A stretch of DNA of 64,000 nt from an uncultured Candidatus Saccharibacteria bacterium. GTDB taxonomy: Bacteria; Patescibacteriota; Minisyncoccia; Phycocordibacterales; CAIZLB01. Shown in pieces: positions 1 to 64,000 of this stretch (positions are counted from its first letter, which is position 1; the number at the start of each line of letters is the position of its first letter). The stretch is taken from assembly GCA_964550955.1 (NCBI GenBank), contig CAZKAF010000001.1, positions 393,920 through 457,919 of the forward strand, in the 5' to 3' direction. The position numbers and the translations under genes were made by a program. The notes under the pieces are model-generated. The model was not told where the DNA came from, did no database searches, and worked only from the letters and a program-made list of their open reading frames with translations.

Positions 1-2
1 CC

Positions 3-539
3 GAAGAAGCGGCAAAGGCGGCTATCAGCTCCCCTCTCATCGACATTTCAATACACGGCGCGAAAGGCGTGCTCTTCTCCATCGCCGCAGGCGACGATCT
101 CACCATGTGGGAAATCCAGGAGGCAGCCAAGATCATTACGGATTCCGTCGATCCGAACGCCAAGATCATCTTCGGCACGGTAAAGGACGAGAAGCTCAAG
201 AAGAACGAGATCAAGATCACGGTCATTGCCGCGAACTTCCCCGACTCCCCTGTCACGCGGCGGGCGTTCTCGCTTTCTCCTGAACCGGCGCGAGGCGAGA
301 TAGAAGCTCCGGAACCGAGGCGAGGCATCTTCAACTCATTCGGCGGCGGCAACTCCGCTCCTCAGCAGCAGGCGCCGCAGCAGAGCATCCAGCAGCCCGC
401 TCCCCAGCCGCCTCAGCAAGCGCAGCAAGCTCCGGCCGAGCCGAAAAGGCAGGAGCCTCCGACTCCCATCCAGACGACAGAAGACGATGACGAATGGGGC
501 GCAGTTCCGGCATTTCTCCGAAGGAACAAGCTAAAATAG
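3..539 (+). CDS. ftsZ: Cell division protein FtsZ, C-terminal part (5' end lies outside the window)
   Basis: Frame 3 reads from the window edge as EEAAKAAISSPLIDISIHGAKGVLFSIAAGDDLTMWEIQEAAKIITDSVDPNAKIIFGTV..KITVIAANF (FtsZ C-terminal GTPase-domain motifs). A Q/P-rich linker follows, then the conserved C-terminal peptide DDDEWGAVPAFLRRNK. Confidence 0.8.
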   Translation, partial: EEAAKAAISSPLIDISIHGAKGVLFSIAAGDDLTMWEIQEAAKIITDSVDPNAKIIFGTVKDEKLKKNEIKITVIAANFPDSPVTRRAFSLSPEPARGEIEAPEPRRGIFNSFGGGNSAPQQQAPQQSIQQPAPQPPQQAQQAPAEPKRQEPPTPIQTTEDDDEWGAVPAFLRRNKLK

Positions 540-557
540 TCACAATTCTCATGAAAA

Positions 558-590
558 AACCGCATCACGAAAAATGCGGTTTTTGCTTTG
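558..590 (+). terminator. Rho-independent terminator after ftsZ
   Basis: Hairpin ccgcat(560-565)/atgcgg(575-580) followed by a TTTT run at 581-584. Confidence 0.6.
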
Positions 591-622
591 GCATTTTAAT
601 CGAAGTGCAGTAAAATCTACGC

Positions 623-1618
623 ATGAATACAATTTACGATCTCATCATCATCGGCGGCGGCCCGGCAGGAGTCGGAGCCGGAGTATACGCCTCGCGAAAG
701 CAGCTCAGGACGCTTTTCCTTACGGTAGATTTTCACGGCCAAAGCTCGGTTTCGGAAGGCATTGAAAACTGGATAGGCACGGTCAAGATCAGCGGAGAAG
801 ACCTGTCAAAAAGCCTCGAGAATCACCTCAAGGCATATGCCGGCGAGTTCGTGGATATCAAGACCGGAGCATGGGTAAGCAACGTGGAAAGCGTCGGAAC
901 GCCGGAAGCGCCATTGTTCAGGATCAGCGTGAAGTCGGGATCAAGCGGCCAGCTCGGACAAGCCGCGAACGTGGACGAATCAGGCGCCATGCAGACCTTC
1001 GAAGCCAAGTCAGTCCTCGTCACGACGGGAAGCACCCGAAGAAGGCTGCCGGCTATCGGCGCGGACATCTACGAGCACAAGGGCGTAACGTACTGCGCCA
1101 CATGCGACGGGCCGATCTTTAGCGGACAAGACGTTGCGGTCATAGGCGGAGGAAATGCGGCTTTCGAAAGCGCGGCGCAGCTGGCGGCGTACTGCAAGTC
1201 CGTAACCATCGTCAACAGAAGGGACGTGTTCCGAGCCGACCCGGTGACCGTAGCCAAAGTTTCAGCAAAGGAAAACGTGAAGCTTCTCACGAACGTCGAG
1301 GTCGTCGAAGTCAAAGGCGCGAAGTTCGCAAACGCCCTTGCATACAAGGAAAATGGATCGGAAGAAATCAAGGAATTGCCGGTAACCGGCATCTTTGTCG
1401 AGATAGGATTGATTCCCAACACCTCTTTCCTGAAAGACGTCGTTGTTCTGGACGAGCACGGAAAAGTCATCGTCGATCCGAAGACGCAGCAGACAAGGAC
1501 TCCGGGCATTTGGGCCGCGGGAGACTGCACGGACGGCTTGTACCACCAAAACAACATCGCGGTCGGCGATGCGGTCAAGGCATTGGAAGATATTTACATA
1601 AATCTCGCGAAGCGATAA
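623..1618 (+). CDS. trxB: Thioredoxin-disulfide reductase-like FAD/NAD(P) oxidoreductase
   Basis: N-terminal DLIIIGGGPAGVGAGVY FAD-binding motif, redox-active CATCDG, second dinucleotide fold VAVIGGGNAAFESA, and C-terminal GIWAAGDC. Has an insertion relative to the canonical TrxR. Confidence 0.65.
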   Translation: MNTIYDLIIIGGGPAGVGAGVYASRKQLRTLFLTVDFHGQSSVSEGIENWIGTVKISGEDLSKSLENHLKAYAGEFVDIKTGAWVSNVESVGTPEAPLFRISVKSGSSGQLGQAANVDESGAMQTFEAKSVLVTTGSTRRRLPAIGADIYEHKGVTYCATCDGPIFSGQDVAVIGGGNAAFESAAQLAAYCKSVTIVNRRDVFRADPVTVAKVSAKENVKLLTNVEVVEVKGAKFANALAYKENGSEEIKELPVTGIFVEIGLIPNTSFLKDVVVLDEHGKVIVDPKTQQTRTPGIWAAGDCTDGLYHQNNIAVGDAVKALEDIYINLAKR

Positions 1619-1680
1619 AAAAGCAACAAGAAGCAGAGTTTTATGTTTTGCCCTTAGTACGGGCATGATATAGTGTAGGC

Positions 1681-2568
1681 ATGAACATAGACCAACTTCA
1701 ACGAATGAAAATCGGACAAGGCTTCATAGCCGCGCTCGACCAAAGCGGAGGCAGCACGCCGAAAGCTTTGGCCGCTTATGGCATTACCGAAAACAGCTAC
1801 GCCGGCGAAGCTGAGATGTACGACCTTGTGCACCAGATGCGCTCGCGCATCATCACGAGTCCGGCTTTTGACAGCAAATACATCTTAGGCACCATTCTCT
1901 TCAAGCAGACGATGCGAAGCCAGATAGACGGCCTCGATACCGGAGACTTCTTGTGGCAGAGAAAAGGCATAGTTCCTTTTCTTAAGATTGACGACGGGCT
2001 GGCCGAACAAGCGGACGGCGTGCAGCTCATGAAGCCGATGCCCGCGCTGGCAGAACTTCTCGATGAAGCGCGCAGCAAGAACATATTCGGCACGAAGATG
2101 CGATCGGTCATCAAGGAATGCGACAGGGATGGCATCGCCAAAGTAGTCGATCAGCAATTTGAAATAGCGCGACAGATTATCGCCGCCGGGCTCGTGCCCA
2201 TCGTTGAGCCGGAGGTGGATATCAACGCAGCAGACAAGGCAAAGATAGAAGAAGTCCTGCGCGACCTGCTGCTTGCGTCGCTCGACACGCTCAGCCCTGA
2301 TCAGCTCGTCATGCTGAAGCTCACGATTCCAAGCGAAGACGACTTCTACGCGCCCCTCATCAGCCATCCAAATGTCGTACGGGTTGTCGCTCTCTCCGGC
2401 GGATACAGCCGTGAAGAAGCGAACGAAAAGCTCGCGCGGAACCGCGGACTGATTGCGAGCTTCAGTCGCGCCCTCAGCGAAAACCTGAGCGCCAGCCAAA
2501 CCAGCGAAGAGTTTGACGCGAAGCTCCAAGAAACCGTAGAAGGAATCTACAGAGCGTCGATATCATAA
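1681..2568 (+). CDS. fda: Class I fructose-bisphosphate aldolase
   Basis: N-terminus [35 protein letters not shown] closely matches bacterial class I FBA (Staphylococcus FdaB type). An extended -10 TGATATAGT sits 6 nt upstream of the ATG. Confidence 0.8.
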
Positions 2569-2590
2569 GAAATCTCTGATTAGCGCAATG

Positions 2591-2630
2591 AAGCCCTGCT
2601 TCGTTTCGAGGCAGGGCTTTTGCATTTCTC
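2591..2630 (+). terminator. Hairpin terminator between fda and the convergent antiporter gene
   Basis: aagccctgc/gcagggctt 9-bp stem, then a T-run. Confidence 0.6.
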
Positions 2631-2674
2631 AGGCGCCCGGCAAAAGAGGAATACCTCGCCCTCCTTCTTTTACT

Positions 2675-4042
2675 CTACTCCGCCACCTCAAGCTTCCGCG
2701 CCACCCATTGGGTAAGCGGAGGCTGTATTACGAGCGTAAGAATGATTACCCACATGCCGACGGATATGACCATGTTCGCGACGCCGTCATTCCCTATGAC
2801 CGAAAGGCCGCTGTATGCGACTTGGATAAGCAGGACGGCCGGAATCACGCCAGTTTCCCGAACCCATGACATGAACAGCAGCTCCTTGACCGTGAACTTG
2901 CTCTTGCCGAACAGGAAGCCGAGCGACGCGAAAACTGAAATCGGCCTGATGACGAATATGAAAACAAGCCCTGCCAAGATTCCGAACAGCGCGTAGTCCA
3001 AAAGAACCTTGACGTTCACTAGGGCTCCGAGAACGATGAAGACGCTCGGCTTCGCTATGCCCTCGATAAGCTGATTAAAGAAGGTCTCGGTCTTGTGAAC
3101 CCTCTCATTCAGCACGACCAAAAGCCCCGCGATGAAGCTGGCCAGATATCCGCTTCCTTCAAACAGCACCGCGAACGCGTAGGCCATGATGGGAATGGCG
3201 ATAAAGAAGCCGATGTCCGCATGACATTCGGCGCGCATGAGCCTTTGCCTGACGAAGAACCGTATCGCGTAGAACCCCATGACGCCGACTGAGGCGCCGA
3301 TAAAGATTTCCTTAAGGAGAAAATTCATTGATTCAACGGACAGCAACGCGCTGAATCCGCTCGAAAGCGAAGTGAATTCCCCTCCCCTCGTCAGGAATGT
3401 TATGAAAGCTACGGTTACGAGCGTTCCGACCACGTCAGTAAGCGCGCTTTCTGAAACCACGATGTCCTTGATTCGGTCTTTCTTGAACTTCAGATCCTTA
3501 AGCACCGGAATAATCGCTGCCGGATCGGTTGAAGCGAGTATGGCGCCCAAAAGGAGCGCCACTGAGATGCTCATGCCGAAGCCCGTCGCGACGCCAAGCG
3601 AGAACAGGCCTTGCGCGAACAGGAAGGTCGAAATGCCGAGACCGACAAACGAAAGGAGCAATGTCGGCAATACGATCTTGCGGAAGCTCGTAAACGATAT
3701 TTCGAGGCCTCCGCCAAACAAGATGTACACGGCTGAAATGGTAACGATCATGTTCAGTATGACCGAATTCTCGACTAACGGCTGCAGCAAATTATTCATG
3801 CTTATGCCGATGAACAGCGCGACGAGAAATGACGGAAAGATGGTGCCCCTTGAAAGCGAATGAGAAATTGTCCCTAACAAGAACATTCCGCCTACGAGAA
3901 AGAGCGGAATGACGGATGACAGTTCGTGCGAATGAGGAAGCGTTTCCGAAAACTGCACGAACAGCGCGTTAAAGACGGCAAAGCAGCCCACGCTCATGAT
4001 GAGCAGGAACAGGGGCGAATGATGCTTCAATTTTAAAAACAT
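2675..4042 (-). CDS. Cation:proton antiporter (CPA1/NhaP-type Na+/H+ exchanger)
   Basis: 455-aa polytopic membrane protein with the ILASTDPAAIIPVLKDL...SESALTDVVG motif typical of Na+/H+ exchanger family proteins. Confidence 0.65.
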   Translation of the reverse strand: MFLKLKHHSPLFLLIMSVGCFAVFNALFVQFSETLPHSHELSSVIPLFLVGGMFLLGTISHSLSRGTIFPSFLVALFIGISMNNLLQPLVENSVILNMIVTISAVYILFGGGLEISFTSFRKIVLPTLLLSFVGLGISTFLFAQGLFSLGVATGFGMSISVALLLGAILASTDPAAIIPVLKDLKFKKDRIKDIVVSESALTDVVGTLVTVAFITFLTRGGEFTSLSSGFSALLSVESMNFLLKEIFIGASVGVMGFYAIRFFVRQRLMRAECHADIGFFIAIPIMAYAFAVLFEGSGYLASFIAGLLVVLNERVHKTETFFNQLIEGIAKPSVFIVLGALVNVKVLLDYALFGILAGLVFIFVIRPISVFASLGFLFGKSKFTVKELLFMSWVRETGVIPAVLLIQVAYSGLSVIGNDGVANMVISVGMWVIILTLVIQPPLTQWVARKLEVAE

Positions 4043-4270
4043 GGAGCTTGATTAGTCTTGATAATGCCTGGCTGCCATGTGACGAACGTATCAAGTATGA
4101 AATGGATTCCCGCTTCCGGATTCGCTCCATTTGAACATGCCGACATACGGCCATCACACGAAAAAGTCAAAAAACCACGGAGTGCGCGCGGCTTTGTACC
4201 TTACTGAAGGCTAATCTGCATTAGTCGCATTCAGTACCAAGTCGTGGAGGCGAAGTTTTTCGGCTTCTTG

Positions 4271-4343
4271 TGGGCGATACAGGACTCGAACCTGTGGCAT
4301 CAACAACGTCAATGTTGCGCTCTACCAACTGAGCTAATCGCCC
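4271..4343 (-). tRNA. tRNA-Val (anticodon GAC)
   Basis: Reverse complement folds as a 73-nt cloverleaf: acceptor GGGCGAT/ATCGCCC, D-arm GCTC-AGTTGGTA-GAGC, anticodon stem CAACA/TGTTG with loop TTGACGT, T-arm ACAGG-TTCGAGT-CCTGT, discriminator A. CCA is not encoded. Confidence 0.85.
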
Positions 4344-4570
4344 GCATTAATTGTTTCCTGAGCATCCGTCCATCCAGGAAAGAATGAACGATTTATTAAA
4401 TCTACCAGACTTTCGGCGCTTTATCAACAGCATTTGCACATGCTTGCCCATGTCCCCGCCCTGATGCGGCCCATGGCCCGGAACCCTTAATATGCGCAAT
4501 GAAATGGCGCATGACGCCATGGGCACGGCTTTGCCTTTTCTGAACAAAAGTGTTATATTGCTCCCTACAT

Positions 4571-4642
4571 GGCCCTATCGTCTATCGGTTAGGACGAAAG
4601 CTTTTCAAGCTTTAAAGCCGGGTTCGACTCCCGGTAGGGTCA
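4571..4642 (+). tRNA. tRNA-Glu (anticodon TTC)
   Basis: 72-nt cloverleaf: acceptor GGCCCTA/TAGGGTC, anticodon stem AAAGC/GCTTT with loop TTTTCAA, T-arm CCGGG-TTCGACT-CCCGG. An extended -10 TGTTATATT lies 11 nt upstream. Confidence 0.85.
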
Positions 4643-4652
4643 CAAAACCGAA

Positions 4653-4690
4653 ACAGCTTCGCATTTCTTTGCGGAGCTGTTTTGCGTTTC
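4653..4690 (+). terminator. Terminator hairpin downstream of tRNA-Glu
   Basis: 10-bp stem acagcttcgc/gcggagctgt (one G-U pair), then TTTGCGTTT. Confidence 0.55.
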
Positions 4691-5381
4691 TAGTGGAACT
4701 AAGCAAGCCAACTGCTTGGCTTGCGTCCGGGAGTCGAAAGGGTTCTCCGTTATTTTCAAGAAATGAGCAGAGCGAATTTTGAGAAAATCGGAAACCCGTA
4801 CTGGTCCTGTAAGGACCGACGAGCGGAAGGATCACAATTCGCAACAAAACGGTTTTCAAAGGCCTCAAATCCGATTGTTTTTCACATTTTCAACCATTCA
4901 ACAAAAAAAGAGGAAGAGCCCGAGACGACATTGCGTCCCGGGCTCAAAAGGAAGAAGAAAAGACCTACCACGATGTCACATTTCTTGGTTGCCCAAGAGG
5001 ACGGCCTGCCGAACATTTAAGTCCGGCAGGAATCACTCCACGTTACATGAGGATACGCCTCATGGCTGCAAAGCTATAATCATTGAGAGCTTCGGTCTCG
5101 GTCGAGAAGGTTTTCCTTCCACCGTAGTCAGCGGCTTCTGCCACCTTAGCTACAAATCTGCGTTTGGATACGCTCTCGTCGTTCGACAGCTTGCGCCGCC
5201 TCGGCTTTCGGTCAAAACGAACTTCCTAGCCATAAGAATACGCCTATTAATATTTTTTGCAACCTTCGTTCACAAACCACCCAATGAACGCCATGCTTTT
5301 GAAAGAAAATATCGCTCCCGCAATCATCCGTCAGGAACAAAAACGGCTTTGCCATGCGTATATTTTGATATAATAGATATT

Positions 5382-6167
5382 ATGCCAATCCTCACATACG
5401 AACAGTATGCAGCAATCAAGCACAGGACTCCCTATGCCCTATCGCTGAAATCAGGCCCGAATTTTCTGTATTACTTTGGCGAACAGCACTCGTTCAAACC
5501 CGCGGATATGCAATGGGTTGCACTCAAGGAGTTTTGGAATGAATTTCTCGAAAAAACAAAAGGTCAAAAAAGAATAGTATTTACAGAAGGCGGAATGCGT
5601 CCCGTTGAACAAAATAAGGGACAGGCAATCCTTAAGCACGGCGGCATGGGCTTGGTCACGCATCTTGCGCACCAGGAAAACATAAAAATGCACTCGCCGG
5701 AGCCCGATGAAGCACACGAACGATCAGAACTTGAAAAGAGTTTCTCGAGGGATGTTATCCAATATTACTATTTTGCCCGAGTCGTTTTGCAATGGGGAAG
5801 AAAAACTGACCCTAAGCCTGATTTTGTAAAATACATCACTCGGTATCTGCAGAGTGATGAAAAAAGAAGCGGCTGGATTGGATACGATTTCTCGCTTGAG
5901 GCAATGAAGGAAATCCATTCGGAACTATTCCAAATTCCTTTTGATGAGAACGATATTGATTTCTTCTATGATACCTCAAATCCTGTCGTAATTAAATCCG
6001 AAATCAACAAAGTTTCCGCCGCCTCAAGCATGATACGAGATGAATATATTGTAAGCGAGATACAGAAATACATGAACGAAGGATATTCCATCTTTGCAGA
6101 ATACGGATGCAGTCACGTGGTGATGCAGGAGCCCGTCTTGAGGGAATTATTTGAATCTGAGGCGTAG
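5382..6167 (+). CDS. Hypothetical protein (orphan, AT-rich gene)
   Basis: The ORF track extends to 4779, but the upstream part is low-complexity read-through. Likely start MPILTYEQYAAIKHRTPY is preceded by TTGATATAATAGATATT-ATG (-10 TATAAT). No recognisable domain. Markedly lower GC than its neighbours. Confidence 0.4.
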   Translation: MPILTYEQYAAIKHRTPYALSLKSGPNFLYYFGEQHSFKPADMQWVALKEFWNEFLEKTKGQKRIVFTEGGMRPVEQNKGQAILKHGGMGLVTHLAHQENIKMHSPEPDEAHERSELEKSFSRDVIQYYYFARVVLQWGRKTDPKPDFVKYITRYLQSDEKRSGWIGYDFSLEAMKEIHSELFQIPFDENDIDFFYDTSNPVVIKSEINKVSAASSMIRDEYIVSEIQKYMNEGYSIFAEYGCSHVVMQEPVLRELFESEA

Positions 6168-6171
6168 TTTA

Positions 6172-6215
6172 TATTAAAAAGGCCTGGCAGTTCCGAAAAC
6201 TGCCAGGCCTTCCCT
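6172..6215. terminator. Bidirectional terminator between the orphan gene and pheA
   Basis: Perfect 12-bp stem ggcctggcagtt/aactgccaggcc (6181-6209), A-run before, T-rich after. Confidence 0.65.
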
Positions 6216-6238
6216 GTCACCGCCGGCCCTCCGACGGC

Positions 6239-6835
6239 TCATGACCCCGACTCAAGAAGAACGAACGTGGTCTTGTTGTCCGGATCGTCCTGAATTCCTT
6301 CAAGCAAGACCTTGAGGTCATAGCCCTCGGCAGCTTCCCTCGTGGAAATTGCCGCCGTGCCCGTGCCCGCGACGCCGAGGCCGGAGAGGAATTTTGCCGC
6401 TTCTCCGGTTGAGCCCCGTTTCAGATGATTCATCGGCAAGACCCCGATTCCCCCCAGGAAAACTGAGCACTGCTCAAACGCTTTCTCATGCGACAGTATG
6501 AACTTGACCTCGGTCGCGCATTGGACGAACGCGGGAACCAGAAGGCAATGCTCCACCGGGAGCTCGAGTCTTCCTTTTTCAGTAATTACCATTCCCCGCT
6601 TGCGCAGGCCGGAGAGAGCGTGAGTGACCTCCGCTATTTCCCCGACAGTCGAATTGAAGATCGGCACGACGGCCAATCCGTTCCCGGCAAGCTCCCGAAC
6701 AAGGAGCTCGTGCGTGTCGCGGAACGCGAATTCGAAATCAACGCCCTCGGTCCAGCCCCGCTCCTTGGCAAAAATTGCGGCAGCGCGGTGGCCATTGGTG
6801 AACTCTCCCAAGACAAGCAGATCTTTCTTTTTCAT
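6239..6835 (-). CDS. pheA: Prephenate dehydratase (catalytic PDT domain only, no ACT domain)
   Basis: LLVLGEFTNGHRAAA..., AVVPIFNSTVGEI, ILSHEKAFEQC and TAAISTREAAEGYDLKVL..NKTTFVLL follow the PDT domain consensus. 198 aa. Confidence 0.65.
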   Translation of the reverse strand: MKKKDLLVLGEFTNGHRAAAIFAKERGWTEGVDFEFAFRDTHELLVRELAGNGLAVVPIFNSTVGEIAEVTHALSGLRKRGMVITEKGRLELPVEHCLLVPAFVQCATEVKFILSHEKAFEQCSVFLGGIGVLPMNHLKRGSTGEAAKFLSGLGVAGTGTAAISTREAAEGYDLKVLLEGIQDDPDNKTTFVLLESGS

Positions 6836-6984
6836 GATGACGCAGAAATCCCTCCGGTTCGTTTGTTAGTTTGAAGTACGATGATTGAAAACCCGTTGAA
6901 AAAATACCATGACGGAAGCCTTAAGTCCATGCCGGACGCCTGTCGCCCGCGCGCCTGGACGATGGGCAGTTTCGGCCCGATTTG

Positions 6985-7013
6985 TTCACAAACCACCCCT
7001 AATCTGCTAGACT
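6985..7013 (+). promoter_or_regulatory. Sigma70-like promoter of nrnA (TTCACA-N17-TAGACT with upstream TG)
   Basis: TTCACA at 6985-6990, 17-nt spacer, TGC-TAGACT at 7005-7013, ATG 9 nt downstream. No Shine-Dalgarno. Confidence 0.5.
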
Positions 7014-7022
7014 CAACATGCA

Positions 7023-8057
7023 ATGAATTATTCTAAAATCAACGATGAGTCCGAGGCTCGAATCTGGAACCTGATTGCCGAGTCGGAGCGCATTTTCATA
7101 ACATCCCACAGGTCTCCGGACGGCGATTCCATAGCATCGACGCTCGGGCTCTATGCCGGAATCAAGAAGCGGCACCCCGAAAAGAGCGTGAGAATCGCTT
7201 ACTCAAATGAGCCTGTTCCGTTTTTCTCGCAATTCGAGAACTATGACAAGATCGAGTTCGTGGAAGAATGCGCGGCTGAAGCCGGCGATGCGGACCTCCT
7301 CGTCCTGCTTGATGCCGGGCAATGGAGCAGGGCAAGCAAAAGCCCCGAAAGCTTCCCTTCCGACAGGCGCACGCTATGCATAGACCACCACGTGTCAGCT
7401 CCTGACAAATTCACCCTCAGCCTCATCGACACCGACTCGCCAAGCTGCGCGCAGCTTGTATACAAGCTCATCGGACCGGAGAATGTCGACGAATCGCTGG
7501 CCAAGACATTCCTCGCGGGCATCCTTGGAGATACCGGATATCTTTCGTTTGTTCGGCCCCATCAAGGCGAGACGTTCCAGATCGTGCAGAGACTTCTGGA
7601 AATCTGCCAGCTGAGCATCGATCAATTCAGGTCTCGATTCGACGGCATGTCCAAGGACGAATTCGAAATCTTGCAGGAATACATACGAAACACGAAGTTT
7701 GAGGAAATTTCCGGATACGCGCCCTTTACATGGAGCTGCATAACTCGCGAGTATGCCGAAAAGCGAGGCTTCTCCGAATCCGAAATTACCGCGGCAAAAA
7801 ATATTTATACGGCAATGTTCATGAAAAGCATAAAAAATTACGATTGGGGCCTTACCGTCAGCCCCAGGAAGGACGGTTCCGCAAGCGTCTCGTTCCGCTC
7901 GGTCGCTCTGGGCGAAAATGTCAGGAAAATAGCCGAAGCCTTGGGAGGCGGCGGGCATGACGCCGCGGCAGGCGCCGGCCTTGCCGATATCCGCGACATG
8001 GACAAGGCATTCGAAATTGTCGTCGAGAAAATGAAGGAGCTCAAGGCGACAAGCTAG
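7023..8057 (+). CDS. nrnA: DHH/DHHA1 phosphoesterase NrnA (oligoribonuclease/pAp phosphatase)
   Basis: SHRSPDGDSIAS, the DHH motif CIDHH, and the DHHA1 GGGGH motif near the C-terminus. Confidence 0.75.
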   Translation: MNYSKINDESEARIWNLIAESERIFITSHRSPDGDSIASTLGLYAGIKKRHPEKSVRIAYSNEPVPFFSQFENYDKIEFVEECAAEAGDADLLVLLDAGQWSRASKSPESFPSDRRTLCIDHHVSAPDKFTLSLIDTDSPSCAQLVYKLIGPENVDESLAKTFLAGILGDTGYLSFVRPHQGETFQIVQRLLEICQLSIDQFRSRFDGMSKDEFEILQEYIRNTKFEEISGYAPFTWSCITREYAEKRGFSESEITAAKNIYTAMFMKSIKNYDWGLTVSPRKDGSASVSFRSVALGENVRKIAEALGGGGHDAAAGAGLADIRDMDKAFEIVVEKMKELKATS

Positions 8058-8097
8058 AAGGGCCCGGACAGGCAGGCTCAGCCAAGCGCATTCAAAC

Positions 8098-9477
8098 ATG
8101 ATCATCCTTTCCATAGAAACAAGCTGCGACGAGACGGCAATTTCCCTGCTCGAAGCAACCGGCGCCGAAGATTCTCCGGCATTTTCCGTTTTGGGAAATG
8201 CCCTTCACTCGCAAATCGACACCCACGCAGAATACGGGGGCGTTTTCCCCATGCTCGCCAAGCGCGAGCATGCCAAGAACCTCGTGCCCCTTCTCGGCTC
8301 CGCTATTTCGCAGGCAATGAGCGGCGGAAAAATCAAGACGTCCCTGAAGAAACTGGATGCTGAAAAGGAAGATCTGATCAGGACGCTCCTTGTTCGGGAA
8401 AATGACCTCGGAGAACAGCTGGTGAATTTCATGAAGGAAAGCAAGATGCCTGAAATCGATTTCATCGCGGTAACATCAGGACCAGGACTCGAACCCGCGT
8501 TATGGGTCGGCATCTCATTCGCAAAGGCCCTCGCAATTGCCTTGGACAAGCCGATCGTTCCCGTAAATCACATGGAAGGCCACATCGTCTCCGTCCTGCT
8601 GTCAGGAAGCGGCGAAGAAAAGGCTGCCGCTGACGAATCCGACGGATTCGCTGCACAGGTCTCATTGAAGTCCCGCGTGTCATTTCCTGCCCTGGCGCTT
8701 CTCATATCCGGAGGCCATACGGAACTCGTGCTCGCCCAATCATGGGATTCATGCAAGACCGTGGGTCAAACGGTGGACGACGCCATCGGAGAAGCGTTCG
8801 ACAAGGTCGCGCGCCTTCTGAACCTTCCGTACCCCGGCGGCCCGAAGATTTCAAAACTTGCTGACGAAAGCCGAAAGGCAGGACTGGCAAAAAAACATGC
8901 GGACGAAGGCGGCTCTCCGGCGTGGACCCTTCCTCGACCGATGATTCATTCGAAAGATTTGAATTTTTCATTTTCCGGCATCAAGACGGCCGTGCTTTAT
9001 GCAGTGAAGAAGAAGCTGGCGGAAAGAACCGAGCTCGCTGATACGGACGCGCCGCCAGAACTCGCGGAAGACGAGAAAAAGATGCTTGCCGAAGAATTTG
9101 AAAACGCAGTGACCGAGGTCCTGATTTCAAAGACAAGACGGGCGCTCAAGGAAACAGGCGCGAAATCGCTCATTATCGGAGGAGGCGTAATCGCCAACTC
9201 ATATATACGCTCTGAATTTGAAAAAATGATTAAAAATGAATTTGGGCCACAGGACAAATTCGAACCAAAGAGCGAATTCCTGACGGGAGAAAGTCCCGTG
9301 ACGCTTTTCACTCCTTCGCTTGACCTTTCGACGGACAACTCGGTCATGATAGGCATGGCGGGATATTTGCGCATAATTTCTGCCCAGAAAAGCGGCACCG
9401 AGAACGAAGTATTGTTTGACCCTTCTGAAACCGCTCGACTGGCAGAACTGAGGGCCGACGGAAACATGAGTTTTTAG
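8098..9477 (+). CDS. tsaD: tRNA N6-adenosine threonylcarbamoyltransferase TsaD (Kae1/YgjD family), with insertions
   Basis: MIILSIETSCDETAISLL N-terminus, HMEGH, and GGGVIANSYIR. 459 aa versus about 340 typical, with K/E-rich insertions. Confidence 0.8.
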   Translation: MIILSIETSCDETAISLLEATGAEDSPAFSVLGNALHSQIDTHAEYGGVFPMLAKREHAKNLVPLLGSAISQAMSGGKIKTSLKKLDAEKEDLIRTLLVRENDLGEQLVNFMKESKMPEIDFIAVTSGPGLEPALWVGISFAKALAIALDKPIVPVNHMEGHIVSVLLSGSGEEKAAADESDGFAAQVSLKSRVSFPALALLISGGHTELVLAQSWDSCKTVGQTVDDAIGEAFDKVARLLNLPYPGGPKISKLADESRKAGLAKKHADEGGSPAWTLPRPMIHSKDLNFSFSGIKTAVLYAVKKKLAERTELADTDAPPELAEDEKKMLAEEFENAVTEVLISKTRRALKETGAKSLIIGGGVIANSYIRSEFEKMIKNEFGPQDKFEPKSEFLTGESPVTLFTPSLDLSTDNSVMIGMAGYLRIISAQKSGTENEVLFDPSETARLAELRADGNMSF

Positions 9478-9572
9478 AAAAGATTCGGCTGAAATTCATG
9501 TCGTCCGGCCAGGATTCGCCTTATGGCGCAGCCCTTATCTAAAGCCCCGTTTTCTGCTAGACTGTCTGAATC

Positions 9573-11963
9573 ATGACACAAAATAATCAGAGTCAGGAAA
9601 GCCTGGCAAATCCTGGTCAGACATACCAGGAACCGGACATACCGAAAATCCTATTGTCGCCTTACAACCCTCAGGCAACCGAACCTGCAGTGATCAGCAT
9701 AGAAGAAAAAAGCGGCCTTGCAAATCCCGACGTCTGCATCAAGGAGGGACTGACTTCCGAAGACGCCGAGAGCTTCTCCATCATTCTCCCTCCCCCGAAC
9801 GTGACGGGAACGCTTCATCTCGGGCACGGCCTCATGGCGACGCTTCAGGACATCAGCATCCGCTTCGAGCGGATGAGGGGAAAGAAGACGCTCTGGATTC
9901 CCGGAACGGACCACGCGGCCATCGCGACGCAGTCGAAAGTGGAAAAGGACATTTCAAAGAAAGAAGGCAAGAACAGATATGACCTCGGGCGCGAAGAATT
10001 GCTCAACCGAATCAACGCATACGCCACGCAGAGTCACGACACCATCGTCTCTCAGATCAAGAGAATGGGCGCGAGCCTGGACTGGTCGCGAGAAGCGTTC
10101 ACGCTCGATGAGGCCCGCAACAAGGCGGTACGCACCGTATTCAAGCAGATGCATGACGACGGACTCATCTACCAGGGAGACAGAATCGTAAACTGGGACC
10201 CCAAAGGGCAGACGACCATTTCCGATGACGAAATAGTGCACGTGGAAGAAAAGACCAAATTCTACTATTTTAAATACGGGCCTTTTGAAATAGGCACTGC
10301 TCGGCCTGAGACAAAATTCGGCGACAAATACGTAGTGATGCATCCTGATGACAAAAGATATGCCGATTACGAGCACGGCCAAAAGATCAGCCTGGAATGG
10401 ATCAACGGCCCGATAACCGCCACGATCATCAAGGACAGCTCGATCGACATGGAATTCGGAACGGGCGTCATGACCATTACTCCATGGCACAGCGCCATCG
10501 ACTTTGAAATCGCGGAACGGCACAATCTTGACAAGGAGCAGATTATCGACAAATACGGCAAGCTCTTAAAGACCGACACGGTCGGCGAATTCGGCGGCAT
10601 GAAGATTTCCGAAGCGCGACAGAAAATAGTCGAAAAGCTCAGGGCAAAGAATCTTGTCACGAAGGAGGAAGATTACGTCCACAATATTGCCACCGCGGAA
10701 CGAACCGGCATGACAATCGAGCCCCAGATCATGAAGCAATGGTGGGTCGCCGTGAACAAGCCGTTCAAGATGCGGCATTCTCACATCGACGGAATCCGGA
10801 CGGGCGAGCAGGTTTCCCTCAAGGAAATCATGCAGAAGGCCGTGTCGGAAGGGCAAGTCTCTCTCCTGCCCGAACATTACGAGAAGACGTACTTCAACTG
10901 GATCAACAACCTGAACGACTGGTGCATTTCAAGGCAGATTTGGTATGGGCACAGGATTCCCGTTTGGTACAAGAAAGATGCCGAGGGCAACGTGCTGGAA
11001 ACTCGCTGCGAAATCCTTTCTCCCGAAGAAGCGGGCCTTCCTGACGCCGCGGAATGGATGCAGGACGAGGACACGCTCGACACCTGGTTCTCCTCGGGGC
11101 TTTGGACATTCTCGACCATGGGATGGCCCGACGCCTTTGACGGCGCGACCGGCAAGGCGAAGGCCGGAACGGACCTCGCAAGGTTCCATCCGACAAGCAT
11201 CCTCATAACCGGCCCGGACATCATCTTCTTCTGGGTTGCCCGAATGATTCTCATGACCGGCTACGCGCTCGGACAGACTCCTTTTGAAACGGTGTATTTC
11301 AACGGAATAATGCGGGACATGCAGGGCAGGAAAATGAGCAAATCGCTCGGAAACGGCGGAGATCCGATGGAAATCGCCGAAAAATATGGAGCGGATGCCC
11401 TTCGGATGTTTTATGCGATGGCAACGGCGCCCGGAACGGACACCCGCGTGGACGAAAACAAGATCAAGGGCTTCAAGAATTTTGCCAACAAGGTCTGGAA
11501 TATCACCAGGTTCGTGCTTACGGCCGTGAAGACAGCCGGACCGGGCGGGGCGGAAATCGCATACGATGCCGAATTCAGGGATTGGTCGGAGAGGGATATC
11601 GAGCGCATCAGCGAGCGCGACGAGGTTCTCAAGAACGTCACGAAAGAAATCGAGGAATACAAATACCATCTTGCTTCGGAAAAGATGTATCAGTATGCAT
11701 GGAGCGCGTTTGCGGACGTCATTCTCGAAGAAAGCAAGGCCATATTCAAGGGAGAAAGCGGCATAACCGAAGAGGACAAGGCGTCCCGCGCGCAGTTTCT
11801 CCTTCACACGCTCAGAATCCTCGTGACCGCGCTGCATCCGTTCATGCCGCATGTCACGGAAGAAATCTGGTCGCTCCTGGGCACGGCCCGAAGCCTGACT
11901 GAAAAGAATCATGCTACAATAAGACCGACCGATCTTTTGATGGCGCAAAAATGGCCGTACTAA
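9573..11963 (+). CDS. valS: Valyl-tRNA synthetase (short form, no C-terminal coiled-coil)
   Basis: PPPNVTGTLHLGHG (HIGH region), WIPGTDHAAIATQ, KMSKSLGN. 796 aa. Preceded by TTTTCTGCTAGACT-N9-ATG. Confidence 0.8.
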   Translation: MTQNNQSQESLANPGQTYQEPDIPKILLSPYNPQATEPAVISIEEKSGLANPDVCIKEGLTSEDAESFSIILPPPNVTGTLHLGHGLMATLQDISIRFERMRGKKTLWIPGTDHAAIATQSKVEKDISKKEGKNRYDLGREELLNRINAYATQSHDTIVSQIKRMGASLDWSREAFTLDEARNKAVRTVFKQMHDDGLIYQGDRIVNWDPKGQTTISDDEIVHVEEKTKFYYFKYGPFEIGTARPETKFGDKYVVMHPDDKRYADYEHGQKISLEWINGPITATIIKDSSIDMEFGTGVMTITPWHSAIDFEIAERHNLDKEQIIDKYGKLLKTDTVGEFGGMKISEARQKIVEKLRAKNLVTKEEDYVHNIATAERTGMTIEPQIMKQWWVAVNKPFKMRHSHIDGIRTGEQVSLKEIMQKAVSEGQVSLLPEHYEKTYFNWINNLNDWCISRQIWYGHRIPVWYKKDAEGNVLETRCEILSPEEAGLPDAAEWMQDEDTLDTWFSSGLWTFSTMGWPDAFDGATGKAKAGTDLARFHPTSILITGPDIIFFWVARMILMTGYALGQTPFETVYFNGIMRDMQGRKMSKSLGNGGDPMEIAEKYGADALRMFYAMATAPGTDTRVDENKIKGFKNFANKVWNITRFVLTAVKTAGPGGAEIAYDAEFRDWSERDIERISERDEVLKNVTKEIEEYKYHLASEKMYQYAWSAFADVILEESKAIFKGESGITEEDKASRAQFLLHTLRILVTALHPFMPHVTEEIWSLLGTARSLTEKNHATIRPTDLLMAQKWPY

Positions 11964-12709
11964 ATTCGCTTTTACAATTCATCCAATCGCCCTCGGTAGT
12001 AGTTGAAATCTTTTTCATCTCCTTTTTGGGCGGGCTTCTGCCGGCGCTCGTCTGGCTTTGGTTCTGGATGCACGAAAGCCACGATCACAAGGAACCGAAA
12101 AGCATACTTTGGATGACGTTCCTGGCAGGCATGGTCGGAGTCCTTTTCGTATTTCCGCTTCAGGCAATCATCGGGTATGCCACGGGAATACCGTTCGATT
12201 CGACCGACAAGACCAACATCTTCATATGGGCTGGAATCGAGGAAATAATCAAATACTACTGCGCGTATGCCGTGGCGCTCAGGCTCAAGCCGAACGTCTT
12301 CGACGAGCCCATAGACGCCTTCGTGTACCTCATGACGGCGGCCCTCGGATTCTCGGCCCTCGAGAACATGCTGTTCCTGATCGGGCCGCTTCTGCAAGGA
12401 GAAACGCTCGTGACGCTCATGACCGGCAACCTCAGGTTCATGGGCGCGAACCTGCTCCACGTCGCGTCCTCCGGCGTCCTTTCCCTTTTCATCGCATATG
12501 CATACTACAAGCCGATATATCTCCAGCGGATATGGACATTCGCGGGACTTGTGACGGCCACCCTGTTGCATGCGCTCTTCAACTTACTTATAATACTACT
12601 AACGGAGGTGCAGAAAGGAATGATTTTCGTCGCCTTCTCATATGTCTGGATTACGCTGATTATTCTCATCCTTGCACTTGAAAAGGTAAAAACTATTAAA
12701 GAATTTTAA
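11951..12709 (+). CDS. PrsW-family intramembrane metalloprotease-like membrane protein
   Basis: Polytopic protein with EExxK (GIEEIIKYY) and HxxxN (LHALFNL) motifs characteristic of the PrsW/CPBP protease family. Overlaps the valS stop by 13 nt. Confidence 0.5.
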   Translation: MAVLNSLLQFIQSPSVVVEIFFISFLGGLLPALVWLWFWMHESHDHKEPKSILWMTFLAGMVGVLFVFPLQAIIGYATGIPFDSTDKTNIFIWAGIEEIIKYYCAYAVALRLKPNVFDEPIDAFVYLMTAALGFSALENMLFLIGPLLQGETLVTLMTGNLRFMGANLLHVASSGVLSLFIAYAYYKPIYLQRIWTFAGLVTATLLHALFNLLIILLTEVQKGMIFVAFSYVWITLIILILALEKVKTIKEF

Positions 12710-12719
12710 TTATTACATT

Positions 12720-13205
12720 ATGAAAAAGCGATCTTTTTTTGAACGACTAACCGGAAGCGTGAACATGGACGAAGACGATTTTTTCCAGCCCGAAGAAGTG
12801 GTGGAAGAAGTTCAGGAAATCCGAAGGCCGAACATCCAGTCCGGAAAATCATCATGGATGGAGGAACAGGCCGGCGAAGGAGAGCTTTCGGTGGATGTCT
12901 ACCAGACTCCGGATGACATCATCGTCCGAACGCTCGTTCCTGGAGTCAGGAAGGAAGACATGGACATTTCCATCTCGCGAGATTCCATCACGCTCCGAGG
13001 CTCAAGACGGGAAGAAAAGACAATCGCCGATCAGGACTACATGGTCCAGGAGCTCTATTGGGGCTCATTTTCGCGCACCGTGCGGCTTCCCCACGAAGTC
13101 GACATCGAGCGGGCCGAGGCCGTCGAAAACCAAGGGGTCCTCACCATCAAGCTTCCGCGCATCGACAAGGACAGGCAGACAAAGCTCAGAATCAAGTCCA
13201 TCTAA
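12720..13205 (+). CDS. Small heat shock protein, Hsp20/alpha-crystallin family
   Basis: Alpha-crystallin domain: VDVYQTPDDIIVRTLVPGVRKEDMDISI...GSFSRTVRLP...NQGVLTIKLPR. Confidence 0.85.
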   Translation: MKKRSFFERLTGSVNMDEDDFFQPEEVVEEVQEIRRPNIQSGKSSWMEEQAGEGELSVDVYQTPDDIIVRTLVPGVRKEDMDISISRDSITLRGSRREEKTIADQDYMVQELYWGSFSRTVRLPHEVDIERAEAVENQGVLTIKLPRIDKDRQTKLRIKSI

Positions 13206-13273
13206 AGGAGACCCGCCCGTCTTCCTGCTTGGAGCCTCTTTTGCTGCAAATCCTCCCCGCCCCCCCCTGCATC

Positions 13274-13308
13274 AAAAAAAACACCTTGCCGAAGCGAGGT
13301 GTTTTTTA
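13274..13308. terminator. Bidirectional terminator between hsp20 and rpsP
   Basis: A8 run, stem acaccttgc/gcgaggtgt with loop cgaa, then a T5 run. Confidence 0.65.
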
Positions 13309-13319
13309 AGTAAGGAGAT

Positions 13320-13619
13320 TTAAGCCGCGACTTCTTCTTTCTTCGGAACGGACTTTTTAGGGAGAACGTTCTTTTTCTTTCCTTCGAGAACCTTGTTCGT
13401 GACAAGAAGGTTGTGAGCCGTGTCGGAGACCTGAGCGCCCATTGAGACCCAATGCTTGATTCGGTCCGCTTTCAAAATGGTACCGTCCTTTCTGAAGCTG
13501 TGAGAGCCGAGGATTTCTAAGAATTTGCCGCTCTGAGCAGCGTTTTTTGAGTCAGTAAGGACCAACCGGAATGAAGGCTCGTTCTTTCGTCCAACTCGTT
13601 GTAGTCGTATCATTAACAT
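13320..13619 (-). CDS. rpsP: 30S ribosomal protein S16 (with K-rich C-terminal tail)
   Basis: MLMIRLQRVGRKNEPSFRLVLTDSKNAAQSGKFLEILGSHSF...HWVSMGAQVSDTAHNLL matches S16. Start chosen at MLMIRL rather than the longer ORF-track start at 13709. Confidence 0.8.
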   Translation of the reverse strand: MLMIRLQRVGRKNEPSFRLVLTDSKNAAQSGKFLEILGSHSFRKDGTILKADRIKHWVSMGAQVSDTAHNLLVTNKVLEGKKKNVLPKKSVPKKEEVAA

Positions 13620-13730
13620 AAGTGCGTAGATAGTATCAAAAAAGCCCCAGGGCGTCAATCTCGGGCTCTGCAGCCTGAAAATAACGCTCTGGGGCCTCCG
13701 GGGGCACATGACGCCTGCAAATGAACGGCT

Positions 13731-14480
13731 TCAGATGTGCGGGAAACCCTCCCCTTCGGTCTGATCGTCAGGGTCAGAATCAGCATCTTTCATTTCTTCC
13801 AGATACTTTTTGCCATGCCCAATATCCGTGCGGACAGGGCGCGACCGGAGCCAGCCGGGGACCTCGGACTCCTTCCAGCTTCGCGCCTCGAGAGTCATGA
13901 TCGACCGCAAGTGCTCGACGCCGAGCATTTCCGCCGTGACTCCTCCGCGGTTGCAGACAGCGACCACTCCGCGAACGAAGCCTCCTGCTTCGCGGACCGC
14001 TTCGGCGGTCTGGCGAACCGAACCGCCGGAAGTGATGACGTCCTCAACGACGATGACACCCTTTCCCTTGACCAAGGCATCGTAACCGCGTCCGAGGGCA
14101 AAATCATCTCTGATTTTTTCAGCAAAAAGCGTTGACACCTCGGAGCCTGAAAGGCGGCAGTATGCCGAAGCGGTGACATGGCTGAGGATGATTCCGCTGA
14201 CTGCCGGTCCGACAATGCATGACGGGCTGCCGCAGTTATCCTGAGGACTGCACATGTCGGCAATTTCCTTTGCCGACTCCGCCATCATGCGTCCGACAGC
14301 CTCGCTGTCAGTCGGATAAATGAAAAGCTTATTCTTATTGAAATATGTGTCAGAATGCATCCATTCGCCCGTGACTGGATCTTTTTTTGACAAAATCACG
14401 TGCGTGTCCGTCACGAGCACGCCTCTTCGTTCGCAGATTTCGCGAAGAGCTTTTTCCCTTGCTTCTTGGTCTGGGTACAT
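13731..14480 (-). CDS. pyrE: Type I phosphoribosyltransferase, orotate PRTase-like
   Basis: PRPP-binding motif VIVVEDVITSGGSV and IVGPAVSGIILSHVTA resemble PyrE. Acidic C-terminal tail. -10 TAGACA 9 nt before the ATG. Confidence 0.5.
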   Translation of the reverse strand: MYPDQEAREKALREICERRGVLVTDTHVILSKKDPVTGEWMHSDTYFNKNKLFIYPTDSEAVGRMMAESAKEIADMCSPQDNCGSPSCIVGPAVSGIILSHVTASAYCRLSGSEVSTLFAEKIRDDFALGRGYDALVKGKGVIVVEDVITSGGSVRQTAEAVREAGGFVRGVVAVCNRGGVTAEMLGVEHLRSIMTLEARSWKESEVPGWLRSRPVRTDIGHGKKYLEEMKDADSDPDDQTEGEGFPHI

Positions 14481-14622
14481 GGGTCAATGTGTCTATTGGT
14501 TTGGTATTTGTTTGGTGCAAGCTTCCAGAAATGGCCGCTATGCGAGAACGGGTCCTTATGGTCCGTAAATAAAGTACTCCATTATGCAGTCTTGTCAATT
14601 TCTGGTAGCATATAGGCTATAT

Positions 14623-16737
14623 ATGAACAATAAACTCATAGGGGCAATATCCCTGAACGCCAAAGGAAAGGGCTTCGTGCAAGTGGAAGGCCGGGAAGAA
14701 GACGTGCCGGTAGAAGCGCAGGACATAGCCACTGCCCTGCCCGGCGATACCGTTGAAATAGAGCTTTACAACGGCTTTAGGGGCGCTGAATACGGCAGAG
14801 TGACGAAGGTCATGGAACGACGAAAGCTGCAGTTCGTGGGAACGATCATGAAGGGCGAAAACACCTCCTGGTATATTCAGGACCCTGAAGGATATGGAGA
14901 TATCAAGGATACGCATGTCCTGGCTCCGGACGACCGACGGGCAAATATCATCATTAAGATTTCTTCCCCTGACGCGCGGGAAAGCGTGAAGGCCCTTGCG
15001 GCAATTGACGCGGAAAACTGGTCCGAACGAGACGGACGAGTGCCTCCGGGATCGCTTGTCCGCGTAATAGGCGAGAAAGGCGAGAACAATGCCGAGATGG
15101 AATCCATCGTGCTCGAACGCGGGTTCGACACGACATTTGACGACGAAGTCGTCGCTCAGGCAGAAGATGCTGCCAAGGAATACAGCTCCCTCGCCCCTTC
15201 GGCGGAAGAGCTGGCTTCTCGCCGAGACATGCGAGGCGTATTCACCGCAACCATCGACCCGTTCGATGCGAAAGACTTCGACGATGCCCTTTCCATCCGA
15301 CCGCTCAAGCCCGAGGAAAGGCGCGCCTGGTCGCATGAGACAAAAAGCTACGGCGGCGAGGCGCTGCCGGAAGCATTTTATGAAGTAGGCATCCATATCG
15401 CGGACGTGGCGCACTATGTCCGCCCCGGAACGGCGCTGGACATCGAGGCCCGGAAGCGCGCCTTTTCCGTATATCTCGTAGACCGAACCATTCCGATGCT
15501 TCCTTCGGTTCTCTCGAACGGCATGTGCAGCTTGAACCCGCACGAAGACCGATTCGCCTTTTCTGCCATTTTTACCATGACAAGAGACGGCCATATTTTA
15601 GACAAATGGTTTGGCCGAACGATAATACATTCGGACAAGCGATTCTCATATGAAGAGGCGCAGGAGGTTCTCGACAAGGTGACGCTGAAAAAGCCCCTCG
15701 CGGAAAGCGACGCCGTTTTCAATGAAGACACGGTGAACCCGGACAATCCGGCGGCTTGGCAGGTCGCGCCATATGCCGTCGAGCTCGTCGAATTCAACAG
15801 GCTGGCAAAGCAGATGCTCAAGGGCCGAAAGGAAAAAGGCTCAATAGACTTCGAAACGACCGAAATCAAATTCAAGCTCGATGAGCTCGGACGACCCATC
15901 GCCGTATATAAGAAAGAAAGGCTTGATGCCCACAAGCTCGTGGAGGAATACATGTTGCTCGCGAACAGAGAAGTGGCAGAGTTCGTATCAAAAAAGAATA
16001 AAGAAATAAAGACTGAAAAGTCCGGGGTATATCGAGTTCACAATACGCCGGACATGGAGCGGCTGCAGGACCTGGGCATATTCGTCCGCGCGCTCGGATT
16101 CGAATTCCATCCGCACAAGAACATTTCCCCGAAAGACATTCAGAAGCTTTTGCATGAAATAGAAGGATCGCCTGCCGAGCCGATCATCAAGATAGCGACG
16201 CTTCGCTCAATGGCCAAGGCAACCTACTCGACAGCAAACACAGGGCACTTCGGCCTCGCTTTTGACTATTATACGCAGTTCACGTCCCCTATCCGACGAT
16301 ACCCCGACCTCATGGTTCATCGCATTCTCGCACTTCTGCTTGAAGGCAAGACTGTTCCGCAGCATATGGCCGTGACGCTTGAGCGAATCTGCATGGACTC
16401 ATCACGCCGGGAAGTTGAAGCGGCTGACGCGGAGCGAGCTTCCGTGAAGTACAAGCAGGTAGAATACATGATGAGCAAGATCGGACAGACATTCGAAGCT
16501 ACAGTTTCCGGCGTTGCCGAATGGGGCATGTACGTCGAAGAACCTGAAGCCAAGGCGGAAGGACTTATCCGGCTCAAGGACCTGAAACCGGACGACTTCT
16601 ACAGCGTCGATCAGAAGAACTACCGCGTAGTCGGGCAGAACACGAAAACGCAGTTCAACATCGGCGACAAGATCAAGGTAAAGCTCGTCAGCGCGGACCT
16701 CGACGCCAAGATGCTGGATTTTCAGCTGGTGGCGTAG
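14623..16737 (+). CDS. rnr: Ribonuclease R (RNB family 3'-5' exoribonuclease with C-terminal S1 domain)
   Basis: RNB active-site region FTIDPFDAKDFDDALSI, HIADVAHYV, C-terminal S1-like GDKIKVKLVSAD. Start taken at MNNKLIG (14623), directly after TGGTAGCATATAGGCTATAT; the ORF-track start at 14584 has no promoter context. Confidence 0.8.
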   Translation: MNNKLIGAISLNAKGKGFVQVEGREEDVPVEAQDIATALPGDTVEIELYNGFRGAEYGRVTKVMERRKLQFVGTIMKGENTSWYIQDPEGYGDIKDTHVLAPDDRRANIIIKISSPDARESVKALAAIDAENWSERDGRVPPGSLVRVIGEKGENNAEMESIVLERGFDTTFDDEVVAQAEDAAKEYSSLAPSAEELASRRDMRGVFTATIDPFDAKDFDDALSIRPLKPEERRAWSHETKSYGGEALPEAFYEVGIHIADVAHYVRPGTALDIEARKRAFSVYLVDRTIPMLPSVLSNGMCSLNPHEDRFAFSAIFTMTRDGHILDKWFGRTIIHSDKRFSYEEAQEVLDKVTLKKPLAESDAVFNEDTVNPDNPAAWQVAPYAVELVEFNRLAKQMLKGRKEKGSIDFETTEIKFKLDELGRPIAVYKKERLDAHKLVEEYMLLANREVAEFVSKKNKEIKTEKSGVYRVHNTPDMERLQDLGIFVRALGFEFHPHKNISPKDIQKLLHEIEGSPAEPIIKIATLRSMAKATYSTANTGHFGLAFDYYTQFTSPIRRYPDLMVHRILALLLEGKTVPQHMAVTLERICMDSSRREVEAADAERASVKYKQVEYMMSKIGQTFEATVSGVAEWGMYVEEPEAKAEGLIRLKDLKPDDFYSVDQKNYRVVGQNTKTQFNIGDKIKVKLVSADLDAKMLDFQLVA

Positions 16738-16866
16738 TCGGTGTTCAGGTTGACATTTCTTTTGCCACGATTATCTTGCAATAAAAAAACAGGCGTCACG
16801 GCGCGCATGAGAGACCGAAGTCAAACATGCGAACCATGACGCCCGCGTCGGGAACAAGCCCGTCCT

Positions 16867-17358
16867 TTACGCCGCCGTTGCCTGCCTGAGCACGAGTTCG
16901 GCTTCCCGCAGGTCGGGACGAGAGTCGAAGCTTTCAACGACAGGGTCATTATGCGGCTTGAAGCCTTTTTTGCCCGCGCCCTTTTCCGGAAGCGGCTGCG
17001 AGGAACTCGTTTGACCCAGGAAATGCTCGAGCTGCGACCCCTGAACGACAAGCTGGAGAAAAATTATCCCCTTTTTCTTGTCGGCAATTGCCAAGCCGTG
17101 CATCTTGTCGGCTTTTTCCAACTGGCACATCTCGCCGCCGGCCCGGTATTCAAACGGGAGCTTCGCTTTTTTCTTCGAAGCCGCGACCACGGCAAGCGCC
17201 TGGCAGCAGGGAGTCGTAATCTTTCTCCCTGTCATCCATTCATCATCGGCATCTTCCACCGACGTGATCCTGACAAGCGCTTCGCCGCTTTTGCCGATCT
17301 CCTCAACGACGAAGTTGAGCGAGACGGCGAGGTATCCTTCAATTGCATGTTTCTTCAT
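16867..17358 (-). CDS. Hypothetical protein (163 aa)
   Basis: ORF with normal codon composition. No motif I can assign with confidence. Confidence 0.35.
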   Translation of the reverse strand: MKKHAIEGYLAVSLNFVVEEIGKSGEALVRITSVEDADDEWMTGRKITTPCCQALAVVAASKKKAKLPFEYRAGGEMCQLEKADKMHGLAIADKKKGIIFLQLVVQGSQLEHFLGQTSSSQPLPEKGAGKKGFKPHNDPVVESFDSRPDLREAELVLRQATAA

Positions 17359-17578
17359 ATCGCATTATCCCTATCACATCTTGGACTACTGCTTCTGCCA
17401 ACTCACGAATGACAGGAGAGTTCGGACGGTTTCAAGGCGCCCGCTTGTTTGAATGACGCATGAGGCCTCGCGGCGGCATGCGCGTGAATTCGTCCATGTT
17501 CTTAAACACGTTTCGGACAACCAACCCTGACTGCCCGGCATTTGCTTAAAGACGATGAGAATCGGAACTCCGGTGATT

Positions 17579-17606
17579 ATTATATAATATTATCCTATAA
17601 TGTCAA
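17579..17606 (-). promoter_or_regulatory. Strong minus-strand sigma70 consensus promoter (TTGACA-N16-TATAAT), about 225 nt upstream of the 16867-17358 gene
   Basis: Reverse complement reads TTGACA ttataggataatatta TATAAT. Overlaps the smc terminator hairpin cagcggaag/cttccgctg. Confidence 0.45.
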
Positions 17607-17692
17607 ATCAGCGGAAGGCTTCTTCCGCTGTCTCGAAACTGCGATTCCGCAAAAAATTCGAAGCGCAATTAAGAAGGGGCCGGAAAGGAGGC

Positions 17693-20068
17693 TTACTTGG
17701 CCACCGCTACCGCGTCATCGAAGGCGATGGAGAGCGTCTTCGAGTATCCTTCCCCTCCCATCGTCACGCCGTAGATGACGCCGGCGCGGGACATCGTCTC
17801 CCGATTATGAGTTATCAAAATAAGCTGCGAGTGCTTTGAAAGCGCCTCGATCATGTCGCCGTACTTTCGCGAGTTTGCCTCGTCGAGGGCAGCATCCGTC
17901 TCGTCCAAAATGACGAATGGCGGCGGATTGACCTGGGACATGGCAAAAAGGAGCGCGATGGACGTGAGCGCCCGCTCTCCGCCCGAAAGCATTGTCAGGC
18001 CCTTGATCCGCTTATGAGGCAATGAGACATGGATGTCAATTCCCTCTTCGGCCGGCGCGTCATCCGCAAGCTCTTCTTGAAGCGCCAGGGACAAGTCGCC
18101 TCCTTCGTCAAACTCGCCGGACCCGGCCTTTTTCCTCCGCCTTCGCTCTTCGCGAATCAATTTCAGCTCGGCCGTGCCGCCGCCGAACATGAGCCCGAAG
18201 AACTTATTGAATTCCTTGTTGATTTTTCCGATGCCCTCCTTGAACAGCCCGTCGAGCTTCTGATTGAGCTCGGCTATGAGATTCTTGAGGGATTCCGAAG
18301 AAGTTATGAGATCCTGCAATTCTCGCGCCAGGAACGCGTCTCGCTCCTCGGCTTCCTTGAACTCGCGCATGACGTCGTCGCCTCCCGCTCCGCCCATTTC
18401 CTCAAGGCGAATCTTGGTCTTCTCAATGGCCCTGCGCTTTTCAACCTGGACAGACCGGGGCTCTCTTTCAGGAGACGCGGAGGAAGAGTCCCCGGCGTCG
18501 TTTCCCGCGTCAGCCCGCTGATAGTCAACGGCATCGCGCCCGACAAGCATTCCCGCCTCATAGACCTCCCGCTTGAAATCCTCTTCCTCGACTCGCACGC
18601 GCTCTTCCTTGGCCTTGATCGTTTCCAAGTAACTGTGGAGCTCGTTTTGCCGAGACATTATGACCAGAACGGCCTTTTCGCTTTCAACATTTTTGTCTCG
18701 CTCTTTGTCAATATCAACCTTGATGCTTGAATATCGCTCAGACTGGGCAATCTCTTCCTCCGAATACACCTTCATCCTTTCTTCAAGAACCGCCATCTCT
18801 TCCGTGACTCTCCTGATTTCAGATTCCTCAGCCGCCGTATCGACGACATGAATCTGTTCGGCGTCCTTATGATGCGCGACGAAGCCGCCGATGCTTTCCT
18901 TGATCTCGCCGAGCATCTGCTTGACGTATTCGAGGCGATTCTCAATGCTTTCATTTCCATGCTCCCCCTCTCCGTTCAGGGCCTCGACGGCAACGGTCGC
19001 TTTCACGTCGATGTCGCGCTGTATCCGCTCGACGTCCCGCAGGTAAACCTGCTTCGTGCTGACGGCCGGCTCCGAATGTTCCTTGAGCTTCTTGTCGATT
19101 GCCCTCTTGAGGTACGAGACCTCTCCCTCCAGCCTGCCGAGCTCGCGCGTGCATGAATCTTTCTTGCTTCGAGTATCGCGCATCTCCTGCTCAAGCGACA
19201 GCAAGTCGGACATCTTCGAGCTCTGTCCCAGATTTGCCTTGGCCTCGTCGAGAATCTTCTTGTGATGGGCCAAATCCTTATGAAGCGAATCGAGCTCGGC
19301 CTGCGGAGCTTTCTTTTCCTCGGCAAGCATCGTCTTCTCGGCCTTCAGATATGCGTCTTCTTTTGCAAAATATGCCTTATACAGCTCTATGAGCTCCTGT
19401 CTCAAGGCGACGGACTTCTCGACTTTCTCAACTTGCTTGCGCAAGAATTTTATATGCGGGGCAATTTCGCGACGGAGCGATTCAAGCTCCTTGACATGGT
19501 TCGCGGTCTTGTCGAGCTTTTTCTCGCTCTCTTCCTTTTTATATTGATAGACCTTGAGGCCGAGCGCGTCCTCTATCATTTCCCGCCTGTCCTTGGGCTG
19601 GGCGGAAAGAAGCCGATCAGCTTCGCCTTGCGAAATGATGTGGTGGCCGGACGAGCCGATGTTCGCATACGCCAAAAGCTCGACGACATCCTTGAGCCGC
19701 ACGAGCGTTCCGTTTATGAAATACTCGTTGACGCTGTCCCGGTGCACCACGCGCTCGATGGATATCTCGTCGAAATCCATGTTGAACATCCTGTTCGTAT
19801 TATCAAAGACAACTTTCACCGAAGCCCTGTTCGCGCGGGCGCTGTCCTTCCCGCCGTTGAAAATCAGGTCTTCGCCTTTCTTGCCTCGCATGGACTTGAG
19901 CGACTGCTCGCCGAGCACGAACCGGAAAGACTCCGCGACGTTCGACTTGCCCGAACCGTTCGGACCGACGATGGACGTGATGGGAGAAGAGAACGTCAGG
20001 GAGCTCTTTTTCGCAAACGACTTGAAGCCGTTTATTTCCAGGGATTTGAGGCGGGACACGAATGACAT
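17693..20068 (-). CDS. smc: SMC-like chromosome segregation ATPase (short, 791 aa)
   Basis: Walker A GPNGSGKSN, long coiled-coil, ABC signature LSGGERALTSIALLFAM, Walker B FVILDETDAALDEAN. About two-thirds the length of canonical SMC. Extended -10 TGATAGAAT 7 nt before the ATG. Confidence 0.75.
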   Translation of the reverse strand: MSFVSRLKSLEINGFKSFAKKSSLTFSSPITSIVGPNGSGKSNVAESFRFVLGEQSLKSMRGKKGEDLIFNGGKDSARANRASVKVVFDNTNRMFNMDFDEISIERVVHRDSVNEYFINGTLVRLKDVVELLAYANIGSSGHHIISQGEADRLLSAQPKDRREMIEDALGLKVYQYKKEESEKKLDKTANHVKELESLRREIAPHIKFLRKQVEKVEKSVALRQELIELYKAYFAKEDAYLKAEKTMLAEEKKAPQAELDSLHKDLAHHKKILDEAKANLGQSSKMSDLLSLEQEMRDTRSKKDSCTRELGRLEGEVSYLKRAIDKKLKEHSEPAVSTKQVYLRDVERIQRDIDVKATVAVEALNGEGEHGNESIENRLEYVKQMLGEIKESIGGFVAHHKDAEQIHVVDTAAEESEIRRVTEEMAVLEERMKVYSEEEIAQSERYSSIKVDIDKERDKNVESEKAVLVIMSRQNELHSYLETIKAKEERVRVEEEDFKREVYEAGMLVGRDAVDYQRADAGNDAGDSSSASPEREPRSVQVEKRRAIEKTKIRLEEMGGAGGDDVMREFKEAEERDAFLARELQDLITSSESLKNLIAELNQKLDGLFKEGIGKINKEFNKFFGLMFGGGTAELKLIREERRRRKKAGSGEFDEGGDLSLALQEELADDAPAEEGIDIHVSLPHKRIKGLTMLSGGERALTSIALLFAMSQVNPPPFVILDETDAALDEANSRKYGDMIEALSKHSQLILITHNRETMSRAGVIYGVTMGGEGYSKTLSIAFDDAVAVAK

Positions 20069-20262
20069 ACGTGGTCACATTCTATCAGATTTTCATCTTT
20101 TATTCACGGAACAATTCACATGATTGCAGGAGCTTCAGGCTCTTGCAAAAGCGCCTCAAGAGCGGCGAATCGCTGCTTTCCGCGCAATGACCTCCGCCCC
20201 AAGAAAGCGGCTTCCTGAATCAGGAAGCCGTTTTTTACTTGGTTCCTTCTCAGCACGCAACA

Positions 20263-20958
20263 CTACTCATTCCCCCACTTCTTCAGCTCAAGCGCCTTGT
20301 GCGCCGCATTTTGCTCGGCTTCCTGCTTTGACTTCCCTTCGCCCGTGACGACCAAGTCGTCTTTCAAATACACGCCGACAGTGAAAACTTTGTTATGGTC
20401 AGGGCCGATTTCCTTGATTATCTTGTACGAAGGCGTGATGCCCGTCTTTTCCTGCGCGGCTTCCTGGAAAAAGCTCTTCGAATCGATGAACTTTTTATTT
20501 TCAACGATGTCGTCGATGAGGCCGAAAAGCTGCGACGATATGAACTTCGATGCCGCGTCATATCCCTGATCAAGATAGATTGCTCCGACGACGGCCTCGA
20601 ACGTGTTCGCGAGGATGTATTGCCGAGCTCGGCCGGTGTCCTTGGCTTCGCCTTTCGAGAGAAGGAGGAACGCGTTCGCGCCCATCTTTTCCGCGGCGGC
20701 GGAAAGCGTGTTCGAGTTCACGAGCGACGACCGGTATGCCGTCAGGTCGCCCTCCGCCTTTTCAGGATATTTCTCGTAGAGATATACCGTGATGACGAGC
20801 TCGAGGACCGCATCGCCAAGAAACTCGAGGCGTTCGTTGTGCTCGAGCTTGAGATTCTTGTTTTCATTGAGATATGACCTGTGAATGAAGGCCTGCTTGA
20901 GCAAGTCCTTATTCCTGAATTCTACCCCGATGCTTGCTTCGAATAGATGAAAGTCCAT
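20263..20958 (-). CDS. rnc: Ribonuclease III
   Basis: RNase III signature ERLEFLGDAVLELVIT plus a C-terminal dsRBD (KDDLVVTGEGKSKQEAEQNAAHKAL). Confidence 0.9.
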   Translation of the reverse strand: MDFHLFEASIGVEFRNKDLLKQAFIHRSYLNENKNLKLEHNERLEFLGDAVLELVITVYLYEKYPEKAEGDLTAYRSSLVNSNTLSAAAEKMGANAFLLLSKGEAKDTGRARQYILANTFEAVVGAIYLDQGYDAASKFISSQLFGLIDDIVENKKFIDSKSFFQEAAQEKTGITPSYKIIKEIGPDHNKVFTVGVYLKDDLVVTGEGKSKQEAEQNAAHKALELKKWGNE

Positions 20959-21030
20959 TGCTTTTGATTTAATCCTTATTTTGTATGTATATAATCCTGA
21001 CCACGCCGCAGGGAGAGCTCCTATTGACCC

Positions 21031-21951
21031 TTACGCTACCACATTTTGCTTTTTTAGCAATATCTGAACCGACTTGGTCACGATGGGCAGAATGTCGTTA
21101 TAAAAATTCAAGGTGAGGAGGTCTTTCGCGTTAAACCACTTGGCGTCGTCCAGCCCGCCGCTCTCTCCCAAAGTAAGCGGCACGTACTCTCCTTTTGCCA
21201 GGAAATACGTCACCTGCTTTCGCATCTTGCCCTCTTCGGGATGCGACGCGATATACTCGTTATGCGCCAGCTCCTCCTCGATGGAAACGTCGATGCCCAT
21301 TTCTTCCTTGACCTTCTGAGCGGTGCCGGCTGAGACGTCAAGCGTCTCGTCCAGCTTGCCCTTTGAAAGCGTCCAATGGCCGAACACGTCATGCACGAGC
21401 GCGAAATATATTTCGCCGTCATGGAATGCGTAGACGACCGCGCCGCCGAGCTTCTTGATCGGCATTTCTTCATATGGTACCTCCTTCTTCTCGGCCTTCG
21501 CCTTTCGGGTCGACACCTCTTCCTTGCCCGGCTCGCCCATTTCCTTGTAAACCGCGCCGAGCACGCCGTTCACGAACTTGCCCGATGTCTCGCCGCCGAA
21601 AGACTTGGCAAGCTCGATAGCCTCGTTGATGGCGACTTTTGCCGGAACCTCCTTCCTGTCGCCGAAGATGAGCTCATAAAGGCCGATGCGAAGCACGTTC
21701 CTGTCCACGATGGCAATCTTGGGAATCGGCCATTCCGGAGCGGCCTTCTCGATGATGAGGTCGATGTCCTGCCTTTTTTTCAGGACCCCGTCAGCCAGGT
21801 TTTTTATAAAAGAAAAATCGCCCATGCCAGGAGCGAACTCTTCCGTGTTTTTGTGGAGGATGTCAGAAATAGCAGTCTCAGGGAGATTTCGAAAATCCCA
21901 TTCAAAGAGTGATTGCAGAGCTATTGATCGTGAAAGGTGCCTGTTGGCCAT
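21031..21951 (-). CDS. nusB: Transcription antitermination factor NusB fused to a C-terminal NUDIX-like hydrolase domain
   Basis: N-terminal about 140 aa match NusB (MANRHLSRSIALQSLFEWDF..., AIVDRNVLRIGLYEL). After a K/E-rich linker, the C-terminal about 140 aa show a NUDIX fold with a degenerate box GKLDETLDVSAGTAQKVKEEMGI. Confidence 0.65.
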   Translation of the reverse strand: MANRHLSRSIALQSLFEWDFRNLPETAISDILHKNTEEFAPGMGDFSFIKNLADGVLKKRQDIDLIIEKAAPEWPIPKIAIVDRNVLRIGLYELIFGDRKEVPAKVAINEAIELAKSFGGETSGKFVNGVLGAVYKEMGEPGKEEVSTRKAKAEKKEVPYEEMPIKKLGGAVVYAFHDGEIYFALVHDVFGHWTLSKGKLDETLDVSAGTAQKVKEEMGIDVSIEEELAHNEYIASHPEEGKMRKQVTYFLAKGEYVPLTLGESGGLDDAKWFNAKDLLTLNFYNDILPIVTKSVQILLKKQNVVA

Positions 21952-22060
21952 ATCAAAGTTATATTTCTTGCTGTCCTTAAGTGTACACTAAATAATCGAA
22001 GCGCTCAACATGCGAGTAAAAATAAAAAGCGCAGGCCTCCGATGAGGAACGCGGCTTTTA

Positions 22061-22291
22061 TTATTTGCTTCGAGTTGATTTTTTAGACTTGTCCGCTGCC
22101 TGAGCCTTGTCCGCCTTAGCTGACATTTCGAGTACGTCGTTTCCTTTGTACTGTCCGCAGTGCGAACATGCGATATGCTTGAGCTTAGGCTGACCACAGT
22201 TAGCACACAAAATAGAGCCTACGCCGGCTAGGGCGTGATGACTTCGCCTATTCCGAGTATGACCTCGGGTATGTCGCATATGATTTACCAT
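22061..22291 (-). CDS. rpmF: 50S ribosomal protein L32
   Basis: MVNHMRHTRGHTRNRRSHHAL...CANCGQPKLKHIACSHCGQYKG matches the L32 N-terminal motif and zinc-ribbon cysteines. -10 TATACT 8 nt upstream of the ATG, no SD. Confidence 0.85.
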   Translation of the reverse strand: MVNHMRHTRGHTRNRRSHHALAGVGSILCANCGQPKLKHIACSHCGQYKGNDVLEMSAKADKAQAADKSKKSTRSK

Positions 22292-22399
22292 AGGGCTTCA
22301 GTATACTCATTTTTTGAATATTGGCAACATGGCGAAAGGGTTCCGGATGATCTTCCGTGCCGGCTTCCGGCCCTGCGGCCCTGCAAGCCCCGGACTCCG

Positions 22400-22765
22400 T
22401 TATTTCTTTTCGGCAAGCTGATGAATGAGGACCGCATTGCCTTCAGAATCCTTTATGGAAGCCATCTGGCAGGTCGGATAGCTTTGAGGCTCGATCAGGA
22501 ATTCCACGCTTGCCGACTTGAGCTTGTCTATGACCTCTTGGAAGTCGGCCACCTCGAGCGCCATCGAGGGACCCTGAGTAGTGGGCTCCCAGCCGGGCAT
22601 CTTTCCAAGACTGAGGGCGCTGTCGCCTATCAAGAATTCCGTCCAGCTTTCGCTCGCCTCGTCAAACTCCGGATTCAGGGCCAACCCGAACATCTCCTGA
22701 TAAAACTTCCGGGCACGCGCCATGTCTGTCACGGGGTATGCCACGAAACCGATTGACTTGATCAT
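22400..22765 (-). CDS. Glyoxalase/VOC-family protein
   Basis: MIKSIGFVAYPVTDMARARKFYQEMFGL is a typical VOC beta-alpha-beta-beta-beta module start. Start chosen at MIKSIG rather than the longer ORF-track start at 22924. Confidence 0.5.
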   Translation of the reverse strand: MIKSIGFVAYPVTDMARARKFYQEMFGLALNPEFDEASESWTEFLIGDSALSLGKMPGWEPTTQGPSMALEVADFQEVIDKLKSASVEFLIEPQSYPTCQMASIKDSEGNAVLIHQLAEKK

Positions 22766-22877
22766 GTTATTTTCATTAAGTTGTAATGAAGAAATCATAG
22801 CATATGGCATCCTTGCCATACAGGATGCCGGCTTAAGTAAACATTCATGTTGGTCTTTTTTTTGCAAAGATGAATCC

Positions 22878-22911
22878 ATGAAAACAGCGCAGAGTACGGG
22901 ACTCTGCGCTG
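22878..22911 (-). terminator. Terminator of purK
   Basis: 10-bp stem cagcgcagag/ctctgcgctg, with a T-run on the minus strand. Confidence 0.65.
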
Positions 22912-22947
22912 CAATTTCCAACACGGCTTCGGCCGGGCTTAAGGGGC

Positions 22948-24123
22948 TTAAGACTTTACGACCCGGCCGATTGATTCGCGGCGAGGAACGAGACGGGCTT
23001 TCGGCTTGCCGGGCATGCCGATCGAATCATATTCGACGATGTGCCCGAGCTTGCGTCCGGGCTTGGGGCCTTTTCCGTACCAATGGAATGATTTCCGAGG
23101 ATCATTCTCCAAGCTTCCGTGAACCGCTTCGTCCAAGGAACCGATGATATTAGTCATCATCCCGAAGCAAACCGCTTCCGGCGAGCCGAGCGGCAGGCCG
23201 GCAACGGCCCGGATATGCTGCTCGAACTGCGAAGTCCGGGCGCACTCGATCGTGACATGTCCGCTGTTATGAGGACGAGGCGCGATTTCGTTGAAGAGCA
23301 CGGCGCCGTCCTTCAGGACGAACATCTCCACTGCCAGAAGGCCGACAATGTCGAGATCCGACGCGATCTGAGAAGCCATTCCGACGGCCTGCCTGATTAC
23401 GTCATCCCTGTGCGTCCCGCAAAACGTCCGACCGAGCGGCCAGCGCGTCGTGCGCAGGATTCCTCCTTCATGATGATTTTCGAACGGATCGTACGCGACA
23501 ATTTCCCCGTCCTGATCCCGGGCCAAAATGACCGAGATTTCATGACTGAAATTGACGACCTCTTCCGCGACGCAGGGGACGTTCCCGAAAGATTCGAAAG
23601 CTTCCCCCAGCTCTTTTGCCGAGGCGACCCTTCTTTGCCCCTTGCCGTCATATCCGCCTGTAGCAGTCTTGATGATCGCCGGATACGCATTGACCTGAGA
23701 CAGGTCATCGGCGCGTTCGATAATCCAAAACTCGGGAGTCTTGATTCCGAGCCTCCGTGCCATCTTTTTCTCGGATGCCCGATTCTGCGATGTTTCCAAA
23801 GCCCTGCGTCCCGGATAGAACGAGGGAGCCTCGTCATCGGACAGGCTTTCGAGAAAGTCCAGAACCGAAAGCGGGATGCTTTCGAATTCCAGCGTGACGA
23901 CGTCCAAGTCTTGGAAAAACTGCCAGAGCATGTCCTCGTCGTCATACGGAGCGATGATGTGCGGCGAAACGTCGCATGCGCATCCGTGCGCGTCGGTGAA
24001 GACCATGGTCTGAAATCCGAATTTGTGAGCGGCCTGAGCCAGCATCTTGCCGAGCTGGCCTCCGCCCAAAATGCCGATTTTCAATCTGCTGCCAAATAAG
24101 CCTGATCCTGAATTCATTTTCAT
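22948..24123 (-). CDS. purK: N5-carboxyaminoimidazole ribonucleotide synthase (ATP-grasp)
   Basis: KIGILGGGQLGKMLAQAA N-terminus, ATP-grasp core, C-terminal GKGPKPGRKLGHI. Unlike most genes here, it has a Shine-Dalgarno-like AGGAAAGGA 10 nt upstream. Confidence 0.7.
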   Translation of the reverse strand: MKMNSGSGLFGSRLKIGILGGGQLGKMLAQAAHKFGFQTMVFTDAHGCACDVSPHIIAPYDDEDMLWQFFQDLDVVTLEFESIPLSVLDFLESLSDDEAPSFYPGRRALETSQNRASEKKMARRLGIKTPEFWIIERADDLSQVNAYPAIIKTATGGYDGKGQRRVASAKELGEAFESFGNVPCVAEEVVNFSHEISVILARDQDGEIVAYDPFENHHEGGILRTTRWPLGRTFCGTHRDDVIRQAVGMASQIASDLDIVGLLAVEMFVLKDGAVLFNEIAPRPHNSGHVTIECARTSQFEQHIRAVAGLPLGSPEAVCFGMMTNIIGSLDEAVHGSLENDPRKSFHWYGKGPKPGRKLGHIVEYDSIGMPGKPKARLVPRRESIGRVVKS

Positions 24124-24402
24124 GAGCTGATTCCTTTCCTGGTTGGTTTGTATTCTGTTGTCTGAGTTGAACTGACCTGACCGAAATCGTACCCCGCCGA
24201 GGCTCGATTTGCAAGATTGCTAATGATAGCTTATTTCAGCTCCATCTTCAAAATGTCGACGGCATCCTCCAAAGTCGAGTATTCGCAGACTTTTATGTAC
24301 GAATTTCCGGAAACCATCGCCGACAACCTCTTTCCTTCCGACCTTCTGTACAGGCACAATATTCTTTTGCCCATCGCCTGCGCCTGGCCGAGCATGCCGT
24401 GA

Positions 24403-25206
24403 CTACTTCAGATGTTCCTCGAGAAAAGCGAGCGTCTTGTCCCACGCGTCCCGCGTTTCATTCGGCGCATAGCTCATTCCGGACGGATTCGCAAATGCAT
24501 GGCCCACCCCCTTGTACATGTGAATTTCATTTTGTACTCCGAGTTCGTCAAGGGCGGATTCGAACTGACTGACGCTCTCGACGGAGATGACCTGGTCCTG
24601 ATCCCCGAAGATTCCGAGAACCGGCCATCCGATAGGTTCCAGGGCTTGGGTCGTTGTCGCCAGCCTTCCGTAGTAAATGACCGTCGCGTCAAGCGGTTCT
24701 GACAAGGAGAGCTGGAGCGACTGAGCGCCGCCGAAGCACCAGCCGAGCGAGGCGATCTTGACCGCGCCCTTCGCCTTCAGAAACTTGACCGCGGATTTCA
24801 TGTTTGCAAGGCCGGCTTCCTGCTTGAAAGCGGCTGACAGGGCACGAGCCTCTTCCTGCGTTTCGACGGGCCCGCCCAAGAGGTCGACCGCGAGAACCAT
24901 GTATCCTTCTCGCGCCAATTGCTCGGCCGCGGCCTTCGTCTCAGGGCGAAGTCCCCTGTTCTCGTGAATCATGACGACGCCCGGATATTCGCCGGGAGCT
25001 TCAGGCCTCGCGAAATGCCCTTTCGCGCCGGCAAAATATTCAATGTCAGATTCGATGACGATAGGCAGGTTATTCTCGGTCCGCAGCGCCTCGACATTTT
25101 TTATCTGAGAAATCTCTTCGATAGTTTTCCTGGCTTGTAAATCATATGCATAAATTCCTCCGGCAATTATCAAGACCGCCGCAAGCATGTACGTTATTTT
25201 CTTCAT
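24403..25206 (-). CDS. Dienelactone hydrolase-family alpha/beta hydrolase (membrane-anchored or secreted)
   Basis: N-terminal hydrophobic anchor, HENRGLRPETKAAAEQLAREGYMVLAVDLL, and nucleophile elbow ASLGWCFGG. Start at MKKITYM, following extended -10 TGCTAATAT. Confidence 0.65.
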   Translation of the reverse strand: MKKITYMLAAVLIIAGGIYAYDLQARKTIEEISQIKNVEALRTENNLPIVIESDIEYFAGAKGHFARPEAPGEYPGVVMIHENRGLRPETKAAAEQLAREGYMVLAVDLLGGPVETQEEARALSAAFKQEAGLANMKSAVKFLKAKGAVKIASLGWCFGGAQSLQLSLSEPLDATVIYYGRLATTTQALEPIGWPVLGIFGDQDQVISVESVSQFESALDELGVQNEIHMYKGVGHAFANPSGMSYAPNETRDAWDKTLAFLEEHLK

Positions 25207-25328
25207 ATAGAACATATTAGCATTTTTTAAAAATTACTACATGAATTTATGCTCAACTCCTCAAGCTGGCGACCCGCCGAATCTCATGCGAAGAGCCTCC
25301 GAAGCGGTTTTCTTTCCAGACCTGCCGC

Positions 25329-26114
25329 TTACAGCTGCACGGTCGTTGTCGGCCTGCCGCCCTGCGGCTGCGCCTTATTGAATCCCGAAAATGCCTGCAG
25401 CGTCTCGAGCGGAACCGCAAAGACGACCGTATTCGAATGATCGGAAGAAATGTCGTTCAGGGACTGCAGCGTCCTGAGATGAAGCGCTCCGGGAACCGCC
25501 GAGAGGACGGAAGCGGCCTGAGCCATGTTCTGAGAAGCGGCGAGCTCTCCTTCCGACGTGATGATGACGGCCCGCTTCTCCCGTTCCGCTTCGGCCTGCT
25601 TCGCGATCGTTCGCTCCATGTTTTCAGGAAGCTTCACGTCCTTGAGCTCGACGCTCGACACGTCGATTCCCCACGAAGCGGATACTTCTTCCACAAGCTG
25701 CTCGATTCTCGTCGCAACCCTGTCTCTGCTGGCAAGAAGCTCGTCGAGCGAGACCTCTCCAACAACGTTTCGCATGGTCGTCTGCGCGTACTGCATGATG
25801 GCCTGCTTGAAATTTTCTATTTCAAGAATCGCCTTCTCGGCAACCGCGACCCGGTAGTAAATAACCGCGTTCACATTTACCGGCACGTTGTCCTTCGTGA
25901 TGGCATTCTGATCGGGCACGTCCACCGCCTTTGTTCGAAGGTCTATTTTCTGATACGTCTGAATAATCGGCCAGACAAGCCTCCAGCCCGGATTCATCAC
26001 CTGATGAAATTTTCCGAACATGAACTTTACGCCTTTTTCATATTGATTGATCTGCCTGATGGAGATGAGGATGACGAAAAGCACTATCCCGAGCGCGGTT
26101 AAGATGTAAATCAT
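25329..26114 (-). CDS. SPFH/band-7 (stomatin/prohibitin-like) membrane protein
   Basis: N-terminal TM helix followed by a band-7 domain (IDLRTKAVDVPDQNAITKDNVPVNVNAVIYYRV...). Start at MIYILTALG. TATAAT about 45 nt upstream. Confidence 0.75.
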   Translation of the reverse strand: MIYILTALGIVLFVILISIRQINQYEKGVKFMFGKFHQVMNPGWRLVWPIIQTYQKIDLRTKAVDVPDQNAITKDNVPVNVNAVIYYRVAVAEKAILEIENFKQAIMQYAQTTMRNVVGEVSLDELLASRDRVATRIEQLVEEVSASWGIDVSSVELKDVKLPENMERTIAKQAEAEREKRAVIITSEGELAASQNMAQAASVLSAVPGALHLRTLQSLNDISSDHSNTVVFAVPLETLQAFSGFNKAQPQGGRPTTTVQL

Positions 26115-26520
26115 GGTAGTAGTGAAATTAAGATAAATTGTTAATGCTTGTATGCCGCAATTATAGCATTTTATATGGAAATCCGAGGCGGAAAAAAGGG
26201 TGCCTGCGCGCATGGCACAGACACCCTGGGGGTTTTTGAGAGGCAGGTCATTAGCAATGACAGACCCGATGATTTTTGGGCGGGCCAGACGGCGGCTTGC
26301 GGCCGGCACCTCCCTTTTCACGATTTGCTGGGCTCTTCGGTTTGCCTCGCGGCGGCTGTTTCATTGCCATGCTTTGTACCTCGATTTGATGTTATCTCTG
26401 AATGCCCAGGCACGTCGGTGCGCCTGGACCATATTAATATACAACTGTTTTTAAATCAGTCAAGCTCGGCTCATGCCGAGTATCGCCCCTTCCGGCTTTG
26501 CCTGTCATGGCGCAGCGCGC

Positions 26521-27339
26521 TCAAGCTTTGACAGCCCTTCTCTCGGATTTAAAATGCTTCAAGTACGCGACGATGATGAAGCTTATTATCACCATCAGGA
26601 ACCACGAGGTTATCTTGTGAGTCGATACGGCGGTCCATTCATGAATCTGATCGGGATACTTCCATGCGCCCAGATACGTCGAAATATTCTCAGCAATCCA
26701 TATGAAGAACGCGATGAGCATGAACGCCACATTCATGCTCATGGAGCGGCGGATATCGGTGACCGTAAAGTACGCCCGAGCCTTCCAAAACAGCATGAAG
26801 ATGGCGGCTATCAGAAAGAGGCGGAAATCGTATATATAGTGATTGGTGAAGAAGTTCAGATAGATGAGAAAGCCCAGAATCACGCTGGCCGCATAGTTGT
26901 CATAATGAGTGAGCTTGAGCTTCATCACTTTCCAGGCTTGGCTGATATAGCTTCCGACAGCCGCATACATGAAGCCGCTGTAAAGAGGAACGGTGGCAAT
27001 CTTGAAGAAGCCTTCTTCGGGATAGCTCCACGACCCGACGCCGGGACTTGTCTTGTAAAGTTCCAAAACCAGGCCGATGATGTGAAACAGAAAAATGACC
27101 TTGACCTCGTCTTTCGTTTCAAGCTTCGTGACATACAGGACGGCTTGTATGAGAATCGCGAACACGAACAAGAAGTCGTACCGCGCCATGCCGAAGACTG
27201 AAACATAATTCGAGACAAAAAGCAGGGCGATGAATGATCCGGCAAAAATGGCCGCCCGGGCCTGCTTCAGCCCGAAGATGATGAATTCCGCAAGGCCCAG
27301 ACCGAACGCGCGATTTAAAATTTTAGTCAGAGATTCCAT
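26521..27339 (-). CDS. Integral membrane protein (DUF817/YoaT-like, tentative)
   Basis: 272-aa protein with about 8 predicted TM helices. Family call is from memory only. Confidence 0.35.
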   Translation of the reverse strand: MESLTKILNRAFGLGLAEFIIFGLKQARAAIFAGSFIALLFVSNYVSVFGMARYDFLFVFAILIQAVLYVTKLETKDEVKVIFLFHIIGLVLELYKTSPGVGSWSYPEEGFFKIATVPLYSGFMYAAVGSYISQAWKVMKLKLTHYDNYAASVILGFLIYLNFFTNHYIYDFRLFLIAAIFMLFWKARAYFTVTDIRRSMSMNVAFMLIAFFIWIAENISTYLGAWKYPDQIHEWTAVSTHKITSWFLMVIISFIIVAYLKHFKSERRAVKA

Positions 27340-27372
27340 GATGCAATCAATATTATCATTATTTGCGCCTGA

Positions 27373-28149
27373 TCAGATAAGCCGGCGCAGAAAGGTCTTT
27401 CTGTGCTCTTTGCAAATTCCGTGCCTTGAAATCGCGTTCCGATGCCTCTGCGTCCCATACCCCTTATGCGCGCCGAACTCATACGCCAGATATTCAGCTT
27501 TTCCTGAAAGCTTCTTCATGTAGGCGTCCCTGCTGACTTTTGCAAATATAGAAGCGAAAGAAATTACCAGCTCCTTCTCATCCCCCTTGATGATCGTATG
27601 CTGATTCCCAAAGATTTGCGGAGCTTTCAGGCTGCCATCCAGCAGCACCAGGCATTCGTCTTCGGTCGCGCCGGCCAGCGCGCAATGCTTCTTGAGCAGA
27701 ATTTCGATGGAATCCCTGATGCACGCGCTGATTCCCTTCGAATCTATTTCCCGCGCCGACTTCGACGCGTATAGAAAATTTACGGCGCGATGCCCCGGAT
27801 TGCGGCCATTGCCGGAAACGCTCGAGTTGCCGGCGAGCCCGGCACCGAACATGCCATTCGGCTTAAACGCGCCTTTATTTATTTTTGAGAAAAATTTGAA
27901 CCATTCTTCGCGCACGGCTTCCTTGATCTTCTTCGAGTCCTTCCCGAGCGCATACTCAAGCGACGATTTCTTCATTTCTTTCTTATAGAGACTTAACAGC
28001 TGCTCGTATGACCGAGCAACGGTTCCCTTGTACGAAACGGCGCACAGGCCGATGCCGACGGGACCGGCCAGCGGACCGCGCCCGACCTCGTCAATGCCGA
28101 TGAGCCATTTTATCTGTCTTTTTGGGCGTTTCCTCGCATGAGCGCTCAT
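27373..28149 (-). CDS. rnhB: Ribonuclease HII
   Basis: IGIDEVGRGPLAGPVGIGLCAV active-site region, with internal insertions. Confidence 0.8.
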   Translation of the reverse strand: MSAHARKRPKRQIKWLIGIDEVGRGPLAGPVGIGLCAVSYKGTVARSYEQLLSLYKKEMKKSSLEYALGKDSKKIKEAVREEWFKFFSKINKGAFKPNGMFGAGLAGNSSVSGNGRNPGHRAVNFLYASKSAREIDSKGISACIRDSIEILLKKHCALAGATEDECLVLLDGSLKAPQIFGNQHTIIKGDEKELVISFASIFAKVSRDAYMKKLSGKAEYLAYEFGAHKGYGTQRHRNAISRHGICKEHRKTFLRRLI

Positions 28150-28224
28150 ATGCGCACATTGTACAACATATTAAATTCGCGCAAGGCTTTATAATTTTTA
28201 ATTTAAATTTTATACTGTATTCAT

Positions 28225-31200
28225 ATGGCAAAGGCTCCAGCTAAAGACATCGTCGCGCCGGAACACGCTGATCCGAAAAGCGCGCGCCGCTACGTGCACT
28301 TGCATACGCACACTCACTATTCGCTCCTTCAGGCGCTGCCGAAAGTTCCGGACTTGGTCAAGAAATGCAAGGCGTACGGCATGGACGCCTTGGCAATCAC
28401 GGACAACGGAAACATGTATGCGACCATCGAATTCGTAAAGGAAGTCGACGGCACCGGAATCAAGCCTATCATCGGGGTTGATTTCTTCGTTGCCATTCGA
28501 ACGAGGCATGACAAGGAGCCGCGAATCGACAACAAGACGAAGAAGCTCGTCCTTTTGGCGAAAGACAGCGAGGGATATCAGAACCTGGTAAAGCTCGTCA
28601 CCCGCTCGAACTTCGAAGGCTTCTACTACCGGCCGCGAATCGACAAGGAACTGACAGAGCAGCACTCGGAAGGGCTCATTGCCATACTTCCCTCTTTCGG
28701 AGGCGAAGCGGCAGCGCATGCGCGAACGGGAAATCTGGAAGAAGCGAAGAAGGTCGTCGAGTACTACAAGTCGATTTACAAGACATCGCTTGACCCGAAA
28801 GAGAGCAACCTGTTCATAGAGATTTCAGTTCACGACGACGTCGAGGATCACAAGCAGACGATGGAGAGAATGATCCAGGTTGCCAGGGAATGCGAAGTTC
28901 CGATCGTTGCGGGCCATAACATTTTCTATACGAACCCGGATGACAAGAAAGCCAGGACGACGCTTCTCTCGGTTCAGAAAAGCTTCTCAAGCGGGCCGGT
29001 GGAAGATGCCGAGGGCGATTTCTCGTTCAAAAGCAAAGAGGAGATGTTCATGCTTTTCCGCGACTTGCCGGAAGCCATAGACAACACGGCCGTCATCGCG
29101 GACCGATGCACGCTTGAGATTCCGCTTGGCAAATGGGTGTTCCCGAAAATGGAAGTCGATGAGAAGTTCAAAGATTCTGAAAAGCCATATGACGAGCAGC
29201 TTCGGGACATCGTCTACAAGGGATTTGAAATAAAAAATGTCGAAAAGACTCCCGAAACTTTGAAGCGAGTCGAGTACGAGCTCGAAGTGATCAGGAACAA
29301 GGGGTACGCGCCGTACTTCCTCGTAGTGGCGGACCTCCTCAGGTATGCGAAAGAAAACGGAATTCTCTCGAACATTCGAGGGTCCGTATCCGGCTCGATG
29401 GTCACGTATCTTTCCGGCATCACCAAAATCGACCCGCTCGAATACGAGATTCCGTTCGAGCGATTCTTGAACCCCGACCGTCCGTCCGCGCCCGACATCG
29501 ACATGGACTTCGCCGATAACCGCCGAGACGAGATGGTGGAATACACCCGAAACAAGTATGGCCGGGACAAGGTGGCCCAGATCGGAACGTTCGGAACGAT
29601 GGCCGCAAGAGGCTCGGTGCGCGACGTGACGCGAGCGCTCGGCTTCCCTCTCGCGCTCGGCGATCAGATTGCCAAGATCATTCCGATGGGCAAGCAAGGA
29701 TTTCCGATGACCATCGACCTGGCGCTTCAGACAGTTCCCGAGCTCAAGGACCTGTACAACACGAACCCGGACGTCCAGAAGGTCATCGACATGGCGAAGA
29801 AAATCGAAGGCTGCGCGAGGCACATCTCCATCCATGCGGCAGGCGTCGTCATTTCCCCTACGGAAATTACCGACTACACCCCGCTTCAGTACGATCCCAA
29901 AGGCGAGATGAAAATCATCACGCAGTACGACATGTATTCGATCGAGGATGCAGGCCTCTTGAAATTCGACTTCCTCGGACTGAAGAACCTTTCCATCATC
30001 GCCGACGCGGTCGAGATTGCCGAAGCCCGAAACAAGGACAAGGGCCTGAAGATCGACATCGACACCATCCCCCTCGATGACATGAAGACATATGAAATGC
30101 TTCAGCGAGGAGAGACTGAAGACTTGTTCCAGCTGAACGGCGACGGCATGACGCGCTTCCTCAAGGAGCTCAAGCCGAACTCCATCCATGACATCAACGC
30201 CATGGTTGCCTTGTACCGACCGGGACCGCTCCAGTTCATCCCGGACTACATCGCCCGAAAGCATGACCCTACGAACATTCCGGACATGGACCCGGCCGTA
30301 TATGAAATTCTCAAAAAGACGTTCGGGGTGCTCGTATACCAAGATGACCTCTTGATGATGGCGCACCTCCTCGCGGGATATAGCTGGGGAGAGGTAGATA
30401 AATTCCGAAAAGCCGTAGGTAAGAAAATTCCGGAGGAAATGGCATTGCAGAAAGAAAAATTCATCAAGGGCTGCATGACGCATAGCGGCTGGACGAAGGA
30501 ACGTGCGCAGGACGTATGGGTGAAAATCGAGCCGTTCGCCTCATACGGCTTCAACAAGGCCCACTCGGTGTCATACGGGCGAGTGGCGTACATCACCGCA
30601 TACCTCAAGGCCAACTATCCGGCCGAATACATGAGCTCGGTCCTTACCCATGAATCAGGCGACGTCGAGAAAGTGTCAGTCTCAGTACAGGAATGCAAGC
30701 GAATGGGAATCCAGGTGCTCGCTCCCGACGTCAATGAAAGCTATGGAAACTTTACCGTAGTCGACGGCAAGATTATCCGATTCGGGCTCTACAGCGTGAA
30801 GAACTCCGGAGAAGGGATTGCCGATGCCATCATCAATGAGCGGAAGAAGAACGGGCCGTACAAGCATCTTGAAGATTTCCTAAACAGGGTGAAGGACAGG
30901 AATTTGAATAAAAAATCGATGGAATCGCTGATCAAGGCCGGCGCCTTTGACATGTTCGGAGACCGAGGAGTTCTCCTGGCCAATCTTCCAGACCTTCTCG
31001 AATACAACAAGGAACAGGCTCGAATGCCGGAAAACCAGGATTCCCTCTTCAGCATGTTCGGGGAAATGACGACGGCATCCGACGGAACGAGCGCGCCGAC
31101 GCAGCACCTGAAGCTTCAGGACGCCGCCAAGGCTGATCCGACGGAAAAGCTCCTTTGGGAAAAGGAGCTTCTGGGCTTGTACATCTCGGGACATCCGCTC

Positions 31201-31761
31201 GACAAATATCGCGAAGCCATGGAAAGGCGCGACCAGTCCGTCGCCAAAGTCAAAAGCATCATAATGCAGGATGCGGAAGCGTTCGAGACGCAGCAGCTTC
31301 GCAAGGCCGAAAAGGAAGCGCTCAGGCAGGCGCAGGCCGAGCAGTTCCGGCGCGAGCGGGGCATCGTTTCCAAGGAACTCACGGATGAAGAGAAGCTGAA
31401 GCAGGCCGAAGAGGAGGAAAAGAAAAAGAAGAAAGCGACTGCGGATGGCGGACGAAAGCTCAGCAAGGAAGAGTACAGAAAGAAGATGGAAGAGGAGCGG
31501 CCCAAGGAGCGGCTTCTGGGCATCGTGGGAATCATCGAGTCGGTCAAGGAAATTCCCACCAAAAAGGATCCTGCGGTAAAGATGATGTTCCTGAACGTCG
31601 CGGACTTCACGGGCATGATCGAAGTCGTCGTGTTTCCAAAGGCCTACGAGCTCCATAAGGACAAGCTCAAGCCGGACGCATGCGTCGCTATCAAGGGCAA
31701 GACTTCAAGCAGAAATGGCACGCCGAGCCTCATGCTCGAGACGGTGAATGTGTTGAAATAA
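28225..31761 (+). CDS. dnaE: DNA polymerase III alpha subunit
   Basis: PHP domain YVHLHTHTHYSLLQAL, polymerase core and fingers, C-terminal OB fold. A K/E-rich insertion (EEKLKQAEEEEKKKKK...) precedes the OB domain. TATACT 10 nt upstream of the ATG. Confidence 0.9.
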   Translation: MAKAPAKDIVAPEHADPKSARRYVHLHTHTHYSLLQALPKVPDLVKKCKAYGMDALAITDNGNMYATIEFVKEVDGTGIKPIIGVDFFVAIRTRHDKEPRIDNKTKKLVLLAKDSEGYQNLVKLVTRSNFEGFYYRPRIDKELTEQHSEGLIAILPSFGGEAAAHARTGNLEEAKKVVEYYKSIYKTSLDPKESNLFIEISVHDDVEDHKQTMERMIQVARECEVPIVAGHNIFYTNPDDKKARTTLLSVQKSFSSGPVEDAEGDFSFKSKEEMFMLFRDLPEAIDNTAVIADRCTLEIPLGKWVFPKMEVDEKFKDSEKPYDEQLRDIVYKGFEIKNVEKTPETLKRVEYELEVIRNKGYAPYFLVVADLLRYAKENGILSNIRGSVSGSMVTYLSGITKIDPLEYEIPFERFLNPDRPSAPDIDMDFADNRRDEMVEYTRNKYGRDKVAQIGTFGTMAARGSVRDVTRALGFPLALGDQIAKIIPMGKQGFPMTIDLALQTVPELKDLYNTNPDVQKVIDMAKKIEGCARHISIHAAGVVISPTEITDYTPLQYDPKGEMKIITQYDMYSIEDAGLLKFDFLGLKNLSIIADAVEIAEARNKDKGLKIDIDTIPLDDMKTYEMLQRGETEDLFQLNGDGMTRFLKELKPNSIHDINAMVALYRPGPLQFIPDYIARKHDPTNIPDMDPAVYEILKKTFGVLVYQDDLLMMAHLLAGYSWGEVDKFRKAVGKKIPEEMALQKEKFIKGCMTHSGWTKERAQDVWVKIEPFASYGFNKAHSVSYGRVAYITAYLKANYPAEYMSSVLTHESGDVEKVSVSVQECKRMGIQVLAPDVNESYGNFTVVDGKIIRFGLYSVKNSGEGIADAIINERKKNGPYKHLEDFLNRVKDRNLNKKSMESLIKAGAFDMFGDRGVLLANLPDLLEYNKEQARMPENQDSLFSMFGEMTTASDGTSAPTQHLKLQDAAKADPTEKLLWEKELLGLYISGHPLDKYREAMERRDQSVAKVKSIIMQDAEAFETQQLRKAEKEALRQAQAEQFRRERGIVSKELTDEEKLKQAEEEEKKKKKATADGGRKLSKEEYRKKMEEERPKERLLGIVGIIESVKEIPTKKDPAVKMMFLNVADFTGMIEVVVFPKAYELHKDKLKPDACVAIKGKTSSRNGTPSLMLETVNVLK

Positions 31762-31911
31762 TCTCAGGAAAAATTGGGGTTTTATGGTGTTTTTTCACAG
31801 AAAATGCAGGTCCTCGTCAGGCAATATAGCAAAAATGCTATATTGCCTGAGAACAGAATCAGCCTTTTTCTCATGGTGCGACGCGTCATTTTTTCTGCTA
31901 TCATAGACTTC

Positions 31912-33744
31912 ATGAAAAACGATACCCAATCATTAGAACATATCAGACATTCGCTCGCTCACCTGCTTGCGACCGCCACCCTGGAGGTCTTTCCTGATAC
32001 GCTTCTTACGATTGGTCCGGCAGTGGACGACGGATTTTACTACGACATGGACTTCCAGGCTCCGCTTGCAGAAAAAGATCTCGAAACTATCGAAAAGAAG
32101 ATGCGAGACATCCTGAAGTCTTGGTCAAAACTTCCTGAAGGAGAGCGAGGCTTCAGACATAAGGAAATCAGCGTCGAGGAGGCTCGGGCGCTTTTCGCGA
32201 ACAATCCGTACAAGCTAGAACTCATCGAAGAAATCGCTGCCAAAGGCGAAGCCATCACCCTATACACATGCGGACATACGCATGCAACTTCAAAGCAGCC
32301 CGCGAATCCCGCGCGACATATTCCGGAATTCACCGATCTCTGCCGAGGAGGACACGTTGAGGACTTTGCGTCTATCGACCCGGACTCATTCAAGCTTACT
32401 CGAATCGCCGGCGCATACTGGCGAGGCGACGAGAAGAACAAGATGCTCACGCGAGTATACGGACTTGCCTTTGCAACCAAAGACGAGCTGAAGGCATTCA
32501 TGACGCAGCAAGAAGAAGCGAAGAAACGGGACCACAGGAAGCTTGGGAAAGATTTGGATCTTTTTGTATTTTCAGACGTTGTCGGAAAAGGACTTCCGTT
32601 GTGGACCGAGAAAGGCGCAACGGTTCGAAGGGAGCTGGAACGATTCATTACAGACGAAGAATTGAAGAGAGATTACAAGCACGTCTACACGCCGGATATT
32701 GCTAAAATAGACCTTTATAAAAAATCAGGGCATTATCCATATTACAAAGACTCCATGTACTCGCCTATCGACATTGACGACGAGCAGTTCATGCTTCGAC
32801 CGATGACATGCCCTCATCACTTCGAGCTTTATTCTTCAAAGCCGAGAACATACAAAGAATTGCCGATGAGAATCGCGGAGCTTGCAAAGCTCTACAGATA
32901 CGAGCAGTCCGGCGAACTTTCCGGACTCATTCGAGTCAGAAGCTTCTGCCTTGCTGATGCGCATATTATCTGCGCAAGCCCGACGCAAGCTGCCGAAGAA
33001 GTTAATCAAGCGCTAGACCTCATAGAGCACATATCGTCAGTTTTCGGTCTCAAGATGGGAGAAAATTATTCATACAGACTTTCACTTGGCGACAGGTCCG
33101 ATGAGGGCAAATATTACAAAGATGATGCAGCTTGGGATGAAGCCGAGGACAGGCTCAGGCAGGTGCTCAAAGCAAGAAACGCGACGTTTATCGAGGCTCC
33201 GCAAGAAGCCGCGTTTTATGGACCAAAGATCGACATTCAAATGAAGGACGTGCGAGGAAAGGAAAACACCGCCTTCACTGTTCAGTATGATTTCGTAATG
33301 CCCAAGCGATTCGATCTCAAATACAAGGACAAGGACGGCATGGAAAAGGAAGCTCTCGTTGTTCACAGGTCATCCATCGGCGCCATCGAACGAGTGGTGG
33401 CATTCCTCATTGAACATTTTTCTGGAGCCTTTCCGTTGTGGCTTTCGCCAACCCAGGCAACCATCGTCCCTATCGGCGAGCGGCAGTTCGAGTACGCGGA
33501 AACAGTTTTCAAGGCGCTCAAGCAGGCCGACATCAGAGTCGAGCTCGACAACTCGAATGACAGCCTCGGCAAGAAAATCCGAAACGCGAAGACGGCCAAA
33601 GTCCCGTATGTGCTCGTCATCGGCGACAAGGAAATTGAAACAAGCACAGTGACCATTGAAAGCAGAACTGGCAATGAAGGCGCCGTTGCCGTTGAGGCGC
33701 TTATCGAAAGGCTGCAAGCTGAAATCAAGAACAGGACTCTTTAA
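31912..33744 (+). CDS. thrS: Threonyl-tRNA synthetase lacking the N-terminal TGS domain
   Basis: Begins at the N2 editing-domain motif HIRHSLAHLLA. Class II catalytic core and C-terminal anticodon-binding domain present. Start MKNDTQ follows TTTTTCTGCTATCATAGACTTC-ATG. The ORF-track start at 31774 lies upstream of that promoter element. Confidence 0.8.
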   Translation: MKNDTQSLEHIRHSLAHLLATATLEVFPDTLLTIGPAVDDGFYYDMDFQAPLAEKDLETIEKKMRDILKSWSKLPEGERGFRHKEISVEEARALFANNPYKLELIEEIAAKGEAITLYTCGHTHATSKQPANPARHIPEFTDLCRGGHVEDFASIDPDSFKLTRIAGAYWRGDEKNKMLTRVYGLAFATKDELKAFMTQQEEAKKRDHRKLGKDLDLFVFSDVVGKGLPLWTEKGATVRRELERFITDEELKRDYKHVYTPDIAKIDLYKKSGHYPYYKDSMYSPIDIDDEQFMLRPMTCPHHFELYSSKPRTYKELPMRIAELAKLYRYEQSGELSGLIRVRSFCLADAHIICASPTQAAEEVNQALDLIEHISSVFGLKMGENYSYRLSLGDRSDEGKYYKDDAAWDEAEDRLRQVLKARNATFIEAPQEAAFYGPKIDIQMKDVRGKENTAFTVQYDFVMPKRFDLKYKDKDGMEKEALVVHRSSIGAIERVVAFLIEHFSGAFPLWLSPTQATIVPIGERQFEYAETVFKALKQADIRVELDNSNDSLGKKIRNAKTAKVPYVLVIGDKEIETSTVTIESRTGNEGAVAVEALIERLQAEIKNRTL

Positions 33745-33802
33745 GGACGGGCGCTTTGAGCCCAAGTCTCGGCAAGCGCAAGCAAGATACAAATCAAAAA
33801 GC

Positions 33803-34498
33803 ATGTCTGACAAGAAAATACAAATCGAAGCATCATGGAAAAAAGCCCTAGAGGGAGAATTTTCCAAGGCATACTTCAGGCAGCTTGCGGAATTCGTCAG
33901 AAGCGAATATTTGAGTCAGACAATATTTCCCAAGCCTAAAAATGTCTTTGCGGCTTTCGAAGCCTGTCCGTTCGGCGACGTGAAAGTAGTCATTCTCGGA
34001 CAAGATCCCTACCATGGCATCGGCCAGGCAACAGGCCTGAGCTTCGCCGTTCCAGAAACGGTTCCTCTTCCTCCATCGCTTCAGAATATTTTCAAGGAAA
34101 TAGAGAGTGACTTTGCCGAACAGGACGCCGAGCAAAGCATCAAGCCTGTGCAAAACGGCGACCTGACTCGCTGGGCAAAGCAAGGAGTGCTTCTGCTTAA
34201 TGCTACCCTGACGGTACGGGCAAGCACTCCGGGCTCGCATCAGAAAAGGGGCTGGGAGGAATTCACGGACGCCGTCATCAAGGCGCTTTCCGACCAAAGA
34301 GAGGGCATCGTGTTCATGCTTTGGGGAAATTATGCGAAGAACAAGGGCGCTCACATAGACAGGACCAAGCACCTCGTCCTTGAAGCGGCCCACCCTTCCC
34401 CGTTCTCAGTTCATAACGGCTTCTTCGGCTGCAGGCATTTCAGCAAGGCGAACAAGTACCTGAAAGAGCGCGGCCTGCCTGAGATAGATTGGAGGTAA
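33803..34498 (+). CDS. ung: Uracil-DNA glycosylase (family 1)
   Basis: GQDPYHG water-activating motif, LLLNATLTV, and HPSPFS/HNGFFGC region. Start at MSDKKIQ. Confidence 0.85.
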   Translation: MSDKKIQIEASWKKALEGEFSKAYFRQLAEFVRSEYLSQTIFPKPKNVFAAFEACPFGDVKVVILGQDPYHGIGQATGLSFAVPETVPLPPSLQNIFKEIESDFAEQDAEQSIKPVQNGDLTRWAKQGVLLLNATLTVRASTPGSHQKRGWEEFTDAVIKALSDQREGIVFMLWGNYAKNKGAHIDRTKHLVLEAAHPSPFSVHNGFFGCRHFSKANKYLKERGLPEIDWR

Positions 34499-34673
34499 TC
34501 AAATTTCATGCGGCACGCGGCCTTTATAATTTAAGGAAGCATATCGAATACAAAGCAGGCAAATGACGCAATAAGGCCGCGAAAAAAACACCCGCCCTGT
34601 TACGGACGAGTGTTTTTTTGTTTGTCCCGATTACCAAGAGCGGCAACCGAGGCCGGAAGATTGGATTCCTGAT

Positions 34674-35999
34674 TTACTCAGCGAGACCTTTCTTCTGCAT
34701 GTTGGCAAGCTTGAAAGCCTGAGCCTTTGTCATGATGCCGGCAACCGCTGATTCAGAAACTGAACCGATCGCCGAGACACCGTTCGCAACTGCCATGTTC
34801 TTGGACTTTCGAGTAAGAACGTACGCCGCGAAGATTGACCAGAGCACGAGACCGACCGAGAAGAGCGTCATCTTGAGGCCGAAGCTGATTCCTGTCGCAG
34901 GCACCTGATTAAGGAATACGCCTGAAACCGGAGTACCAAGATTCTGATCTCGGATAACTGTTACGTTTGAGCCGATCACCGCGCCGATGTTAACCGCGCA
35001 TGTGCCCGTGACTGTCTGGCCGTTCACGTATGCCGTGAATGTAGCCGTCTTGTATCCCGGAGTCGAATACGCTCGTGAGACCGTATGAGAATTTCCGTAG
35101 AGCCCGTCCGTGCCTGACCATGAGAATGAGGTCGCGCCGTAAACTGAACCGTTTATGTATGCTGTCCAAACCACTGTCTGATTGATAGTCACGTTTGCAG
35201 GAGTGGCAACACAGTATGCGTTGACAGGAGTGACAGGCGGATAATATGTATCCTGCTGAACTGTTACTGAGCATGTCTTCGTAATTGACTGCGAACCTGA
35301 AGTGATTACGACCGTTACGGACTTGACGCCCGCATATGAGAATCGTCCGGTGAATGACTGGCTTGAGGCATTGATGCCGTCAGCGCCTGACCACTGGTAC
35401 GTATATGAGCCTGAACCGCCAGTCGCATGCGCGGAGAAAGTCACATCCTGGTTGACTCGAACTACTGAAGGAGAAATAACACAATATCCGTCAAGATTCT
35501 GCTGGTTGTTCGTATTGGTGCCGGAACCGCCGCCGAGGACCACGATGTTGATGTCGTTGTTGTTCGTCGGGTTGAACGTGTTGCTGATCACGTTCGTGTT
35601 GCTGTTAGAGTTGGTGTTCGTATTCTTGTTAGAATTCGAGCTGTACACGTACGTCAGCTGGCCTGCAGTCGCGGATGATCCGCCCCCTCCGCCAGTTGGC
35701 GTGTTGTAGACGTATCGCTGCGCAGGCGCAGGGATGTATGATCCGCCGCCGTAAGAAGGCTGGTAAGAATAAGTCGATACTGGAGTGGAAGTGTAATACG
35801 AACTTCCGCCAGAACCGTATGAATACGTGGATACTGGAGTGGAAGTGTAATATGACCCGCCGCCGATACCTCCCGAAGGACTGTAATCGGAAGTCTTGCC
35901 GGCAGCAGACGCAGAAGTTGGAATTGTTGAAACAACCAACGACATAGCAAATACAGCCACCGAGAAGACCTTTGCGATTGTTTTAATTGTGTTTTTCAT
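34674..35999 (-). CDS. Secreted surface protein with two PKD-like repeats and a C-terminal (V)PATG sorting-signal-like anchor
   Basis: Signal peptide, G/S/Y/T/N-rich low-complexity region, two PKD-like modules (YCVISPSVVRVNQDVTFSAHATGGSGSYTYQWSGADG and FSWSGTDG), then NQVPATG, a hydrophobic helix, a basic stop-transfer and a 45-aa tail. Confidence 0.6.
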   Translation of the reverse strand: MKNTIKTIAKVFSVAVFAMSLVVSTIPTSASAAGKTSDYSPSGGIGGGSYYTSTPVSTYSYGSGGSSYYTSTPVSTYSYQPSYGGGSYIPAPAQRYVYNTPTGGGGGSSATAGQLTYVYSSNSNKNTNTNSNSNTNVISNTFNPTNNNDINIVVLGGGSGTNTNNQQNLDGYCVISPSVVRVNQDVTFSAHATGGSGSYTYQWSGADGINASSQSFTGRFSYAGVKSVTVVITSGSQSITKTCSVTVQQDTYYPPVTPVNAYCVATPANVTINQTVVWTAYINGSVYGATSFSWSGTDGLYGNSHTVSRAYSTPGYKTATFTAYVNGQTVTGTCAVNIGAVIGSNVTVIRDQNLGTPVSGVFLNQVPATGISFGLKMTLFSVGLVLWSIFAAYVLTRKSKNMAVANGVSAIGSVSESAVAGIMTKAQAFKLANMQKKGLAE

Positions 36000-36120
36000 A
36001 GTGTTATCATTATATACCGATAAGTATATTTAGTCAAGTACTGATATTGATTCCTTTCATTTCTTGTGTTATGGAAAATTCAGCTTATTTACCATACTAT
36101 AACTTATTTATATCATAGTA

Positions 36121-36149
36121 TTGACAATCTGTAAATACTAGTATATAAT
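36121..36149 (+). promoter_or_regulatory. Consensus sigma70 promoter (TTGACA-N17-TATAAT) upstream of the lipoprotein gene
   Basis: TTGACA at 36121-36126, TATAAT at 36144-36149. Confidence 0.55.
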
Positions 36150-36292
36150 GCTTATGTAACAGTTCTTTACAGGTTGAGTTTGCAGGGAGATATAGAAAAG
36201 CGTTCAGGTGGAGCAAATAAGGCTTAAACAAAGGATTTAAGCATTGCTTGCTCTATCTCGAGCACTTCAAACTCTATCCCCTAAGCACACAC

Positions 36293-36709
36293 ATGAAAAC
36301 GCAACTTATCATCGCCCTTATCCTGACCTCACTCCTGTCCTCCTGCGTCGTTCCTCCCCCAAGGAGAAACATGGGTCCGCCCCCAATGCCAATGGTTCAT
36401 CAGCAGCAAATGATGATGAACCCTGGACTCAGGCCCGGGCCCGGGATGCAACAGCATCCTGGCATGCCCCACGCAGGGGCCGGCAGAGGACAAAGGATCA
36501 ACCACGGCGTTCAGGGCCGTTTTGTCCAGAAATGGACGAACGGCCAGAAAGATGGGCCGCCCATCTGGATTCCAGCCGACGAGGACTCTGATCCCCAGGG
36601 AAAAACCTACAACGGCCTGGAGGTGAAACACCGGGCCGGAACTCAGATTGAAAAAGCTGAGTTGGACAGAATCCTTAACCAGATTATTGGAGGGCCCGAG
36701 GAGGCCTGA
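36293..36709 (+). CDS. Small Pro/Met/Gln-rich lipoprotein
   Basis: MKTQLIIALILTSLLSSC signal peptide with a lipobox cysteine, then a P/M/Q/G-rich low-complexity mature part. Confidence 0.45.
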   Translation: MKTQLIIALILTSLLSSCVVPPPRRNMGPPPMPMVHQQQMMMNPGLRPGPGMQQHPGMPHAGAGRGQRINHGVQGRFVQKWTNGQKDGPPIWIPADEDSDPQGKTYNGLEVKHRAGTQIEKAELDRILNQIIGGPEEA

Positions 36710-36756
36710 GGGAAACCGAGCTATATGCTCAAACGCCGCCATGACGCATCATGGCC

Positions 36757-36795
36757 AAGGCGCTCGAATCAAATCGAGCGCCTTTTCTTGTTTTC
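36757..36795 (+). terminator. Rho-independent terminator of the lipoprotein gene
   Basis: 11-bp stem aaggcgctcga/tcgagcgcctt, then a T-rich tract. Confidence 0.7.
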
Positions 36796-36936
36796 ATAAA
36801 TTAAATAACGACATTAAAAACGCTGGATCGTGGCGGGAACAAGACGCCCGCCAATATATTTCATTGCAATAAAAAAGCGGCACCATATTTCAGGTGCCGC
36901 CGAAGCGTCCAAAGACGCAGTCTCATCGTATCAATC

Positions 36937-37749
36937 TCAATCTTGGAGCTCCACCCCATCGCCAAGGGTCAGCCTCAGGCCTCGAGCCTTTTCGTCATGG
37001 GTGAGAATCACCTGTTCGAATTGGCTCAGCGGCATGCGGCTGGTTTCGGGCATGAATGGAAAGCGCACGAAGCACCTTGACCGAACTTTGGTGCCCCTTG
37101 GTCTTTCGACCAGGAGCCTGCCCTTGAGCCATGCCTCACGAGCTTTCGCTACGTGATTCTGATCATAGCCAGGCGAGGCCACGTAGAACCGGACCTTGTG
37201 CAGGTCTGACTCTTTGGTGAAGAGGTCCCACACCCCAAGACTTTCAACGTACCTGACCGGGTTTCCGACGATGACGACCTTGTCACCATTTTTGACCATG
37301 TCGTACACTGTCTTGGCGTTTGTGGTGCTAAGACGGACGCAGCCTCCCGACTGAGGTATCCCTTTTTCCTCATACACGACGAAATTGTCGTTGCCGTGTA
37401 TGAAGTATCCCTTTTCAGGGATAAGCCGGAGGGCGTACGGCATCGGAACGCCGTCGCGGTTCACATAACCCGGATCCTTTTCGCAGATCACGAAGGGTTT
37501 TCCGGGAGTGCTGTTTGGGGTGGTTTGATCTCCTTTTTTAGGATCGACGAAAATCGACCCGGTGCCGCAGATGGCGTGGAAGACGTTTTCTCCGTCTTTG
37601 TAGACGGTCAGCGTCTGCACGTCCTGGTTGACGTAGATGTAGGTTCCGTCGTAACCCACGTCAGTGGGCAATCCCTGAGCCTCTGCAGGCTGCACGGCGA
37701 TAAAAAGGAAGACGATTGATACGATAGCAAAGAACAGTTTCGTTGTCAT
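36937..37749 (-). CDS. L,D-transpeptidase (YkuD domain) with signal peptide and a roughly 70-aa C-terminal extension
   Basis: Signal peptide MTTKLFFAIVSIVFLFIAVQPAEA, then the catalytic region FIHGNDNF...SGGCVRLSTTNAKTVYDMV with HG and SGGC(V)R motifs. The C-terminal tail ends ...ARGLRLTLGDGVELQD. Terminator hairpin gcggcacc/ggtgccgc at 36877-36900. Confidence 0.7.
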   Translation of the reverse strand: MTTKLFFAIVSIVFLFIAVQPAEAQGLPTDVGYDGTYIYVNQDVQTLTVYKDGENVFHAICGTGSIFVDPKKGDQTTPNSTPGKPFVICEKDPGYVNRDGVPMPYALRLIPEKGYFIHGNDNFVVYEEKGIPQSGGCVRLSTTNAKTVYDMVKNGDKVVIVGNPVRYVESLGVWDLFTKESDLHKVRFYVASPGYDQNHVAKAREAWLKGRLLVERPRGTKVRSRCFVRFPFMPETSRMPLSQFEQVILTHDEKARGLRLTLGDGVELQD

Positions 37750-37929
37750 AATTTCTGGTATCTGAATTGTTGAATTTCTGGGTTTAAATGACTATATTAT
37801 TATATCATAGTATATAGACAAAAGCAAGTACTTTGTACGCAAAAACCACCCCGCCGCGAAGCAAAGGTGGCTTAATTTGTTGGGCATTGAAGCCCTGGAT
37901 GGGGGCCTCGGGAGGAGGCCTTTTTCTTT

Positions 37930-38352
37930 TCAGAAGAGGCTCCCGCCCTGCCAGCCGTCCCGGTGGCCCTGGTTATAGATGTACTTGAGCTGGCCGGTCG
38001 GATTGCTGTAAAGCGACCCATCCGGACCATGCCCGGTTTCGTAAAAATGACCGGACCGAGACTGACGCCCAGAAAGGGGCAGTCCGTTCATGTCATAACC
38101 AGTATGTTCGAAAGGCGGACCGAAGTCCTGTACACCGCCATTTCCCCAGTTTTGACCCCAACCCGGACCATATGACTGAGGTACGAAACCATTACCGACT
38201 CCGCACGCTCCACCAGCAAAAACTGGTTCGAAGTAGCCGTAGCTGCAATAGTTACCGTACGCATCGTAGTACCCAGCACAAGACGTGAGGGTTCCGATGC
38301 ACGCAAAAGCAAGGGTGAGCATTTTGAGATGCCCGAGTAGTTTAGCTTTCAT
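37930..38352 (-). CDS. Small Gly/Tyr-rich lipoprotein
   Basis: MKAKLLGHLKMLTLAFACIGTLTSC signal peptide with a lipobox, then a G/Y/N/W-rich mature region. Confidence 0.4.
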   Translation of the reverse strand: MKAKLLGHLKMLTLAFACIGTLTSCAGYYDAYGNYCSYGYFEPVFAGGACGVGNGFVPQSYGPGWGQNWGNGGVQDFGPPFEHTGYDMNGLPLSGRQSRSGHFYETGHGPDGSLYSNPTGQLKYIYNQGHRDGWQGGSLF

Positions 38353-38576
38353 GAGAAGAACTGATTTAGGGTTACTGAATTTTGATTTATCTGAGATTTC
38401 AAAAAGTGATAGACCTATGCAGAATATCAACAATTTAACCTACCACAATGGTGCATTATTTTTTTGAATCAGTCAAGTACCATACAGCGAGACCGGGCAC
38501 CTTCGACGTACCTTGAGTAATGAAACCACGTACGCAATCACATCCCCCTCAATAGTTCGCATATCACAACGCAGTG

Positions 38577-39395
38577 TTACCTCACCCCGACATAATCCGC
38601 CTCCACCACGTACCGGTCGCTCTTTGAGCCGAAGCTGTCGCATGTCGAGATAGTAAGCATGTTCGTGGCCGTATCGAACTTCACGAGCGTGTCGTTCTTG
38701 TCTACCTTGCTTACCGATCGAACCTTGTATACAAAAGTCGTGGAACCCGAAGTCAGGAGAATCTCATCCCCTTTTTTCGTCTTGTGCAATTCATTGAAAA
38801 TGCGGTATGCCTGGTTTTGAACCACGCTCAGGCCGGTGCTGTGACCGAATATGAACATGTTCCCCTTGCCGATAGTTCCCGATCCGGGATATCGGACGGC
38901 ACCCTTCGTGAGCTCGCTGTCCAGATGACTGATGCTTGTCGAAGTCGGATTTCGGACTACGGCGTTTATGCCGAGCGAAGGAACCATAATCCGGTCAGGA
39001 ACGATGAGCCGATTGTCAGCTATCGAAGGATTTGAACCGGGACCCGCATTCCCGTTTGCGCCCGTGCCTCCAGTTCCCGCCGCATTTGACCCAGAATTCG
39101 CCGTGCCGGAACCCTGCCCTGTCGCGTTCAAGATTCCGAGAGCAGAGTTTTGTCCCACCGGACCCATCCCTCCGGACGAGCCGGACGGCGCAGTGCCGAC
39201 TGGCAAGGAACCGGCCGGAGCCGATGTGCCGAGGTTTTCCTTGAGCTCGCTCGGAAGAAGCCCGATGCCGGCCAGAAGGCCCGCTGTGCCGAGGAAAATC
39301 AATGCAAAGAACCCCAAGAAGCGCGTCTCGTTCTTGGAAAATAGCGTTTTAAAGCCGCTTTCGAGCCTTTGTTCAAGGCGTTCCAGGTCTTTCAT
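38577..39395 (-). CDS. Sortase-family transpeptidase (membrane-anchored)
   Basis: N-terminal TM helix, G/S/A/N-rich linker, catalytic domain with His (MFIFGHSTG), the TLxTC-type cysteine motif (MLTISTCD) and a conserved Arg (SDRYVVEA). Extended -10 TGGTATACT 6 nt before the ATG. Confidence 0.7.
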   Translation of the reverse strand: MKDLERLEQRLESGFKTLFSKNETRFLGFFALIFLGTAGLLAGIGLLPSELKENLGTSAPAGSLPVGTAPSGSSGGMGPVGQNSALGILNATGQGSGTANSGSNAAGTGGTGANGNAGPGSNPSIADNRLIVPDRIMVPSLGINAVVRNPTSTSISHLDSELTKGAVRYPGSGTIGKGNMFIFGHSTGLSVVQNQAYRIFNELHKTKKGDEILLTSGSTTFVYKVRSVSKVDKNDTLVKFDTATNMLTISTCDSFGSKSDRYVVEADYVGVR

Positions 39396-39423
39396 GACAT
39401 GAGTATACCAGACCGTGCATAGA

Positions 39424-39451
39424 TTGACAATCTACATGAGTATGATATAAT
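39424..39451 (+). promoter_or_regulatory. Consensus promoter TTGACA-N16-TGATATAAT driving the CARDB protein gene
   Basis: TTGACA at 39424-39429, TATAAT at 39446-39451, ATG at 39461. Confidence 0.55.
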
Positions 39452-39460
39452 TTATCCAAT

Positions 39461-40678
39461 ATGAAAAACGTAATTCGAGTCATCATAATTATCGCAATAT
39501 TACTCATTCTCGTCTTCTTGAGCGTGGGCATCGTTCGGATAGTTCCAAAAGCCCTCTCTTCCCTTGCCTCTGCAACTGTTTCCATCGGTTCAATCTTCAG
39601 CGGAAACGATTCGAGCGCGACTTCGACCAGCGGAGTGGCCGGAAACAATCAAGGCACGACCATCGTTCCTGACGGAAACGGTTTTGTTATCGTCGGTTCT
39701 ACCTCGACAAGCCCTACGGCGACATCGACTTCCATTATTGATATCCTAAAATCCAAGCCGACGGATTCGAACGTCAACTATATTCCTGCGCCCGGAAGTC
39801 CGGTTCAAAACGCCGGGAACACAGGAACAATTAATACGGGCTCGCAGGCAAGCACGCAGGCATGCGTAAGCGGACGAAGTCCCGATCTTGCCGTGACCAT
39901 CCTTTCAAAGGGCGTCATCAACAAATCGACCGGGCTTTTCGTCGAGACGAACACGTTCACGACAGCTGACACCGTTTCGATCAGATTCAAGGTAAGCAAC
40001 CTCGGAACATGCGCCTCGGGCTCATGGAATCTCAAGGTCGTCATGCCATCGCAGGACGCGTCGGACCAGCTCCGGGACGTCATGAACGTCAATCCTCTTC
40101 CGGCGGGAGCCTCCGTTACGGGACAGGCAAACTTTGATAACCCGAGAATCACGAACCCTGTCTTCACCCTTGTCGTCACTGACAGAAGCGGACGGGACGC
40201 CAACGCATCCAACAGCGCGCTCTCCGTCAGCCTTCCTGTCGTGCAGGCCGGACCCGGAACGAACCCGGGAACGGTTCCAGTGTCAGGCGACGGCCGAGCG
40301 GACCTTGCAGTCCGAGTTCTCCAAGTAGGAACGCTCGACATCTATAACAGATTCGTGCCGCGAGCTCAGGGCTCATACGGAAACTTCAGGGCCGGCGAGC
40401 GAGTCGCGGTGCAGTTCGAAGTCATCAATCAGGGACGAATCGCGTCCGGACCGTGGAACTTCAGCGCGCAGCTTTCAAATTCTGCCAACGGCCAGTATCA
40501 GAATCCGCAATACGAGGCATCGATTCCATCAGGAGGAAAATCAACGTATACAATCGCGTATGACAACCTCGCGATCGGCTCGAATACCGTTTCCATCTAC
40601 GTGGACAACATGAATCAGGTAAACGAATTCAACGAGACGAACAACAGCGCGGCAGCAGGATTCAATGTGAGCTATTAA
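39461..40678 (+). CDS. Membrane-anchored surface protein with two CARDB-like domains
   Basis: N-terminal signal anchor, S/T-rich linker, two modules beginning PDLAVTIL.../ADLAVRVL... and ending ...NEFNETNNSAAAGFNVSY (the usual CARDB ending). Confidence 0.55.
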   Translation: MKNVIRVIIIIAILLILVFLSVGIVRIVPKALSSLASATVSIGSIFSGNDSSATSTSGVAGNNQGTTIVPDGNGFVIVGSTSTSPTATSTSIIDILKSKPTDSNVNYIPAPGSPVQNAGNTGTINTGSQASTQACVSGRSPDLAVTILSKGVINKSTGLFVETNTFTTADTVSIRFKVSNLGTCASGSWNLKVVMPSQDASDQLRDVMNVNPLPAGASVTGQANFDNPRITNPVFTLVVTDRSGRDANASNSALSVSLPVVQAGPGTNPGTVPVSGDGRADLAVRVLQVGTLDIYNRFVPRAQGSYGNFRAGERVAVQFEVINQGRIASGPWNFSAQLSNSANGQYQNPQYEASIPSGGKSTYTIAYDNLAIGSNTVSIYVDNMNQVNEFNETNNSAAAGFNVSY

Positions 40679-40785
40679 GCTGTCCCCGCGACCCAAGAAG
40701 GCAAGCCCATCGCAAGACTGCCTGCCTCGAGGAGGACGCGCGGACATAAAAGCTCCTGTCCCACGAACTTCTTAAGCCGGCTTGT

Positions 40786-40811
40786 TGCATATAGCAAATT
40801 TGCTATATGCA
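40786..40811. repeat. Perfect 26-bp AT-rich palindrome (TGCATATAGCAAA|TTTGCTATATGCA)
   Basis: Read directly from the sequence. Lies between the CARDB gene stop and the next plus-strand gene, upstream of two TATAAT boxes. Confidence 0.6.
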
Positions 40812-40980
40812 TAAAGTAAGCGCAAAGGAGAATGCCCTCGGCGGAAACGCCAGGGTATTTCTTTTTTTATAATTCTATGGTATAATTATATACGGAAATA
40901 CGCTTCGATGTTTCCTGCATTGCGCACCCAGTTATCGGTGCCTATGCGGGCATCGAAACGGCACACGGCGTGCTTGCGCA

Positions 40981-41793
40981 ATGCACTTTCAAAATCGCTC
41001 AGCGATGTTCGAAGAAGAGACAGAAAGACACAGAACCATGCAACAGCATATCAGCACTGAAAAGACAGGCGCAAACGCAGCCGGAACAGCAGAAGCGCTT
41101 CCCCGCGGAGCCGTGACCCGGCCTCCCGTCGGGCGCGATACCGCAGAGGCAAAGGCTTGGGGGAAACTTTCCTCCCAATTCAGCAACTGCTGGCCAATGA
41201 GGAACGGGTTTCCCCACCTCAGCCGCGATGCCGACTCCTACACAGGCGTCGTCCAGAAGTACAAGGAAAGCAAGCGGCTGCTGTGGGTCGGAATCATCAT
41301 CGGCATCGCGGCATTCGCCTTGATGGCTTACAACCTGTATGCCGCCCCGGCCGACATGCCGGTCGTTGACGCGATCATTCCAAGCGTTTTCATCGCGCTC
41401 GTTTCGTTCTTGATTATCACCGCGGCTTCCTGCGGCGTCATCAAATTCGGATGCGAGGACGGCCTCGCCGAAATGGTCGAGTCGTGGAACAAGGCAAAAG
41501 GAATAATCATCGGCACCGAAACCTGGAAATACCTGGTGGACGAAATCCACCAGCACTATTACGACAAGGACAGATGTGCCGAGCTCAACGCCGAATGCGC
41601 GGAGACATGGAGAGCTGAGATGTCAGGAATCTGCGTTCAAATTCATTTCTGCGAAGCAAAGCGGGACATGAAAGGAAAGCGGCAGCTTCGCGGCAGCCTG
41701 AACTCGATGCTCCAGGTCGGGCGAGACCTCGGCTTCGTCACCAACAACGAAGATTTTAAAACCTTCTTCCAAATGGCGGCAGGGACCAGGTAA
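40981..41793 (+). CDS. Hypothetical membrane protein with two TM helices and a Cys-rich C-terminal part
   Basis: ORF with plausible composition. Two hydrophobic helices (LLWVGIIIGIAAFALMAY and IIPSVFIALVSFLIITAA). Start codon uncertain. No recognisable domain. Confidence 0.3.
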   Translation: MHFQNRSAMFEEETERHRTMQQHISTEKTGANAAGTAEALPRGAVTRPPVGRDTAEAKAWGKLSSQFSNCWPMRNGFPHLSRDADSYTGVVQKYKESKRLLWVGIIIGIAAFALMAYNLYAAPADMPVVDAIIPSVFIALVSFLIITAASCGVIKFGCEDGLAEMVESWNKAKGIIIGTETWKYLVDEIHQHYYDKDRCAELNAECAETWRAEMSGICVQIHFCEAKRDMKGKRQLRGSLNSMLQVGRDLGFVTNNEDFKTFFQMAAGTR

Positions 41794-41822
41794 ACTGAGA
41801 CCGAAAAGGCACAGCGCAATCA

Positions 41823-41856
41823 ACGCCGCAGAGAGCAATCTCTGCGGCGTTTTTAT
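41823..41856 (+). terminator. Rho-independent terminator
   Basis: 12-bp stem acgccgcagaga/tctctgcggcgt with loop gcaa, then TTTTT. Confidence 0.75.
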
Positions 41857-41916
41857 ATTGCCTATTTTATGCGCACCGGCGCCTCCCCTTTTTGCCCCGT
41901 CGATGGCCTTGTCTGA

Positions 41917-44094
41917 CTAGATGTCGATGTTCGCCATTCGGGCGTTCGTCTGGATGAACGTCTTTCGCGACGGAACGTCATTGCCCATGAGCACCTCGAT
42001 GATCTTGCTCGCCTCGGTGGCATCCTCGACGGCAACCTGCTTGAGTACGCGCTTGCTGATATCCATGGTGGTCTCGCCGAGCTCTTCCGCGTTCATTTCT
42101 CCGAGACCCTTGTATCGCTGGATGTGGATCTTGGCAGACTTGGCAGGGGCAGCTTTGCCCTTGCCTTTCTTGCCGGCCGCCCCAGCCTCTTCCTCTTCGG
42201 GCTCTTCGACTTCCAGCTCGGCATCCGAGTCGCCCGACTCGTCTATCTCCTGGACCGCATTCATGTCCACGCCCTCCTTCTTGAGGAAGCTGTTCTTCTC
42301 TTCATCGTTATAGAAATAATAGACTTCCTTGCCCTTCTTCACCTTGTAGAGCGGCGGCTGGGCGATATAGACGAAGCCTCCGTCGATAAGCGGCCGGAAG
42401 TATCGGTACATGAGCGTCAGGATAAGCGTCCGGATGTGGGCGCCGTCCACGTCGGCATCGGTCGCGATGATGATCTTGTGGTATCGGAGCTTCGAAAGGT
42501 CGAACGTGTCGCCGATGGCAGTACCGAGCGCGATGACCAGGTTTCGGATCTGTTCCGATGCGAGCATCTTGTCGAGCCGCGCTCGCTCGATGTTAAGGAT
42601 CTTTCCTCGAAGCGGAAGGACCGCCTGAGTTCGTCGGTCTCGTCCCATCTTGGCCGTGCCTCCGGCTGAGTCTCCCTCCACGATGAAGAGTTCTGATTCC
42701 TCCGCCTTTCGCGTCTGGCAGTCAGCCAATTTTCCAGGAAGCGTCATCCCCTCAAGCGCGCCTTTCCGAAGAACCGAGTCCTTGGCAGCCTTGGCAGCCT
42801 TTCGAGCCCTGAGAGCGAGAAGACCCTTGTTGATGATGGCCTTTGCATCGTCAGGATTCTCTTCCATGAACTCGGAGAAGGCCTCCGCGAATACCGAAGC
42901 GGTAGCAGCCTGAGCCTCGGTCGATCCGAGCTTGGCCTTAGTCTGTCCTTCGAACTGAATTTCAGGAAGCTTTACGGATACCACAGCCACGAGGCCTTCG
43001 AGCACGTCATCGCCGGTAAGGTTATCCTCGGAATCCTTGATGATGTTGTTTTTCTTGGCATACTGGTTCAGCGTTCGAGTCAGCGCCATCCTGAAACCGG
43101 CAACATGGGTGCCTCCTTCGGAGTTATACGTATTGTTGGCAAAAGCGACGATCTTCGAGTTCATTTCGTCGACATACTGGAGAGCCAGCTCGACATACAC
43201 GCTTTTGTTTCGCGCCTGTCCCGCTTCAGTGCTCCCTTTTTCGAGAACATACTCCTTGTCAATATGGAAAATATTCCTATGAACCGGCTTTTGAGTTCGG
43301 TTATAGAACGCGACGAGCGACCGGAGTCCTCCTTCGAAATAGAACGACATGGAAGGGACATCGAGTCCCGCTTCCTTCAGGAAATAGATGTCGCTTGTCT
43401 TCGGATCGAGAAGGTCCTCCATTTTTTTCTGGTCATAGCCGCGCGCGTCGACGACGTTGATTTCGACTCCCTTGACGAGATAGGCCTGCTGCCGAAGATG
43501 ATTGACGATCTTGTTCCAGTCGAAGTTTATTCCCTCCTTGAATATTTCGACGTCAGGCTTGAACATGACAATGGAACCATGAGTCTTGGTCGTGCCGATT
43601 TTCTTCGTCGGAGCTTTCGGGATGCCGATATTGTACTCCTGCATGTGGAGTCCGCCGTCCTGATGAACGATGACCCGGGTATGCACCGAAAGGGCGTTCA
43701 CTACGGATGCGCCCACGCCGTGAAGGCCTCCGGATACCTTGTACGCGTTGTTGTCGAATTTGCCTCCGGCATGGAGAACGGTCATGATCGTTTCGAGAGC
43801 GGAAACCTTCGTCTTAGGATGAATGCCTACCGGAATGCCGTTACCGTCATCCACCACTCGCACATATCCGTCAGGAAGAAGCGCGACCTCGATATGCGAG
43901 CATCGTCCGGCCATGGCCTCGTCTCGGGCGTTGTCGAAGATTTCCCAGATAAGGTGGTGAAGACCCTCGGGGCCCGTCGTGCCGATGTACATGCCGGGTC
44001 GCTTTCGGACCGGTTCAAGACCTTCGAGAACGGTGATTGACGACGCGTCGTACACGTCCTTATTTTTCGGTTTTTTGGTTTCTTCTTTGGCCAT
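41917..44094 (-). CDS. gyrB: DNA gyrase subunit B (type IIA topoisomerase ATPase subunit)
   Basis: GHKL ATPase motifs (LHHLIWEIFDNARDEAMAG, GLHGVGASVVNALS), TOPRIM EGDSAGG, and C-terminal DADVDGAHIRTLILT. Acidic/K-rich insertion near the C-terminus. 725 aa. Extended -10 TGGTATAAT about 45 nt upstream. Confidence 0.85.
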   Translation of the reverse strand: MAKEETKKPKNKDVYDASSITVLEGLEPVRKRPGMYIGTTGPEGLHHLIWEIFDNARDEAMAGRCSHIEVALLPDGYVRVVDDGNGIPVGIHPKTKVSALETIMTVLHAGGKFDNNAYKVSGGLHGVGASVVNALSVHTRVIVHQDGGLHMQEYNIGIPKAPTKKIGTTKTHGSIVMFKPDVEIFKEGINFDWNKIVNHLRQQAYLVKGVEINVVDARGYDQKKMEDLLDPKTSDIYFLKEAGLDVPSMSFYFEGGLRSLVAFYNRTQKPVHRNIFHIDKEYVLEKGSTEAGQARNKSVYVELALQYVDEMNSKIVAFANNTYNSEGGTHVAGFRMALTRTLNQYAKKNNIIKDSEDNLTGDDVLEGLVAVVSVKLPEIQFEGQTKAKLGSTEAQAATASVFAEAFSEFMEENPDDAKAIINKGLLALRARKAAKAAKDSVLRKGALEGMTLPGKLADCQTRKAEESELFIVEGDSAGGTAKMGRDRRTQAVLPLRGKILNIERARLDKMLASEQIRNLVIALGTAIGDTFDLSKLRYHKIIIATDADVDGAHIRTLILTLMYRYFRPLIDGGFVYIAQPPLYKVKKGKEVYYFYNDEEKNSFLKKEGVDMNAVQEIDESGDSDAELEVEEPEEEEAGAAGKKGKGKAAPAKSAKIHIQRYKGLGEMNAEELGETTMDISKRVLKQVAVEDATEASKIIEVLMGNDVPSRKTFIQTNARMANIDI

Positions 44095-44224
44095 TTGATT
44101 TGCAAAAATATGCGCTGATATATGTATTAAATTACCTGATTATTATACCAAATTTTGGGCTCCTAGGCGGTATTGACAGCAAGCCCACATATTGTGCCCT
44201 TTAGCGTCAGGGCCCTATTTCTAG

Positions 44225-45763
44225 CTATATAATTTCGCGCACGACGTCCTCCATCTTTGAACTCCTGCTCCCTTTTACCAGCACGACCGTCTTCCCCGCT
44301 TTCAGCTTTCTTTCGGACAGAAACGTCGTCAGGATGTCCGCGCAAAGCTGCTTGCTTGAAAAGTAATGAGTCCGAGGGAGAGAAGCAGACGCAGGAACCG
44401 ACCCGGGTGCCGGAACCGACGCGTCCGCGGAGGCGGTATCGTCGGAATGGATGCCGACCAAGAAGACTTCGCTTACATCAAGGCCTGCGGCAGTTTCCAA
44501 AATTTTCCTATACCCCTGCTTTAAAAAATCCCCCTGTTCCTTGAGAGACCCGAGGACCAGGACCAGCGCGGAATCTTCTTCGGGAAACATCGCCCGCGCA
44601 GCTGACAAGGAAGCGCAGACGGAGTCAGGGTTTGCATTGTATGTGTCATCTATGACCGCAAGCGAATCATTCACCGCATGAATATCGAAACGGCCGGCCT
44701 CAAGTTTTGCAGACAGGATGCCCTCGACAATTTCTTCGGATGAAAGACCATGCGCCAAGCCAACTTCGGCAGCCAGCGCAACGTCCGTCATGACATGCGA
44801 TGCGTTTAAATATTTGTACTGGCGGGCGGCAAGCTTGCTTAGAATCTCCAAAATTTCCTTCTTTTCAGATTCAACCGGAACCACGGCTACGTCCGCCCGG
44901 TTCATCTTATGCGCGACGGCCTCTTTTATTTTTTCCAGACATTCTTCTCCGGCAGGCGCGAAAAGTTTGGCATCATGCGCAGAATGCTCCGCAAGCATTG
45001 CCTTCTCTTCCGCAATGACATTCTTTGAGCCGAGAAACTCGATATGGGCCGTGCCGATATTCGTAATCACGACATCGGTCGGCTTCATGACCGAAGAAAG
45101 CAATGACATCTCGCCGACATGATTTATGCCGGCCTCGAAAACGGCCATCTCGGTTTCAGGCTCCATCGCCAAGACGGACAGCGGCACGCCGATATGATTG
45201 TTCAGGTTGCCCTTGGTTGAAGCGACTTTATACTTTCGGGACAGCACGGATGCGACCAGGTTCTTGGTCGTTGTCTTGCCGTTGCTGCCCGTCACGCCGA
45301 TAACCGGAATATTGAACGACTCTCGATACGCCCGTGCCAAATCTTGCAAGAAAGCAAGGGTCGATTCAGCTTGCACGAACGTGATATTTGGAAATTTTGC
45401 GCAAAGCTCCTCGAGGCTTTTTGCGGCGCCGCTGCCTCCTATTTCGGAACCCCCTTCCTTTTCCGTCCCTATTTGCGCCGCGCCTTGTATCACGACCGCT
45501 GAGGCGCCTTTTTCAATGGCGCTCTCGATAAATTCGCGGCCGTCCACGACCTCGCCGGCCAGCGCGACGAACATTGCAAGCGGCGCGAGAGTCCTCGTAT
45601 CAGTTGAGACAGAATTTATGGAAATTTCATGCTCGGCCGAATCAGCATTTTGATCAATATTTTGAGAAGCCGAATCCGCCCCCGCCTTCCTGCAGGCAAT
45701 GCAATTCACGCTCAGTTTTTTTCCCTTGTACTCGATTTGAATTGTCGCGGATCTCGTTTTCAT
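44225..45763 (-). CDS. murF: UDP-N-acetylmuramoyl-tripeptide--D-alanyl-D-alanine ligase
   Basis: ISTDTR motif (SVSTDTRTL) and ATP-binding GVTGSNGKTTTK. Start at MKTRSAT; the upstream part of the ORF-track entry is excluded. Confidence 0.75.
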   Translation of the reverse strand: MKTRSATIQIEYKGKKLSVNCIACRKAGADSASQNIDQNADSAEHEISINSVSTDTRTLAPLAMFVALAGEVVDGREFIESAIEKGASAVVIQGAAQIGTEKEGGSEIGGSGAAKSLEELCAKFPNITFVQAESTLAFLQDLARAYRESFNIPVIGVTGSNGKTTTKNLVASVLSRKYKVASTKGNLNNHIGVPLSVLAMEPETEMAVFEAGINHVGEMSLLSSVMKPTDVVITNIGTAHIEFLGSKNVIAEEKAMLAEHSAHDAKLFAPAGEECLEKIKEAVAHKMNRADVAVVPVESEKKEILEILSKLAARQYKYLNASHVMTDVALAAEVGLAHGLSSEEIVEGILSAKLEAGRFDIHAVNDSLAVIDDTYNANPDSVCASLSAARAMFPEEDSALVLVLGSLKEQGDFLKQGYRKILETAAGLDVSEVFLVGIHSDDTASADASVPAPGSVPASASLPRTHYFSSKQLCADILTTFLSERKLKAGKTVVLVKGSRSSKMEDVVREII

Positions 45764-45800
45764 GCTGGTTGTTTTTCGCGTAAGCCGTTCAAGCCGCGGG

Positions 45801-46766
45801 TTATTTGAGCAATATAGCCTCAATGCACATGAAGAGCGGAATTTCCTTTCGAGCGGCATCTTCTATTTTGGCTTTCGGGCCGGGCTGGCTCTTCTTATGC
45901 GAAGACCATTCCTCGATGCGCGTTACCGCGAAGCCGTGCTTCGTCAGCCACTTGACGAAAACCTGAAGCGGCCGGTGATATGAGATGGTGTATTTTTTAT
46001 GAGAAGAGCCGCTCGGCGTGCCCGGATTCATGTCTATCTGCATGGTGCCCTCGCTCAGATATTGATACACGACTCGCCCCTGCTTGCCGACATTCGGATC
46101 GTGCTCTTTTCGAGCAATATTCTCATTAAAATACCAATCGGAATTTTGGGGAACGCGAAACGACGGATGGTTCAGGACGAGCACGAACTTGCCGCCTTTT
46201 TTCATCGCGCGCGAAGTTTCCTTGAACATTTCATCAAGTTCTTTTATGTTCTGAGCAGCAAGAATGCACGTTGCCTTGTCCGCTGTCCCGTCTTCAATGA
46301 AAGAGAGGTCGTTTGCGGGCTTAACGAAAAACGAGACGTTGCCGACTTTTTCCTCCTTGAGGCGCTTTTCCGCTTTTTGGACAAGCTCATGGGAAATGTC
46401 CGACGCGAAGACGTTGTACGCATGCCGGGCGAATCGCTCGGTGAAGAAGCCTTGTCCGCATGCGATATCGAGAACCGTTTCAGTTTTTTGAATGTCCAGG
46501 ATTCGAATGAGATTCGGCAGGACAACGGCTTTCTGATACGAGTCATCGCTGTCGAGATATTCATCGTACCAGTCCGCGACCTTGCCCCAAGATGAGCTTT
46601 TCACGAATCCTTTAGCGGCCCTCCTGGCGGCATTCTGCGGATCGCGAGGGTTTCCCTGAGAACCGCCCTTTCCTGCCTTTTGAGAATCGCTCCGTTGAGG
46701 TTTCTGGAAACTGCCCTGCTCCCGCTTTCCGTTTCCGCCTTGATTCGAATTTGAGCCGTTTTTCAT
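45801..46766 (-). CDS. Class I SAM-dependent methyltransferase with a basic, disordered N-terminus
   Basis: Motif I VLDIACGQGFFT. Gly/Lys/Gln-rich N-terminal 60 aa. Confidence 0.6.
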   Translation of the reverse strand: MKNGSNSNQGGNGKREQGSFQKPQRSDSQKAGKGGSQGNPRDPQNAARRAAKGFVKSSSWGKVADWYDEYLDSDDSYQKAVVLPNLIRILDIQKTETVLDIACGQGFFTERFARHAYNVFASDISHELVQKAEKRLKEEKVGNVSFFVKPANDLSFIEDGTADKATCILAAQNIKELDEMFKETSRAMKKGGKFVLVLNHPSFRVPQNSDWYFNENIARKEHDPNVGKQGRVVYQYLSEGTMQIDMNPGTPSGSSHKKYTISYHRPLQVFVKWLTKHGFAVTRIEEWSSHKKSQPGPKAKIEDAARKEIPLFMCIEAILLK

Positions 46767-46869
46767 AGAACTACCATAGCACGAAAACGGCCTTTTAAAA
46801 ATCGATTGCGCCCGGCCTCTCCATTGAAAAGCAAGCTATTCCAGACGCCGTTCCCGCATGCATGTGTAA

Positions 46870-46898
46870 TTGACATATTTATTTATATATAGTATAAT
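46870..46898 (+). promoter_or_regulatory. Consensus promoter TTGACA-N17-TATAAT with a roughly 145-nt leader to the 47049 gene
   Basis: TTGACA at 46870-46875, TATAAT at 46893-46898. Confidence 0.55.
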
Positions 46899-47048
46899 AA
46901 AACAGATATTTGGTCCTTTGAAATGCCTCGCTTGACTGCATCCTTTAGGGAAACTTGAGCTCGCTCGAGCCTTGAAAGATGCAGTCAACATATTGCCTGC
47001 CTCATCAGCTCAACCAGAACACCAACACCCAGCAGAGGAATACAGAAC

Positions 47049-47801
47049 ATGAAAAAATACATTGCAATCGCCCTTCTCGGGATTCTCACGACCTTTGTCG
47101 TGGCCAACCCTGCCAGCCTCAACGAAGCCGTCAATCGGCTCGTCGGCCTCGGCATCGAGCAGATTCTCACTCAGGAGCTTGGCGACAAGCTCATGGACGA
47201 GGCCGTCAAGCAAGCCGGGAATTATGATGACATTTCCTTTCATCGGATTTACTACGACGCCAGGGACGAAACGTATACCCGAGCATTCGCCGGGAACGGC
47301 GGCCAGTCGTTTGACGAGTACGTCGCTCTCAGGACGATCGTCGTCTCGAAGCTCAAGGAACACCTGCATTCGGGAGACACCCTGATGCGGACCTATCTGG
47401 CGGAACGGGAACGGTTCGCCAAGAAAGTGAAGGACGCAGACGCTCAAACGTACAGGAAGATTCGAAGGAAAATTACTGACGGAATCGCCTGCCTCACGGC
47501 TTTCAAAAATCCTGAGATAAAAGAGCGCTACGACGCTCTTGAATCGGCGGAACGGACCAGGAACAGGTTTCCTGATCTGGCCCTGCTGCAGGAAAACCTG
47601 TCAGCAAAGGAAACGGCAGAGAAAATCCTGGCCGGCGGGCTGAGGACGAAGGAAGATGACAGCGCGGAGGAGAAATTCTTTGCCCAGTTCAATGACCCAG
47701 ACCTTGCAAAGTTTGCGGGCCGAAGGTCTGCAGAGGGAGGAGACGAGCTGGTTGAAAAATACCTGCAAGTCCTCAAGCTCATGATTGAAGACGCGTTCTG
47801 A
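47049..47801 (+). CDS. Secreted hypothetical protein
   Basis: Signal peptide MKKYIAIALLGILTTFVVA. Otherwise no recognisable domain. Confidence 0.4.
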   Translation: MKKYIAIALLGILTTFVVANPASLNEAVNRLVGLGIEQILTQELGDKLMDEAVKQAGNYDDISFHRIYYDARDETYTRAFAGNGGQSFDEYVALRTIVVSKLKEHLHSGDTLMRTYLAERERFAKKVKDADAQTYRKIRRKITDGIACLTAFKNPEIKERYDALESAERTRNRFPDLALLQENLSAKETAEKILAGGLRTKEDDSAEEKFFAQFNDPDLAKFAGRRSAEGGDELVEKYLQVLKLMIEDAF

Positions 47802-47892
47802 GCCCTTAAGCAAGAGGCCTGACGCTCTTCCGAATGGCAGTATCCCTGCCCGATGCAAGTGCTCGCAGGCTTTGCCTGACGACTTGCAACCG

Positions 47893-47925
47893 GCGCCGCC
47901 TCGACAAACGAGGCGGCGCTTTTTA
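47893..47925 (+). terminator. Rho-independent terminator
   Basis: Perfect 11-bp stem gcgccgcctcg/cgaggcggcgc with loop acaaa, then TTTTT. Confidence 0.8.
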
Positions 47926-48031
47926 TATTTCATGCCTGAACGCGCCGCATTAATTTTTTCCAAGTAAACAAGGCGCATCGAAAGATGCGCCTTGTTCGTA
48001 TTGATCAATTGCCGATGGGCTGAATGTCTTG

Positions 48032-48463
48032 CTATTCAGTGATAGCCTTCACCGCATCTTTGGTCACCTTCTTCGCAACCTTGGCAGCGGTTTTGCCGGA
48101 CTTCTTGGCCGCGCCCTTGCCGGCGGAAAGCTCCTTCTTGATAGCTTTCCAATGGCCTTTCATTTCCTTCGCGAGCTTCGCGACTTCGGACACGTCGATG
48201 TTCTTTACGTTCTCGTATTTTCTCATGACCGCGTCGACGGCGTCCTGATACAGCTTCTCGTCGATTTCCTTTATCTTTTCAATTTTCTCAAGCACCTCGC
48301 CCTTGGCCCGAAGCGCCCAGCCTTTTACCTGCTTGACCTTCTTCTGGACATTCTTGTTTCCATAGATGAAATATGCGCCTGCTGCCGCAGCGGCGGCGAT
48401 TCCAAGGATAGCGAGACCGTGTCCTGAAGCTTCATTCTTTTTCTTTGAATTATTTTTTGCCAT
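48032..48463 (-). CDS. Small Lys-rich protein with one TM helix
   Basis: TM helix GLAILGIAAAAAAGAYFIY, then a K/A/E-rich helical region. Confidence 0.35.
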   Translation of the reverse strand: MAKNNSKKKNEASGHGLAILGIAAAAAAGAYFIYGNKNVQKKVKQVKGWALRAKGEVLEKIEKIKEIDEKLYQDAVDAVMRKYENVKNIDVSEVAKLAKEMKGHWKAIKKELSAGKGAAKKSGKTAAKVAKKVTKDAVKAITE

Positions 48464-48649
48464 AAATATTTTAGATTATTATCGAAACTGAATATCTGCC
48501 TGAATAATGGGAGCCAATTAAGTATACCACGTAAGCAGACCTGCAACCTGGCGTACGCATATAGAGACGCCGAAACGGCCGCTTTCTTACATCGCCAGCA
48601 TCTCGAATCGGGCAACTCTCAATCGGCGCGGAACCGGACGGAACCCGTC

Positions 48650-48967
48650 CTATTCGGCATCAGAATGCTTCGAGCTCTTCCTGCCGCCCCTGGCTTTTCT
48701 CATGACCTGTCCCAGCATGAACGAAGCGATCCATTTGCCCAAGCCTGAAACTTTCGTGCCTTCCTCCTTGATTCTTTCTCGAAGCCCGTCGATGTCATCC
48801 GCGACCTTCACGCTCTCGGCCTCGACTCGCTCCATGATGCGCGAAAAGGCGCGAGCGGATTTCGCGAGGTAGTACAGCACGAAAACCAGCAAGATTCCCA
48901 GGAAGACGACGACTATCGTGGTGATGAAAAAGAAGATGTCCGCATGTATTAAATTTGGCGTGTTCAT
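48650..48967 (-). CDS. Small membrane protein
   Basis: N-terminal TM helix and a charged C-terminal half. Confidence 0.35.
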   Translation of the reverse strand: MNTPNLIHADIFFFITTIVVVFLGILLVFVLYYLAKSARAFSRIMERVEAESVKVADDIDGLRERIKEEGTKVSGLGKWIASFMLGQVMRKARGGRKSSKHSDAE

Positions 48968-48992
48968 GGTTTGGGCTGTTTGCTAGGCATTA

Positions 48993-49703
48993 TTAATGGT
49001 TAAATATTCTCCTGAAAAATGACCCCTTGCTGCTTGGCAGCGGGCCGTGCTTGTTAGCTTTCGGATTTCCCTTTTTGGTCATCAGGACGACGAACAGGAT
49101 GGCCAAGGCGACGTATAGCGCCCAATAGCCGATATCGAACATGTTGCCTGCCGGCGGAATGAAGAAGGCGAGAAACAGAAGGCTGAGCACGCCGGGCAAT
49201 TCGAGATTGTGGAGCCTCCTCGTTATGAGCGAGAGCATCATGACCGTCACGGGAGCCAGGACGAAGGGAATGGCCATTATGAAAATGCCCTCCTCGTCGC
49301 GGCTTATGAACTTCATCATCGATTTATAGAACCCCGGAGTCGAGAGCGACAGGAGAAGCGAGCCCAGCGAAAGGACGACGTACCCTATGCCGAAGAAGAA
49401 AAGGAAGCCGAGAATGAAATCTTTCCTCCGCAGCCGGCCGGAAAAGAGCCCGTGCTGGATTTTTCCGATGGCGGAATCGTGATAGCGGTCCAGATGGAGC
49501 ACCTTGCTCAGGGGAGGAAGGAAGCCGTTATGCGCGACGATGTCCTGATGCACTTCCCGGTAGCTTCTCTTGATGGACTCGAATCCTTCCCGTATGTGCT
49601 CCTCGGAGAATCCCGCGCGATGAAGCATGCTCTTTATGTCGTGAGGATGAACCGCGTGCTCAAGCTTCATTTTTATGAAAGAGACTATTCCGTGATTGCT
49701 CAT
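48993..49703 (-). CDS. Membrane protein, DUF805-like
   Basis: The RLRRKDFILGFLFFFGIGYVV region resembles DUF805. Start MSNHGIV follows extended -10 TGGTATTAT. Confidence 0.4.
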   Translation of the reverse strand: MSNHGIVSFIKMKLEHAVHPHDIKSMLHRAGFSEEHIREGFESIKRSYREVHQDIVAHNGFLPPLSKVLHLDRYHDSAIGKIQHGLFSGRLRRKDFILGFLFFFGIGYVVLSLGSLLLSLSTPGFYKSMMKFISRDEEGIFIMAIPFVLAPVTVMMLSLITRRLHNLELPGVLSLLFLAFFIPPAGNMFDIGYWALYVALAILFVVLMTKKGNPKANKHGPLPSSKGSFFRRIFNH

Positions 49704-49723
49704 AGTGTTAGTATAATACCAAA

Positions 49724-50224
49724 CTAGCTCTCCAACAATGAGGTTATGTACGCGTAATGCTTTTCCGAGACCGGCTGGATGGAAAGACGGCTCCCCTTTT
49801 GGCACACCATCATGTCGGCAAGCTTCGGATCTTTCTTTATTTCCGCCAAGGGCAGAGGACGCTTGAATTTTTTCACGAAAGCGAAATCGACAAGGAACCA
49901 GACGGAATCGTATTCGACGCCATTTTGTTCCGCCTCGGCCTTGCGCTTGGCAGACTTCGGATCATAATGCTCGTCCTTGGGATCAAGGGCCGTCGGATCG
50001 GGATACGGCTTGGTAACGACTTTTGCCAGCCCGTATATGCCATTCGGAAATTCCTTCGAAGCGGAGCTTGAATGGTAAAAGAAAGCCAGGTCTCCGACTT
50101 TCATCTGATTTTTCATGTAATTTCGAGCTTGGAAATTCCTCACGCCGGACCACGGGGTTCTCTTGTCCCTCTTAAGGTCGTCAATCGAGTAGCAATCCCC
50201 TTCGGACTTTATGAGCCAGTGCAT
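49724..50224 (-). CDS. EVE (PUA-like) domain protein
   Basis: MHWLIKSEGDCYSIDDLKRDKRTPWSGVRNFQARNYMKNQMKVGDLAFFYHS matches the EVE-domain N-terminal consensus. Confidence 0.8.
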   Translation of the reverse strand: MHWLIKSEGDCYSIDDLKRDKRTPWSGVRNFQARNYMKNQMKVGDLAFFYHSSSASKEFPNGIYGLAKVVTKPYPDPTALDPKDEHYDPKSAKRKAEAEQNGVEYDSVWFLVDFAFVKKFKRPLPLAEIKKDPKLADMMVCQKGSRLSIQPVSEKHYAYITSLLES

Positions 50225-50230
50225 GCGCTT

Positions 50231-51658
50231 TTATTTTTCAAGGATAACGAAGCTTAGAATCTGGACCGAGTTCGATTCGCCTATCGCGAAGACGACCGCG
50301 GCAGTATAGGAAATGCGACCGTTTGTATAGTCCACAAGCGCCCGATCGACGCCGTCAAACGAGACGTTGGTTACCCTGAAGACAGGATTCCCCTTCTTCG
50401 GCGACAGCGTATTTATGTTCTGAACGATATGCCGAGTGACAGCATCCCTGACTTCTTTCGAGAGAGTGCTTACCGAAGTCGAGGTAGAAGGACGAGCGCC
50501 TGCAGGAAGGCTGGAGCCGTTCGTGGAAGTGCCGGAACTTGTCGGCGGAGTGACAACAGGACGGTTCGCCGCAGGAGTCATGCCCAGATAATAATACGCA
50601 TAGCCTCCTCCCGCGAGCAGGAGAACGAACACTATGCTGATTGCAATCCAAATCTTCTTCATGGCGCCTCCCGACTGATGAACCACGGTCCTCTGGGAAG
50701 CGTTCGGAGTGGTATATGGGGTACTTGGCGGAGCATAAACCGGAGGGGATACAGGCGGGACATTCGGAGAGGATCCGTACGGCGCATTTTGTCCGGACGG
50801 CGCGGCGTATGAGGAATATTGACCAGGACTGCTTGGCCTGGCTGCCGGAGCCGCAGACGACATGCCGCTAAAGCCGACAGGGGCATACCCTGATCCGAAA
50901 GAAGCGCTTGCAGGTTCGCCCGCATAAGGGGTCGCGGAAGGAGCCTGATTTCCTGCCGGAGCAGCGGAAGGAGCAGTGGGCTGCGCCGGCGATGCGGGAT
51001 TTGCATTCATGCTCGTTGGCGCCGGAGAAAATCCGGACGGAGCGGCAGGAGACGGACTTTGCGCGGAAGCGGATGCGATGCTTGAAAAAGATTCCGCGCT
51101 TTGCATCGTACGCACGGTTTCAGACGAAGGCGACACGACGGAAGAATAAGAAACGACCGGAGGCAGGTCAGAAACAGCATTTGAAAAATTCGAGACGGGA
51201 GACGGAGCGGGCGCCGATGCTGGCGCGGCGGACGCTCGGACTGGAGAAAACTCGGGTACGGGCGGCGGTGCAACAGGTGCGCGCATGGGCGAGAATTCGG
51301 GAGCCGGCGAGGACGATGACGGCGAAGCGCTTTTCGGCATTCCGATAAACTGAGGATTTTCGCTTGGGCCAGATGCGCCGGGAACGGCACTTGAGGCATT
51401 CGCAAAGCCGGGATTTGCCGAGGGGTTGGCGGCAGGCATGCTTGCCCCAGAATTATTCATGATGTCGCCGAAGCTGACCGGAGAAGACGTAACGTCCAAT
51501 GATCCGGGCAAGTTCGTCGGCGGCACGGCCTGCGACGGGACAGAGGCGCCCATGCTGTTATTTTGAAAATTTCCGCCGGCAGGATTGCCCGATCCGTACG
51601 CCGGATTGCCGTTGGAAGAATTATTAACTGAACCATCTGGAATAATGTTTTTGTCCAT
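50231..51658 (-). CDS. Bitopic membrane protein: about 330-aa Pro/Ser/Ala-rich disordered N-terminal (predicted cytoplasmic) region, one TM helix, about 125-aa C-terminal extracytoplasmic domain
   Basis: Low-complexity N-terminus, TM helix KKIWIAISIVFVLLLAGGGYAYYYL, globular C-terminus. Start lies 21 nt after the lexA stop on the same strand. Confidence 0.5.
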   Translation of the reverse strand: MDKNIIPDGSVNNSSNGNPAYGSGNPAGGNFQNNSMGASVPSQAVPPTNLPGSLDVTSSPVSFGDIMNNSGASMPAANPSANPGFANASSAVPGASGPSENPQFIGMPKSASPSSSSPAPEFSPMRAPVAPPPVPEFSPVRASAAPASAPAPSPVSNFSNAVSDLPPVVSYSSVVSPSSETVRTMQSAESFSSIASASAQSPSPAAPSGFSPAPTSMNANPASPAQPTAPSAAPAGNQAPSATPYAGEPASASFGSGYAPVGFSGMSSAAPAARPSSPGQYSSYAAPSGQNAPYGSSPNVPPVSPPVYAPPSTPYTTPNASQRTVVHQSGGAMKKIWIAISIVFVLLLAGGGYAYYYLGMTPAANRPVVTPPTSSGTSTNGSSLPAGARPSTSTSVSTLSKEVRDAVTRHIVQNINTLSPKKGNPVFRVTNVSFDGVDRALVDYTNGRISYTAAVVFAIGESNSVQILSFVILEK

Positions 51659-51679
51659 ATGCCTATAAGTATACCACTT

Positions 51680-52255
51680 TTAAATTTTTCGGATAACAGC
51701 CTTAACAACAGCCGCTATCTTCAGGTCATACTCAGGATAGATGTTCTTGAAATTTTTATTTGCAGGCTCGAGATACGGCCGACCCTTCTTGTCCACGCGA
51801 TAATATTTCATGGTCCAGCCGCCATCAACTTCGGCAATGACGATGTCGCCGATTTTGGCCTGATGCCCTTTTTCAACCAAGACCATGTCCCCTTCGGCGA
51901 TATGCGCCTCTATCATTGATTCCCCTTTCACTTCCAGCATGAAGGTAGAGCCCTTAACGTCTCCCAGCAGCATGTCCTCGATGCTTGTCATGTCGAGCAT
52001 TTCTTCCTCCGCAGTTGTCGGCATGCCGGCTTCGACAAGTCCGAGCACAGGTATCTCGCCCGCAAGCCTCTGCGGGATGAGTCGGCCCCGAGAGTCTTTT
52101 TCGAATATGCCATCCTCGACGAGCTTGTTCAGCAATTTATAAACCGCGTTCTTTGACTTGAAGCCGACAAGCTTCATTATTTCGTTATAGCCGGGAACGC
52201 GACGGTTCTGCTTGTAGAAATTAACGATTTTCTGCTTGTAGTCCTGATAGTTCAT
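51680..52255 (-). CDS. lexA: LexA repressor (S24 peptidase)
   Basis: N-terminal winged-helix DNA-binding domain, cleavage region, catalytic Ser (GESMIEA) and Lys (TMKYY) motifs. Confidence 0.85.
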   Translation of the reverse strand: MNYQDYKQKIVNFYKQNRRVPGYNEIMKLVGFKSKNAVYKLLNKLVEDGIFEKDSRGRLIPQRLAGEIPVLGLVEAGMPTTAEEEMLDMTSIEDMLLGDVKGSTFMLEVKGESMIEAHIAEGDMVLVEKGHQAKIGDIVIAEVDGGWTMKYYRVDKKGRPYLEPANKNFKNIYPEYDLKIAAVVKAVIRKI

Positions 52256-52275
52256 TTATATATAGTGATTCTATC

Positions 52276-52473
52276 TTAGAACAGGAACGAAGCCAATGAA
52301 AAGGTTCGGGCGAGCGAAGCTTCGCTTTCAAGCCTTCGAAGCTGCGACACGAGATCCTTGTGCTTCTTCGCTTCCCGATCATAACTTTCCCCTCGCACGA
52401 TCTTGTGATCGATCTTGCTGTTAAGCTTTCCGAGCTCCCTTCTAATCGCGAACATAAGTGTCATTTTTCTCAT
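52276..52473 (-). CDS. Small ORF between the SOS promoter and lexA (65 aa)
   Basis: ORF only. No homology recognised. May be part of a long leader rather than a gene. Confidence 0.2.
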   Translation of the reverse strand: MRKMTLMFAIRRELGKLNSKIDHKIVRGESYDREAKKHKDLVSQLRRLESEASLARTFSLASFLF

Positions 52474-52544
52474 GGTTTTTTTATTTAATTTATTGATTGC
52501 TAATTGTTTTTTTACTGCGGTTCCTAATTTCCGTATGTATTTTT

Positions 52545-52573
52545 AGTATAGGTGAACCATAGTTCACTGTCAA
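52545..52573 (-). promoter_or_regulatory. SOS promoter: TTGACA (-35), 17-nt spacer carrying a LexA box, TATACT (-10)
   Basis: Minus-strand reading: TTGACA GTGAACTATGGTTCACC TATACT. The box at 52552-52567 (GTGAACCATAGTTCAC) is a perfect GAAC-N4-GTTC palindrome of the Cheo-box type. Confidence 0.6.
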
Positions 52574-52631
52574 TAAATTCCCTATCGAAACCTGTGTATA
52601 ACTTTAATGAGCTTGGACGCTTAGGCTGATC

Positions 52632-54113
52632 TTATGTTCGACTTGAGAGAAAGTTTATGATTCTTTCATCTACCTGAACGTCTCTCGGCGACAGCGGCGT
52701 GAGCAGCGTGATGCCTTCCATGCTTCTCACTCGGCTGAGCGCGACATATGCCTGGCCGTGAGCGAACGTGCCCTTGCCGAAATCGATGACGGCCTTGTCA
52801 AACGTCTTGCCTTGGCTCTTGTGAATGGTTACTGCCCAGGCCAGCTTGACCGGAAGCTGAACGTACTTGCCCACGACTTCCGACGAGACGGCATTGCTCA
52901 TGTCGTCGTATTCGTATCGGACCGACTCCCAGCTCTCGCTCTCCACCTCTTCAGTCTTGCCGTTCTCAAGCAATACGTGTATCGAGGTCGAGCCCATCTT
53001 CTTGACGACTCCGATGTCGCCGTTCACCCACCGGCCCACCGCGTCATTCTTTACCATCATGACCTGTGCGCCGGTCTTCAGGACAAGGGCGCTGGGGACC
53101 GGCGTATTTTTCTGATCGAACGTGCCGACGAGAGACCCCTTGTACGTCTTTGACGGAGAGTCTATTTTCTTGAGTTCTTTCTCGTTGATGGAGTCAGCCA
53201 TGGCATTCGTCGTAACCAGATGAATAACCCTGGCAGCAGAATTCCCAACATCGTTCTTGCCGGAAAAGCCGTTCGCGCTTTTGGAGCCCGCCTTGCTTCC
53301 GCCGAACTTGCCGGACCTCGAACCCGCAGATTCTTCCGCATCCAGGCTGATGATAGTTTCAGACCCGTCGCCGTCGAAGACGTCTATGCCGTCGTACTCG
53401 CCGCCGTAGCCCCCCTCGGAATACTGAGGCGCCCCCCGGGCATTTTTTTTGTCGAACGAGCCGTTCGTGCAGCAGATAGAATTTATCTTATATATGTGGT
53501 TCGGCTCTATCTGTCCGATGCGCATCTTGTCCAGGATGCTGATGAATTCGTGATCGCTTTGCCGATATACTTCGGTCAGCTCGGCGACCTGGAACTCGCC
53601 CCTCTGATACGCTTTCGAATCGAAAAAATAAGGACTCTCATACTTGCTCGTGAACAGGTATTGTTCGTGGGGAGAAACGATGGGCGGAAGCTGAAACAGG
53701 TCGCCGATGACCACGATCTGCACCCCTCCGAACGGCTCCCCGGGAGTCGGTCCGTTGAGCCTCAGGAACTTTTCAATGCAATCGAACAGGTCCGCGCGAA
53801 CCATGGATATCTCGTCGATGACAAGAATGTCTATCTTCTTGTACAGCTTCGCGAGCTCCGCATTCGTCGTGACATGCATGTCCTGCTCGCTTACTCCGAT
53901 CTTGAATTTGAAAAAGCTGTGAATGGTCTGCCCCTTCACGTTCAGCGCCGCGATGCCCGTCGGAGCGACGACAGCGACGTTCTTTTTCGTCGTATCCCTG
54001 AAATGGCTGAGAAGGGTCGACTTGCCAGTGCCGGCCCGGCCCGTAATGAACAGATTCTGCTTCGATCCTTCTAAAATTTCAATGACATCTTGAGCTTCCG
54101 CGGATAATTTCAT
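52632..54113 (-). CDS. Pif1/RecD-family 5'-3' DNA helicase
   Basis: Walker A ITGRAGTGKSTLL, VVAPTGIAA, Walker B VIDEISMV, and C-terminal VTIHKSQGKTFD...AYVALSRVRS. A G/S-rich insertion is present. Preceded by TTTTTCTGCTACTATGTAGCC-ATG. Confidence 0.75.
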   Translation of the reverse strand: MKLSAEAQDVIEILEGSKQNLFITGRAGTGKSTLLSHFRDTTKKNVAVVAPTGIAALNVKGQTIHSFFKFKIGVSEQDMHVTTNAELAKLYKKIDILVIDEISMVRADLFDCIEKFLRLNGPTPGEPFGGVQIVVIGDLFQLPPIVSPHEQYLFTSKYESPYFFDSKAYQRGEFQVAELTEVYRQSDHEFISILDKMRIGQIEPNHIYKINSICCTNGSFDKKNARGAPQYSEGGYGGEYDGIDVFDGDGSETIISLDAEESAGSRSGKFGGSKAGSKSANGFSGKNDVGNSAARVIHLVTTNAMADSINEKELKKIDSPSKTYKGSLVGTFDQKNTPVPSALVLKTGAQVMMVKNDAVGRWVNGDIGVVKKMGSTSIHVLLENGKTEEVESESWESVRYEYDDMSNAVSSEVVGKYVQLPVKLAWAVTIHKSQGKTFDKAVIDFGKGTFAHGQAYVALSRVRSMEGITLLTPLSPRDVQVDERIINFLSSRT

Positions 54114-54142
54114 GGGCTACATAGTAGCAGAAAAAGCAACGC

Positions 54143-54176
54143 AAAACCCCTTGACCGCTTGAGGCCGAGGGGTTTT
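54143..54176 (-). terminator. Terminator downstream of surface protein B
   Basis: aaaacccct/aggggtttt stem with flanking A and T runs. Confidence 0.6.
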
Positions 54177-54223
54177 AGTCAAGACGGCGATGCCGCTTGA
54201 AGCGTGCGAGCCGGAACCCGTCC

Positions 54224-55504
54224 TTAAAGACCTTTCCTTTGCCTCTGCATTTCCTTGAATCTTTCCGCGATATTCGCGCTCATGCCCGCGCTTGCGGCAT
54301 TGCTGCCGGCGCTTCCCCTTAATGCAGCCGAGGACTCTTTGGCTCCGTAATTCTTATGAAGCACGTATGCCGCGAAGAGGCTCCAGAGCGCAAGAGCGAA
54401 CGTGAAAAGCGTCATCTTGAGGCCGAAGCTGATGCCGGTTGCCGGAATCTGATTGAGAAATACTCCTGACACCGGCTGACCGACCGTCGGAGCGTACGTC
54501 GTAGGCTGGACATACGTATATGTCGGCTGAACATATTGCGACTGGTACGGATAGTAGTAGTTATGGTCATAATAATTTGACCCGTAGTACGTCGAGCCGT
54601 ATCCATAGTATGAAGTTACCGTCACAAGAAGGCTCGTGCACGCATAGCTGAGGGATGTCGAGCAGATGCTGAACGAGACGGTTCCCGGATTCGTAGCGGT
54701 GACCTGGACGGTATTGTTGTTGACGATGCTCGCGGACGCGATGTTCGCTCCCGGGCTGTTTGAAATGTAATAAGAACCGGATCCGCCGTAAATCGTGACG
54801 GACTGAACCTGGCCCTGCTGAAGCGTGACGGAACTCTGGCTCAAAGTCACCGATGACGAGCCTCCCCACCACGTGCTGTTCACCGTCACGAAAAGATTGG
54901 CGCAGCCGCCGGACGAAGCCTGGGAGCAGACGCTGAAAGTCATCGATCCTTGAGACACGCCGGTTACCGAAATCGCGTTTCCGACAATGTTTGCCGTCGC
55001 GACATTCGAATTAGAATTTGAAGAAATATAATAGCTGCCGCTGCCGCCATATATCTGAGTCGAGGCGGTCTGGTTCGAGTTCACGCTCAGCGAGGACTGG
55101 CCGAAGTAAATTTGCCCGCCCGTCGATCCGCCTGATGACGGCCACGTGGCGCTCATGGATTGGAAGCCGTTCACGACGACGTAGACGATGCTGCCGCTTT
55201 GGATATTGTATTGGCCCGAAGAAACCGTAGTCGAAAATGATCCTGCATAGTTTGTCGTGCCGATAGTGCCCGCATAAACGGCGTTGCCGGAACCGGAAGG
55301 ATAATAATAAAGAAGGACGCTCGCATTCGGATCGGCGTTCACTCCGATATGGACCTGATTGCCGCCGACAGATGACACGGAAAGATGCGCCGTGGCTGCG
55401 GCAGCCTGGCCCGGAACGGCCACGGCCGCCAAGGCGACTGAAAATAACCCTATGAATAAGGATGCGACGAGACCAGCCGTGAAAAGGTTTTTTATGTTCT
55501 TCAT
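54224..55504 (-). CDS. Secreted surface protein with tandem roughly 90-aa Ig-like repeats and a C-terminal (I)PATG sorting-signal-like anchor (paralog of 34674-35999 at the C-terminus)
   Basis: Signal peptide, two repeats beginning IYGGSGSYYIS, Y-rich region, then PVSGVFLNQIPATGISFGLKMTLF...AAYVL, a basic stop-transfer and a 44-aa tail. Confidence 0.6.
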   Translation of the reverse strand: MKNIKNLFTAGLVASLFIGLFSVALAAVAVPGQAAAATAHLSVSSVGGNQVHIGVNADPNASVLLYYYPSGSGNAVYAGTIGTTNYAGSFSTTVSSGQYNIQSGSIVYVVVNGFQSMSATWPSSGGSTGGQIYFGQSSLSVNSNQTASTQIYGGSGSYYISSNSNSNVATANIVGNAISVTGVSQGSMTFSVCSQASSGGCANLFVTVNSTWWGGSSSVTLSQSSVTLQQGQVQSVTIYGGSGSYYISNSPGANIASASIVNNNTVQVTATNPGTVSFSICSTSLSYACTSLLVTVTSYYGYGSTYYGSNYYDHNYYYPYQSQYVQPTYTYVQPTTYAPTVGQPVSGVFLNQIPATGISFGLKMTLFTFALALWSLFAAYVLHKNYGAKESSAALRGSAGSNAASAGMSANIAERFKEMQRQRKGL

Positions 55505-55609
55505 GATAGGCGTACTATACGCCTATCAGCAGGCAAATTCAAGCATTTGCAAGCCGCGAGGATTCCGCAGACTTTGACTGCCGAGGACTTCAGACAAGAG
55601 TCAGAAAGG

Positions 55610-57505
55610 CTAGGAATGCTTCGAGCTCGTGCCGATGAGCCGCACGGCCTCGTCGAAATCTCCGGCAAACACAACATGCGACTTGTTTACGAAAAGTATC
55701 TCATCCGCATCCTTGATAGTATTGAGCCTATGGGCAATTATCACTTTGGTCGTATCCGAACTCAATACAGCAAGCGCCTTGGTAAGAAGATTCTCAGTAA
55801 TGGTGTCAATGTTCGCGGTCGCCTCGTCGAGTATCAGGAGCTTCGGCTTTCTGAGGACCGCTCGCATGAACGAGATAAGCTGCTTCTGCCCGATGCTCAG
55901 GCCCGAACCTTGGGTAATTTTCGTCGCGAGGCCGTCAGCAAACCGCTCCATGATTTCGGCGAGTCCTTGTTTCCTCAGCATGCCCGATAATTCCTCATCA
56001 GTAAGATTGGCAAGAGCGTCATTTCCGTATTTTATATTTTCCGCGACAGTGCCAGTGAACAAGACGGGATCTTGCAGGATGACGCTTGTCAGGCTCGTTC
56101 TCTCATGTACCGCATAGCTTCGTATGTCCCTTCCGTTCAGATAGACAGTACCGGAAGTCGGGTCATACAAACGTGCCATAAGGCTGGCGAGAGTCGATTT
56201 GCCTCCGCCCGTCGGGCCGACAAGCGCATATGTCTTCCCCGGCTCAAAACGAAAATTAACCTCTTCGAGAACATTCGCCCCGTCTTCATATCCAAAATAA
56301 ACGTCCCTGAACGAGAGGATGCCGAGACCGTCAGTCGCGCCGGCCTTTTGCGGCCCTGAGCCATGCAAGCGTGCTTCCGAGCTTAGGTGAATTTCCGCGC
56401 CCTGCTTGTTTGTTGCGCTTGATGCGGCAGGTTCTGGAATCACTTCCATGGAATTCTCCAAATTGAACAGGATGCGCAGCCTTGACCATGCAGCCAGGGC
56501 GACCTCGATAGTTCCGAAAATAGTTGCCAGAATTCGAAGCGGATCATAAAACCGCTGCGTGTAGCTGACATACGCGATCAAAAGGCCGACAGTCAGCTGC
56601 CCGACCGTAATCAGATGAAATCCGTACAGAAGAACGAGCGCGAGCGCGATGAAGCCGGCGAAGTCATAGATGGGCTCGAGTATCCTGTTCATGACATCGG
56701 CCCGATAGGCGTTCTTGAACGTGGACAGGTTCACTTTCTTGAGATGATCCTTGAAATAATCTCTTTTTCCGTATGCCGCGATTACCCTGAAGTTCGACAG
56801 ATTCTCCTGCATTGACGAAGACAGCCTTCCGACCACCTCGAGATTCTTCTTGTTGAATCGCTCGAGAAACGGCGTGAGGAGCAAAGTTGCCAAGAAGATG
56901 ATGAGAAGGCCGGAGAGCATCACCAGCCCCAGCTTCCAATTCAGGCTGACAGCGAAGACGGCGATGCCGAATATCACGAAGAAGCTTCCGACGAAGCGCG
57001 GCAACCCTTCGGACAGGAACTGGTTCAGCTTGTCCGTGTCATTGTTGATTCTCGATATCAGGTCGCCGACCTTGTTCTGATTGAAAAAGGCGATGGGCAG
57101 ATCCTGTATCTTCTTGAACAGCTCGGAACGCAATCTGAAAAGCGTTCTCTGGGACACTCCCCCCACGATTCTCGACTGGGCATATCCGAACGCGGTAGTG
57201 ACGAGATACAATCCGAAAAGCCCCGCAAGCATCCATGCCAATCCGGCCTTGTCGCCCTGAACGATATACGTGTCGACGGCATGCGCTACCAGGAAAGGAG
57301 TGATCACTCCGGCGACCGAATTCAAGACTATGAAGAAGAATGACACGAGCAGCACTTTCCCCTCGCCTCTCAAGTACTGATAGAATTCTTTCGCGCCCCT
57401 CAGAACATCCTTTCTGGAAGCGGAAACCTGCTCATGAAGAAGGTCTTCGTCGGTCTTCGCCAAGGCATAGCTTATTCTCTTGTTGGTTTTATTGGTATCG
57501 GTCAT
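55610..57505 (-). CDS. ABC exporter permease/ATPase, heterodimer half with degenerate signature motif
   Basis: Six-TM domain plus NBD. Walker A GPTGGGKST, signature LSIGQKQ (degenerate), Walker B ILDEATANID, H-loop AHRL. Confidence 0.85.
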   Translation of the reverse strand: MTDTNKTNKRISYALAKTDEDLLHEQVSASRKDVLRGAKEFYQYLRGEGKVLLVSFFFIVLNSVAGVITPFLVAHAVDTYIVQGDKAGLAWMLAGLFGLYLVTTAFGYAQSRIVGGVSQRTLFRLRSELFKKIQDLPIAFFNQNKVGDLISRINNDTDKLNQFLSEGLPRFVGSFFVIFGIAVFAVSLNWKLGLVMLSGLLIIFLATLLLTPFLERFNKKNLEVVGRLSSSMQENLSNFRVIAAYGKRDYFKDHLKKVNLSTFKNAYRADVMNRILEPIYDFAGFIALALVLLYGFHLITVGQLTVGLLIAYVSYTQRFYDPLRILATIFGTIEVALAAWSRLRILFNLENSMEVIPEPAASSATNKQGAEIHLSSEARLHGSGPQKAGATDGLGILSFRDVYFGYEDGANVLEEVNFRFEPGKTYALVGPTGGGKSTLASLMARLYDPTSGTVYLNGRDIRSYAVHERTSLTSVILQDPVLFTGTVAENIKYGNDALANLTDEELSGMLRKQGLAEIMERFADGLATKITQGSGLSIGQKQLISFMRAVLRKPKLLILDEATANIDTITENLLTKALAVLSSDTTKVIIAHRLNTIKDADEILFVNKSHVVFAGDFDEAVRLIGTSSKHS

Positions 57506-57514
57506 ATGTTCGGA

Positions 57515-59257
57515 TTAATGCTGCGTCGTCTGCTGCGATTCGAATATTTGCCTATACTCGAACGATGCCGCCAGCAGCTCGGCATGCGTGCCCTGCGCGA
57601 TCATCTCGCCTTCCATGACGACGATTATCGAATCGTAGTCCGTGACCTGATTTATCTTTTGCGTAATGGAAATCAAGGTGACGTCCGGGTACATGGCCTT
57701 GACGTTGCCCAGGATAGTTTTCTCCGTCGCCTGGTCGACCCGCGCCGTGAAGTCGTCGAGAAGAAGAACTTTTGGATTTCGAGCCAAGGCTCGCGCAAGC
57801 ATGATTCTCTGCTTTTGGCCTCCTGAAAGGCTCGTACCTCGCTCGCTGACCAGCGTATCGAGCCCTTTGGGCAAAGTCCGTATCAAGTCTTCGAGCTCGG
57901 CCGCCTTTATGGCCTTGGACAGGACATCTTCAGTCACGTCGCCCGACAAGGCGATGTTTTCCCTGAACGTCGTGTTGAACATGAGGCTGTCCTGAAAGAC
58001 CAGGCCGATCTGGGACAGAAGCGAACTCTGGTCATGCTCGTTTATGTCGCGCCCGTCGATGCTGACCGCGCCCGCAGTCGCGCGCACGAGTCCGGTAAGC
58101 AGATAGAATATCTGGGTCTTGCCGCCGGCCGTCGGACCGACTATGGCAGTCCGCGTTCCCGACCGTATCCTGAAGGAGATGCCGTCGACTACGGTCTTCT
58201 CGACGCCGGATTCGTCCGCGTACGACAGGCTGACATTCTCAAACGCGATGTCGCCCTTGATCGGACCAGCATGCGATCCTCCGACGTGATCCACCTCGGC
58301 AGTCAGGACGGAGTTTATCCTTTTCAGGGAAACCGCCCCTCTCGAAATGGACGTACCGACGAACGCGAGGACGAAGAGCGGCCAGATGAACAATGCGGAA
58401 TAAGAGATGAAGGCGCTGAAGTTTCCGATGCTCAAGGTTCCGTCAATCGCCTGGACCCCTCCGAACCATATGATCATCATCACCGACAAGTTTGAAAGGA
58501 AGGTAATGATGGGAATCAGGGCGGAAATGTTCTTGACGATCGCGAAGCCTACGTCCTTCGACCGATTGTTTATGACGGCGAATTTCTCTATTTCGCTTGT
58601 GCCCGATCCAAGGACCCTGACCAACGCCGAGCCGCTGATTGTCTCGTTCATGAGGCTGTTTATTGATTCCAGGTTCTCCTGCGCCTTGTTGAAAAACTTC
58701 GAGAGCGTGGCGAACACGAAAAATATTACGATGACGATAATCGGAATGATCGAAATGGTAATCAGCCCGAGCCTCAGGTTGATGCTCAGGAGTATGACAA
58801 TCGTTCCGACGAGCACTATGAGCGCCCCGAGAAGCGTCGAGAGACCTTGCGCCAGAACCTGCTTGACCGCCTCGACGTCGGAGGTGCTGTTCGTGAGCAA
58901 TTTTCCCGTGCCCGTCTTCGAGATGTAATTGAACGTCTGATCGCCCAGCTTGTCGATCAATCTTCCCCTGAGATCCAAGGCGATTTTTTCGGAGAAATAT
59001 CCGGACACGAGAACCTGGACTGTCGTGATTGCGAGCGCGGAGACCGCGACTCCGAGCAGCACGAGCAGGCTTCCGTATGCCGAAGAGACCGTCCCACCGG
59101 CGACCGCGCGGTCGATGACGTTCGCCGAGAGCTTCGGTATGTACACGTACAGGCCGTTCGCCAGCAATGTCAAAAGCACCACGGCCGCGAAAAGCCATTT
59201 GTACAGCTTTACGAGCTGAACGAAGGACAGGGATTGATTTTCAGGTTTTGATCTCAC
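57515..59257 (-). CDS. ABC exporter permease/ATPase, heterodimer half with degenerate Walker B and H-loop
   Basis: Walker A GPTAGGKT, canonical signature LSGGQKQ, Walker B LLLDDFTARVD (Glu replaced by Asp), H-loop position ISITQK (His replaced by Gln). GTG start. 9-nt gap to the downstream partner gene. Confidence 0.85.
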   Translation of the reverse strand: MRSKPENQSLSFVQLVKLYKWLFAAVVLLTLLANGLYVYIPKLSANVIDRAVAGGTVSSAYGSLLVLLGVAVSALAITTVQVLVSGYFSEKIALDLRGRLIDKLGDQTFNYISKTGTGKLLTNSTSDVEAVKQVLAQGLSTLLGALIVLVGTIVILLSINLRLGLITISIIPIIVIVIFFVFATLSKFFNKAQENLESINSLMNETISGSALVRVLGSGTSEIEKFAVINNRSKDVGFAIVKNISALIPIITFLSNLSVMMIIWFGGVQAIDGTLSIGNFSAFISYSALFIWPLFVLAFVGTSISRGAVSLKRINSVLTAEVDHVGGSHAGPIKGDIAFENVSLSYADESGVEKTVVDGISFRIRSGTRTAIVGPTAGGKTQIFYLLTGLVRATAGAVSIDGRDINEHDQSSLLSQIGLVFQDSLMFNTTFRENIALSGDVTEDVLSKAIKAAELEDLIRTLPKGLDTLVSERGTSLSGGQKQRIMLARALARNPKVLLLDDFTARVDQATEKTILGNVKAMYPDVTLISITQKINQVTDYDSIIVVMEGEMIAQGTHAELLAASFEYRQIFESQQTTQH

Positions 59258-59366
59258 GGAAGTTTGCGTCTAAGCCTGCTTCGCGGAAAGCGAATGAATT
59301 AGCACACAAGTATACAACAGGATGCGCCTTGCTGTACAATGTATGCAAATAATCGCATCGCATGTC

Positions 59367-60239
59367 ATGAAAATCTTCAGAGCACTCAAAAAGCATGTCG
59401 CGATTCCGGCGCTGATCCTGGTCGGAGGAACGATCGCCCTGTACTTCGCATCATACGGAATCGTCACTCTCTTTACGGCGCCTTCGAATGACCGGGACTG
59501 GGCCGGCGACCAGGCAATGCTTCCTTACGCCGAATATTCCGAAGATCGGACAAGGGTCACGATTCGCAATATTCGAAATTTTACATACGCGAGCGCCGAC
59601 GAATATGCGCCGGGCTATTATGACAAGACATTTGACCTGAATGCCCTGAGAAAGGTGTACTACATCGTCGAGCCGTTCAAGGGCTTCAAGGGATCGGCCC
59701 ATGCGTTCCTGAGCTTCGAATTCGAGGACGATGACGGCGAGAAGGACTACGTGTCGATATCCGCCGAGATTCGAAAGGAAAAAGGCGAATCATTTTCTCC
59801 CATCAAGGGCCTGTTCAACAGATATGAAATCATGTATGTCATCGGCGACGAGAGGGACCTGGTGAAGCTCCGAACGAACTACAGGAAAGACGACGTGTAC
59901 GTATATCCGGTAAGGACCACCGAGCAGAAAGCTAGGCAGCTTTTCACGAGCATGCTGGACAGGGCCAATGAGCTCAAGGACGGCCCCGAGTTTTACAACA
60001 CCCTGTTCAACACCTGCACGACGAACATTCAGCGGCACACGAATGCCGTTACCGAAGGCAAGATTCCCTGGAGCTACAAGATACTTTTCCCGGCATATTC
60101 GGACGAGCTCGCCTTCGACCTTGGCATGATAGACACGGAAGCCGCCACCTTGGAGGAAGCCCGCGCGAAATTCAAGATAAACCAGAAAGCCGAGCTGCAC
60201 GCCGACTCGCCCGATTTCTCGGAGCGGATCAGGGAGTAG
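59367..60239 (+). CDS. Membrane-anchored protein, DUF4105/Lnb N-terminal domain-like (tentative)
   Basis: N-terminal TM helix. The conserved-looking YNTLFNTCTTN motif is recalled from the DUF4105 family, memory only. Confidence 0.35.
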   Translation: MKIFRALKKHVAIPALILVGGTIALYFASYGIVTLFTAPSNDRDWAGDQAMLPYAEYSEDRTRVTIRNIRNFTYASADEYAPGYYDKTFDLNALRKVYYIVEPFKGFKGSAHAFLSFEFEDDDGEKDYVSISAEIRKEKGESFSPIKGLFNRYEIMYVIGDERDLVKLRTNYRKDDVYVYPVRTTEQKARQLFTSMLDRANELKDGPEFYNTLFNTCTTNIQRHTNAVTEGKIPWSYKILFPAYSDELAFDLGMIDTEAATLEEARAKFKINQKAELHADSPDFSERIRE

Positions 60240-60257
60240 GCGTTCGCGGAAGCAGGT

Positions 60258-60776
60258 TCATTGTTTCTTCGAGAAAATTTCCACGGTCTTCCTGATCTCA
60301 TCCTGAATGCCGTCGATGCATTCGTAGCTCATGGCCTCTTCGGCATTTACCCATGCGAAGTCCGTAAACGAGCCCTCTTCGAGCTTCACCTCGCCTGTCT
60401 CGTATTTGGCCGCGAACTTCACCAGAATGACAGGCGTCTCGTCGGGCCGTATGAATGCCACGCTGTTTATGTATGCGAGCGCCGGCTGGATTTCAATGCC
60501 CGCCTCTTCGAGCGTTTCCCGTCTCAGCAAATCCTCAACCGCATCCTGATAGTCGAGGACGTCGCCATTGATTCGAGTCGGACGCGCCACGTCCATGTCT
60601 TTCCACTCAAGCTTTCCGCCAGGCACCGCGTACCTTCCCGGATGCACTTTCTCGCGCATGTCCCTTTTCAGGATCAGGCACCGTCCGTCCGATTCCCTGT
60701 AGACCACCACATTCGCCACGAAATAAAAGAGCTTGTCTTGCTTGGCATTATCAATGCTTATTTTTGTTGCTGGCAT
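60258..60776 (-). CDS. NUDIX hydrolase
   Basis: Canonical Nudix box GGKLEWKD...EDLLRRETLEEAGIEI. Confidence 0.85.
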   Translation of the reverse strand: MPATKISIDNAKQDKLFYFVANVVVYRESDGRCLILKRDMREKVHPGRYAVPGGKLEWKDMDVARPTRINGDVLDYQDAVEDLLRRETLEEAGIEIQPALAYINSVAFIRPDETPVILVKFAAKYETGEVKLEEGSFTDFAWVNAEEAMSYECIDGIQDEIRKTVEIFSKKQ

Positions 60777-60872
60777 GTTTTGCAGTTAGATTGCTATGCA
60801 GGAAGTATAGCACTGCGCCGAGCCGCTTCAAGCGCGATTTTGCCGTCCTATTCCGCCTGGCATTCCTTCCTC

Positions 60873-62039
60873 TTACATGACCCTGTCGACAATGGTCTCC
60901 CGCCGTTTCTGAATCATTTTCAGGAACGGATGCTCTATGTATTTATACGTGACCGCCGAGACGAGGACCGTGACGATGCCGGAAAGAAGTATCAGGCCCC
61001 AGAACTGCTGAGGGGACGTGTTCGCGATCGGCAAAAGCAAATTCGCGATGTTAAGCACGGCGTACAGGATGATGCCATGGATAAGATAGATGCTGTAACT
61101 GAGCGTTCCGAGAAATTTCGCGGCTCGCGTCTTCAGAAGGCCGAACAGGTCGTTTCCGTAAATGAAGCATAGGAAGATTCCGAGCGAGACGCAATATTGA
61201 AGGAACGAATACGGCTTGTACTGTATCGAGTACACGAGGAAAAGCCCGAGTACGGGCAAGATTCCCGCCCAAAAGCGGCTGGCAAGGCTCCATTTCGGAA
61301 TCTTATGAACAATGTGCGCGGCCAGGATGCCGAACATGAAAATCATCCAGTAGCCCCGATCGGCCGACGTGAACGCGAATGCGAGTATCGGTATGAGCAT
61401 GATGCGAGCCTCGACGCTTTTCAGCGCAAGGGCCGATACGGGAAGGAACAGATAGAAGATCCATTCGAAATGAAGGGTCCAGTGGATGCCGGCGTTAATC
61501 GGAATGATCGTGTCGCCGTTGACCGTCGTCGTGGTATGAAGGCCGAGCGTCAGCCAAGAAAGCACATCCCGCACGAGCGTTCCGACTGAGGCAAAAGAAA
61601 ATCTCGTTTCGATTAATGCAGCGATGGTCACGATGGCTGCCGAAACGAGGTACATGGGAGCGAGTCTCAGGAATCTGCTGCGATACAGGCCCATGATGTC
61701 CACTTCTCCTTTTTTGGCCATCGCCTTGGACCAATAGAGGAAGCTGGTGATGATGAAAAAGAGAATGACCGACTCGCCTCCCAAATGCCTGTAGAAGCGT
61801 ATGTCGGTAATCTGCCAGATGCCGGTCGAGAAGTACGCGAAGTTCGTGACGGCATGCTGAAAGAACACGCCGAAGGCCAGGAATCCCCGAAGCCCGTCCA
61901 GGCTTTCATAGCGGCCGCCCGCCTCCGAATCCGCGATTTTCTTATAGAAAGGAATGTACCGGACGAGAACTGACGCGAAAACCGTAATGATGAGCATCAC
62001 GACGAAGAATGGCAAAATGCTGGTATGACTGAATTGCAT
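60873..62039 (-). CDS. Acyltransferase family 3 (OafA/YrhL-like) membrane O-acyltransferase
   Basis: LDGLRGFLAFGVFFQHAV motif and a 10-TM topology. Start at MQFSHT. Confidence 0.75.
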   Translation of the reverse strand: MQFSHTSILPFFVVMLIITVFASVLVRYIPFYKKIADSEAGGRYESLDGLRGFLAFGVFFQHAVTNFAYFSTGIWQITDIRFYRHLGGESVILFFIITSFLYWSKAMAKKGEVDIMGLYRSRFLRLAPMYLVSAAIVTIAALIETRFSFASVGTLVRDVLSWLTLGLHTTTTVNGDTIIPINAGIHWTLHFEWIFYLFLPVSALALKSVEARIMLIPILAFAFTSADRGYWMIFMFGILAAHIVHKIPKWSLASRFWAGILPVLGLFLVYSIQYKPYSFLQYCVSLGIFLCFIYGNDLFGLLKTRAAKFLGTLSYSIYLIHGIILYAVLNIANLLLPIANTSPQQFWGLILLSGIVTVLVSAVTYKYIEHPFLKMIQKRRETIVDRVM

Positions 62040-62238
62040 GGATAGATATCGGTCTGATTTTAGTAAAGGGAATTTCCGAGTCCAATTTCCAGACTCCGCG
62101 AATCCGTCAATCATTCCATTGTAGCACGCCATGCCCGGCGATTTATGAATTTTTTATGATATCTTCCGCGCCCCCGCCAATTATTTGCCGTCGTCGGTTG
62201 CTTTCTTTGCCCCCTGTTCAGCTCACCCCCGGCGCGCC

Positions 62239-62634
62239 TTAGCCAATCAGGCATACCGCATTCAGGCAGTATCTCTTTCCCGTTTCCGTCGGTCCGTCCT
62301 CGAACATGTGGCCTAGATGGGATCCGCACTTGGTGCAGACCGTTTCGGTGCGAGTCATGCCATGCACCGTATCGGTCACCTCCCTGACGGAGCCGTCGAT
62401 AGCCTGGTCGAAGCTCGGCCAGCCCGTGCCCGAATCGAACTTCGCGTCTTCCTTGAAAAGAGGATTGCCGCATGCCGCGCATTTGTAAACGCCGTCAGCG
62501 GCAGGGCTTAATTTTCCGGTAAACGGAGCTTCGGTTCCCTTTTGCCGAAGAACCCTGTATTGCTCGGGAGTGAGCCTTGTCTTCCACTCTTCTTCCGTCT
62601 TCGGCACGTCTGCGGGCAAGTCGTTTTGCGTCAT
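62239..62634 (-). CDS. msrB: Peptide methionine sulfoxide reductase MsrB
   Basis: Two CxxC pairs (CAACGNPLF and CTKCGSHLGHMF) and GWPSF; the SelR/MsrB fold. Confidence 0.9.
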   Translation of the reverse strand: MTQNDLPADVPKTEEEWKTRLTPEQYRVLRQKGTEAPFTGKLSPAADGVYKCAACGNPLFKEDAKFDSGTGWPSFDQAIDGSVREVTDTVHGMTRTETVCTKCGSHLGHMFEDGPTETGKRYCLNAVCLIG

Positions 62635-62682
62635 ATGCTTTTGCTTACATTAAATTTAGTAAATTTTGACGAGAAGCCGGAA

Positions 62683-63234
62683 TCAGCTCGATTTCAGCAA
62701 TTCGGCGAACGCATGCTGAATCTTCTCAAGCTTCGGATTGATGACGACCTGGCAATACCTGTTTCCGGGATTGTTCGCGAGATAGTCATGATGATAATTC
62801 TCCGCTTCGTAAAATTCCGCAAGAGGAACAACTTCCGTCACGACAGGGTCGCCCTCCGAATTTGAATCGTCAATTTCCTTTATCATCTCTTCGGCTTCCG
62901 CCTTCTGATTCTCATTCGCGTAAAAGATGACCGAGCGATACTGCGTCCCGACATCGGCTCCTTGCCTGTTCGGCGTCGTCGGATCATGGCTTGCGAAAAA
63001 TACGGTCAGCAGCGTCCTGTATGAAACTGACGCCGGATCATATTCGACGGAAATGACTTCAGCGTGACCGGTCGTTCCGGCAGACACCTGCTCATAGGTC
63101 GGATTCGCGACAGCGCCTCCCGCATAGCCGGGCTTCGCGGCTGACACGCCCTTAAGCATCTTGAATACCGCCTCGGTGCACCAGAAGCATCCTCCGCCAA
63201 AAACCGCCTTTTCTGTTTTTTTCGTATCAGTCAT
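62683..63234 (-). CDS. msrA: Peptide methionine sulfoxide reductase MsrA
   Basis: Active site GGGCFWCTEAVF. Confidence 0.9.
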   Translation of the reverse strand: MTDTKKTEKAVFGGGCFWCTEAVFKMLKGVSAAKPGYAGGAVANPTYEQVSAGTTGHAEVISVEYDPASVSYRTLLTVFFASHDPTTPNRQGADVGTQYRSVIFYANENQKAEAEEMIKEIDDSNSEGDPVVTEVVPLAEFYEAENYHHDYLANNPGNRYCQVVINPKLEKIQHAFAELLKSS

Positions 63235-63256
63235 GCTGCTTGCGTCGAGGCTAATT

Positions 63257-63847
63257 CTAATTCAGCGCGACGCAATTCTGATATGTCATCACGCCGGACT
63301 GCTCGATCATCGCGCCCTCTCCTTTTGACCAGAACTTGAACGACGCGTCGGAATCAGAGTGAAAGGCGCCTGAGGCTGACATCGCGGGATTTAACGCGAA
63401 GGATTTGCCCGTGTCCAAAGTCACGGTCACGGTCGATACGGTATTGGAGGTCGCCTCGCGCGAAGCGCCGCCTGAATTCAAGGGCACGGGTATCGAAGTG
63501 TTCGCGTATGTCTCGACGAAGCTCTTGCCTCCATCGCACATGTATTTAAAAGACATCACTTCCACGACATGCCCTTCCCTTGTCGTAGTCGAATAATTCA
63601 GCAGCGCGGCATCGAGGTTCCCCCGATTCGAATCAGGAAAACCGTCCCGTCCTGCATCTGCATCATTGCCGTCCAGGGGATGTCCGACCCCGCATCTGCC
63701 GTCGCGTTCGCAGCCATGCGGCCTCAGTCCGGCATTCGGATCATATTTTTTCGATCCGAGAGCGTATCCGACAAAGAATACCGCCACGAAGAGGACTACG
63801 GCCAACGTCTGCGAATACCAAGTAACCTTTTTGAATTCAATAGCCAT
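63257..63847 (-). CDS. Membrane-anchored secreted protein, MliC-like (tentative)
   Basis: N-terminal anchor, with FKYMCDGG...SASGAF...FWSKGEGAM...C resembling the MliC lysozyme-inhibitor fold. Memory-based call. Confidence 0.4.
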   Translation of the reverse strand: MAIEFKKVTWYSQTLAVVLFVAVFFVGYALGSKKYDPNAGLRPHGCERDGRCGVGHPLDGNDADAGRDGFPDSNRGNLDAALLNYSTTTREGHVVEVMSFKYMCDGGKSFVETYANTSIPVPLNSGGASREATSNTVSTVTVTLDTGKSFALNPAMSASGAFHSDSDASFKFWSKGEGAMIEQSGVMTYQNCVALN

Positions 63848-63871
63848 GTGAATATTTATGATTGCTAATGA

Positions 63872-64000
63872 CTATATTTTACCACAAGCGGAAGAATCCC
63901 AAAGGCCGTTCGAATGATATTTCGCATACGCCTCGGCCTGCTTGAAGCTGGCCTGATACGCATACGGCTTGTCATGCGTGTACTCATGCCCGTAGCCTTC
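63872..64000 (-). CDS. 3' end of a CDS continuing beyond the window
   Basis: Minus-strand frame reads ...EGYGHEYTHDKPYAYQASFKQAEAYAKYHSNGLWDSSACGKI-stop. Product unknown. Confidence 0.3.
   Translation of the reverse strand, partial: EGYGHEYTHDKPYAYQASFKQAEAYAKYHSNGLWDSSACGKI

Follow-up and report, generated by a model that had tools for sequence, protein, structure and literature searches.

About half of the genes in the 64-kb stretch of DNA that we analyzed (the window, which is the whole sample for this genome) are likely to be leaderless or nearly so, with a sigma-70-type -10 element, often extended, whose end is 6-10 nt 5' of the ATG, and with translation that would not depend on a Shine-Dalgarno (SD) sequence. 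We infer both the transcription starts and the translation mechanism from sequence. By its protein matches, the window is assigned to an uncultured, ultra-small bacterium of the Patescibacteria (CPR) type. The best ThrS matches, with 53-66% identity, were mostly MAGs labelled Paceibacterota, Komeilibacteria, Parcubacteria or Saccharibacteria, and some matches of similar identity bear non-CPR or generic labels; ValS identity reached at most 67% in metagenomes, 0.1-μm groundwater fractions among them. A search for a 16S gene in the window and in the relatives' loci found none.

Hexamers next to start codons in the window

In a curated set of 54 window genes, a TANNNT hexamer ended 6-10 nt 5' of the ATG in 24 genes (44%) and at a spacer of 5-12 nt in 27 (50%), and a hand count gave a proximal hexamer to ∼55% of the genes plausibly first in a transcription unit. 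The sequence-only reading had ascribed such an element to most genes; the promoter-proximal -10 is real, but its frequency is only about half. At a spacer of 6-10 nt, the hexamer preceded 19 of 49 annotated ATG starts (39%) versus 82 of 2348 other ATGs (3.5%; odds ratio 17.5, Fisher p = 9e-15). Positions 6-10 held 27 of the 97 TANNNT matches within 64 nt upstream of starts (binomial p = 4e-9), and the peak was still present, at 19/51, when starts were set mechanically to the first ATG of a long ORF. The two p values bear out, within the 64-kb window, the proposed enrichment of -10 hexamers near starts. About half of the spacers were 9-10 nt long, and the window histograms had no peak at spacers of 20-30 nt, sought as the mark of an archaeal TATA-like box ∼26 nt upstream. 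The start codon was ATG at all 27 promoter-proximal genes and at 53 of 54 genes overall, a share that is partly circular because ATG was preferred when starts were refined and several were chosen by hand. Refinement was also partly motif-guided, for example at 5382 and 49703.

Several ORF-track or gene-caller starts are evidently wrong. As had been claimed, ORF-track starts were too long for rpsP (13709, moved to 13619), thrS (31774/31804 to 31912), the '462-aa' ORF (4779 to 5382), Band7 (26321 to 26114) and DUF805 (49805 to 49703). The automatic call for fda errs the other way and is too short; the alignment of NF003784, in which model position 3 corresponds to residue 2, places the start at 1681 and not at the gene caller's 1705. 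Full-length NCBIfam models confirm the N-termini of fda, rpsP (TIGR00002 position 2 at residue 3), rpmF (TIGR01031 position 5 at residue 5), trxB (TIGR01292 position 1 at residue 5), smc and thrS, the last also backed by 26 ThrS orthologues, and valS and dnaE are without any alternative start codon.

On the forward strand, extended -10 elements precede fda (TGATATAGT, 1666..1674, 6 nt to ATG 1681), the ORF listed at 4779-6167 (TGATATAAT, 5366..5374, 7 nt to ATG 5382), nrnA (TGCTAGACT, 7005..7013, 9 nt to ATG 7023) and rnr (TGGTAGCAT, 14603..14611, 11 nt to ATG 14623; alternatively TAAAGT, 8 nt to ATG 14584). A T-tract joins the extended -10 at valS (TTTTCTGCTAGACT, 9550..9563, 9 nt to ATG 9573; the extended -10 proper is TGCTAGACT, 9555..9563, spacer 9) and thrS (TTTTCTGCTATCAT, 31891..31904, 7 nt to ATG 31912). 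CARDB has TGATATAAT (39443..39451, 9 nt to ATG 39461), and -10 hexamers lie before trxB (TAAAAT, 611..616, 6 nt to ATG 623, with a -35 TTGGCA at 588, 17 bp upstream) and dnaE (TATACT, 28211..28216, 8 nt to ATG 28225). Reverse-strand genes with an extended -10 are rpsP (TGATACTAT, 13630..13638, 10 nt to ATG 13619, -35 TTGACG at 13658), smc (TGATAGAAT, 20079..20087, 10 nt to ATG 20068), a dienelactone-hydrolase-like gene (TGCTAATAT, 25214..25222, 7 nt to ATG 25206), DUF817 (TGATAATAT, 27350..27358, 10 nt to ATG 27339), the sortase gene (TGGTATACT, 39402..39410, 6 nt to ATG 39395), a methyltransferase gene (TGCTATGGT, 46773..46781, 6 nt to ATG 46766) and the gene starting at ATG 51658 (TGGTATACT, 51668..51676, 9 nt). 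On the same strand, DUF805 has TGGTATTATACT (49713..49721, 6-9 nt to ATG 49703) within the gap of 20 nt that follows the EVE gene, and pif1 has a T-tract plus extended -10 (TTTTCTGCTACTAT, 54121..54134, 7 nt to ATG 54113) directly after a terminator-like hairpin (ACCCCT...AGGGGTTTT). Reverse-strand -10 hexamers are found at rpmF (TATACT, 22300..22305, 8 nt to ATG 22291), rnhB (TACAAT, 28158..28163, 8 nt to ATG 28149), a PKD-domain surface protein gene (TATAAT, 36009..36014, 9 nt to ATG 35999) and ATG 55504 (TATAGT, 55514..55519, 9 nt). All examples quoted in the sequence-only reading exist in the sequence, but two of their spacings were wrong: smc, given as 7, measures 10, and dnaE, given as 10, measures 8.

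Two divergent pairs are included. The rnhB/dnaE spacer has 75 bp, with 28158..28216 spanning both -10s, and the sortase/CARDB promoters (39402..39451) share a 65-bp spacer in which, by direct reading of the sequence, the -35 hexamers TTGTCA and TTGACA overlap inside the palindrome TAGATTGACAATCTA (39420-39434).

SD-like motifs at proper spacing were confined to 2 of the 54 genes, in agreement with the earlier claim that SD sequences are missing: purK (AGGAAAGGA, 24132..24140, reverse strand, 8 nt to ATG 24123) and the 250-aa ORF at 47049 (GAGGA, 47035..47039, forward strand, 9 nt to the ATG). From the minority described as conventional, purK thus keeps its SD-like motif; gyrB is a leadered exception, with the consensus extended -10 TGGTATAAT (44142..44150, reverse strand) 47 nt from ATG 44094, but lacks an SD. 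Sequence upstream of the genes is rich in A (38%) and poor in G (16%). For their translation, the leadered genes (gyrB, YkuD, NUDIX and others) would probably depend on leaders that are A-rich, G-poor and unstructured. The tightly spaced genes PrsW, HSP20, EVE and the second ABC gene, with gaps of -13 to +25 nt, had no TANNNT at 6-10 nt (0/4) and may well be translated by termination-reinitiation.

Promoter anatomy and the T-tract/TGC block

A TGn extension was present in 16 of the 27 hexamers with a spacer of 5-12 nt, so the extended -10, put forward as the general signal, describes these and not the other 11. Several columns of the 26 aligned sites that had not been used for selection were also informative: T-15 occurred in 19 and G-14 in 13, positions -17 to -21 were AT-rich, and a weak -35 had T/T/G in 13/17/11 sites at 17-bp spacing. 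By these features, the start-proximal hexamers are recognizable as sigma-70-type promoters. The tRNA-Glu gene, which is non-coding, has the same geometry (TTGCCT-17-TGtTATATT, 4531..4559, forward strand, separated by 11 nt from the mature 5' end at 4571), which argues for a promoter and not a ribosome-binding signal. A pyrimidine occupied -1 at 24 of 26 promoter-proximal starts and fits the Y-1/R+1 start preference; because it was equally frequent at starts without a nearby -10 (24/28), it is not evidence specific to transcription start sites (TSSs).

RNA polymerase normally initiates ∼7 nt after the -10. This would put the TSS at the A of the AUG for spacers of 6-7 nt and 1-4 nt upstream of the AUG for spacers of 8-10 nt, and since spacers of 9-10 nt make up about half of the total, many transcripts would probably have leaders of 2-4 nt and not none. 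With a promoter box 6-10 nt before the ATG at about half of the genes and SD sequences almost absent, the window messages probably have no leader. All sequence-level tests applied favoured this leaderless or short-leader reading, through the promoter hallmarks, tRNA-Glu, the SD scarcity, the predominance of ATG starts and the conservation of the valS and thrS promoters described below.

A block of T-tract and TGC had been described as shared by four genes. The window contains three copies of TTCTGCTA, at 9552 (+), 31893 (+) and 54125 (-), belonging to valS, thrS and pif1, but the nrnA block (aaTCTGCTA) is one base off this 8-mer and the count is not significant alone (1.38 copies expected by chance, and 3 or more in 13 of 100 shuffles). 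As a label for a pervasive element, 'TTCTGCTA-type' suits only 3-6 promoters. We asked whether the TTTTCTGCTA block is a distinct operator or an alternative-sigma promoter class that co-regulates valS, thrS, nrnA and pif1, and consider this rather unlikely. The same 10-mer does occur at three genes, with a near copy at a fourth, and the 7-mer TCTGCTA, present four times in the window, is always located at a promoter, no more than 40 nt before a start codon. By a hand calculation, independent column frequencies predict ∼0.03 such copies per 26 promoters; the copies far exceed this, so the promoter columns must be correlated. Against a regulatory site stand not only the shuffled counts: the block coincides exactly with positions -21 to -11 of an extended -10 that is ordinary in all other respects, other CPR loci contain similar strings of T-tract, TGC/TGG and TAnnnT at many genes that are unrelated, the T-run at pif1 also supplies the U-tract for the hairpin upstream of it, and the genes have no similarity beyond the block. 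We conclude that TTTTCTGCTA is a small promoter subclass, a recurrent T-tract and TGn variant in 3-4 of ∼27 promoters, and not a separate kind of element.

Related genomes and alternative explanations

The same predicted promoter-abutting layout recurs across related CPR genomes. In 43 CPR-labelled loci, TANNNT lay at 6-10 nt in 35% of starts versus a background of 7.2%, and SD motifs were found at 9% versus 7.3%. An independent replicate with 80 metagenome loci gave 44% versus 6.9% for the hexamer (p = 3e-72) and 4% versus ∼7% background for SD. With identical treatment, 22 non-CPR control loci showed the opposite picture (hexamer 7% versus 6.7%; SD 35% versus 6%). The CPR hexamers were accompanied by TGn (25% versus 6.8%, p = 1e-13) and by a -35 TTG (18% versus 6%, p = 7e-8). 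The valS promoter was located 6-10 nt 5' of the start in most of ∼30 CPR orthologues, and the promoter position of valS and thrS was kept in orthologues of 45-63% identity.

The proximal promoters could be real and yet secondary, with dominant mRNAs that are leadered, SD-independent and derived from upstream promoters or read-through, so that leaderless messages would be minor or conditional. For Band7, the 143-aa ORF (48463) and gyrB, a better extended -10 is located 45-57 nt upstream, hyp475, DUF805 and DUF817 lie 20-110 nt after a co-directional gene without an obvious terminator, and terminator-like hairpins in the window showed no enrichment over shuffles (28 versus 26.8 expected). We regard this scenario as unlikely: at most genes the proximal site is the best or sole promoter-like element of the intergenic region, its position at valS and thrS is conserved in distant orthologues, and read-through cannot reach divergently arranged genes.

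Less probable still, and in our view quite improbable, is that the TA-rich hexamer acts in the mRNA as a non-SD ribosome-binding or enhancer signal on leadered transcripts, similar to the 'group B' signal of Bacteroidetes. The absence of SD, the A-rich and G-poor upstream regions and the -1 pyrimidine preference common to genes without a nearby hexamer would all fit such a signal, and so would the finding that, in CPR relatives, 22% of internal genes with tight coupling have TANNNT at 6-10 nt. However, stop codons creating TA..T probably explain part of this 22%, the motif is rarer there than at divergent genes (42%; p = 0.016 for internal versus divergent and widely spaced co-directional genes), and the four coupled window genes lack it. 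In the window and in relatives the hexamers come with TG at -15/-14 and a -35 TTG at 17 bp, tRNA-Glu bears this element too, equally far upstream, and each gene of the divergent pairs rnhB/dnaE and sortase/CARDB has its own. The lower frequency at internal genes, together with the promoter hallmarks, speaks against placing the window in group B.

AT content is higher between genes than within coding DNA and some starts were refined with the motif known, but a mere by-product of base composition and biased start choice is extremely improbable, being contradicted by the positional peak inside the same upstream regions, its persistence with mechanical first-ATG starts, its absence from the non-CPR controls and the independent validation of starts by profiles and orthologues.

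Relation to known systems

This kind of architecture is already known, and we found no description of it for the phylum Patescibacteria, a phylum that the main text of the GeneMarkS-2 survey (PMC6028130) does not name. The leaderless-rich 'group C' of that survey includes Actinobacteria such as Mycobacterium tuberculosis and Deinococcus-Thermus such as D. deserti, with 25-60% of transcripts leaderless and a typical spacer of 6-8 nt in leaderless Actinobacteria (PMC6028130). The window resembles this group in the Pribnow box TANNNT a few nucleotides before the start codon of operon-first genes, in the weak -35 and in the starts misplaced by gene callers (PMC6028130). Unlike the window and the CPR loci, where SD is at background, the remaining genes of group C, as described there, have SD sequences; here only 2/54 genes have one (CPR loci 9% and 4%, versus 7%), and the window therefore represents a variant of the group C architecture. 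It also differs from that description in spacers that reach 9-10 nt, against 6-8 nt, and in the frequent TGn (16/27).

According to the Flavobacterium johnsoniae study, Bacteroidetes share with the window a near absence of SD use, which there extends over the genome, and A-rich, unstructured upstream regions (PMC6847099). In contrast to the window, the mRNAs of Bacteroidetes have leaders and bear their upstream motif at all genes; the window motif has promoter hallmarks and is placed where the TSS would meet the AUG. Haloarchaeal and mitochondrial expression, which makes little or no use of SD/anti-SD pairing, likewise combines leaderless first genes with SD-independent initiation elsewhere, but the window promoter has bacterial sigma-70 -10/-35 elements and no peak at about -26 (archaeal TATA box, group D). 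The elements match canonical extended -10 sigma-70 promoters in TGnTAnnnT, the degenerate -35 and the AT-rich spacer, and are unusual only in their placement by the start codon and in the T-tract/TGC subclass.

Parcubacteria without an anti-SD are reportedly, after Tsurumaki et al. 2022, those whose 16S rRNA 3' end lacks CCUCCU. Detection of the anti-SD CCTCCT succeeded for only 48% of Parcubacteria; bS21 is often lacking, and bS1 is shortened (PMC9297842). In the leaderless or near-leaderless mRNAs predicted here, the 5'-terminal AUG would be recognized directly with initiator tRNA, without SD pairing.

Gene set and start codons

The curated set comprised 54 complete genes, with Pfam and NCBIfam searches added for the remaining ORFs. 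Logan contigs from two runs, SRR16797981 and SRR16797977, contain the same DNA and reach no further than the window; they provided independent automatic gene calls with Pfam labels. All whole-window figures refer to these 64 kb of the genome, which have a G+C content of 52-53% and contain two tRNAs as the sole Rfam families. ThrS and ValS were closest (53-67% identity) to sequences from uncultured Patescibacteria (CPR) genomes and CPR-rich groundwater metagenomes.

Full-length NCBIfam models aligned from the first residues at six promoter-proximal starts, with model position 3 falling on protein residue 2 in fda, 2 on 3 in rpsP, 5 on 5 in rpmF, 1 on 5 in trxB, 1 on 6 in smc and 1 on 12 in thrS. 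In both valS and dnaE, the start lies just after a stop codon, and the first 30 or more codons offer no alternative. The ThrS orthologues at 26 CPR loci begin 8-15 residues before the motif (I/L)RHSLAHLL, mostly with one possible start, and the window ThrS read from ATG 31912 matches this pattern exactly. At least six of the 54 genes, including rpsP, thrS and fda, had misplaced starts in gene callers or ORF tracks, which bears out the view of the sequence-only reading that the promoter pattern should guide start calling. The corrected starts are 13619 instead of 13709 (rpsP), 31912 instead of 31774 or 31804 (thrS), 1681 instead of the gene caller's 1705 (fda), 5382 (the '462-aa' ORF), 26114 (Band7) and 49703 (DUF805).

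Three proteins deserve separate mention. ThrS here (31912-33744) and in CPR relatives (loci L001-L032) begins some 10 residues ahead of the editing-domain motif (I/L)RHSLAHLL and hence appears to lack the N-terminal TGS domain of E. coli and Bacillus ThrS. At 21031-21951 (minus strand), one 306-aa ORF encodes both a NusB domain at the N-terminus (residues 7-136) and a NUDIX domain at the C-terminus (190-284). The acyltransferase-3 ORF (60873-62153, minus strand) has its first ATG at 62132, followed by TGCTACAAT within the 'coding' sequence, and its Pfam domain begins at residue 76; its true start is probably 62039 or 61997 on a leadered transcript, 62132 being likely mis-called.

Promoter elements next to start codons

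With provisional starts, -10-type hexamers (TANNNT) piled up at spacers of 6-10 nt between hexamer end and start codon, where 21 matches fell, compared with about one for each of the other positions. A start-agnostic count gave the same picture: the hexamer preceded 19 of 49 annotated ATG starts and 82 of 2348 other ATGs (odds ratio 17.5, p 9e-15). In the refined set, in which several starts were placed with knowledge of the motif (the main statistics also held when starts were set mechanically), it lies at 6-10 nt in 24/54 genes (44%) and at 5-12 nt in 27/54 (50%), and 16 of these 27 hexamers carry the TGn extension. The five positions of spacers 6-10 hold 27 of the 97 hexamers from the 64 nt upstream of starts (p 4e-9). 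By comparison with the sequence-only reading, which ascribed this layout to most genes, the counts are lower across all genes; the wording is about right, at roughly 55% by hand count, for genes that are divergent from their upstream neighbour or at least 50 nt away from it. Its example promoters were all found in the sequence, with spacers of 10 instead of 7 nt at smc and 8 instead of 10 nt at dnaE. That Shine-Dalgarno (SD) motifs are generally lacking was also confirmed, as only purK (AGGAAAGGA) and the ORF starting at 47049 (GAGGA) have an SD-like motif at a sensible distance. The leadered gyrB does have a consensus promoter (TGGTATAAT) 47 nt upstream.

To characterize these elements, 26 start-proximal sites were aligned on the hexamer and the columns outside the selection were inspected. 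T occurs at -15 in 19 and G at -14 in 13 of the sites, positions -17 to -21 are AT-rich, and T, T and G at -35, -34 and -33 (13, 17 and 11 sites) correspond to the canonical 17-bp spacing. A consensus scan of the first 20 kb found 22 promoter-like sites compared with 11.8 in shuffles, a twofold excess. The tRNA-Glu gene is preceded by TTGCCT-17-TGtTATATT, ending 11 nt before the mature 5' end; hence, the geometry is also present at a gene that has no need of a ribosome. Each gene of the divergent pairs rnhB/dnaE (75 bp) and sortase/CARDB (65 bp) has its own element. The transcription starts of the start-proximal promoters are inferred positions. Midway between the sortase and CARDB-protein genes lies a perfect 15-bp palindrome, TAGATTGACAATCTA (39420-39434), within which the -35 hexamers of the two promoters (TTGACA and TTGTCA) overlap; it could be a shared operator or merely two face-to-face -35 boxes.

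RNA polymerase prefers a pyrimidine at -1 and a purine at +1. At promoter-proximal starts, a pyrimidine precedes the ATG in 24/26 cases and G in none; since a pyrimidine is equally frequent in genes without a nearby hexamer (24/28), we count it as merely compatible with leaderless transcription. Over all 54 starts, genes without a nearby promoter included, C or T precedes the ATG in 48 and G in none. Among loci L001-L080, G is likewise rare before the ATG in CPR relatives, at 3-7% versus 32% at internal ATGs, and its depletion is weaker in non-CPR controls (16-17%).

Some promoters share a longer word. The 8-mer TTCTGCTA has three copies in the window, a count that is not significant by itself for an over-represented word. 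The sequence-only reading assigned the block to four genes; the 10-mer TTTTCTGCTA is present at valS, thrS and pif1, and nrnA has only the near copy aaTCTGCTA. All four copies of TCTGCTA in the window are located in promoters, where a specific regulator or an alternative sigma class might bind. In position, the block covers -21 to -11 of an otherwise standard extended -10, and strings of T-tract, TGC or TGG, and TAnnnT recur in many other CPR loci. We consider such a dedicated site unlikely and read the block as one recurring form of the T-tract and TGn part of the housekeeping promoter. At pif1, a terminator-like hairpin (ACCCCTcggcctcaagcggtcaAGGGGTTTT; 54129-54175, minus strand) directly adjoins the promoter, and its T-run continues into the promoter T-tract, so that terminator and promoter overlap in this compact genome.

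Genes and intervals without a start-proximal promoter

Four genes lying -13 to +10 nt from their upstream neighbour have neither hexamer nor SD motif, and termination-reinitiation would be the obvious route for their translation. An extended -10 is present at 27-49 nt from the start in gyrB, YkuD, NUDIX, the ORF at 63847 and glyoxalase. The upstream regions of leadered genes contain 38% A and 16% G, and the first codons are A-rich in all genes, with AAA as second codon in 14/54; A-rich, G-poor leaders and A-rich first codons fit with unstructured, SD-independent initiation. Judged by eye, ORF 22400-22924 reads as a glyoxalase/VOC-like gene starting at 22765 behind a leadered promoter, and its assignment as yceD was dropped.

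Two intervals lack a convincing ORF. About 700 nt follow tRNA-Glu (4690-5380), where the listed 462-aa TTG ORF resembles non-coding translation over its first 200 residues. A strong terminator-like hairpin of 12 bp, with 9 GC pairs, followed by TTCCTCTTTT, lies at 4945-4916 (minus strand), and a search of 4000-5500 gave no Rfam match at E<=1 in this interval, which could be a decayed gene or an unrecognised gene for an RNA. Within the first 20 kb scanned, a single perfect TTGACA-16-TATAAT was found (17606..17579, minus strand); it faces about 215 nt without a plausible ORF, and then a 163-aa gene (ATG 17358). This stretch (17606-17359) had no Rfam match at E<=5 (17300-17700 searched) and its fold does not surpass that of shuffles (z -0.7); a long leader or an unfamiliar kind of small RNA may lie here. 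ORF 17600-17839, considered as a leaderless gene, was discarded as junk-like.

Occurrence in CPR bacteria and comparison with known systems

The ValS metagenome scan found no match above 67% identity; therefore, orthologous promoters were compared by position instead of by nucleotide-level alignment. The first ATG of long ORFs was taken by the same mechanical rule in all locus sets. At 43 CPR-labelled loci (489 long ORFs), TANNNT stood at 6-10 nt in 35% versus 7.2% at internal ATGs, and SD-like motifs in 9% versus a background of 7.3%. The 80 metagenome loci around valS homologues (344 long ORFs) gave 44% versus 6.9% (p 3e-72) and 4% versus 6.5%, respectively, whereas 22 non-CPR loci from Chloroflexi, Clostridia and others (253 long ORFs) gave 7% versus 6.7% for the hexamer and 35% versus 6% for SD. 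The CPR sets peaked sharply at spacer 6, and their hexamers were enriched in TGn (25% vs 6.8%, p 1e-13) and in a -35 TTG (18% vs 6%, p 7e-8). Among the CPR loci, proximal promoters showed a weak negative correlation with SD use (rho -0.35, p 0.04). Most of about 30 valS orthologues (45-63% identity) have a promoter 6-10 nt before the ATG, for example caaaaaccccttcTTTTTGCTACTATacacctcATG, and so do many thrS orthologues. This recurrence in CPR loci and orthologues argues that the start-abutting promoter layout is a lineage-wide property and not specific to the window. In the 45 nt upstream of valS (L085-L137), many CPR orthologues show ..(T)TCAAAAA-N6-9-T(4-6)G(C/T)TAnnAT-6/7 nt-ATG, where TTTTTG is the reverse complement of CAAAAA; a conserved -35 with T-tract or a conserved valS-specific hairpin or operator could account for this pattern. 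No 16S gene was found in the 64-kb window (Rfam) or in the relatives' loci scanned (regex for the conserved 3' region).

Leaderless mRNAs with start-proximal Pribnow boxes are an established feature of Actinobacteria and Deinococcus, the group C of GeneMarkS-2 (PMC6028130). The window shares the -10 position that defines this group but not the SD use of its remaining genes. Hence, it resembles either group C merged with SD-less initiation as in Bacteroidetes, or what is seen in haloarchaea and mitochondria. Tsurumaki et al. detected an anti-SD in only 48% of Parcubacteria, with bS21 often absent and bS1 shortened, and do not mention leaderless genes (PMC9297842). Our full-text literature search, of incomplete coverage, found no paper tying CPR/Patescibacteria to leaderless mRNAs, and neither TSSs, promoters nor UTRs are analysed in the preprint on the TM7x transcriptome. 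Automated annotation pipelines may, however, already capture the pattern implicitly. The architecture would thus be an SD-less twist on a known leaderless kind.

Overall, we lean slightly towards the view that Parcubacteria/Paceibacteria-like Patescibacteria, perhaps most of the phylum, have largely dropped SD pairing. About half of their genes and most transcription units would be expressed as leaderless or 1-4-nt-leader mRNAs from start-abutting promoters, and the rest via unstructured A-rich leaders or reinitiation that does not need SD. The result makes a clear, testable prediction for the few cultured Patescibacteria, namely AUG-proximal starts in 5'-end maps, and suggests a design rule for expression constructs in such organisms: TGnTAnnnT placed 6-9 nt before the ATG, with no need for an RBS. 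CPR proteomes in databases probably contain many false N-terminal extensions and truncations, for which a promoter-aware start model would be the remedy. If true, the layout would mirror, on the side of the genes, the losses of anti-SD, bS21 and bS1 domains reported for CPR ribosomes, tying this published oddity to a concrete gene-level architecture, and initiation in CPR, though a bacterial phylum, would resemble that of archaea or mitochondria.

What the first reader, a model, noticed from the sequence alone, without database searches (positions are those of the whole stretch)
4643..6167. tRNA-flanked ORF-poor region plus an AT-rich orphan gene; possible ncRNA locus or small acquired island
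Downstream of tRNA-Glu there is a terminator, then about 700 bp without a credible ORF (only low-complexity read-through frames). The stretch is rich in hairpins: a 9-bp perfect stem at 4703-4724 and CCTGCCG/CGGCAGG at about 5005-5035. It carries a copy of the GTTCACAAACCACCC motif at 5268. A 262-aa orphan gene with conspicuously lower GC and a textbook TATAAT promoter follows. Placement next to tRNA genes and the compositional shift fit horizontal acquisition. The untranslated stretch could encode a structured RNA.
Basis: partly seen in the sequence, partly recalled or inferred. Interest (0 to 1): 0.5.

Follow-up and report, generated by a model that had tools for sequence, protein, structure and literature searches.

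The report
tRNA-tail-mimicking repeat element plus hydrolase gene
Just after a tRNA gene lies one worn copy of a roughly 150-base folded element that is common in tiny-genome (Patescibacteria/CPR) bacteria, is absent from Rfam, and is built like the poorly understood RtT repeat of E. coli, with ends that copy and mirror the tail of the neighbouring tRNA; the "orphan" gene beside it is a conserved hydrolase-like gene.

Summary
Its interpretation is only partly right.

**The structured element.**
- It lies directly 3' of tRNA genes on the tRNA strand. A probable, contig-truncated tmRNA end precedes one copy.
- I found more than 70 copies in metagenomes, behind tRNAs of 16 anticodon species.
- Covariation is strong: 94% of cells paired against 76% when shuffled, and 24 of 36 pairs show compensatory changes.
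- The 5' arm is antisense to the last ~20 nt of the local tRNA. The 3' arm is a direct copy of those ~20 nt.
- Rfam 15 has no model for it.
- E. coli RtT (the tyrT-distal 178-bp repeats) has the same design but no sequence similarity.
- The window copy has an intact core and decayed arms.

**The rest of the spacer.** Window 4838-5381 resembles nothing else I could find and has no coding support.

**The "orphan" gene.** It has 62 homologues. Its predicted fold matches TraB/ChaN/EreC-type proteins. It carries its own leaderless TGnTATAAT promoter.
- It directly follows tRNA-Val/tRNA-Glu in two other genomes, so the spacer is the lineage-specific part, not the gene.
- It is strongly AT-shifted, but it has no att repeats and no integrase.

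The function of the element is unknown. The most likely reading is an RtT-like RNA processed from the tRNA transcript.

The parts
4270..4343 (-). tRNA-Val(GAC). In this genome no element follows it.
   Evidence: ARAGORN. Rfam tRNA model, 70.9 bits. R1 with filters off finds no copy downstream of it.
4571..4643 (+). tRNA-Glu(UUC). Its 3' end, TTCGACTCCCGGTAGGGTCA, is the sequence that the element mirrors and copies.
   Evidence: The 12-mer at 4623-4634 is the exact reverse complement of 4727-4738.
4649..4684 (+). Spacer hairpin between the tRNA and the element. It looks like a terminator. T-rich tails on both strands extend the palindrome between the tRNA tail and the element's 5' arm.
   Evidence: Terminator scan: 15 pairs. 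The same position in other copies holds either a terminator or a GAGCGAAC-type spacer.
4689..4837 (+). One copy of the tRNA-3'-linked structured element.
- Degenerate 5' arm: 4693-4700.
- Hairpin Pa: 4703-4724.
- P2 5' strand GGGAGTCG: 4729-4736.
- P3: 4740-4757 paired with 4783-4797, with a tip hairpin between them.
- GTACTG junction: 4798-4803.
- P4 (GTCCT-GTA-AGGAC): 4804-4816.
- Decayed copy of the tRNA tail, CGACGAGCGGAAGGATCACA: 4817-4836.
   Evidence: - CM R1 scores 122.8 bits, E = 7e-28, and this is the only hit in the window.
- An HMM built without the window gives E = 1.5e-30.
- Alignment A3 and RNAalifold support the structure.
- Pair counts support it as well.
- The single-sequence MFE reproduces Pa, P3 and P4, with z = -3.75.
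- The arms match the tRNA at 5/8, 11/12 and 12/17 positions.
4838..5365 (.). Lineage-specific non-coding remainder with no detectable relatives. It may be decayed leftovers of older insertions, or a small minus-strand transcription unit.
   Evidence: - No blastn or tblastx similarity to 1.3 Mb of related loci.
- No similarity to phages or plasmids.
- No meaningful family hit and no homologue for its conceptual peptides; the only row was 13 bits at E = 0.083 for a 47-aa ORF.
4916..4945 (-). Strong minus-strand terminator-like hairpin: 12 bp, 9 of them G-C, followed by TTCCTCTTTTTTTGTT.
   Evidence: The minus strand of 4900-5260 folds with z = -3.83.
5005..5030 (.). It has no comparative support.
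5268..5282 (+). 15-mer GTTCACAAACCACCC, repeated at 6984-6998. The repeat is at chance level. Each copy overlaps a -35-like hexamer.
5366..5374 (+). Extended -10 promoter TGATATAAT. It ends 7 nt before the ATG and there is no Shine-Dalgarno sequence, so the mRNA is leaderless.
   Evidence: The same TGnTATAAT lies 6-7 nt before the ATG in homologues that sit in unrelated contexts: L020, L022, L025, L028, L017, L010.
5382..6167 (+). Conserved 261-aa protein (called X261 here). It is predicted to have a TraB/ChaN/EreC-like fold. It is AT-shifted.
   Evidence: - 62 homologues.
- Invariant G33-E34-x-H36, E69, G242 and H245.
- AlphaFold2 mean pLDDT 93.6.
- Composition.
6180..6210 (.). Bidirectional terminator hairpin shared by X261 and the convergent prephenate dehydratase gene (6239-6835, minus strand).
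   Evidence: Sequence. A weak, hairpin-driven asX1 match. PDT domain.

Best explanation
**What the stretch contains.** The ORF-poor stretch is not one thing.

**1. The element (4689-4837).** Its first 150 nt after the tRNA-Glu spacer hairpin are a copy of a repeat family of Patescibacteria. I describe this family as RtT-like.
- A unit sits directly behind a tRNA gene, on the tRNA strand. One copy follows a probable tmRNA end.
- The unit's 3' end duplicates the tRNA's last ~17-20 nt, from the T loop to the discriminator.
- The unit's 5' end is the Watson-Crick complement of that same tail.
- The 5' complement is split, exactly at the boundary between acceptor stem and T stem, by a variable hairpin (Pa).
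- The two ends pair. They enclose a conserved core: P3, the junction GTACTG, and P4 with a GTA loop.
- The fold therefore has the layout of the upper half of a tRNA, with extra domains.

**Shown:**
- membership of the window copy;
- the structure, supported by covariation;
- the strand on which the structure forms;
- the linkage to tRNAs;
- the matching of the arms to the local tRNA;
- tandem arrays;
- shared variable parts among copies within one genome.

**Inferred, by analogy with E. coli rtT RNA:**
- The unit is transcribed as part of the tRNA precursor, or by read-through.
- Its tRNA-like closing helix lets tRNA-end processing enzymes cut it out as a stable small RNA.
- Units multiply and are lost by recombination between the repeated tRNA tails, at the tRNA's 3' end.

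The window copy has an intact core, including a compensatory TCCG/CGGA change in P3, but decayed arms. It is therefore an old copy.

**2. The remainder (4838-5381).** This is unique non-coding DNA, probably remains of older insertions.

**3. The gene (5382-6167).** It is a self-contained, leaderless gene for a hydrolase-like protein. It habitually sits behind tRNA genes and is AT-rich relative to its hosts.
For: **Family and window membership**
- 72 of the 128 occurrences outside the window carry the same core.
- 53 distinct copies align along their whole length.

**Structure**
- RNAalifold predicts 36 pairs, 24 of them with double compensatory changes.
- 94.0% of cells are paired against 75.9% in shuffles. 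The covariation score is 0.482 against 0.148, and 0 of 500 shuffles reach it. Sliding the partners gives at most 59% paired.
- G-U to A-C counts are 90 to 12 on the tRNA-sense strand.

**Linkage to tRNAs**
- A tRNA ends 50-118 nt upstream of the 20-mer, on the same strand, in 39 distinct copies. One divergent copy starts only 15 nt after its tRNA.
- Divergent copies found by the CM all lie just 3' of tRNAs.
- 16 anticodon species are involved.
- One copy follows a probable tmRNA 3' end. The match is truncated by the contig end and scores 42.4 bits, below the gathering score of 47.

**Arms match the local tRNA**
- 27 of 39 copies have at least 7/8 complementarity in P1.
- 18 of 39 copies have at least a 14/17 direct repeat of the tRNA tail.
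- The variable base N5 covaries with its partner: UA 20, AU 15, CG 7, GC 4.

**Arrays and behaviour within genomes**
- Tandem arrays have units that run from one tRNA tail to the next.
- In five arrays, no distal copy scores higher than the copy nearest the tRNA.
- Copies behind different tRNAs in one contig share the P3 tip and P4.

**The RtT analogy**
- The E. coli tyrT/tyrV repeats end in the last 19 nt of tRNA-Tyr, starting in the T loop. An internal GGGGAAGGAT pairs with that tail. Rfam's consensus structure for RtT draws that helix.

**Insertion status in the window**
- L004 and L010 have tRNA-Glu followed directly by X261.
Against: - There are no expression data, so an RNA product is not shown.
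- Many copies have a good intrinsic terminator between the tRNA and the element. That argues against simple co-transcription.
- I found no promoter for the element.
- A folded single-stranded DNA would produce the same covariation and the same G-T asymmetry.
- I cannot explain how all three segments come to match whichever tRNA is adjacent. Plain recombination between tails does not explain the antisense arm.
- The RtT analogy rests on design only. RF00391 does not hit the window, and R1 does not hit the E. coli locus.
- My 20-mer seed biases the sample toward one subfamily and toward tRNAs whose T stem ends in CCC.
Confidence: 0.6

Rival explanations
1. The element is above all a non-autonomous mobile DNA element that integrates at the 3' end of tRNA and tmRNA genes.
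- Its folded single strand rebuilds a duplex identical to the tRNA gene's segment from T loop to 3' end.
- That duplex would act as an attP mimic, as in CTX phage or integron attC sites.
- A recombinase encoded elsewhere would use it.
- Any RNA made from it would be incidental.
For: - Direct repeats of the tRNA tail flank each unit, and the tandem units run exactly from tail to tail.
- In L039/L072 and L054 the outermost repeat carries an encoded CCA that the tRNA-proximal copy lacks. That is expected if the element supplies a replacement tail.
- tRNA and tmRNA genes are the classic integrase targets. One copy sits behind a probable tmRNA end.
- Presence and absence differ between related loci.
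- Decayed partial copies pile up distal to intact ones.
- A Fic gene sits between copies in L019.
- The asymmetry on the structured strand is also compatible with G-T pairs in ssDNA.
Against: - No integrase, transposase, HUH or RT gene recurs within +/-4 kb of 65 copies.
- The element was not found in IMG/VR, phage or plasmid collections.
- A site-specific element should keep one tRNA target. Here the arms match 16 tRNA species while the cores stay nearly identical.
- No core-type inverted binding sites flank the presumed crossover.
Confidence: 0.25
2. The element is a catalytic or cis-acting RNA that serves tRNA maturation. It could, for example, be a self-cleaving ribozyme or a processing guide in the 3' trailer, in genomes with a reduced set of RNases.
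For: - Invariant nucleotides cluster in junctions: AAA after P2, GTACTG, the GTA loop and CGA.
- The stems vary with compensation. That is the pattern of small ribozymes.
- The element always lies in tRNA 3' trailers.
- A precedent exists: HDV-like theta ribozymes next to phage tRNAs (PMC10879173, found; abstract only read).
Against: - No match to any Rfam ribozyme family.
- The element starts 15-85 nt beyond the tRNA end, usually after a terminator, so cleavage there would not mature the tRNA.
- About half or more of the tRNAs in the same loci lack it.
- Arrays and decayed copies look selfish rather than essential.
Confidence: 0.08
3. The whole interval 4644-6230 is a horizontally acquired island integrated at tRNA-Glu, with X261 as its cargo.
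For: - X261 has GC z = -4.5 and GC3 z = -3.8.
- Its closest homologues (73-77% identity) lie in low-GC contigs with unrelated neighbours. One sits beside an IS3 transposase and a recombinase fragment.
- The promoter-plus-gene module TGATATAAT-N6/7-ATG is conserved across those contexts.
- X261 lies behind a tRNA in 5 of 17 genome loci. In a sixth (L019) a tRNA-Glu lies about 800 bp away on the opposite strand.
Against: - No repeat of the tRNA-Glu tail lies downstream of X261, here or in five other loci.
- There is no integrase.
- The block tRNA-Val/tRNA-Glu/X261 is shared with L004 and L010.
- X261 is AT-richer than its host locus in 10 of the 11 loci checked, so the shift is partly a property of the family.
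Confidence: 0.2
4. The stretch 4838-5381 encodes a small minus-strand protein, or is a recently frameshifted gene. Transcription would start at a promoter near 5246-5274 and end at the terminator at 4945-4916.
For: - On the minus strand: -35 TTGTGA, a 17-nt spacer, -10 TATTAA, then ATG at 5233.
- Two overlapping frames together give a 63-aa conceptual product.
- A strong terminator follows.
- An independent Logan assembly gives identical sequence.
Against: - No homologue among 5.8 billion proteins.
- No Pfam or NCBIfam match for the 63-aa conceptual product. The only row was 13 bits at E = 0.083 for a separate 47-aa ORF.
- No related DNA in any locus.
- A frameshift has to be assumed.
Confidence: 0.1

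Closest known systems
RtT RNA (rttR; Rfam RF00391): the 178-bp repeats distal to tyrT/tyrV in E. coli
   Same: - It lies directly 3' of a tRNA gene on the same strand.
- The unit is about 130-180 nt and is tandemly repeated.
- Each unit ends in a duplicate of the tRNA's 3'-terminal ~19 nt, starting inside the T loop.
- An internal segment complementary to that tail forms the closing helix around internal hairpins.
- The RNA is reported to be processed from the tyrT transcript, and its function is still unclear (bioRxiv 10.1101/2024.07.17.603846; also my own recollection of the older literature).
   Different: - There is no sequence or covariance-model similarity in either direction.
- The CPR element adds an antisense copy of the acceptor strand and the discriminator.
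- It has a hairpin at the boundary between acceptor stem and T stem.
- It has a different core.
- It serves 16 tRNA species and probably a tmRNA, not only tRNA-Tyr.
- The duplicated tail usually lacks CCA.
tRNA/tmRNA-targeting integrative elements and their integrase-less derivatives (CIME-like elements)
   Same: - Direct repeats of the tRNA tail, from T loop to 3' end, bound the unit.
- The element supplies the tRNA's new tail and often a terminator.
- Arrays build up at the tRNA end.
   Different: - No integrase anywhere nearby.
- The unit is only ~150-185 bp.
- It carries an antisense copy of the att segment.
- One conserved core serves many tRNA targets.
REP/REPIN elements mobilised by RAYT transposases
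   Same: - Short, structured, multi-copy extragenic repeats lie at the 3' ends of genes.
- Sequences are homogenised within genomes.
- No gene lies inside the repeat.
   Different: - REPINs are simple symmetric hairpins.
- They are not tied to tRNA genes.
- They do not copy their target.
- No RAYT-like gene was seen here.
tRNA-like ends of other RNAs (tmRNA tRNA-like domain, viral tRNA-like structures, mascRNA)
   Same: The helices equivalent to acceptor stem and T stem are stacked, with other domains attached where the D and anticodon arms or the T loop would be. That layout could recruit RNase P, RNase Z or the CCA-adding enzyme. This is inference.
   Different: - The T-loop nucleotides are base-paired rather than forming a T loop.
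- The 5' strand is a perfect complement of the tail, discriminator included.
- There is no match to the Rfam tRNA, tmRNA or mascRNA models over the element.
TraB/PrgY/GumN - ChaN - EreA/EreC - Tiki superfamily (for the 261-aa protein)
   Same: - Invariant G-E-x-H near the N terminus, a central E, and G-x-x-H near the C terminus. From memory, these resemble the GX2H...E...GX2H signature described for this superfamily.
   Different: - No Pfam hit for the window protein. TraB_PrgY_gumN appears only at E = 0.031 in 2 of 21 relatives.
- Foldseek against the PDB gives nothing significant beyond the TraB chain.
- The substrate is unknown.

Membership tests
RtT RNA (Rfam RF00391) | Scores at or above the family's gathering threshold (45 bits) with the Rfam covariance model | tested here: not met
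   No RF00391 match in window 4000-7100 even at E <= 10, and none in 8 loci that carry the element. The same model scores 133-138 bits on the E. coli locus.
RtT RNA (Rfam RF00391) | Lies directly 3' of a tRNA gene on the same strand | tested here: met
   The window element starts 46 nt after tRNA-Glu. The family shows the same placement.
RtT RNA (Rfam RF00391) | The unit ends in a direct duplicate of the tRNA's 3'-terminal segment, starting in the T loop | tested here: inconclusive
   In the family, 18 of 39 copies match at 14/17 or better. The window copy matches at only 12/17 (ACGAGCGGAAGGATCAC against ACTCCCGGTAGGGTCAC), which is consistent with decay.
RtT RNA (Rfam RF00391) | An internal segment complementary to that duplicate closes the structure | tested here: met
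   Helix GGGANTCG/CGANTCCC is 91.5% paired, and its variable base covaries. In the window, GTCG/CGAC is kept and the three G-C pairs are lost. An alternative UCCG/CGGA pairing appears in the MFE fold.
RtT RNA (Rfam RF00391) | Tandem repetition of the unit | tested here: not met
   The 64-kb window has a single copy. Arrays exist in other members: L039/L072, L061/L107, L100, L019.
RtT RNA (Rfam RF00391) | Released from the tRNA transcript as a stable RNA | not testable with these tools
   No transcript data are available.
CPR tRNA-3'-linked element family defined here (alignment A3, model R1) | Full-length match to the family profile, including all invariant core positions | tested here: met
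   R1 scores 122.8 bits, though the window is in that model's seed. An HMM built from the 52 other copies finds 4693-4822 at E = 1.5e-30. All 30 invariant columns are present.
CPR tRNA-3'-linked element family defined here (alignment A3, model R1) | 5' arm antisense to the tail of the adjacent tRNA | tested here: met
   The T-arm part matches 11/12; 4727-4738 is the exact reverse complement of 4623-4634. The acceptor part matches only 5/8.
tRNA-integrating genomic island or integrative element | An integrase or recombinase gene inside or beside the element | tested here: not met
   None lies in window 4644-6230. No protein family recurs around 65 copies.
tRNA-integrating genomic island or integrative element | A direct repeat of the tRNA 3' end at the distal boundary of the island | tested here: not met
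   For an island that includes X261, no repeat was found at up to 4/22 mismatches, in the window or in five other loci. Only the decayed repeat at 4817-4836 bounds the 150-nt element.
tRNA-integrating genomic island or integrative element | Compositional deviation from the host genome | tested here: met
   X261 has GC z = -4.5 and GC3 z = -3.8. The spacer 4644-5381 has 46.5% GC against 52.5% for the window.
TraB/ChaN/EreA/Tiki superfamily (X261 protein) | Shared fold | tested here: met
   [not shown]
TraB/ChaN/EreA/Tiki superfamily (X261 protein) | Pfam TraB_PrgY_gumN (PF01963) above its gathering score | tested here: not met
   No hit for the window protein. 2 of 21 relatives hit at best E = 0.031.
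TraB/ChaN/EreA/Tiki superfamily (X261 protein) | Conserved His/Glu signature (GX2H ... E ... GX2H) at the active site | tested here: inconclusive
   G33, E34, H36, E69, G242 and H245 are invariant in 21 sequences. I did not superpose them on the catalytic residues of a solved member. The signature itself is recalled from memory.

The most novel reading that the evidence does not exclude
The family could be a new kind of self-propagating element that targets the tails of tRNA and tmRNA genes. On arrival it would rebuild both of its arms from whichever tRNA it lands behind. The mechanism would be RNA-templated, or would use folded ssDNA, with no dedicated protein encoded nearby. Its conserved junction nucleotides might form a catalytic or recombinase-recruiting core. 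E. coli RtT would then be a distant relic of the same principle.
Probability: 0.15. Interest if true: 0.85.

Novelty: new variant of a known kind. Interest (0 to 1): 0.6.

Why it matters
**Scale.** Behind what looked like 700 bp of junk sits a large family of structured elements that Rfam does not catalogue.
- The family decorates many tRNA genes in Patescibacteria. These organisms have minimal genomes, in which non-coding DNA is scarce and therefore informative.
- In loci selected through the element's own motif, 56 of 101 tRNAs carry it. In loci chosen independently of the element, 3 of 15 do.

**Link to an old puzzle.** The family has the same unusual design as the RtT repeats of E. coli, whose function has been unclear since the 1970s-1990s. 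A broad, covarying family gives RtT-type elements a comparative handle for the first time.

**An open mechanistic question.** How do three separate segments of each copy come to match the adjacent tRNA?

**Practical uses.**
- The covariance model can be used to annotate these elements.
- It can help avoid calling spurious ORFs across them. Spurious ORFs spanning the element formed the largest "protein family" in my neighbourhood clustering.
- It can mark hot spots of genome change next to tRNA genes.

**The protein.** X261 is a candidate new branch of the TraB/ChaN/Ere superfamily.

Tried and rejected
- **Known RNA families.** I ran Rfam at the gathering threshold on the whole window, at E <= 10 on 4000-7100, and at E <= 1 on 8 other loci. 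Only tRNAs, one probable tmRNA end and chance-level hits came back.
- **A tmRNA or two-piece tmRNA on the minus strand.** The tag-like reading ...ALNDYSFAA prompted this idea. ARAGORN and Rfam find none, and the frame does not stop after AA.
- **A frameshifted ribbon-helix-helix antitoxin or small protein on the minus strand.** There is no Pfam or NCBIfam match for the conceptual product and no homologue at all.
- **An integrase, transposase or RT partner.** Clustering all ORFs within +/-4 kb of 65 copies gave only spurious ORFs over the element and a few syntenic housekeeping genes. The 330-aa ORF between copies in L019 is a Fic-domain protein, not a recombinase.
- **att repeats bounding an X261 island.** None were found.
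- **Viral or plasmid origin.**
  - The 20-mer has no exact match in IMG/VR.
  - The looser pattern gave 38 viral hits, none confirmed by the CM.
  - There is no blastn match in the phage or plasmid collections.
- **A hammerhead-like reading of the junctions** (GAAA after P2, GUA before P4). The CUGAUGA strand is missing, so I rejected it by inspection.
- **A retroviral PBS-like origin of the antisense arm.** I rejected it because the arm is interrupted by Pa and lacks the complement of CCA.
- **The 15-mer GTTCACAAACCACCC as a regulatory motif.** It has two copies, which is chance level.
- **Literature searches for a description of the element.** Five queries found none. The library is incomplete, so this is weak evidence of novelty.
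- **The afdb50 fold library** was unavailable.
Full report
**Setting.** ARAGORN and Rfam agree on two divergent tRNA genes: tRNA-Val(GAC) at 4270-4343 on the minus strand and tRNA-Glu(UUC) at 4571-4643 on the plus strand. Nothing else in the 64-kb window reaches an Rfam gathering score. A permissive scan of 4000-7100 (E <= 10) adds only chance-level hits, none over 4644-5381. The neighbouring genes are:
- a Na+/H+ exchanger;
- a prephenate dehydratase (6239-6835, minus strand);
- a DHH phosphoesterase;
- TsaD.

Homologues of the local proteins come from Kaiserbacteria-type and other Patescibacteria MAGs. The window is therefore from a CPR bacterium, with 52.5% GC.

**Checking the observation.** These are the hairpin after the tRNA (4649-4684), the perfect 9-bp stem (4703-4724), CCTGCCG/CGGCAGG (5005-5030), the 15-mer at 5268, and TATAAT at 5369-5374.
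- No frame in 4644-5381 is supported. There is no meaningful Pfam or NCBIfam hit and no homologue for the best conceptual peptide.
- The 15-mer occurs twice, at 5268 and 6984. That is what chance gives in 64 kb.
- The gene at 5382-6167 is not an orphan. It has 62 homologues at 46-77% identity.

**The lead.**
- A blastn of the spacer against loci that encode homologues of the gene gave one short hit, in L019.
- Read side by side, the window and L019 share ACTAAGC - hairpin - GCGTC(C/A)GGGA(G/A)TCGAAA(G/A)GGTTCTCC.
- The hairpin stems are completely different but still complementary: GCAAGCCAA/TTGGCTTGC against GCTCGTAC/GTACGAGC. In L019 the motif follows a fragment of a tRNA-Glu tail.
- 72 of the 128 occurrences outside the window carry the same downstream core. 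Most of the rest are ordinary coding sequence.

**Anatomy of the element.** Fifty-three distinct copies align over their whole length, with 30 invariant columns. Reading 5' to 3' on the tRNA strand, a unit consists of:
1. the complement of the tRNA's acceptor 3' strand, including the discriminator;
2. a variable 8-10-bp hairpin (Pa), usually with a CUGC loop;
3. the complement of the T-stem 3' strand and the T loop (GGGANTCG);
4. AAA;
5. a long hairpin, P3, with a conserved base and a variable tip;
6. GTACTG;
7. a short hairpin, P4, with a GTA loop;
8. a direct copy of the tRNA's tail from the T loop to the discriminator.

Segments 1 and 3 pair with segment 8. This closing helix repeats the acceptor/T-stem stack of the tRNA. 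Pa emerges exactly where the D and anticodon arms would, and P3/P4 sit where the T loop would.

**Evidence for the structure.**
- RNAalifold recovers Pa, P2, P3 and P4. Of 36 pairs, 24 show compensatory double changes.
- On the named structure, 94.0% of cells pair against 75.9 +/- 0.6% after shuffling.
- The covariation score is 0.482 against 0.148, and 0 of 500 shuffles reach it.
- Sliding the partners by 1-3 columns drops pairing to 31-59%.
- The variable base in GGGANTCG covaries with its partner (UA 20, AU 15, CG 7, GC 4). It also tracks the T loop of the adjacent tRNA.
- G-U pairs outnumber A-C mismatches 90 to 12 on the tRNA-sense strand. That strand is therefore the one that folds.

**Link to tRNAs.**
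- In 39 distinct copies a tRNA ends 50-118 nt upstream of the 20-mer on the same strand.
- The complement of the last 8 nt of the tRNA is present at 7/8 or better in 27 copies.
- The direct repeat of the last 17 nt is present at 14/17 or better in 18 copies.
- A covariance model (R1) finds more divergent copies. Every one I checked lies just 3' of a tRNA on its strand: tRNA-Val in L010, L025 and L061; tRNA-Ser(CGA), Gly(GCC) and Leu(UAA) elsewhere. The L061 copy starts only 15 nt after its tRNA.
- One copy follows what is probably the 3' end of a tmRNA gene. That Rfam match is truncated by the contig end and falls just below the gathering score.
- A profile-HMM census gives 16 anticodon species. 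The element follows 56 of 101 tRNAs in the motif-selected loci, 3 of 15 in loci chosen independently through the protein, and 1 of 2 in the window.

**Repeat behaviour.**
- Several loci carry tandem arrays whose unit runs from one tRNA tail to the next (L039/L072, L061+L107, L100, L019).
- In two arrays the outermost tail carries an encoded CCA that the tRNA-proximal tail lacks.
- In five arrays no distal copy scores higher than the copy nearest the tRNA. Truncated 3' pieces accumulate further out.
- Copies behind tRNA-Ser, tRNA-Glu and tRNA-Val in one contig share the otherwise variable P3 tip and P4. Their arms follow their own tRNAs, and the base of P3 differs by a compensated GG/CC swap.
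- No protein family recurs within 4 kb of 65 copies.
- No copy was found in IMG/VR, phage or plasmid collections.

**The window copy.**
- R1 finds exactly one copy in the window, at 4689-4842 (122.8 bits).
- A profile built without the window finds 4693-4822 at E = 1.5e-30.
- Pa, P3 and P4 are intact. P3 carries two compensated changes relative to the consensus: TCCG/CGGA for TCCC/GGGA, and G-C for A-U at the base.
- The single sequence folds into the family structure with z = -3.75.
- The arms are worn. The T-arm antisense part is perfect (4727-4738 against 4623-4634). The acceptor antisense part matches 5/8 and the distal tail copy 12/17.
Its "terminator" is the spacer hairpin of the module.

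**Closest known thing.** The design matches the tyrT-distal repeats of E. coli, which I recalled and then checked.
- Downstream of tyrV, and between tyrT and tyrV, lie four RtT units (RF00391, 133-138 bits).
- Each unit ends in AATCCTTCCCCCACCACCA, the last 19 nt of tRNA-Tyr starting in the T loop.
- Each unit contains GGGGAAGGAT, which Rfam's consensus structure pairs with that tail.
- The similarity is one of architecture only. RF00391 does not hit the window, and R1 does not hit the E. coli locus.
- rtT RNA is reported to be processed out of the tyrT transcript, and its role is unsettled (and my recollection of the older papers).

I therefore file the CPR family as a new variant of the RtT kind, not as a member of RF00391.

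**Mechanism.**
- *Shown:* a single-stranded fold on the tRNA strand, tRNA-tail mimicry, multi-copy and array behaviour, and gain and loss between related loci.
- *Inferred:* the unit is made as RNA from the tRNA transcription unit, is trimmed by tRNA-end enzymes because of its closing helix, and expands and contracts by recombination between tails.

The weak points are these:
- frequent intrinsic terminators lie between the tRNA and the element;
- there is no identified promoter;
- there are no transcript data;
- I have no explanation for how all three segments match each new tRNA.

A folded-ssDNA attachment-site mimic, as in CTX phage or integron attC, fits the same data and is the main rival. 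A ribozyme or processing role is a weaker one.

**The rest of the spacer.**
- 4838-5381 resembles nothing in 1.3 Mb of related loci, nor in phages or plasmids.
- On the minus strand it has a promoter-like TTGTGA-17-TATTAA, two short overlapping frames and a strong terminator (4945-4916). It folds better than shuffles, with z = -3.8.
- The conceptual peptide has no relatives.
- I regard it as lineage-specific non-coding DNA, possibly debris of earlier insertions at this tRNA. That is a guess.

**The gene 5382-6167.**
- The family is well conserved, with 46 invariant positions in 21 sequences. These include G33-E34-x-H36, E69, G242 and H245.
- The AlphaFold2 model is confident, with mean pLDDT 93.6.
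- Foldseek against the PDB finds nothing below E = 1e-3. Its best match is the TraB chain at E = 0.02.
- Two relatives give weak TraB_PrgY_gumN matches.
- A metal-dependent hydrolase of that superfamily is the best guess.
- The gene has an extended -10 box that ends 7 nt before the ATG, and no Shine-Dalgarno sequence. The same TGnTATAAT-N6/7-ATG module recurs in homologues with unrelated neighbours, so the mRNA is leaderless and the gene carries its own promoter.

**Was the gene acquired?**
- Its GC and GC3 are far below the window's genes (z = -4.5 and -3.8).
- Its nearest relatives (73-77% identity) sit in low-GC contigs in different contexts, once beside an IS3 transposase.
- Against a simple island:
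  - the tRNA-Val/tRNA-Glu/gene block recurs in L004 and L010, with gaps of 30 and 153 bp;
  - no tRNA-tail repeat lies beyond the gene;
  - the family is AT-richer than its host in 10 of the 11 loci checked.
- Replacement in place, or repeated capture at tRNA hot spots, remains possible.
- pheA is not next to tRNA-Glu in any related locus.

**Verdict.** The structured-RNA idea holds for 150 nt. The island idea holds for the spacer rather than for the gene. The "orphan" label does not hold.

Noticed in passing
window 4905-5290 (minus strand): A possible small transcription unit. It has -35 TTGTGA (5274-5269), a 17-nt spacer, -10 TATTAA (5251-5246) and ATG at 5233. Two overlapping short frames follow (27 aa, then an open 60-codon frame), then a hairpin at 5005-5030 and a strong terminator at 4945-4916. 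The fold has z = -3.8. No homologues were found.
   Followed up: partly
window 5268-5282 and 6984-6998: Exact 15-mer GTTCACAAACCACCC. The copy at 6984 supplies the -35 (TTCACA) of a promoter-like site 9 nt upstream of the DHH-family gene's ATG (7023). Statistically the repeat is at chance level.
   Followed up: yes
L115 (oriented fragment positions 1-170; locus minus strand): A tRNA-Gly(CCC) gene appears to be split after the anticodon by an insert of about 113 nt. The insert itself contains a complete, different tRNA-Gly(CCC) gene and is flanked by 9-bp inverted repeats (CACCAATTT/AAATTGGTG). The displaced 3' half is then followed by a copy of the element whose arms match that displaced half.
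   Followed up: no
L019 1508-3275 (minus strand): tRNA-Glu(CUC) is followed by three copies of the element, two of them from a divergent subfamily with a CCTTTTGAGCC... core. A 330-aa Fic/DOC-domain gene (1921-2913) lies between the first and second copies. A remnant of a further copy lies upstream of the tRNA.
   Followed up: partly
L066 1-290: A copy of the element follows what is probably the 3' end of a tmRNA gene (Rfam RF00023, model positions 271-374, cut by the contig end; 42.4 bits against a gathering score of 47). Its arms match that tail.
   Followed up: partly
L061 375-513; L085 11869-12018; L041 1875-2019; L101 6524-6666; L098 3138-3275: Subfamilies share the 5' module (antisense arm, Pa, GGGANTCGAA) and P4 but have different P3 sequences. 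These include a compensated AAGGTT...AACCT to AACCTT...AAGGT swap. The family is broader than the 20-mer used to find it.
   Followed up: partly
homologues of window 5382-6167 (P0011, P0026, P0029, P0037): Some family members are 443-457 aa long. Three of them (P0011, P0026, P0037) carry SAM-methyltransferase Pfam domains (PF13649, PF08241, PF13489) fused to the conserved 260-aa module. P0029 has no domain annotation.
   Followed up: no
L003, L004, L007, L010, L011, L019 and the window: The 261-aa gene lies directly behind a tRNA gene (Glu or Phe) in 5 of 17 independently sampled genome loci. In L019 it diverges from a tRNA-Glu about 800 bp away on the opposite strand. In L003 a 189-aa membrane-protein ORF fills the gap between tRNA and gene, where the window has the element and spacer.
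   Followed up: partly
window 6239-6835 (minus strand): The prephenate dehydratase is only 198 aa long. It has the PDT domain alone, with no ACT regulatory domain.
   Followed up: no
neighbourhoods of 17 element loci (e.g. L072 oriented -305..+396): Mechanical ORF calling produces long spurious minus-strand ORFs across element arrays. These clustered as the largest "protein family" around the element. This is a likely source of false hypothetical proteins in CPR annotations.
   Followed up: partly

What the first reader, a model, noticed from the sequence alone, without database searches (positions are those of the whole stretch)
34674..35999. Sortase substrates with a noncanonical (V/I)PATG signal and an unusually long, conserved cytoplasmic tail (paralog pair with 54224-55504)
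Both secreted repeat proteins end in ...PVSGVFLNQ(V/I)PATGISFGLKMTLF..LW.S.FAAYVL + basic residues + a 44-45-aa Ala/Ser/Gly-rich tail ending in an amphipathic FK..MQ..KGL segment. The motif, hydrophobic helix and positive stop-transfer match the LPXTG cell-wall sorting logic, and a sortase is encoded 2.5 kb away (38577-39395). But the motif has Val/Ile at position 1, and the tail is 4-8 times longer than classical sorting signals. The tail is also conserved between paralogs, including a 26-nt identical stretch (agcgtcatcttgaggccgaagctgat), which suggests the tail itself has a function such as retention, partner binding or regulated cleavage.
Basis: partly seen in the sequence, partly recalled or inferred. 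Interest (0 to 1): 0.7.

Follow-up and report, generated by a model that had tools for sequence, protein, structure and literature searches.

The report
CPR sortase anchor with functional tail
Two unrelated surface proteins of an uncultured Paceibacterota (CPR) bacterium end in the same unannotated 89-residue module that looks like a sortase cell-wall anchoring signal, but with a conserved membrane helix and a long conserved cytoplasmic tail, so the normally discarded part of the signal probably has a job of its own.

Summary
Proteins A (34674-35999, -) and B (54224-55504, -) share only their last ~89 residues (54% identity, E 7e-23). The shared part reads PVSGVFLNQ[VI]PATG, then a 25-residue hydrophobic segment, a basic cluster and a 44-45 aa tail.

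An exhaustive profile search finds this module in at least 183 protein clusters, with no Pfam or NCBIfam model and no paper found. The loci recovered all come from CPR metagenome-assembled genomes. Across the family L(-3), P, T and G are invariant. Position 1 is V/I/L and the X position varies (Y/A/S/D/N/E/F), which is the sortase pentapeptide pattern. Some members have classical short basic tails.

An ortholog of the window's sortase (38577-39395) lies 0-7 kb upstream of the A ortholog in 10 of 11 genomes and is directly adjacent in four loci.

The tail is a variable disordered linker plus a conserved terminal helix, IExFKxxN[ML]x[KR]KG. In distant relatives it is replaced by 70-350 aa cytoplasmic domains.

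Best reading: a dedicated sortase sorting module whose membrane and cytoplasmic parts are functional. Cleavage and tail function are inferred, not shown. The 26-nt identical stretch encodes ISFGLKMTL, the start of the membrane segment, not the tail. The proteins are module-sharing rather than full paralogs.

The parts
34674..35999 (-). Gene A, 441 aa: signal peptide, Gly/Ser/Tyr/Thr-rich repeats, two PKD-like domains, C-terminal sorting module
   Evidence: ORF. Weak PKD hits below Pfam's cut-off. The same gene is called on two public contigs. Orthologs in 12 or more loci.
34890..34904 (-). VPATG pentapeptide of A (V366-G370), the proposed sortase cleavage site between T369 and G370
   Evidence: P, T and G are invariant and X is variable across 139-149 family clusters. 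The motif lies in a non-helical segment of the AF2 model.
34791..34883 (-). Predicted membrane helix of A (residues 373-403) with family-conserved K, LF, GL, WS, F, A and Y positions, followed by a basic cluster
   Evidence: AF2 helix 20-50 of the module, pLDDT about 95. Column conservation. It contains the 26-nt stretch that is identical to B (34864-34889).
34749..34790 (-). Variable Ala/Ser/Gly-rich cytoplasmic linker of A
   Evidence: pLDDT below 50. Length and sequence vary among orthologs; whole tails range from 26 to 49 aa.
34692..34748 (-). Conserved terminal helix of A (residues 418-436, ...TKAQAFKLANMQK); family motif IExFKxxN[ML]x[KR]KG
   Evidence: AF2 helix 65-83, pLDDT 81-84. F and K invariant, N at least 90% in the 56 modules aligned. 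The conserved residues fall on one helical face.
54224..55504 (-). Gene B, 426 aa: signal peptide, two Ig-like repeats, Tyr/Thr/Gln-rich linker, the same C-terminal module
   Evidence: ORF. Weak Ig-like hits below Pfam's cut-off. B-type orthologs L008, L016, L028 and L029.
54434..54448 (-). IPATG pentapeptide of B (I353-G357)
54227..54433 (-). Hydrophobic segment (54359-54433) and cytoplasmic tail (54227-54358) of B. The tail ends in ERFKEMQRQRKGL, the B-type variant FKxxQMxKKG.
   Evidence: The B-type tail motif is conserved in L008, L016, L028 and L029.
38577..39395 (-). Sortase: short cytoplasmic N-terminus, one membrane helix, about 80 aa low-complexity linker, catalytic domain with His, Cys and Arg
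   Evidence: PF04203 at 1.4e-21. No class model reaches its cut-off. The closest solved structures are class A sortases of Bacillus and Listeria. Ortholog alignment.
39461..40678 (+). CARDB-domain membrane-anchored surface protein, transcribed divergently from the sortase; conserved neighbour (context)
   Evidence: PF07705 at 1.2e-12. An ortholog sits next to the sortase in L003, L004, L006, L009, L010 and L012-L015.
36009..36037 (-). Promoter-like site of A (TTGACT, 17 nt, TATAAT). The -10 box ends 9 nt before the ATG.
34589..34608 (-). Terminator-like hairpin 66 nt after the stop codon of A
55514..55542 (-). Promoter-like site of B (TTGAAT, 17 nt, TATAGT). The -10 box ends 9 nt before the ATG.

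Best explanation
A and B are secreted surface proteins of a Paceibacterota (CPR) bacterium. Both carry a lineage-specific sorting module that is much more conserved than a classical LPXTG signal.

Proposed mechanism:
1. The Sec system exports the ectodomain.
2. The module's helix stops transfer and holds the precursor in the membrane, with [VI]PATG just outside the membrane and the basic cluster inside.
3. The membrane-anchored sortase encoded at 38577-39395 cleaves between T and G and transfers the ectodomain to peptidoglycan.
4. The remnant (Gly, conserved membrane helix, flexible linker, terminal helix) stays in the membrane.

The conserved membrane residues and the conserved I-F-N-L face of the terminal helix most likely dock the precursor or the remnant to a partner. 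That partner could be the sortase's own conserved membrane and juxtamembrane segment, or a cytoplasmic factor. This would make the 'discarded' part of the signal functional, for positioning or retaining the precursor, or for reporting that anchoring has taken place.

Shown here: the anatomy, family-wide conservation, the predicted topology and structure, and the genomic linkage to the sortase.

Inferred: cleavage, wall attachment, and the role of the tail.
For: - Architecture: signal peptide, xPxTG, hydrophobic helix and basic cluster. AF2 gives a coil around the motif, a membrane helix with pLDDT about 95, a disordered linker and a terminal helix with pLDDT 81-84.
- Family: 183 clusters at E<=1e-3. 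P, T and G are invariant, position 1 is V 64% / I 30% / L 6%, and X is free (Y, A, S, D, N, E, F). This is the pattern expected of a sortase pentapeptide.
- 21 clusters have tails of 20 residues or fewer. Several are classical-looking short basic tails, such as KMKNARA, which was verified as complete on contigs L019-L021, L025 and L026.
- Linkage: sortase orthologs (E 1e-48 to 1e-81) lie upstream on the same strand in 10 of 11 genomes. They are directly adjacent in L012, L013 and L014 and in L024, where the motif is VPYTG.
- No other xPxT-plus-membrane-segment-plus-basic candidate exists in about 330 kb of related DNA.
- Peptidoglycan genes are present in the window: a Mur ligase and a YkuD transpeptidase.
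- Tail: the FKxxN motif is conserved in 78 clusters while the linkers vary. The A-type (FKxxNM) and B-type (FKxxQM) variants are each kept in their orthologs.
- The sortase's membrane helix and the LPSEL segment after it are conserved among orthologs.
- Precedent: a sortase remnant peptide is sensed by a two-component system in S. gordonii (cited in PMC11326707).
Against: - There is no biochemical evidence of cleavage.
- The conserved gene order also includes housekeeping genes (GyrB, ThrRS, DnaE). Part of the sortase-A linkage could therefore be general synteny among related genomes.
- Distant family members are not next to a sortase: P0103, P0084 and L023.
- No curated LPXTG-anchor model matches.
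- Strong conservation of residues before the motif, inside the membrane and in the cytoplasm is atypical for sortase signals. It would fit a permanent membrane anchor equally well.
- The sortase cannot be assigned to a class, so its specificity is unknown.
- No partner for the tail helix was identified.
Confidence: 0.6

Rival explanations
1. The module is a permanent, uncleaved C-terminal membrane anchor of a bitopic surface protein. On this reading xPxTG is a structural element next to the membrane, the cytoplasmic helix (or a larger domain in relatives) couples the ectodomain to something inside the cell, and the nearby sortase acts on other substrates.
For: Sequence conservation runs through the membrane helix and into the cytoplasm. 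Relatives carry 70-350 aa cytoplasmic domains after the same core, which looks like a transmembrane receptor or adaptor. No LPXTG-anchor model matches. Distant members are not near sortases.
Against: Invariant P, T and G with a freely varying X is hard to explain structurally. Members with 7-11 aa basic tails look like ordinary sorting signals. The sortase is adjacent in four loci and close in most others. No alternative substrate for the sortase was found in about 330 kb.
Confidence: 0.2
2. A is a pilin-like subunit that its dedicated sortase polymerises into a covalent fibre, as in class C pilus islands. On this reading it is not simply anchored to the wall.
For: Sortase and substrate form a gene pair. 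V/I-PxTG motifs are typical of streptococcal pilins (PMC5640630). Some relatives contain SpaA-type prealbumin domains.
Against: The sortase ends with its catalytic domain and has no C-terminal membrane helix. It scores 34 bits against a cut-off of 160 for class C. No YPKN-type pilin motif is visible in A or B (sequence). Only one sortase was seen in the window or in any locus examined, so a second sortase elsewhere cannot be excluded. B and many other ectodomains carry the same module at unlinked loci.
Confidence: 0.1
3. The module is a true sortase signal, but the long tail has no separate function. It would be only an extended stop-transfer or retention sequence that tolerates insertions.
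For: Linker length and sequence vary freely, giving tails of 26-49 aa. Some members do without the tail. The hydrophobic moment of the helix is modest.
Against: The terminal motif has invariant F and K and at least 90% N in the 56 modules aligned, and 78 clusters carry it. It always sits at the very end, whatever the linker length. A-type and B-type variants are each maintained in their orthologs. AF2 predicts a confident helix.
Confidence: 0.1

Closest known systems
LPXTG-type cell wall sorting signals of monoderm bacteria (Pfam PF00746 Gram_pos_anchor, TIGR01167), processed by class A/D/E-like sortases
   Same: An N-terminal signal peptide. A pentapeptide with invariant P, T and G and a free X. 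A hydrophobic segment starting about 5 residues later. A basic cluster on the cytoplasmic side. A sortase with the His-Cys-Arg triad encoded nearby.
   Different: Position 1 is V/I (L in 6% of clusters). Ten residues before the motif (SGV[FY]L[SN]Q) and about ten positions inside the membrane helix are conserved family-wide. The protein continues 26-49 residues beyond the basic cluster and ends in a conserved helix. No curated anchor model matches. The sortase falls below the cut-off of every class model.
Pilin sorting signals of class C sortase systems (S. pneumoniae RrgB IPQTG, RrgC VPDTG; PMC5640630)
   Same: V or I at position 1 of the pentapeptide. Substrate and sortase genes are linked.
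   Different: The sortase has no C-terminal membrane anchor and no class C score. No pilin motif is present. The same module sits on many unrelated ectodomains scattered through the genome.
Sortase remnant peptide ('C-pep') sensing by the SGO_1180 two-component system of Streptococcus gordonii (as cited in PMC11326707)
   Same: The membrane-embedded remnant left after sortase cleavage has a biological role. This gives a rationale for conservation of the membrane helix and the tail.
   Different: That remnant is an ordinary short LPXTG tail. Here the remnant would carry a dedicated conserved helix, or whole domains in relatives. No sensor kinase was seen near the genes. The analogy is functional only and untested.
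Dedicated C-terminal sorting domains paired with one processing enzyme (PEP-CTERM/exosortase, PGF-CTERM/archaeosortase, GlyGly-CTERM/rhombosortase, and the class GN 'marine' sortase with its target)
   Same: A lineage-specific, sequence-conserved tripartite domain (motif, membrane helix, basic cluster) that is appended to many different ectodomains and paired with one enzyme.
   Different: The signature motifs and enzyme families differ. Those domains end right after the basic cluster. No NCBIfam model of this kind matches. No exosortase or rhomboid was seen among the window genes scanned.

Membership tests
LPXTG-type cell wall sorting signal (sortase substrate) | N-terminal Sec signal peptide | tested here: met
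   By inspection of the translations. A: MKNTIKTIAKVFSVAVFAMSLVVSTIPTSASA|AG. B: MKNIKNLFTAGLVASLFIGLFSVALAAVAVPGQAAA. No dedicated predictor was available.
LPXTG-type cell wall sorting signal (sortase substrate) | xPxTG-like pentapeptide close to the C-terminus, with P, T and G conserved and X free | tested here: met
   VPATG and IPATG. Across the family P, T and G are 100% and X is one of Y, A, S, D, N, E or F. Position 1 is V/I/L rather than predominantly L.
LPXTG-type cell wall sorting signal (sortase substrate) | Hydrophobic membrane-spanning segment directly after the motif | tested here: met
   A 25-aa hydrophobic stretch. AF2 helix with pLDDT about 95.
LPXTG-type cell wall sorting signal (sortase substrate) | Short positively charged tail that ends the protein (about 5-12 residues) | tested here: not met
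   A basic cluster is present (TRKSK in A; HK in B), but 40 or more further residues follow. Some relatives do meet this feature, for example KMKNARA.
LPXTG-type cell wall sorting signal (sortase substrate) | Match to the curated anchor models (PF00746, TIGR01167) | tested here: not met
   No such hit at E<=0.1 in Pfam or E<=1 in NCBIfam for A or B, nor at E<=0.01 for ten relatives.
LPXTG-type cell wall sorting signal (sortase substrate) | Cleavage between T and G and amide linkage to peptidoglycan by a sortase | not testable with these tools
   Needs biochemistry or proteomics. The only support here is indirect: sortase linkage in 10 of 11 genomes.
Sortase (PF04203) - gene 38577-39395 | Sortase domain above the curated cut-off, with catalytic His, Cys (TLxTC-like) and Arg | tested here: met
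   77 bits against a cut-off of 26.6. TIGR01076 scores 40.9 against 39.35. GHST, LTISTCD and DRYVV are conserved in 11 orthologs.
Sortase classes A-F (NCBIfam class models) | Score above the class-specific cut-off | tested here: not met
   Class D 42, class C 34 and class E 34 bits against cut-offs of 160-165. Class GN 19 bits against 158. The sortase is unclassified.
Class C sortase pilus system | Sortase with a C-terminal membrane anchor and lid; substrate with a pilin motif (YPKN) lysine | tested here: not met
   The sortase ends at the catalytic domain. No YPK motif is present in A or B.
Exosortase / archaeosortase / rhombosortase sorting domains | PEP, PGF or GlyGly signature, with the cognate polytopic enzyme | tested here: not met
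   No NCBIfam hit. No such enzyme among the window genes scanned. The window was not annotated exhaustively.

The most novel reading that the evidence does not exclude
The module may be a two-in-one device. Sortase cleavage would release the ectodomain to the cell wall and, at the same time, create a membrane-anchored cytoplasmic effector: the conserved helix here, and 70-350 aa domains in relatives. That effector would report, position or regulate surface-protein display from inside the cell. This would be a class of sortase signals with built-in transmembrane signalling or coupling that has not been described.
Probability: 0.25. Interest if true: 0.8.

Novelty: new variant of a known kind. 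Interest (0 to 1): 0.6.

Why it matters
Sortases are common in CPR/Patescibacteria (more than half of the genomes, PMC6744442), but I found no description of their substrates. This module gives a concrete, searchable signature for the surface-anchored proteome of Paceibacterota. These are organisms that depend on cell-to-cell contact and cannot yet be grown alone.

The module also challenges the textbook view that everything after the TG of a sorting signal is disposable. Here the membrane helix and a cytoplasmic helix are under selection, and in relatives whole cytoplasmic domains follow the same core. If the remnant is functional, it would generalise the single known case of remnant-peptide sensing in streptococci. 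It would also suggest a simple way in which minimal cells couple surface display to cytoplasmic processes. A [VI]PxTG-specific sortase could also be a useful orthogonal ligation enzyme.

Tried and rejected
- A word-indexed homolog search with the module returned only 3 fragments and then 10, all named 'hypothetical protein'. It was useful only to show that no annotation exists.
- The search for related loci with the 40-sequence diverse alignment failed because no stretch was conserved enough. I repeated it with 8 close sequences.
- The single-sequence AF2 model of the long-tailed relative P0103 was unusable (mean pLDDT 46), so no fold search was run.
- The long cytoplasmic domains have no Pfam, NCBIfam or PHROG hit and no clear PDB hit. 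The only match is a weak one to an RFC5 segment (E 0.014).
- The idea that the FKxxN helix is a truncated first helix of the long domain (IEAFKKANM versus IEDYARMNK) aligns in register in hhalign but is not significant (E 0.15).
- I considered a membrane-binding amphipathic helix of the MinD or FtsA type. The hydrophobic moment is modest and a conserved Asn sits on the conserved face, so a protein contact seems more likely.
- I considered gene conversion between A and B as the cause of the 26-nt identity. 20 of 33 identical residues use the same codon and overall core identity is 78%. Paralogs in another genome (L011, L015, L016) are diverged. The evidence for concerted evolution is weak.
- A literature search for VPATG, IPATG or PYTG as sorting motifs found nothing relevant. 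Searches for sortase together with CPR, Patescibacteria or Parcubacteria found only general mentions.

Full report
**1. Observation**

The two ORFs are as described. A is 34674-35999 (-), 441 aa. B is 54224-55504 (-), 426 aa. Both begin with a Sec-type signal peptide, judged by inspection.

A continues with Gly/Ser/Tyr/Thr-rich repeats and two PKD-like domains. B has two Ig-like repeats and a Tyr/Thr/Gln-rich linker. All of these Pfam hits are weak and below Pfam's cut-offs.

BLASTP aligns only the last 89 residues (54% identity, E 7e-23). The rest is unrelated, so the proteins share a C-terminal module and are not paralogs over their length.

- VPATG lies at 34890-34904 and IPATG at 54434-54448.
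- A six-frame scan for xPx[TAS]G finds no other C-terminal candidate in the 64 kb window.
- The 26-nt identical run exists (34864-34889 and 54408-54433; none expected by chance). It encodes ISFGLKMTL, directly after the TG, so it lies in the membrane segment and not in the tail.
- The sortase at 38577-39395 is genuine. It hits PF04203 at 1.4e-21 and has His, Cys and Arg. It reaches no class-specific cut-off. Its nearest solved relatives are class A sortases of Bacillus anthracis and Listeria.

**2. The family**

A profile of five modules was searched exhaustively against 1.84 billion representative proteins. It found 183 clusters at E<=1e-3 and 62 at E<=1e-10.

In nearly all of them the geometry is fixed:
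- SGV[FY]L[SN]Q-[VIL]-P-x-T-G, with L at -3 and P, T and G invariant.
- Position 1 is V 64%, I 30%, L 6%.
- X is Y 48% or A 36%, and also S, D, N, E or F.
- K follows at +10, LF at +13/14, GL at +17/18 and WS at +21/22. F, A and Y follow further on, and then a Lys/Arg cluster.

The W and S columns were partly imposed by the pattern I used to register the sequences. L(-3), K and LF were not.

The ectodomains are diverse and include PKD, SpaA-type prealbumin, dockerin and SprB repeats. Neither Pfam nor NCBIfam has a model for the module. Source annotations say 'hypothetical protein'. A full-text search for the motifs found nothing relevant.

**3. The tails fall into classes**

| Tail length | Clusters | Content |
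|---|---|---|
| 20 aa or fewer | 21 | Several short basic tails that look classical, e.g. KMKNARA, confirmed complete on several contigs |
| 21-60 aa | 78, plus 4 without the motif | End in IExFKxxN[ML]x[KR]KG, the type in this window |
| 61-140 aa | about 29 | 25 carry a helical 'IE.YAR.NKVLLS.DA' domain |
| over 140 aa | 7 | A further C-terminal domain |

In the 56-sequence alignment of tail-bearing modules, F and K are invariant and N is at least 90% conserved. The linker varies in length and is Ala/Ser/Gly/Thr-rich.

AlphaFold2 on this alignment gives the following for A:
- An irregular segment around the motif (pLDDT 61-68).
- A helix at module residues 20-50 (pLDDT about 95).
- A disordered linker (pLDDT below 50).
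- A terminal helix at 65-83 (pLDDT 81-84), which is A residues 418-436.

The conserved I, F, N and L/I residues fall on one face of that helix. The hydrophobic moment is modest. This favours a protein contact over simple membrane binding.

A-type proteins keep FKxxNM and B-type proteins keep FKxxQM in their respective orthologs.

**4. Link to the sortase**

A genome scan returned 14 loci from 11 CPR metagenome-assembled genomes. They are labelled Paceibacterota, Parcubacteria, Patescibacteria or Taylorbacteria; three are labelled Saccharibacteria and one carries no taxon.

Orthologs of the window's sortase (E 1e-48 to 1e-81) lie upstream on the same strand as the A ortholog in 10 of the 11 genomes. 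They are directly adjacent in L012, L013 and L014.

The metagenome scan adds L032 and L024 (and L027, which encodes the same A-protein C-terminus as L006 and is probably the same organism). In L024 the A ortholog carries VPYTG and starts 80 nt after the sortase gene.

The conserved block is GyrB, CARDB protein (divergent), sortase, 0-6 kb of variable genes, A, (UDG), ThrRS, DnaE. In this window the variable genes are a small Gly/Tyr-rich secreted protein, a YkuD L,D-transpeptidase and a lipoprotein.

Because housekeeping genes are part of the block, some of the linkage may be general synteny. However, the sortase-A pairing survives local insertions and a change of the X residue.

- B-type genes are unlinked (L008, L016), as in the window.
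- A generic scan of about 330 kb of these genomes finds no other xPxT-plus-helix-plus-basic candidate and no canonical LPXTG protein.
- Distant members (P0103, P0084, L023) are not next to a sortase. This is expected if one housekeeping sortase serves many substrates, but it is no positive evidence.
- The sortase orthologs share a conserved short cytoplasmic segment, a membrane helix and an LPSEL segment, followed by a variable low-complexity stalk. The conserved membrane helix is a plausible partner for the substrate's conserved helix. That is inference.

**5. Interpretation**

The most economical reading is a dedicated sortase sorting module. The free X between invariant P and TG, the short-tailed members and the gene linkage all point that way. 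V or I at position 1 has precedent in the pilin signals IPQTG and VPDTG (PMC5640630).

What is unusual is conservation on both sides of the scissile bond, and above all in the part that stays behind. This argues that the remnant, or the uncleaved precursor, interacts specifically with something. The only precedent I found is the S. gordonii remnant peptide that is sensed by a two-component system (cited in PMC11326707).

The main rival is a permanent bitopic anchor. It is supported by the large cytoplasmic domains of relatives, and I cannot exclude it without biochemistry. A pilus-polymerising system is less likely, because the sortase lacks class C features and the substrates lack a pilin motif.

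**6. What did not work**

The long cytoplasmic domains remain unassigned. A single-sequence model was useless. A possible homology between the FKxxN helix and the first helix of the long domain is in register but not significant.

**7. Verdict**

This is a real feature and a previously unannotated family. It is best filed as a new variant of the sortase sorting signal, one whose membrane and cytoplasmic parts are conserved and probably functional. Sortases are known to be common in CPR (PMC6744442), but I found no description of their substrates. Interest is moderate to high. Cleavage and tail function remain to be shown.

Noticed in passing
window 36009-36037 (-) and 55514-55542 (-); start codons at 35999 and 55504: Both genes have a sigma-70-like promoter whose -10 box ends exactly 9 nt before the ATG, with no Shine-Dalgarno sequence in between. 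This suggests leaderless or nearly leaderless mRNAs. In the orthologs the in-frame translation just upstream of the start codon reads '(I/V)YN', which corresponds to TATAAT, so the arrangement appears to be conserved.
   Followed up: partly
window 39461-40678 (+): A membrane-anchored protein with CARDB domains is transcribed divergently from the sortase. It keeps this position in at least nine other genomes (L003, L004, L006, L009, L010, L012-L015). It has no sorting motif. It may be a functional partner of the sortase or of its substrate.
   Followed up: partly
window 36293-36709 (+), 36937-37749 (-), 37930-38322 (-): The stretch between the sortase and gene A holds three genes: a Pro/Met/Gln-rich lipoprotein (lipobox LSSC), a YkuD L,D-transpeptidase and a small Gly/Tyr-rich secreted protein. 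This insert varies between genomes. YkuD is seen again only in L004 and the small protein only in L003.
   Followed up: partly
relatives P0094-P0151 (e.g. P0103 residues ~235-327; P0095 residues ~860-1227); locus L018 10001-10984: Distant relatives carry the same xPYTG and membrane-helix core, followed by a ~70-aa helical cytoplasmic domain (IE.YAR.NKVLLS.DA...W..L). In seven clusters a second ~120-aa domain follows (QWL.GDD.K..F.RM.QMQGQ...). Neither domain has a Pfam, NCBIfam or PHROG match. The only hint is a weak match to a segment of replication factor C subunit 5 (E 0.014), which from memory looks like the AAA+ lid region.
   Followed up: partly
window 52632-54113 (-): A PIF1-family helicase gene lies directly downstream of gene B. 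It contains an internal Gly/Ser-rich low-complexity insertion at about residues 225-290.
   Followed up: no
loci L006, L009, L012 (records CAYXQC01, CAYWQF01, CAZCNA01): Three public MAGs labelled 'uncultured Candidatus Saccharibacteria' carry the same GyrB / CARDB / sortase / A / ThrRS / DnaE block as the Paceibacterota MAGs. Their taxonomic labels may be wrong.
   Followed up: no
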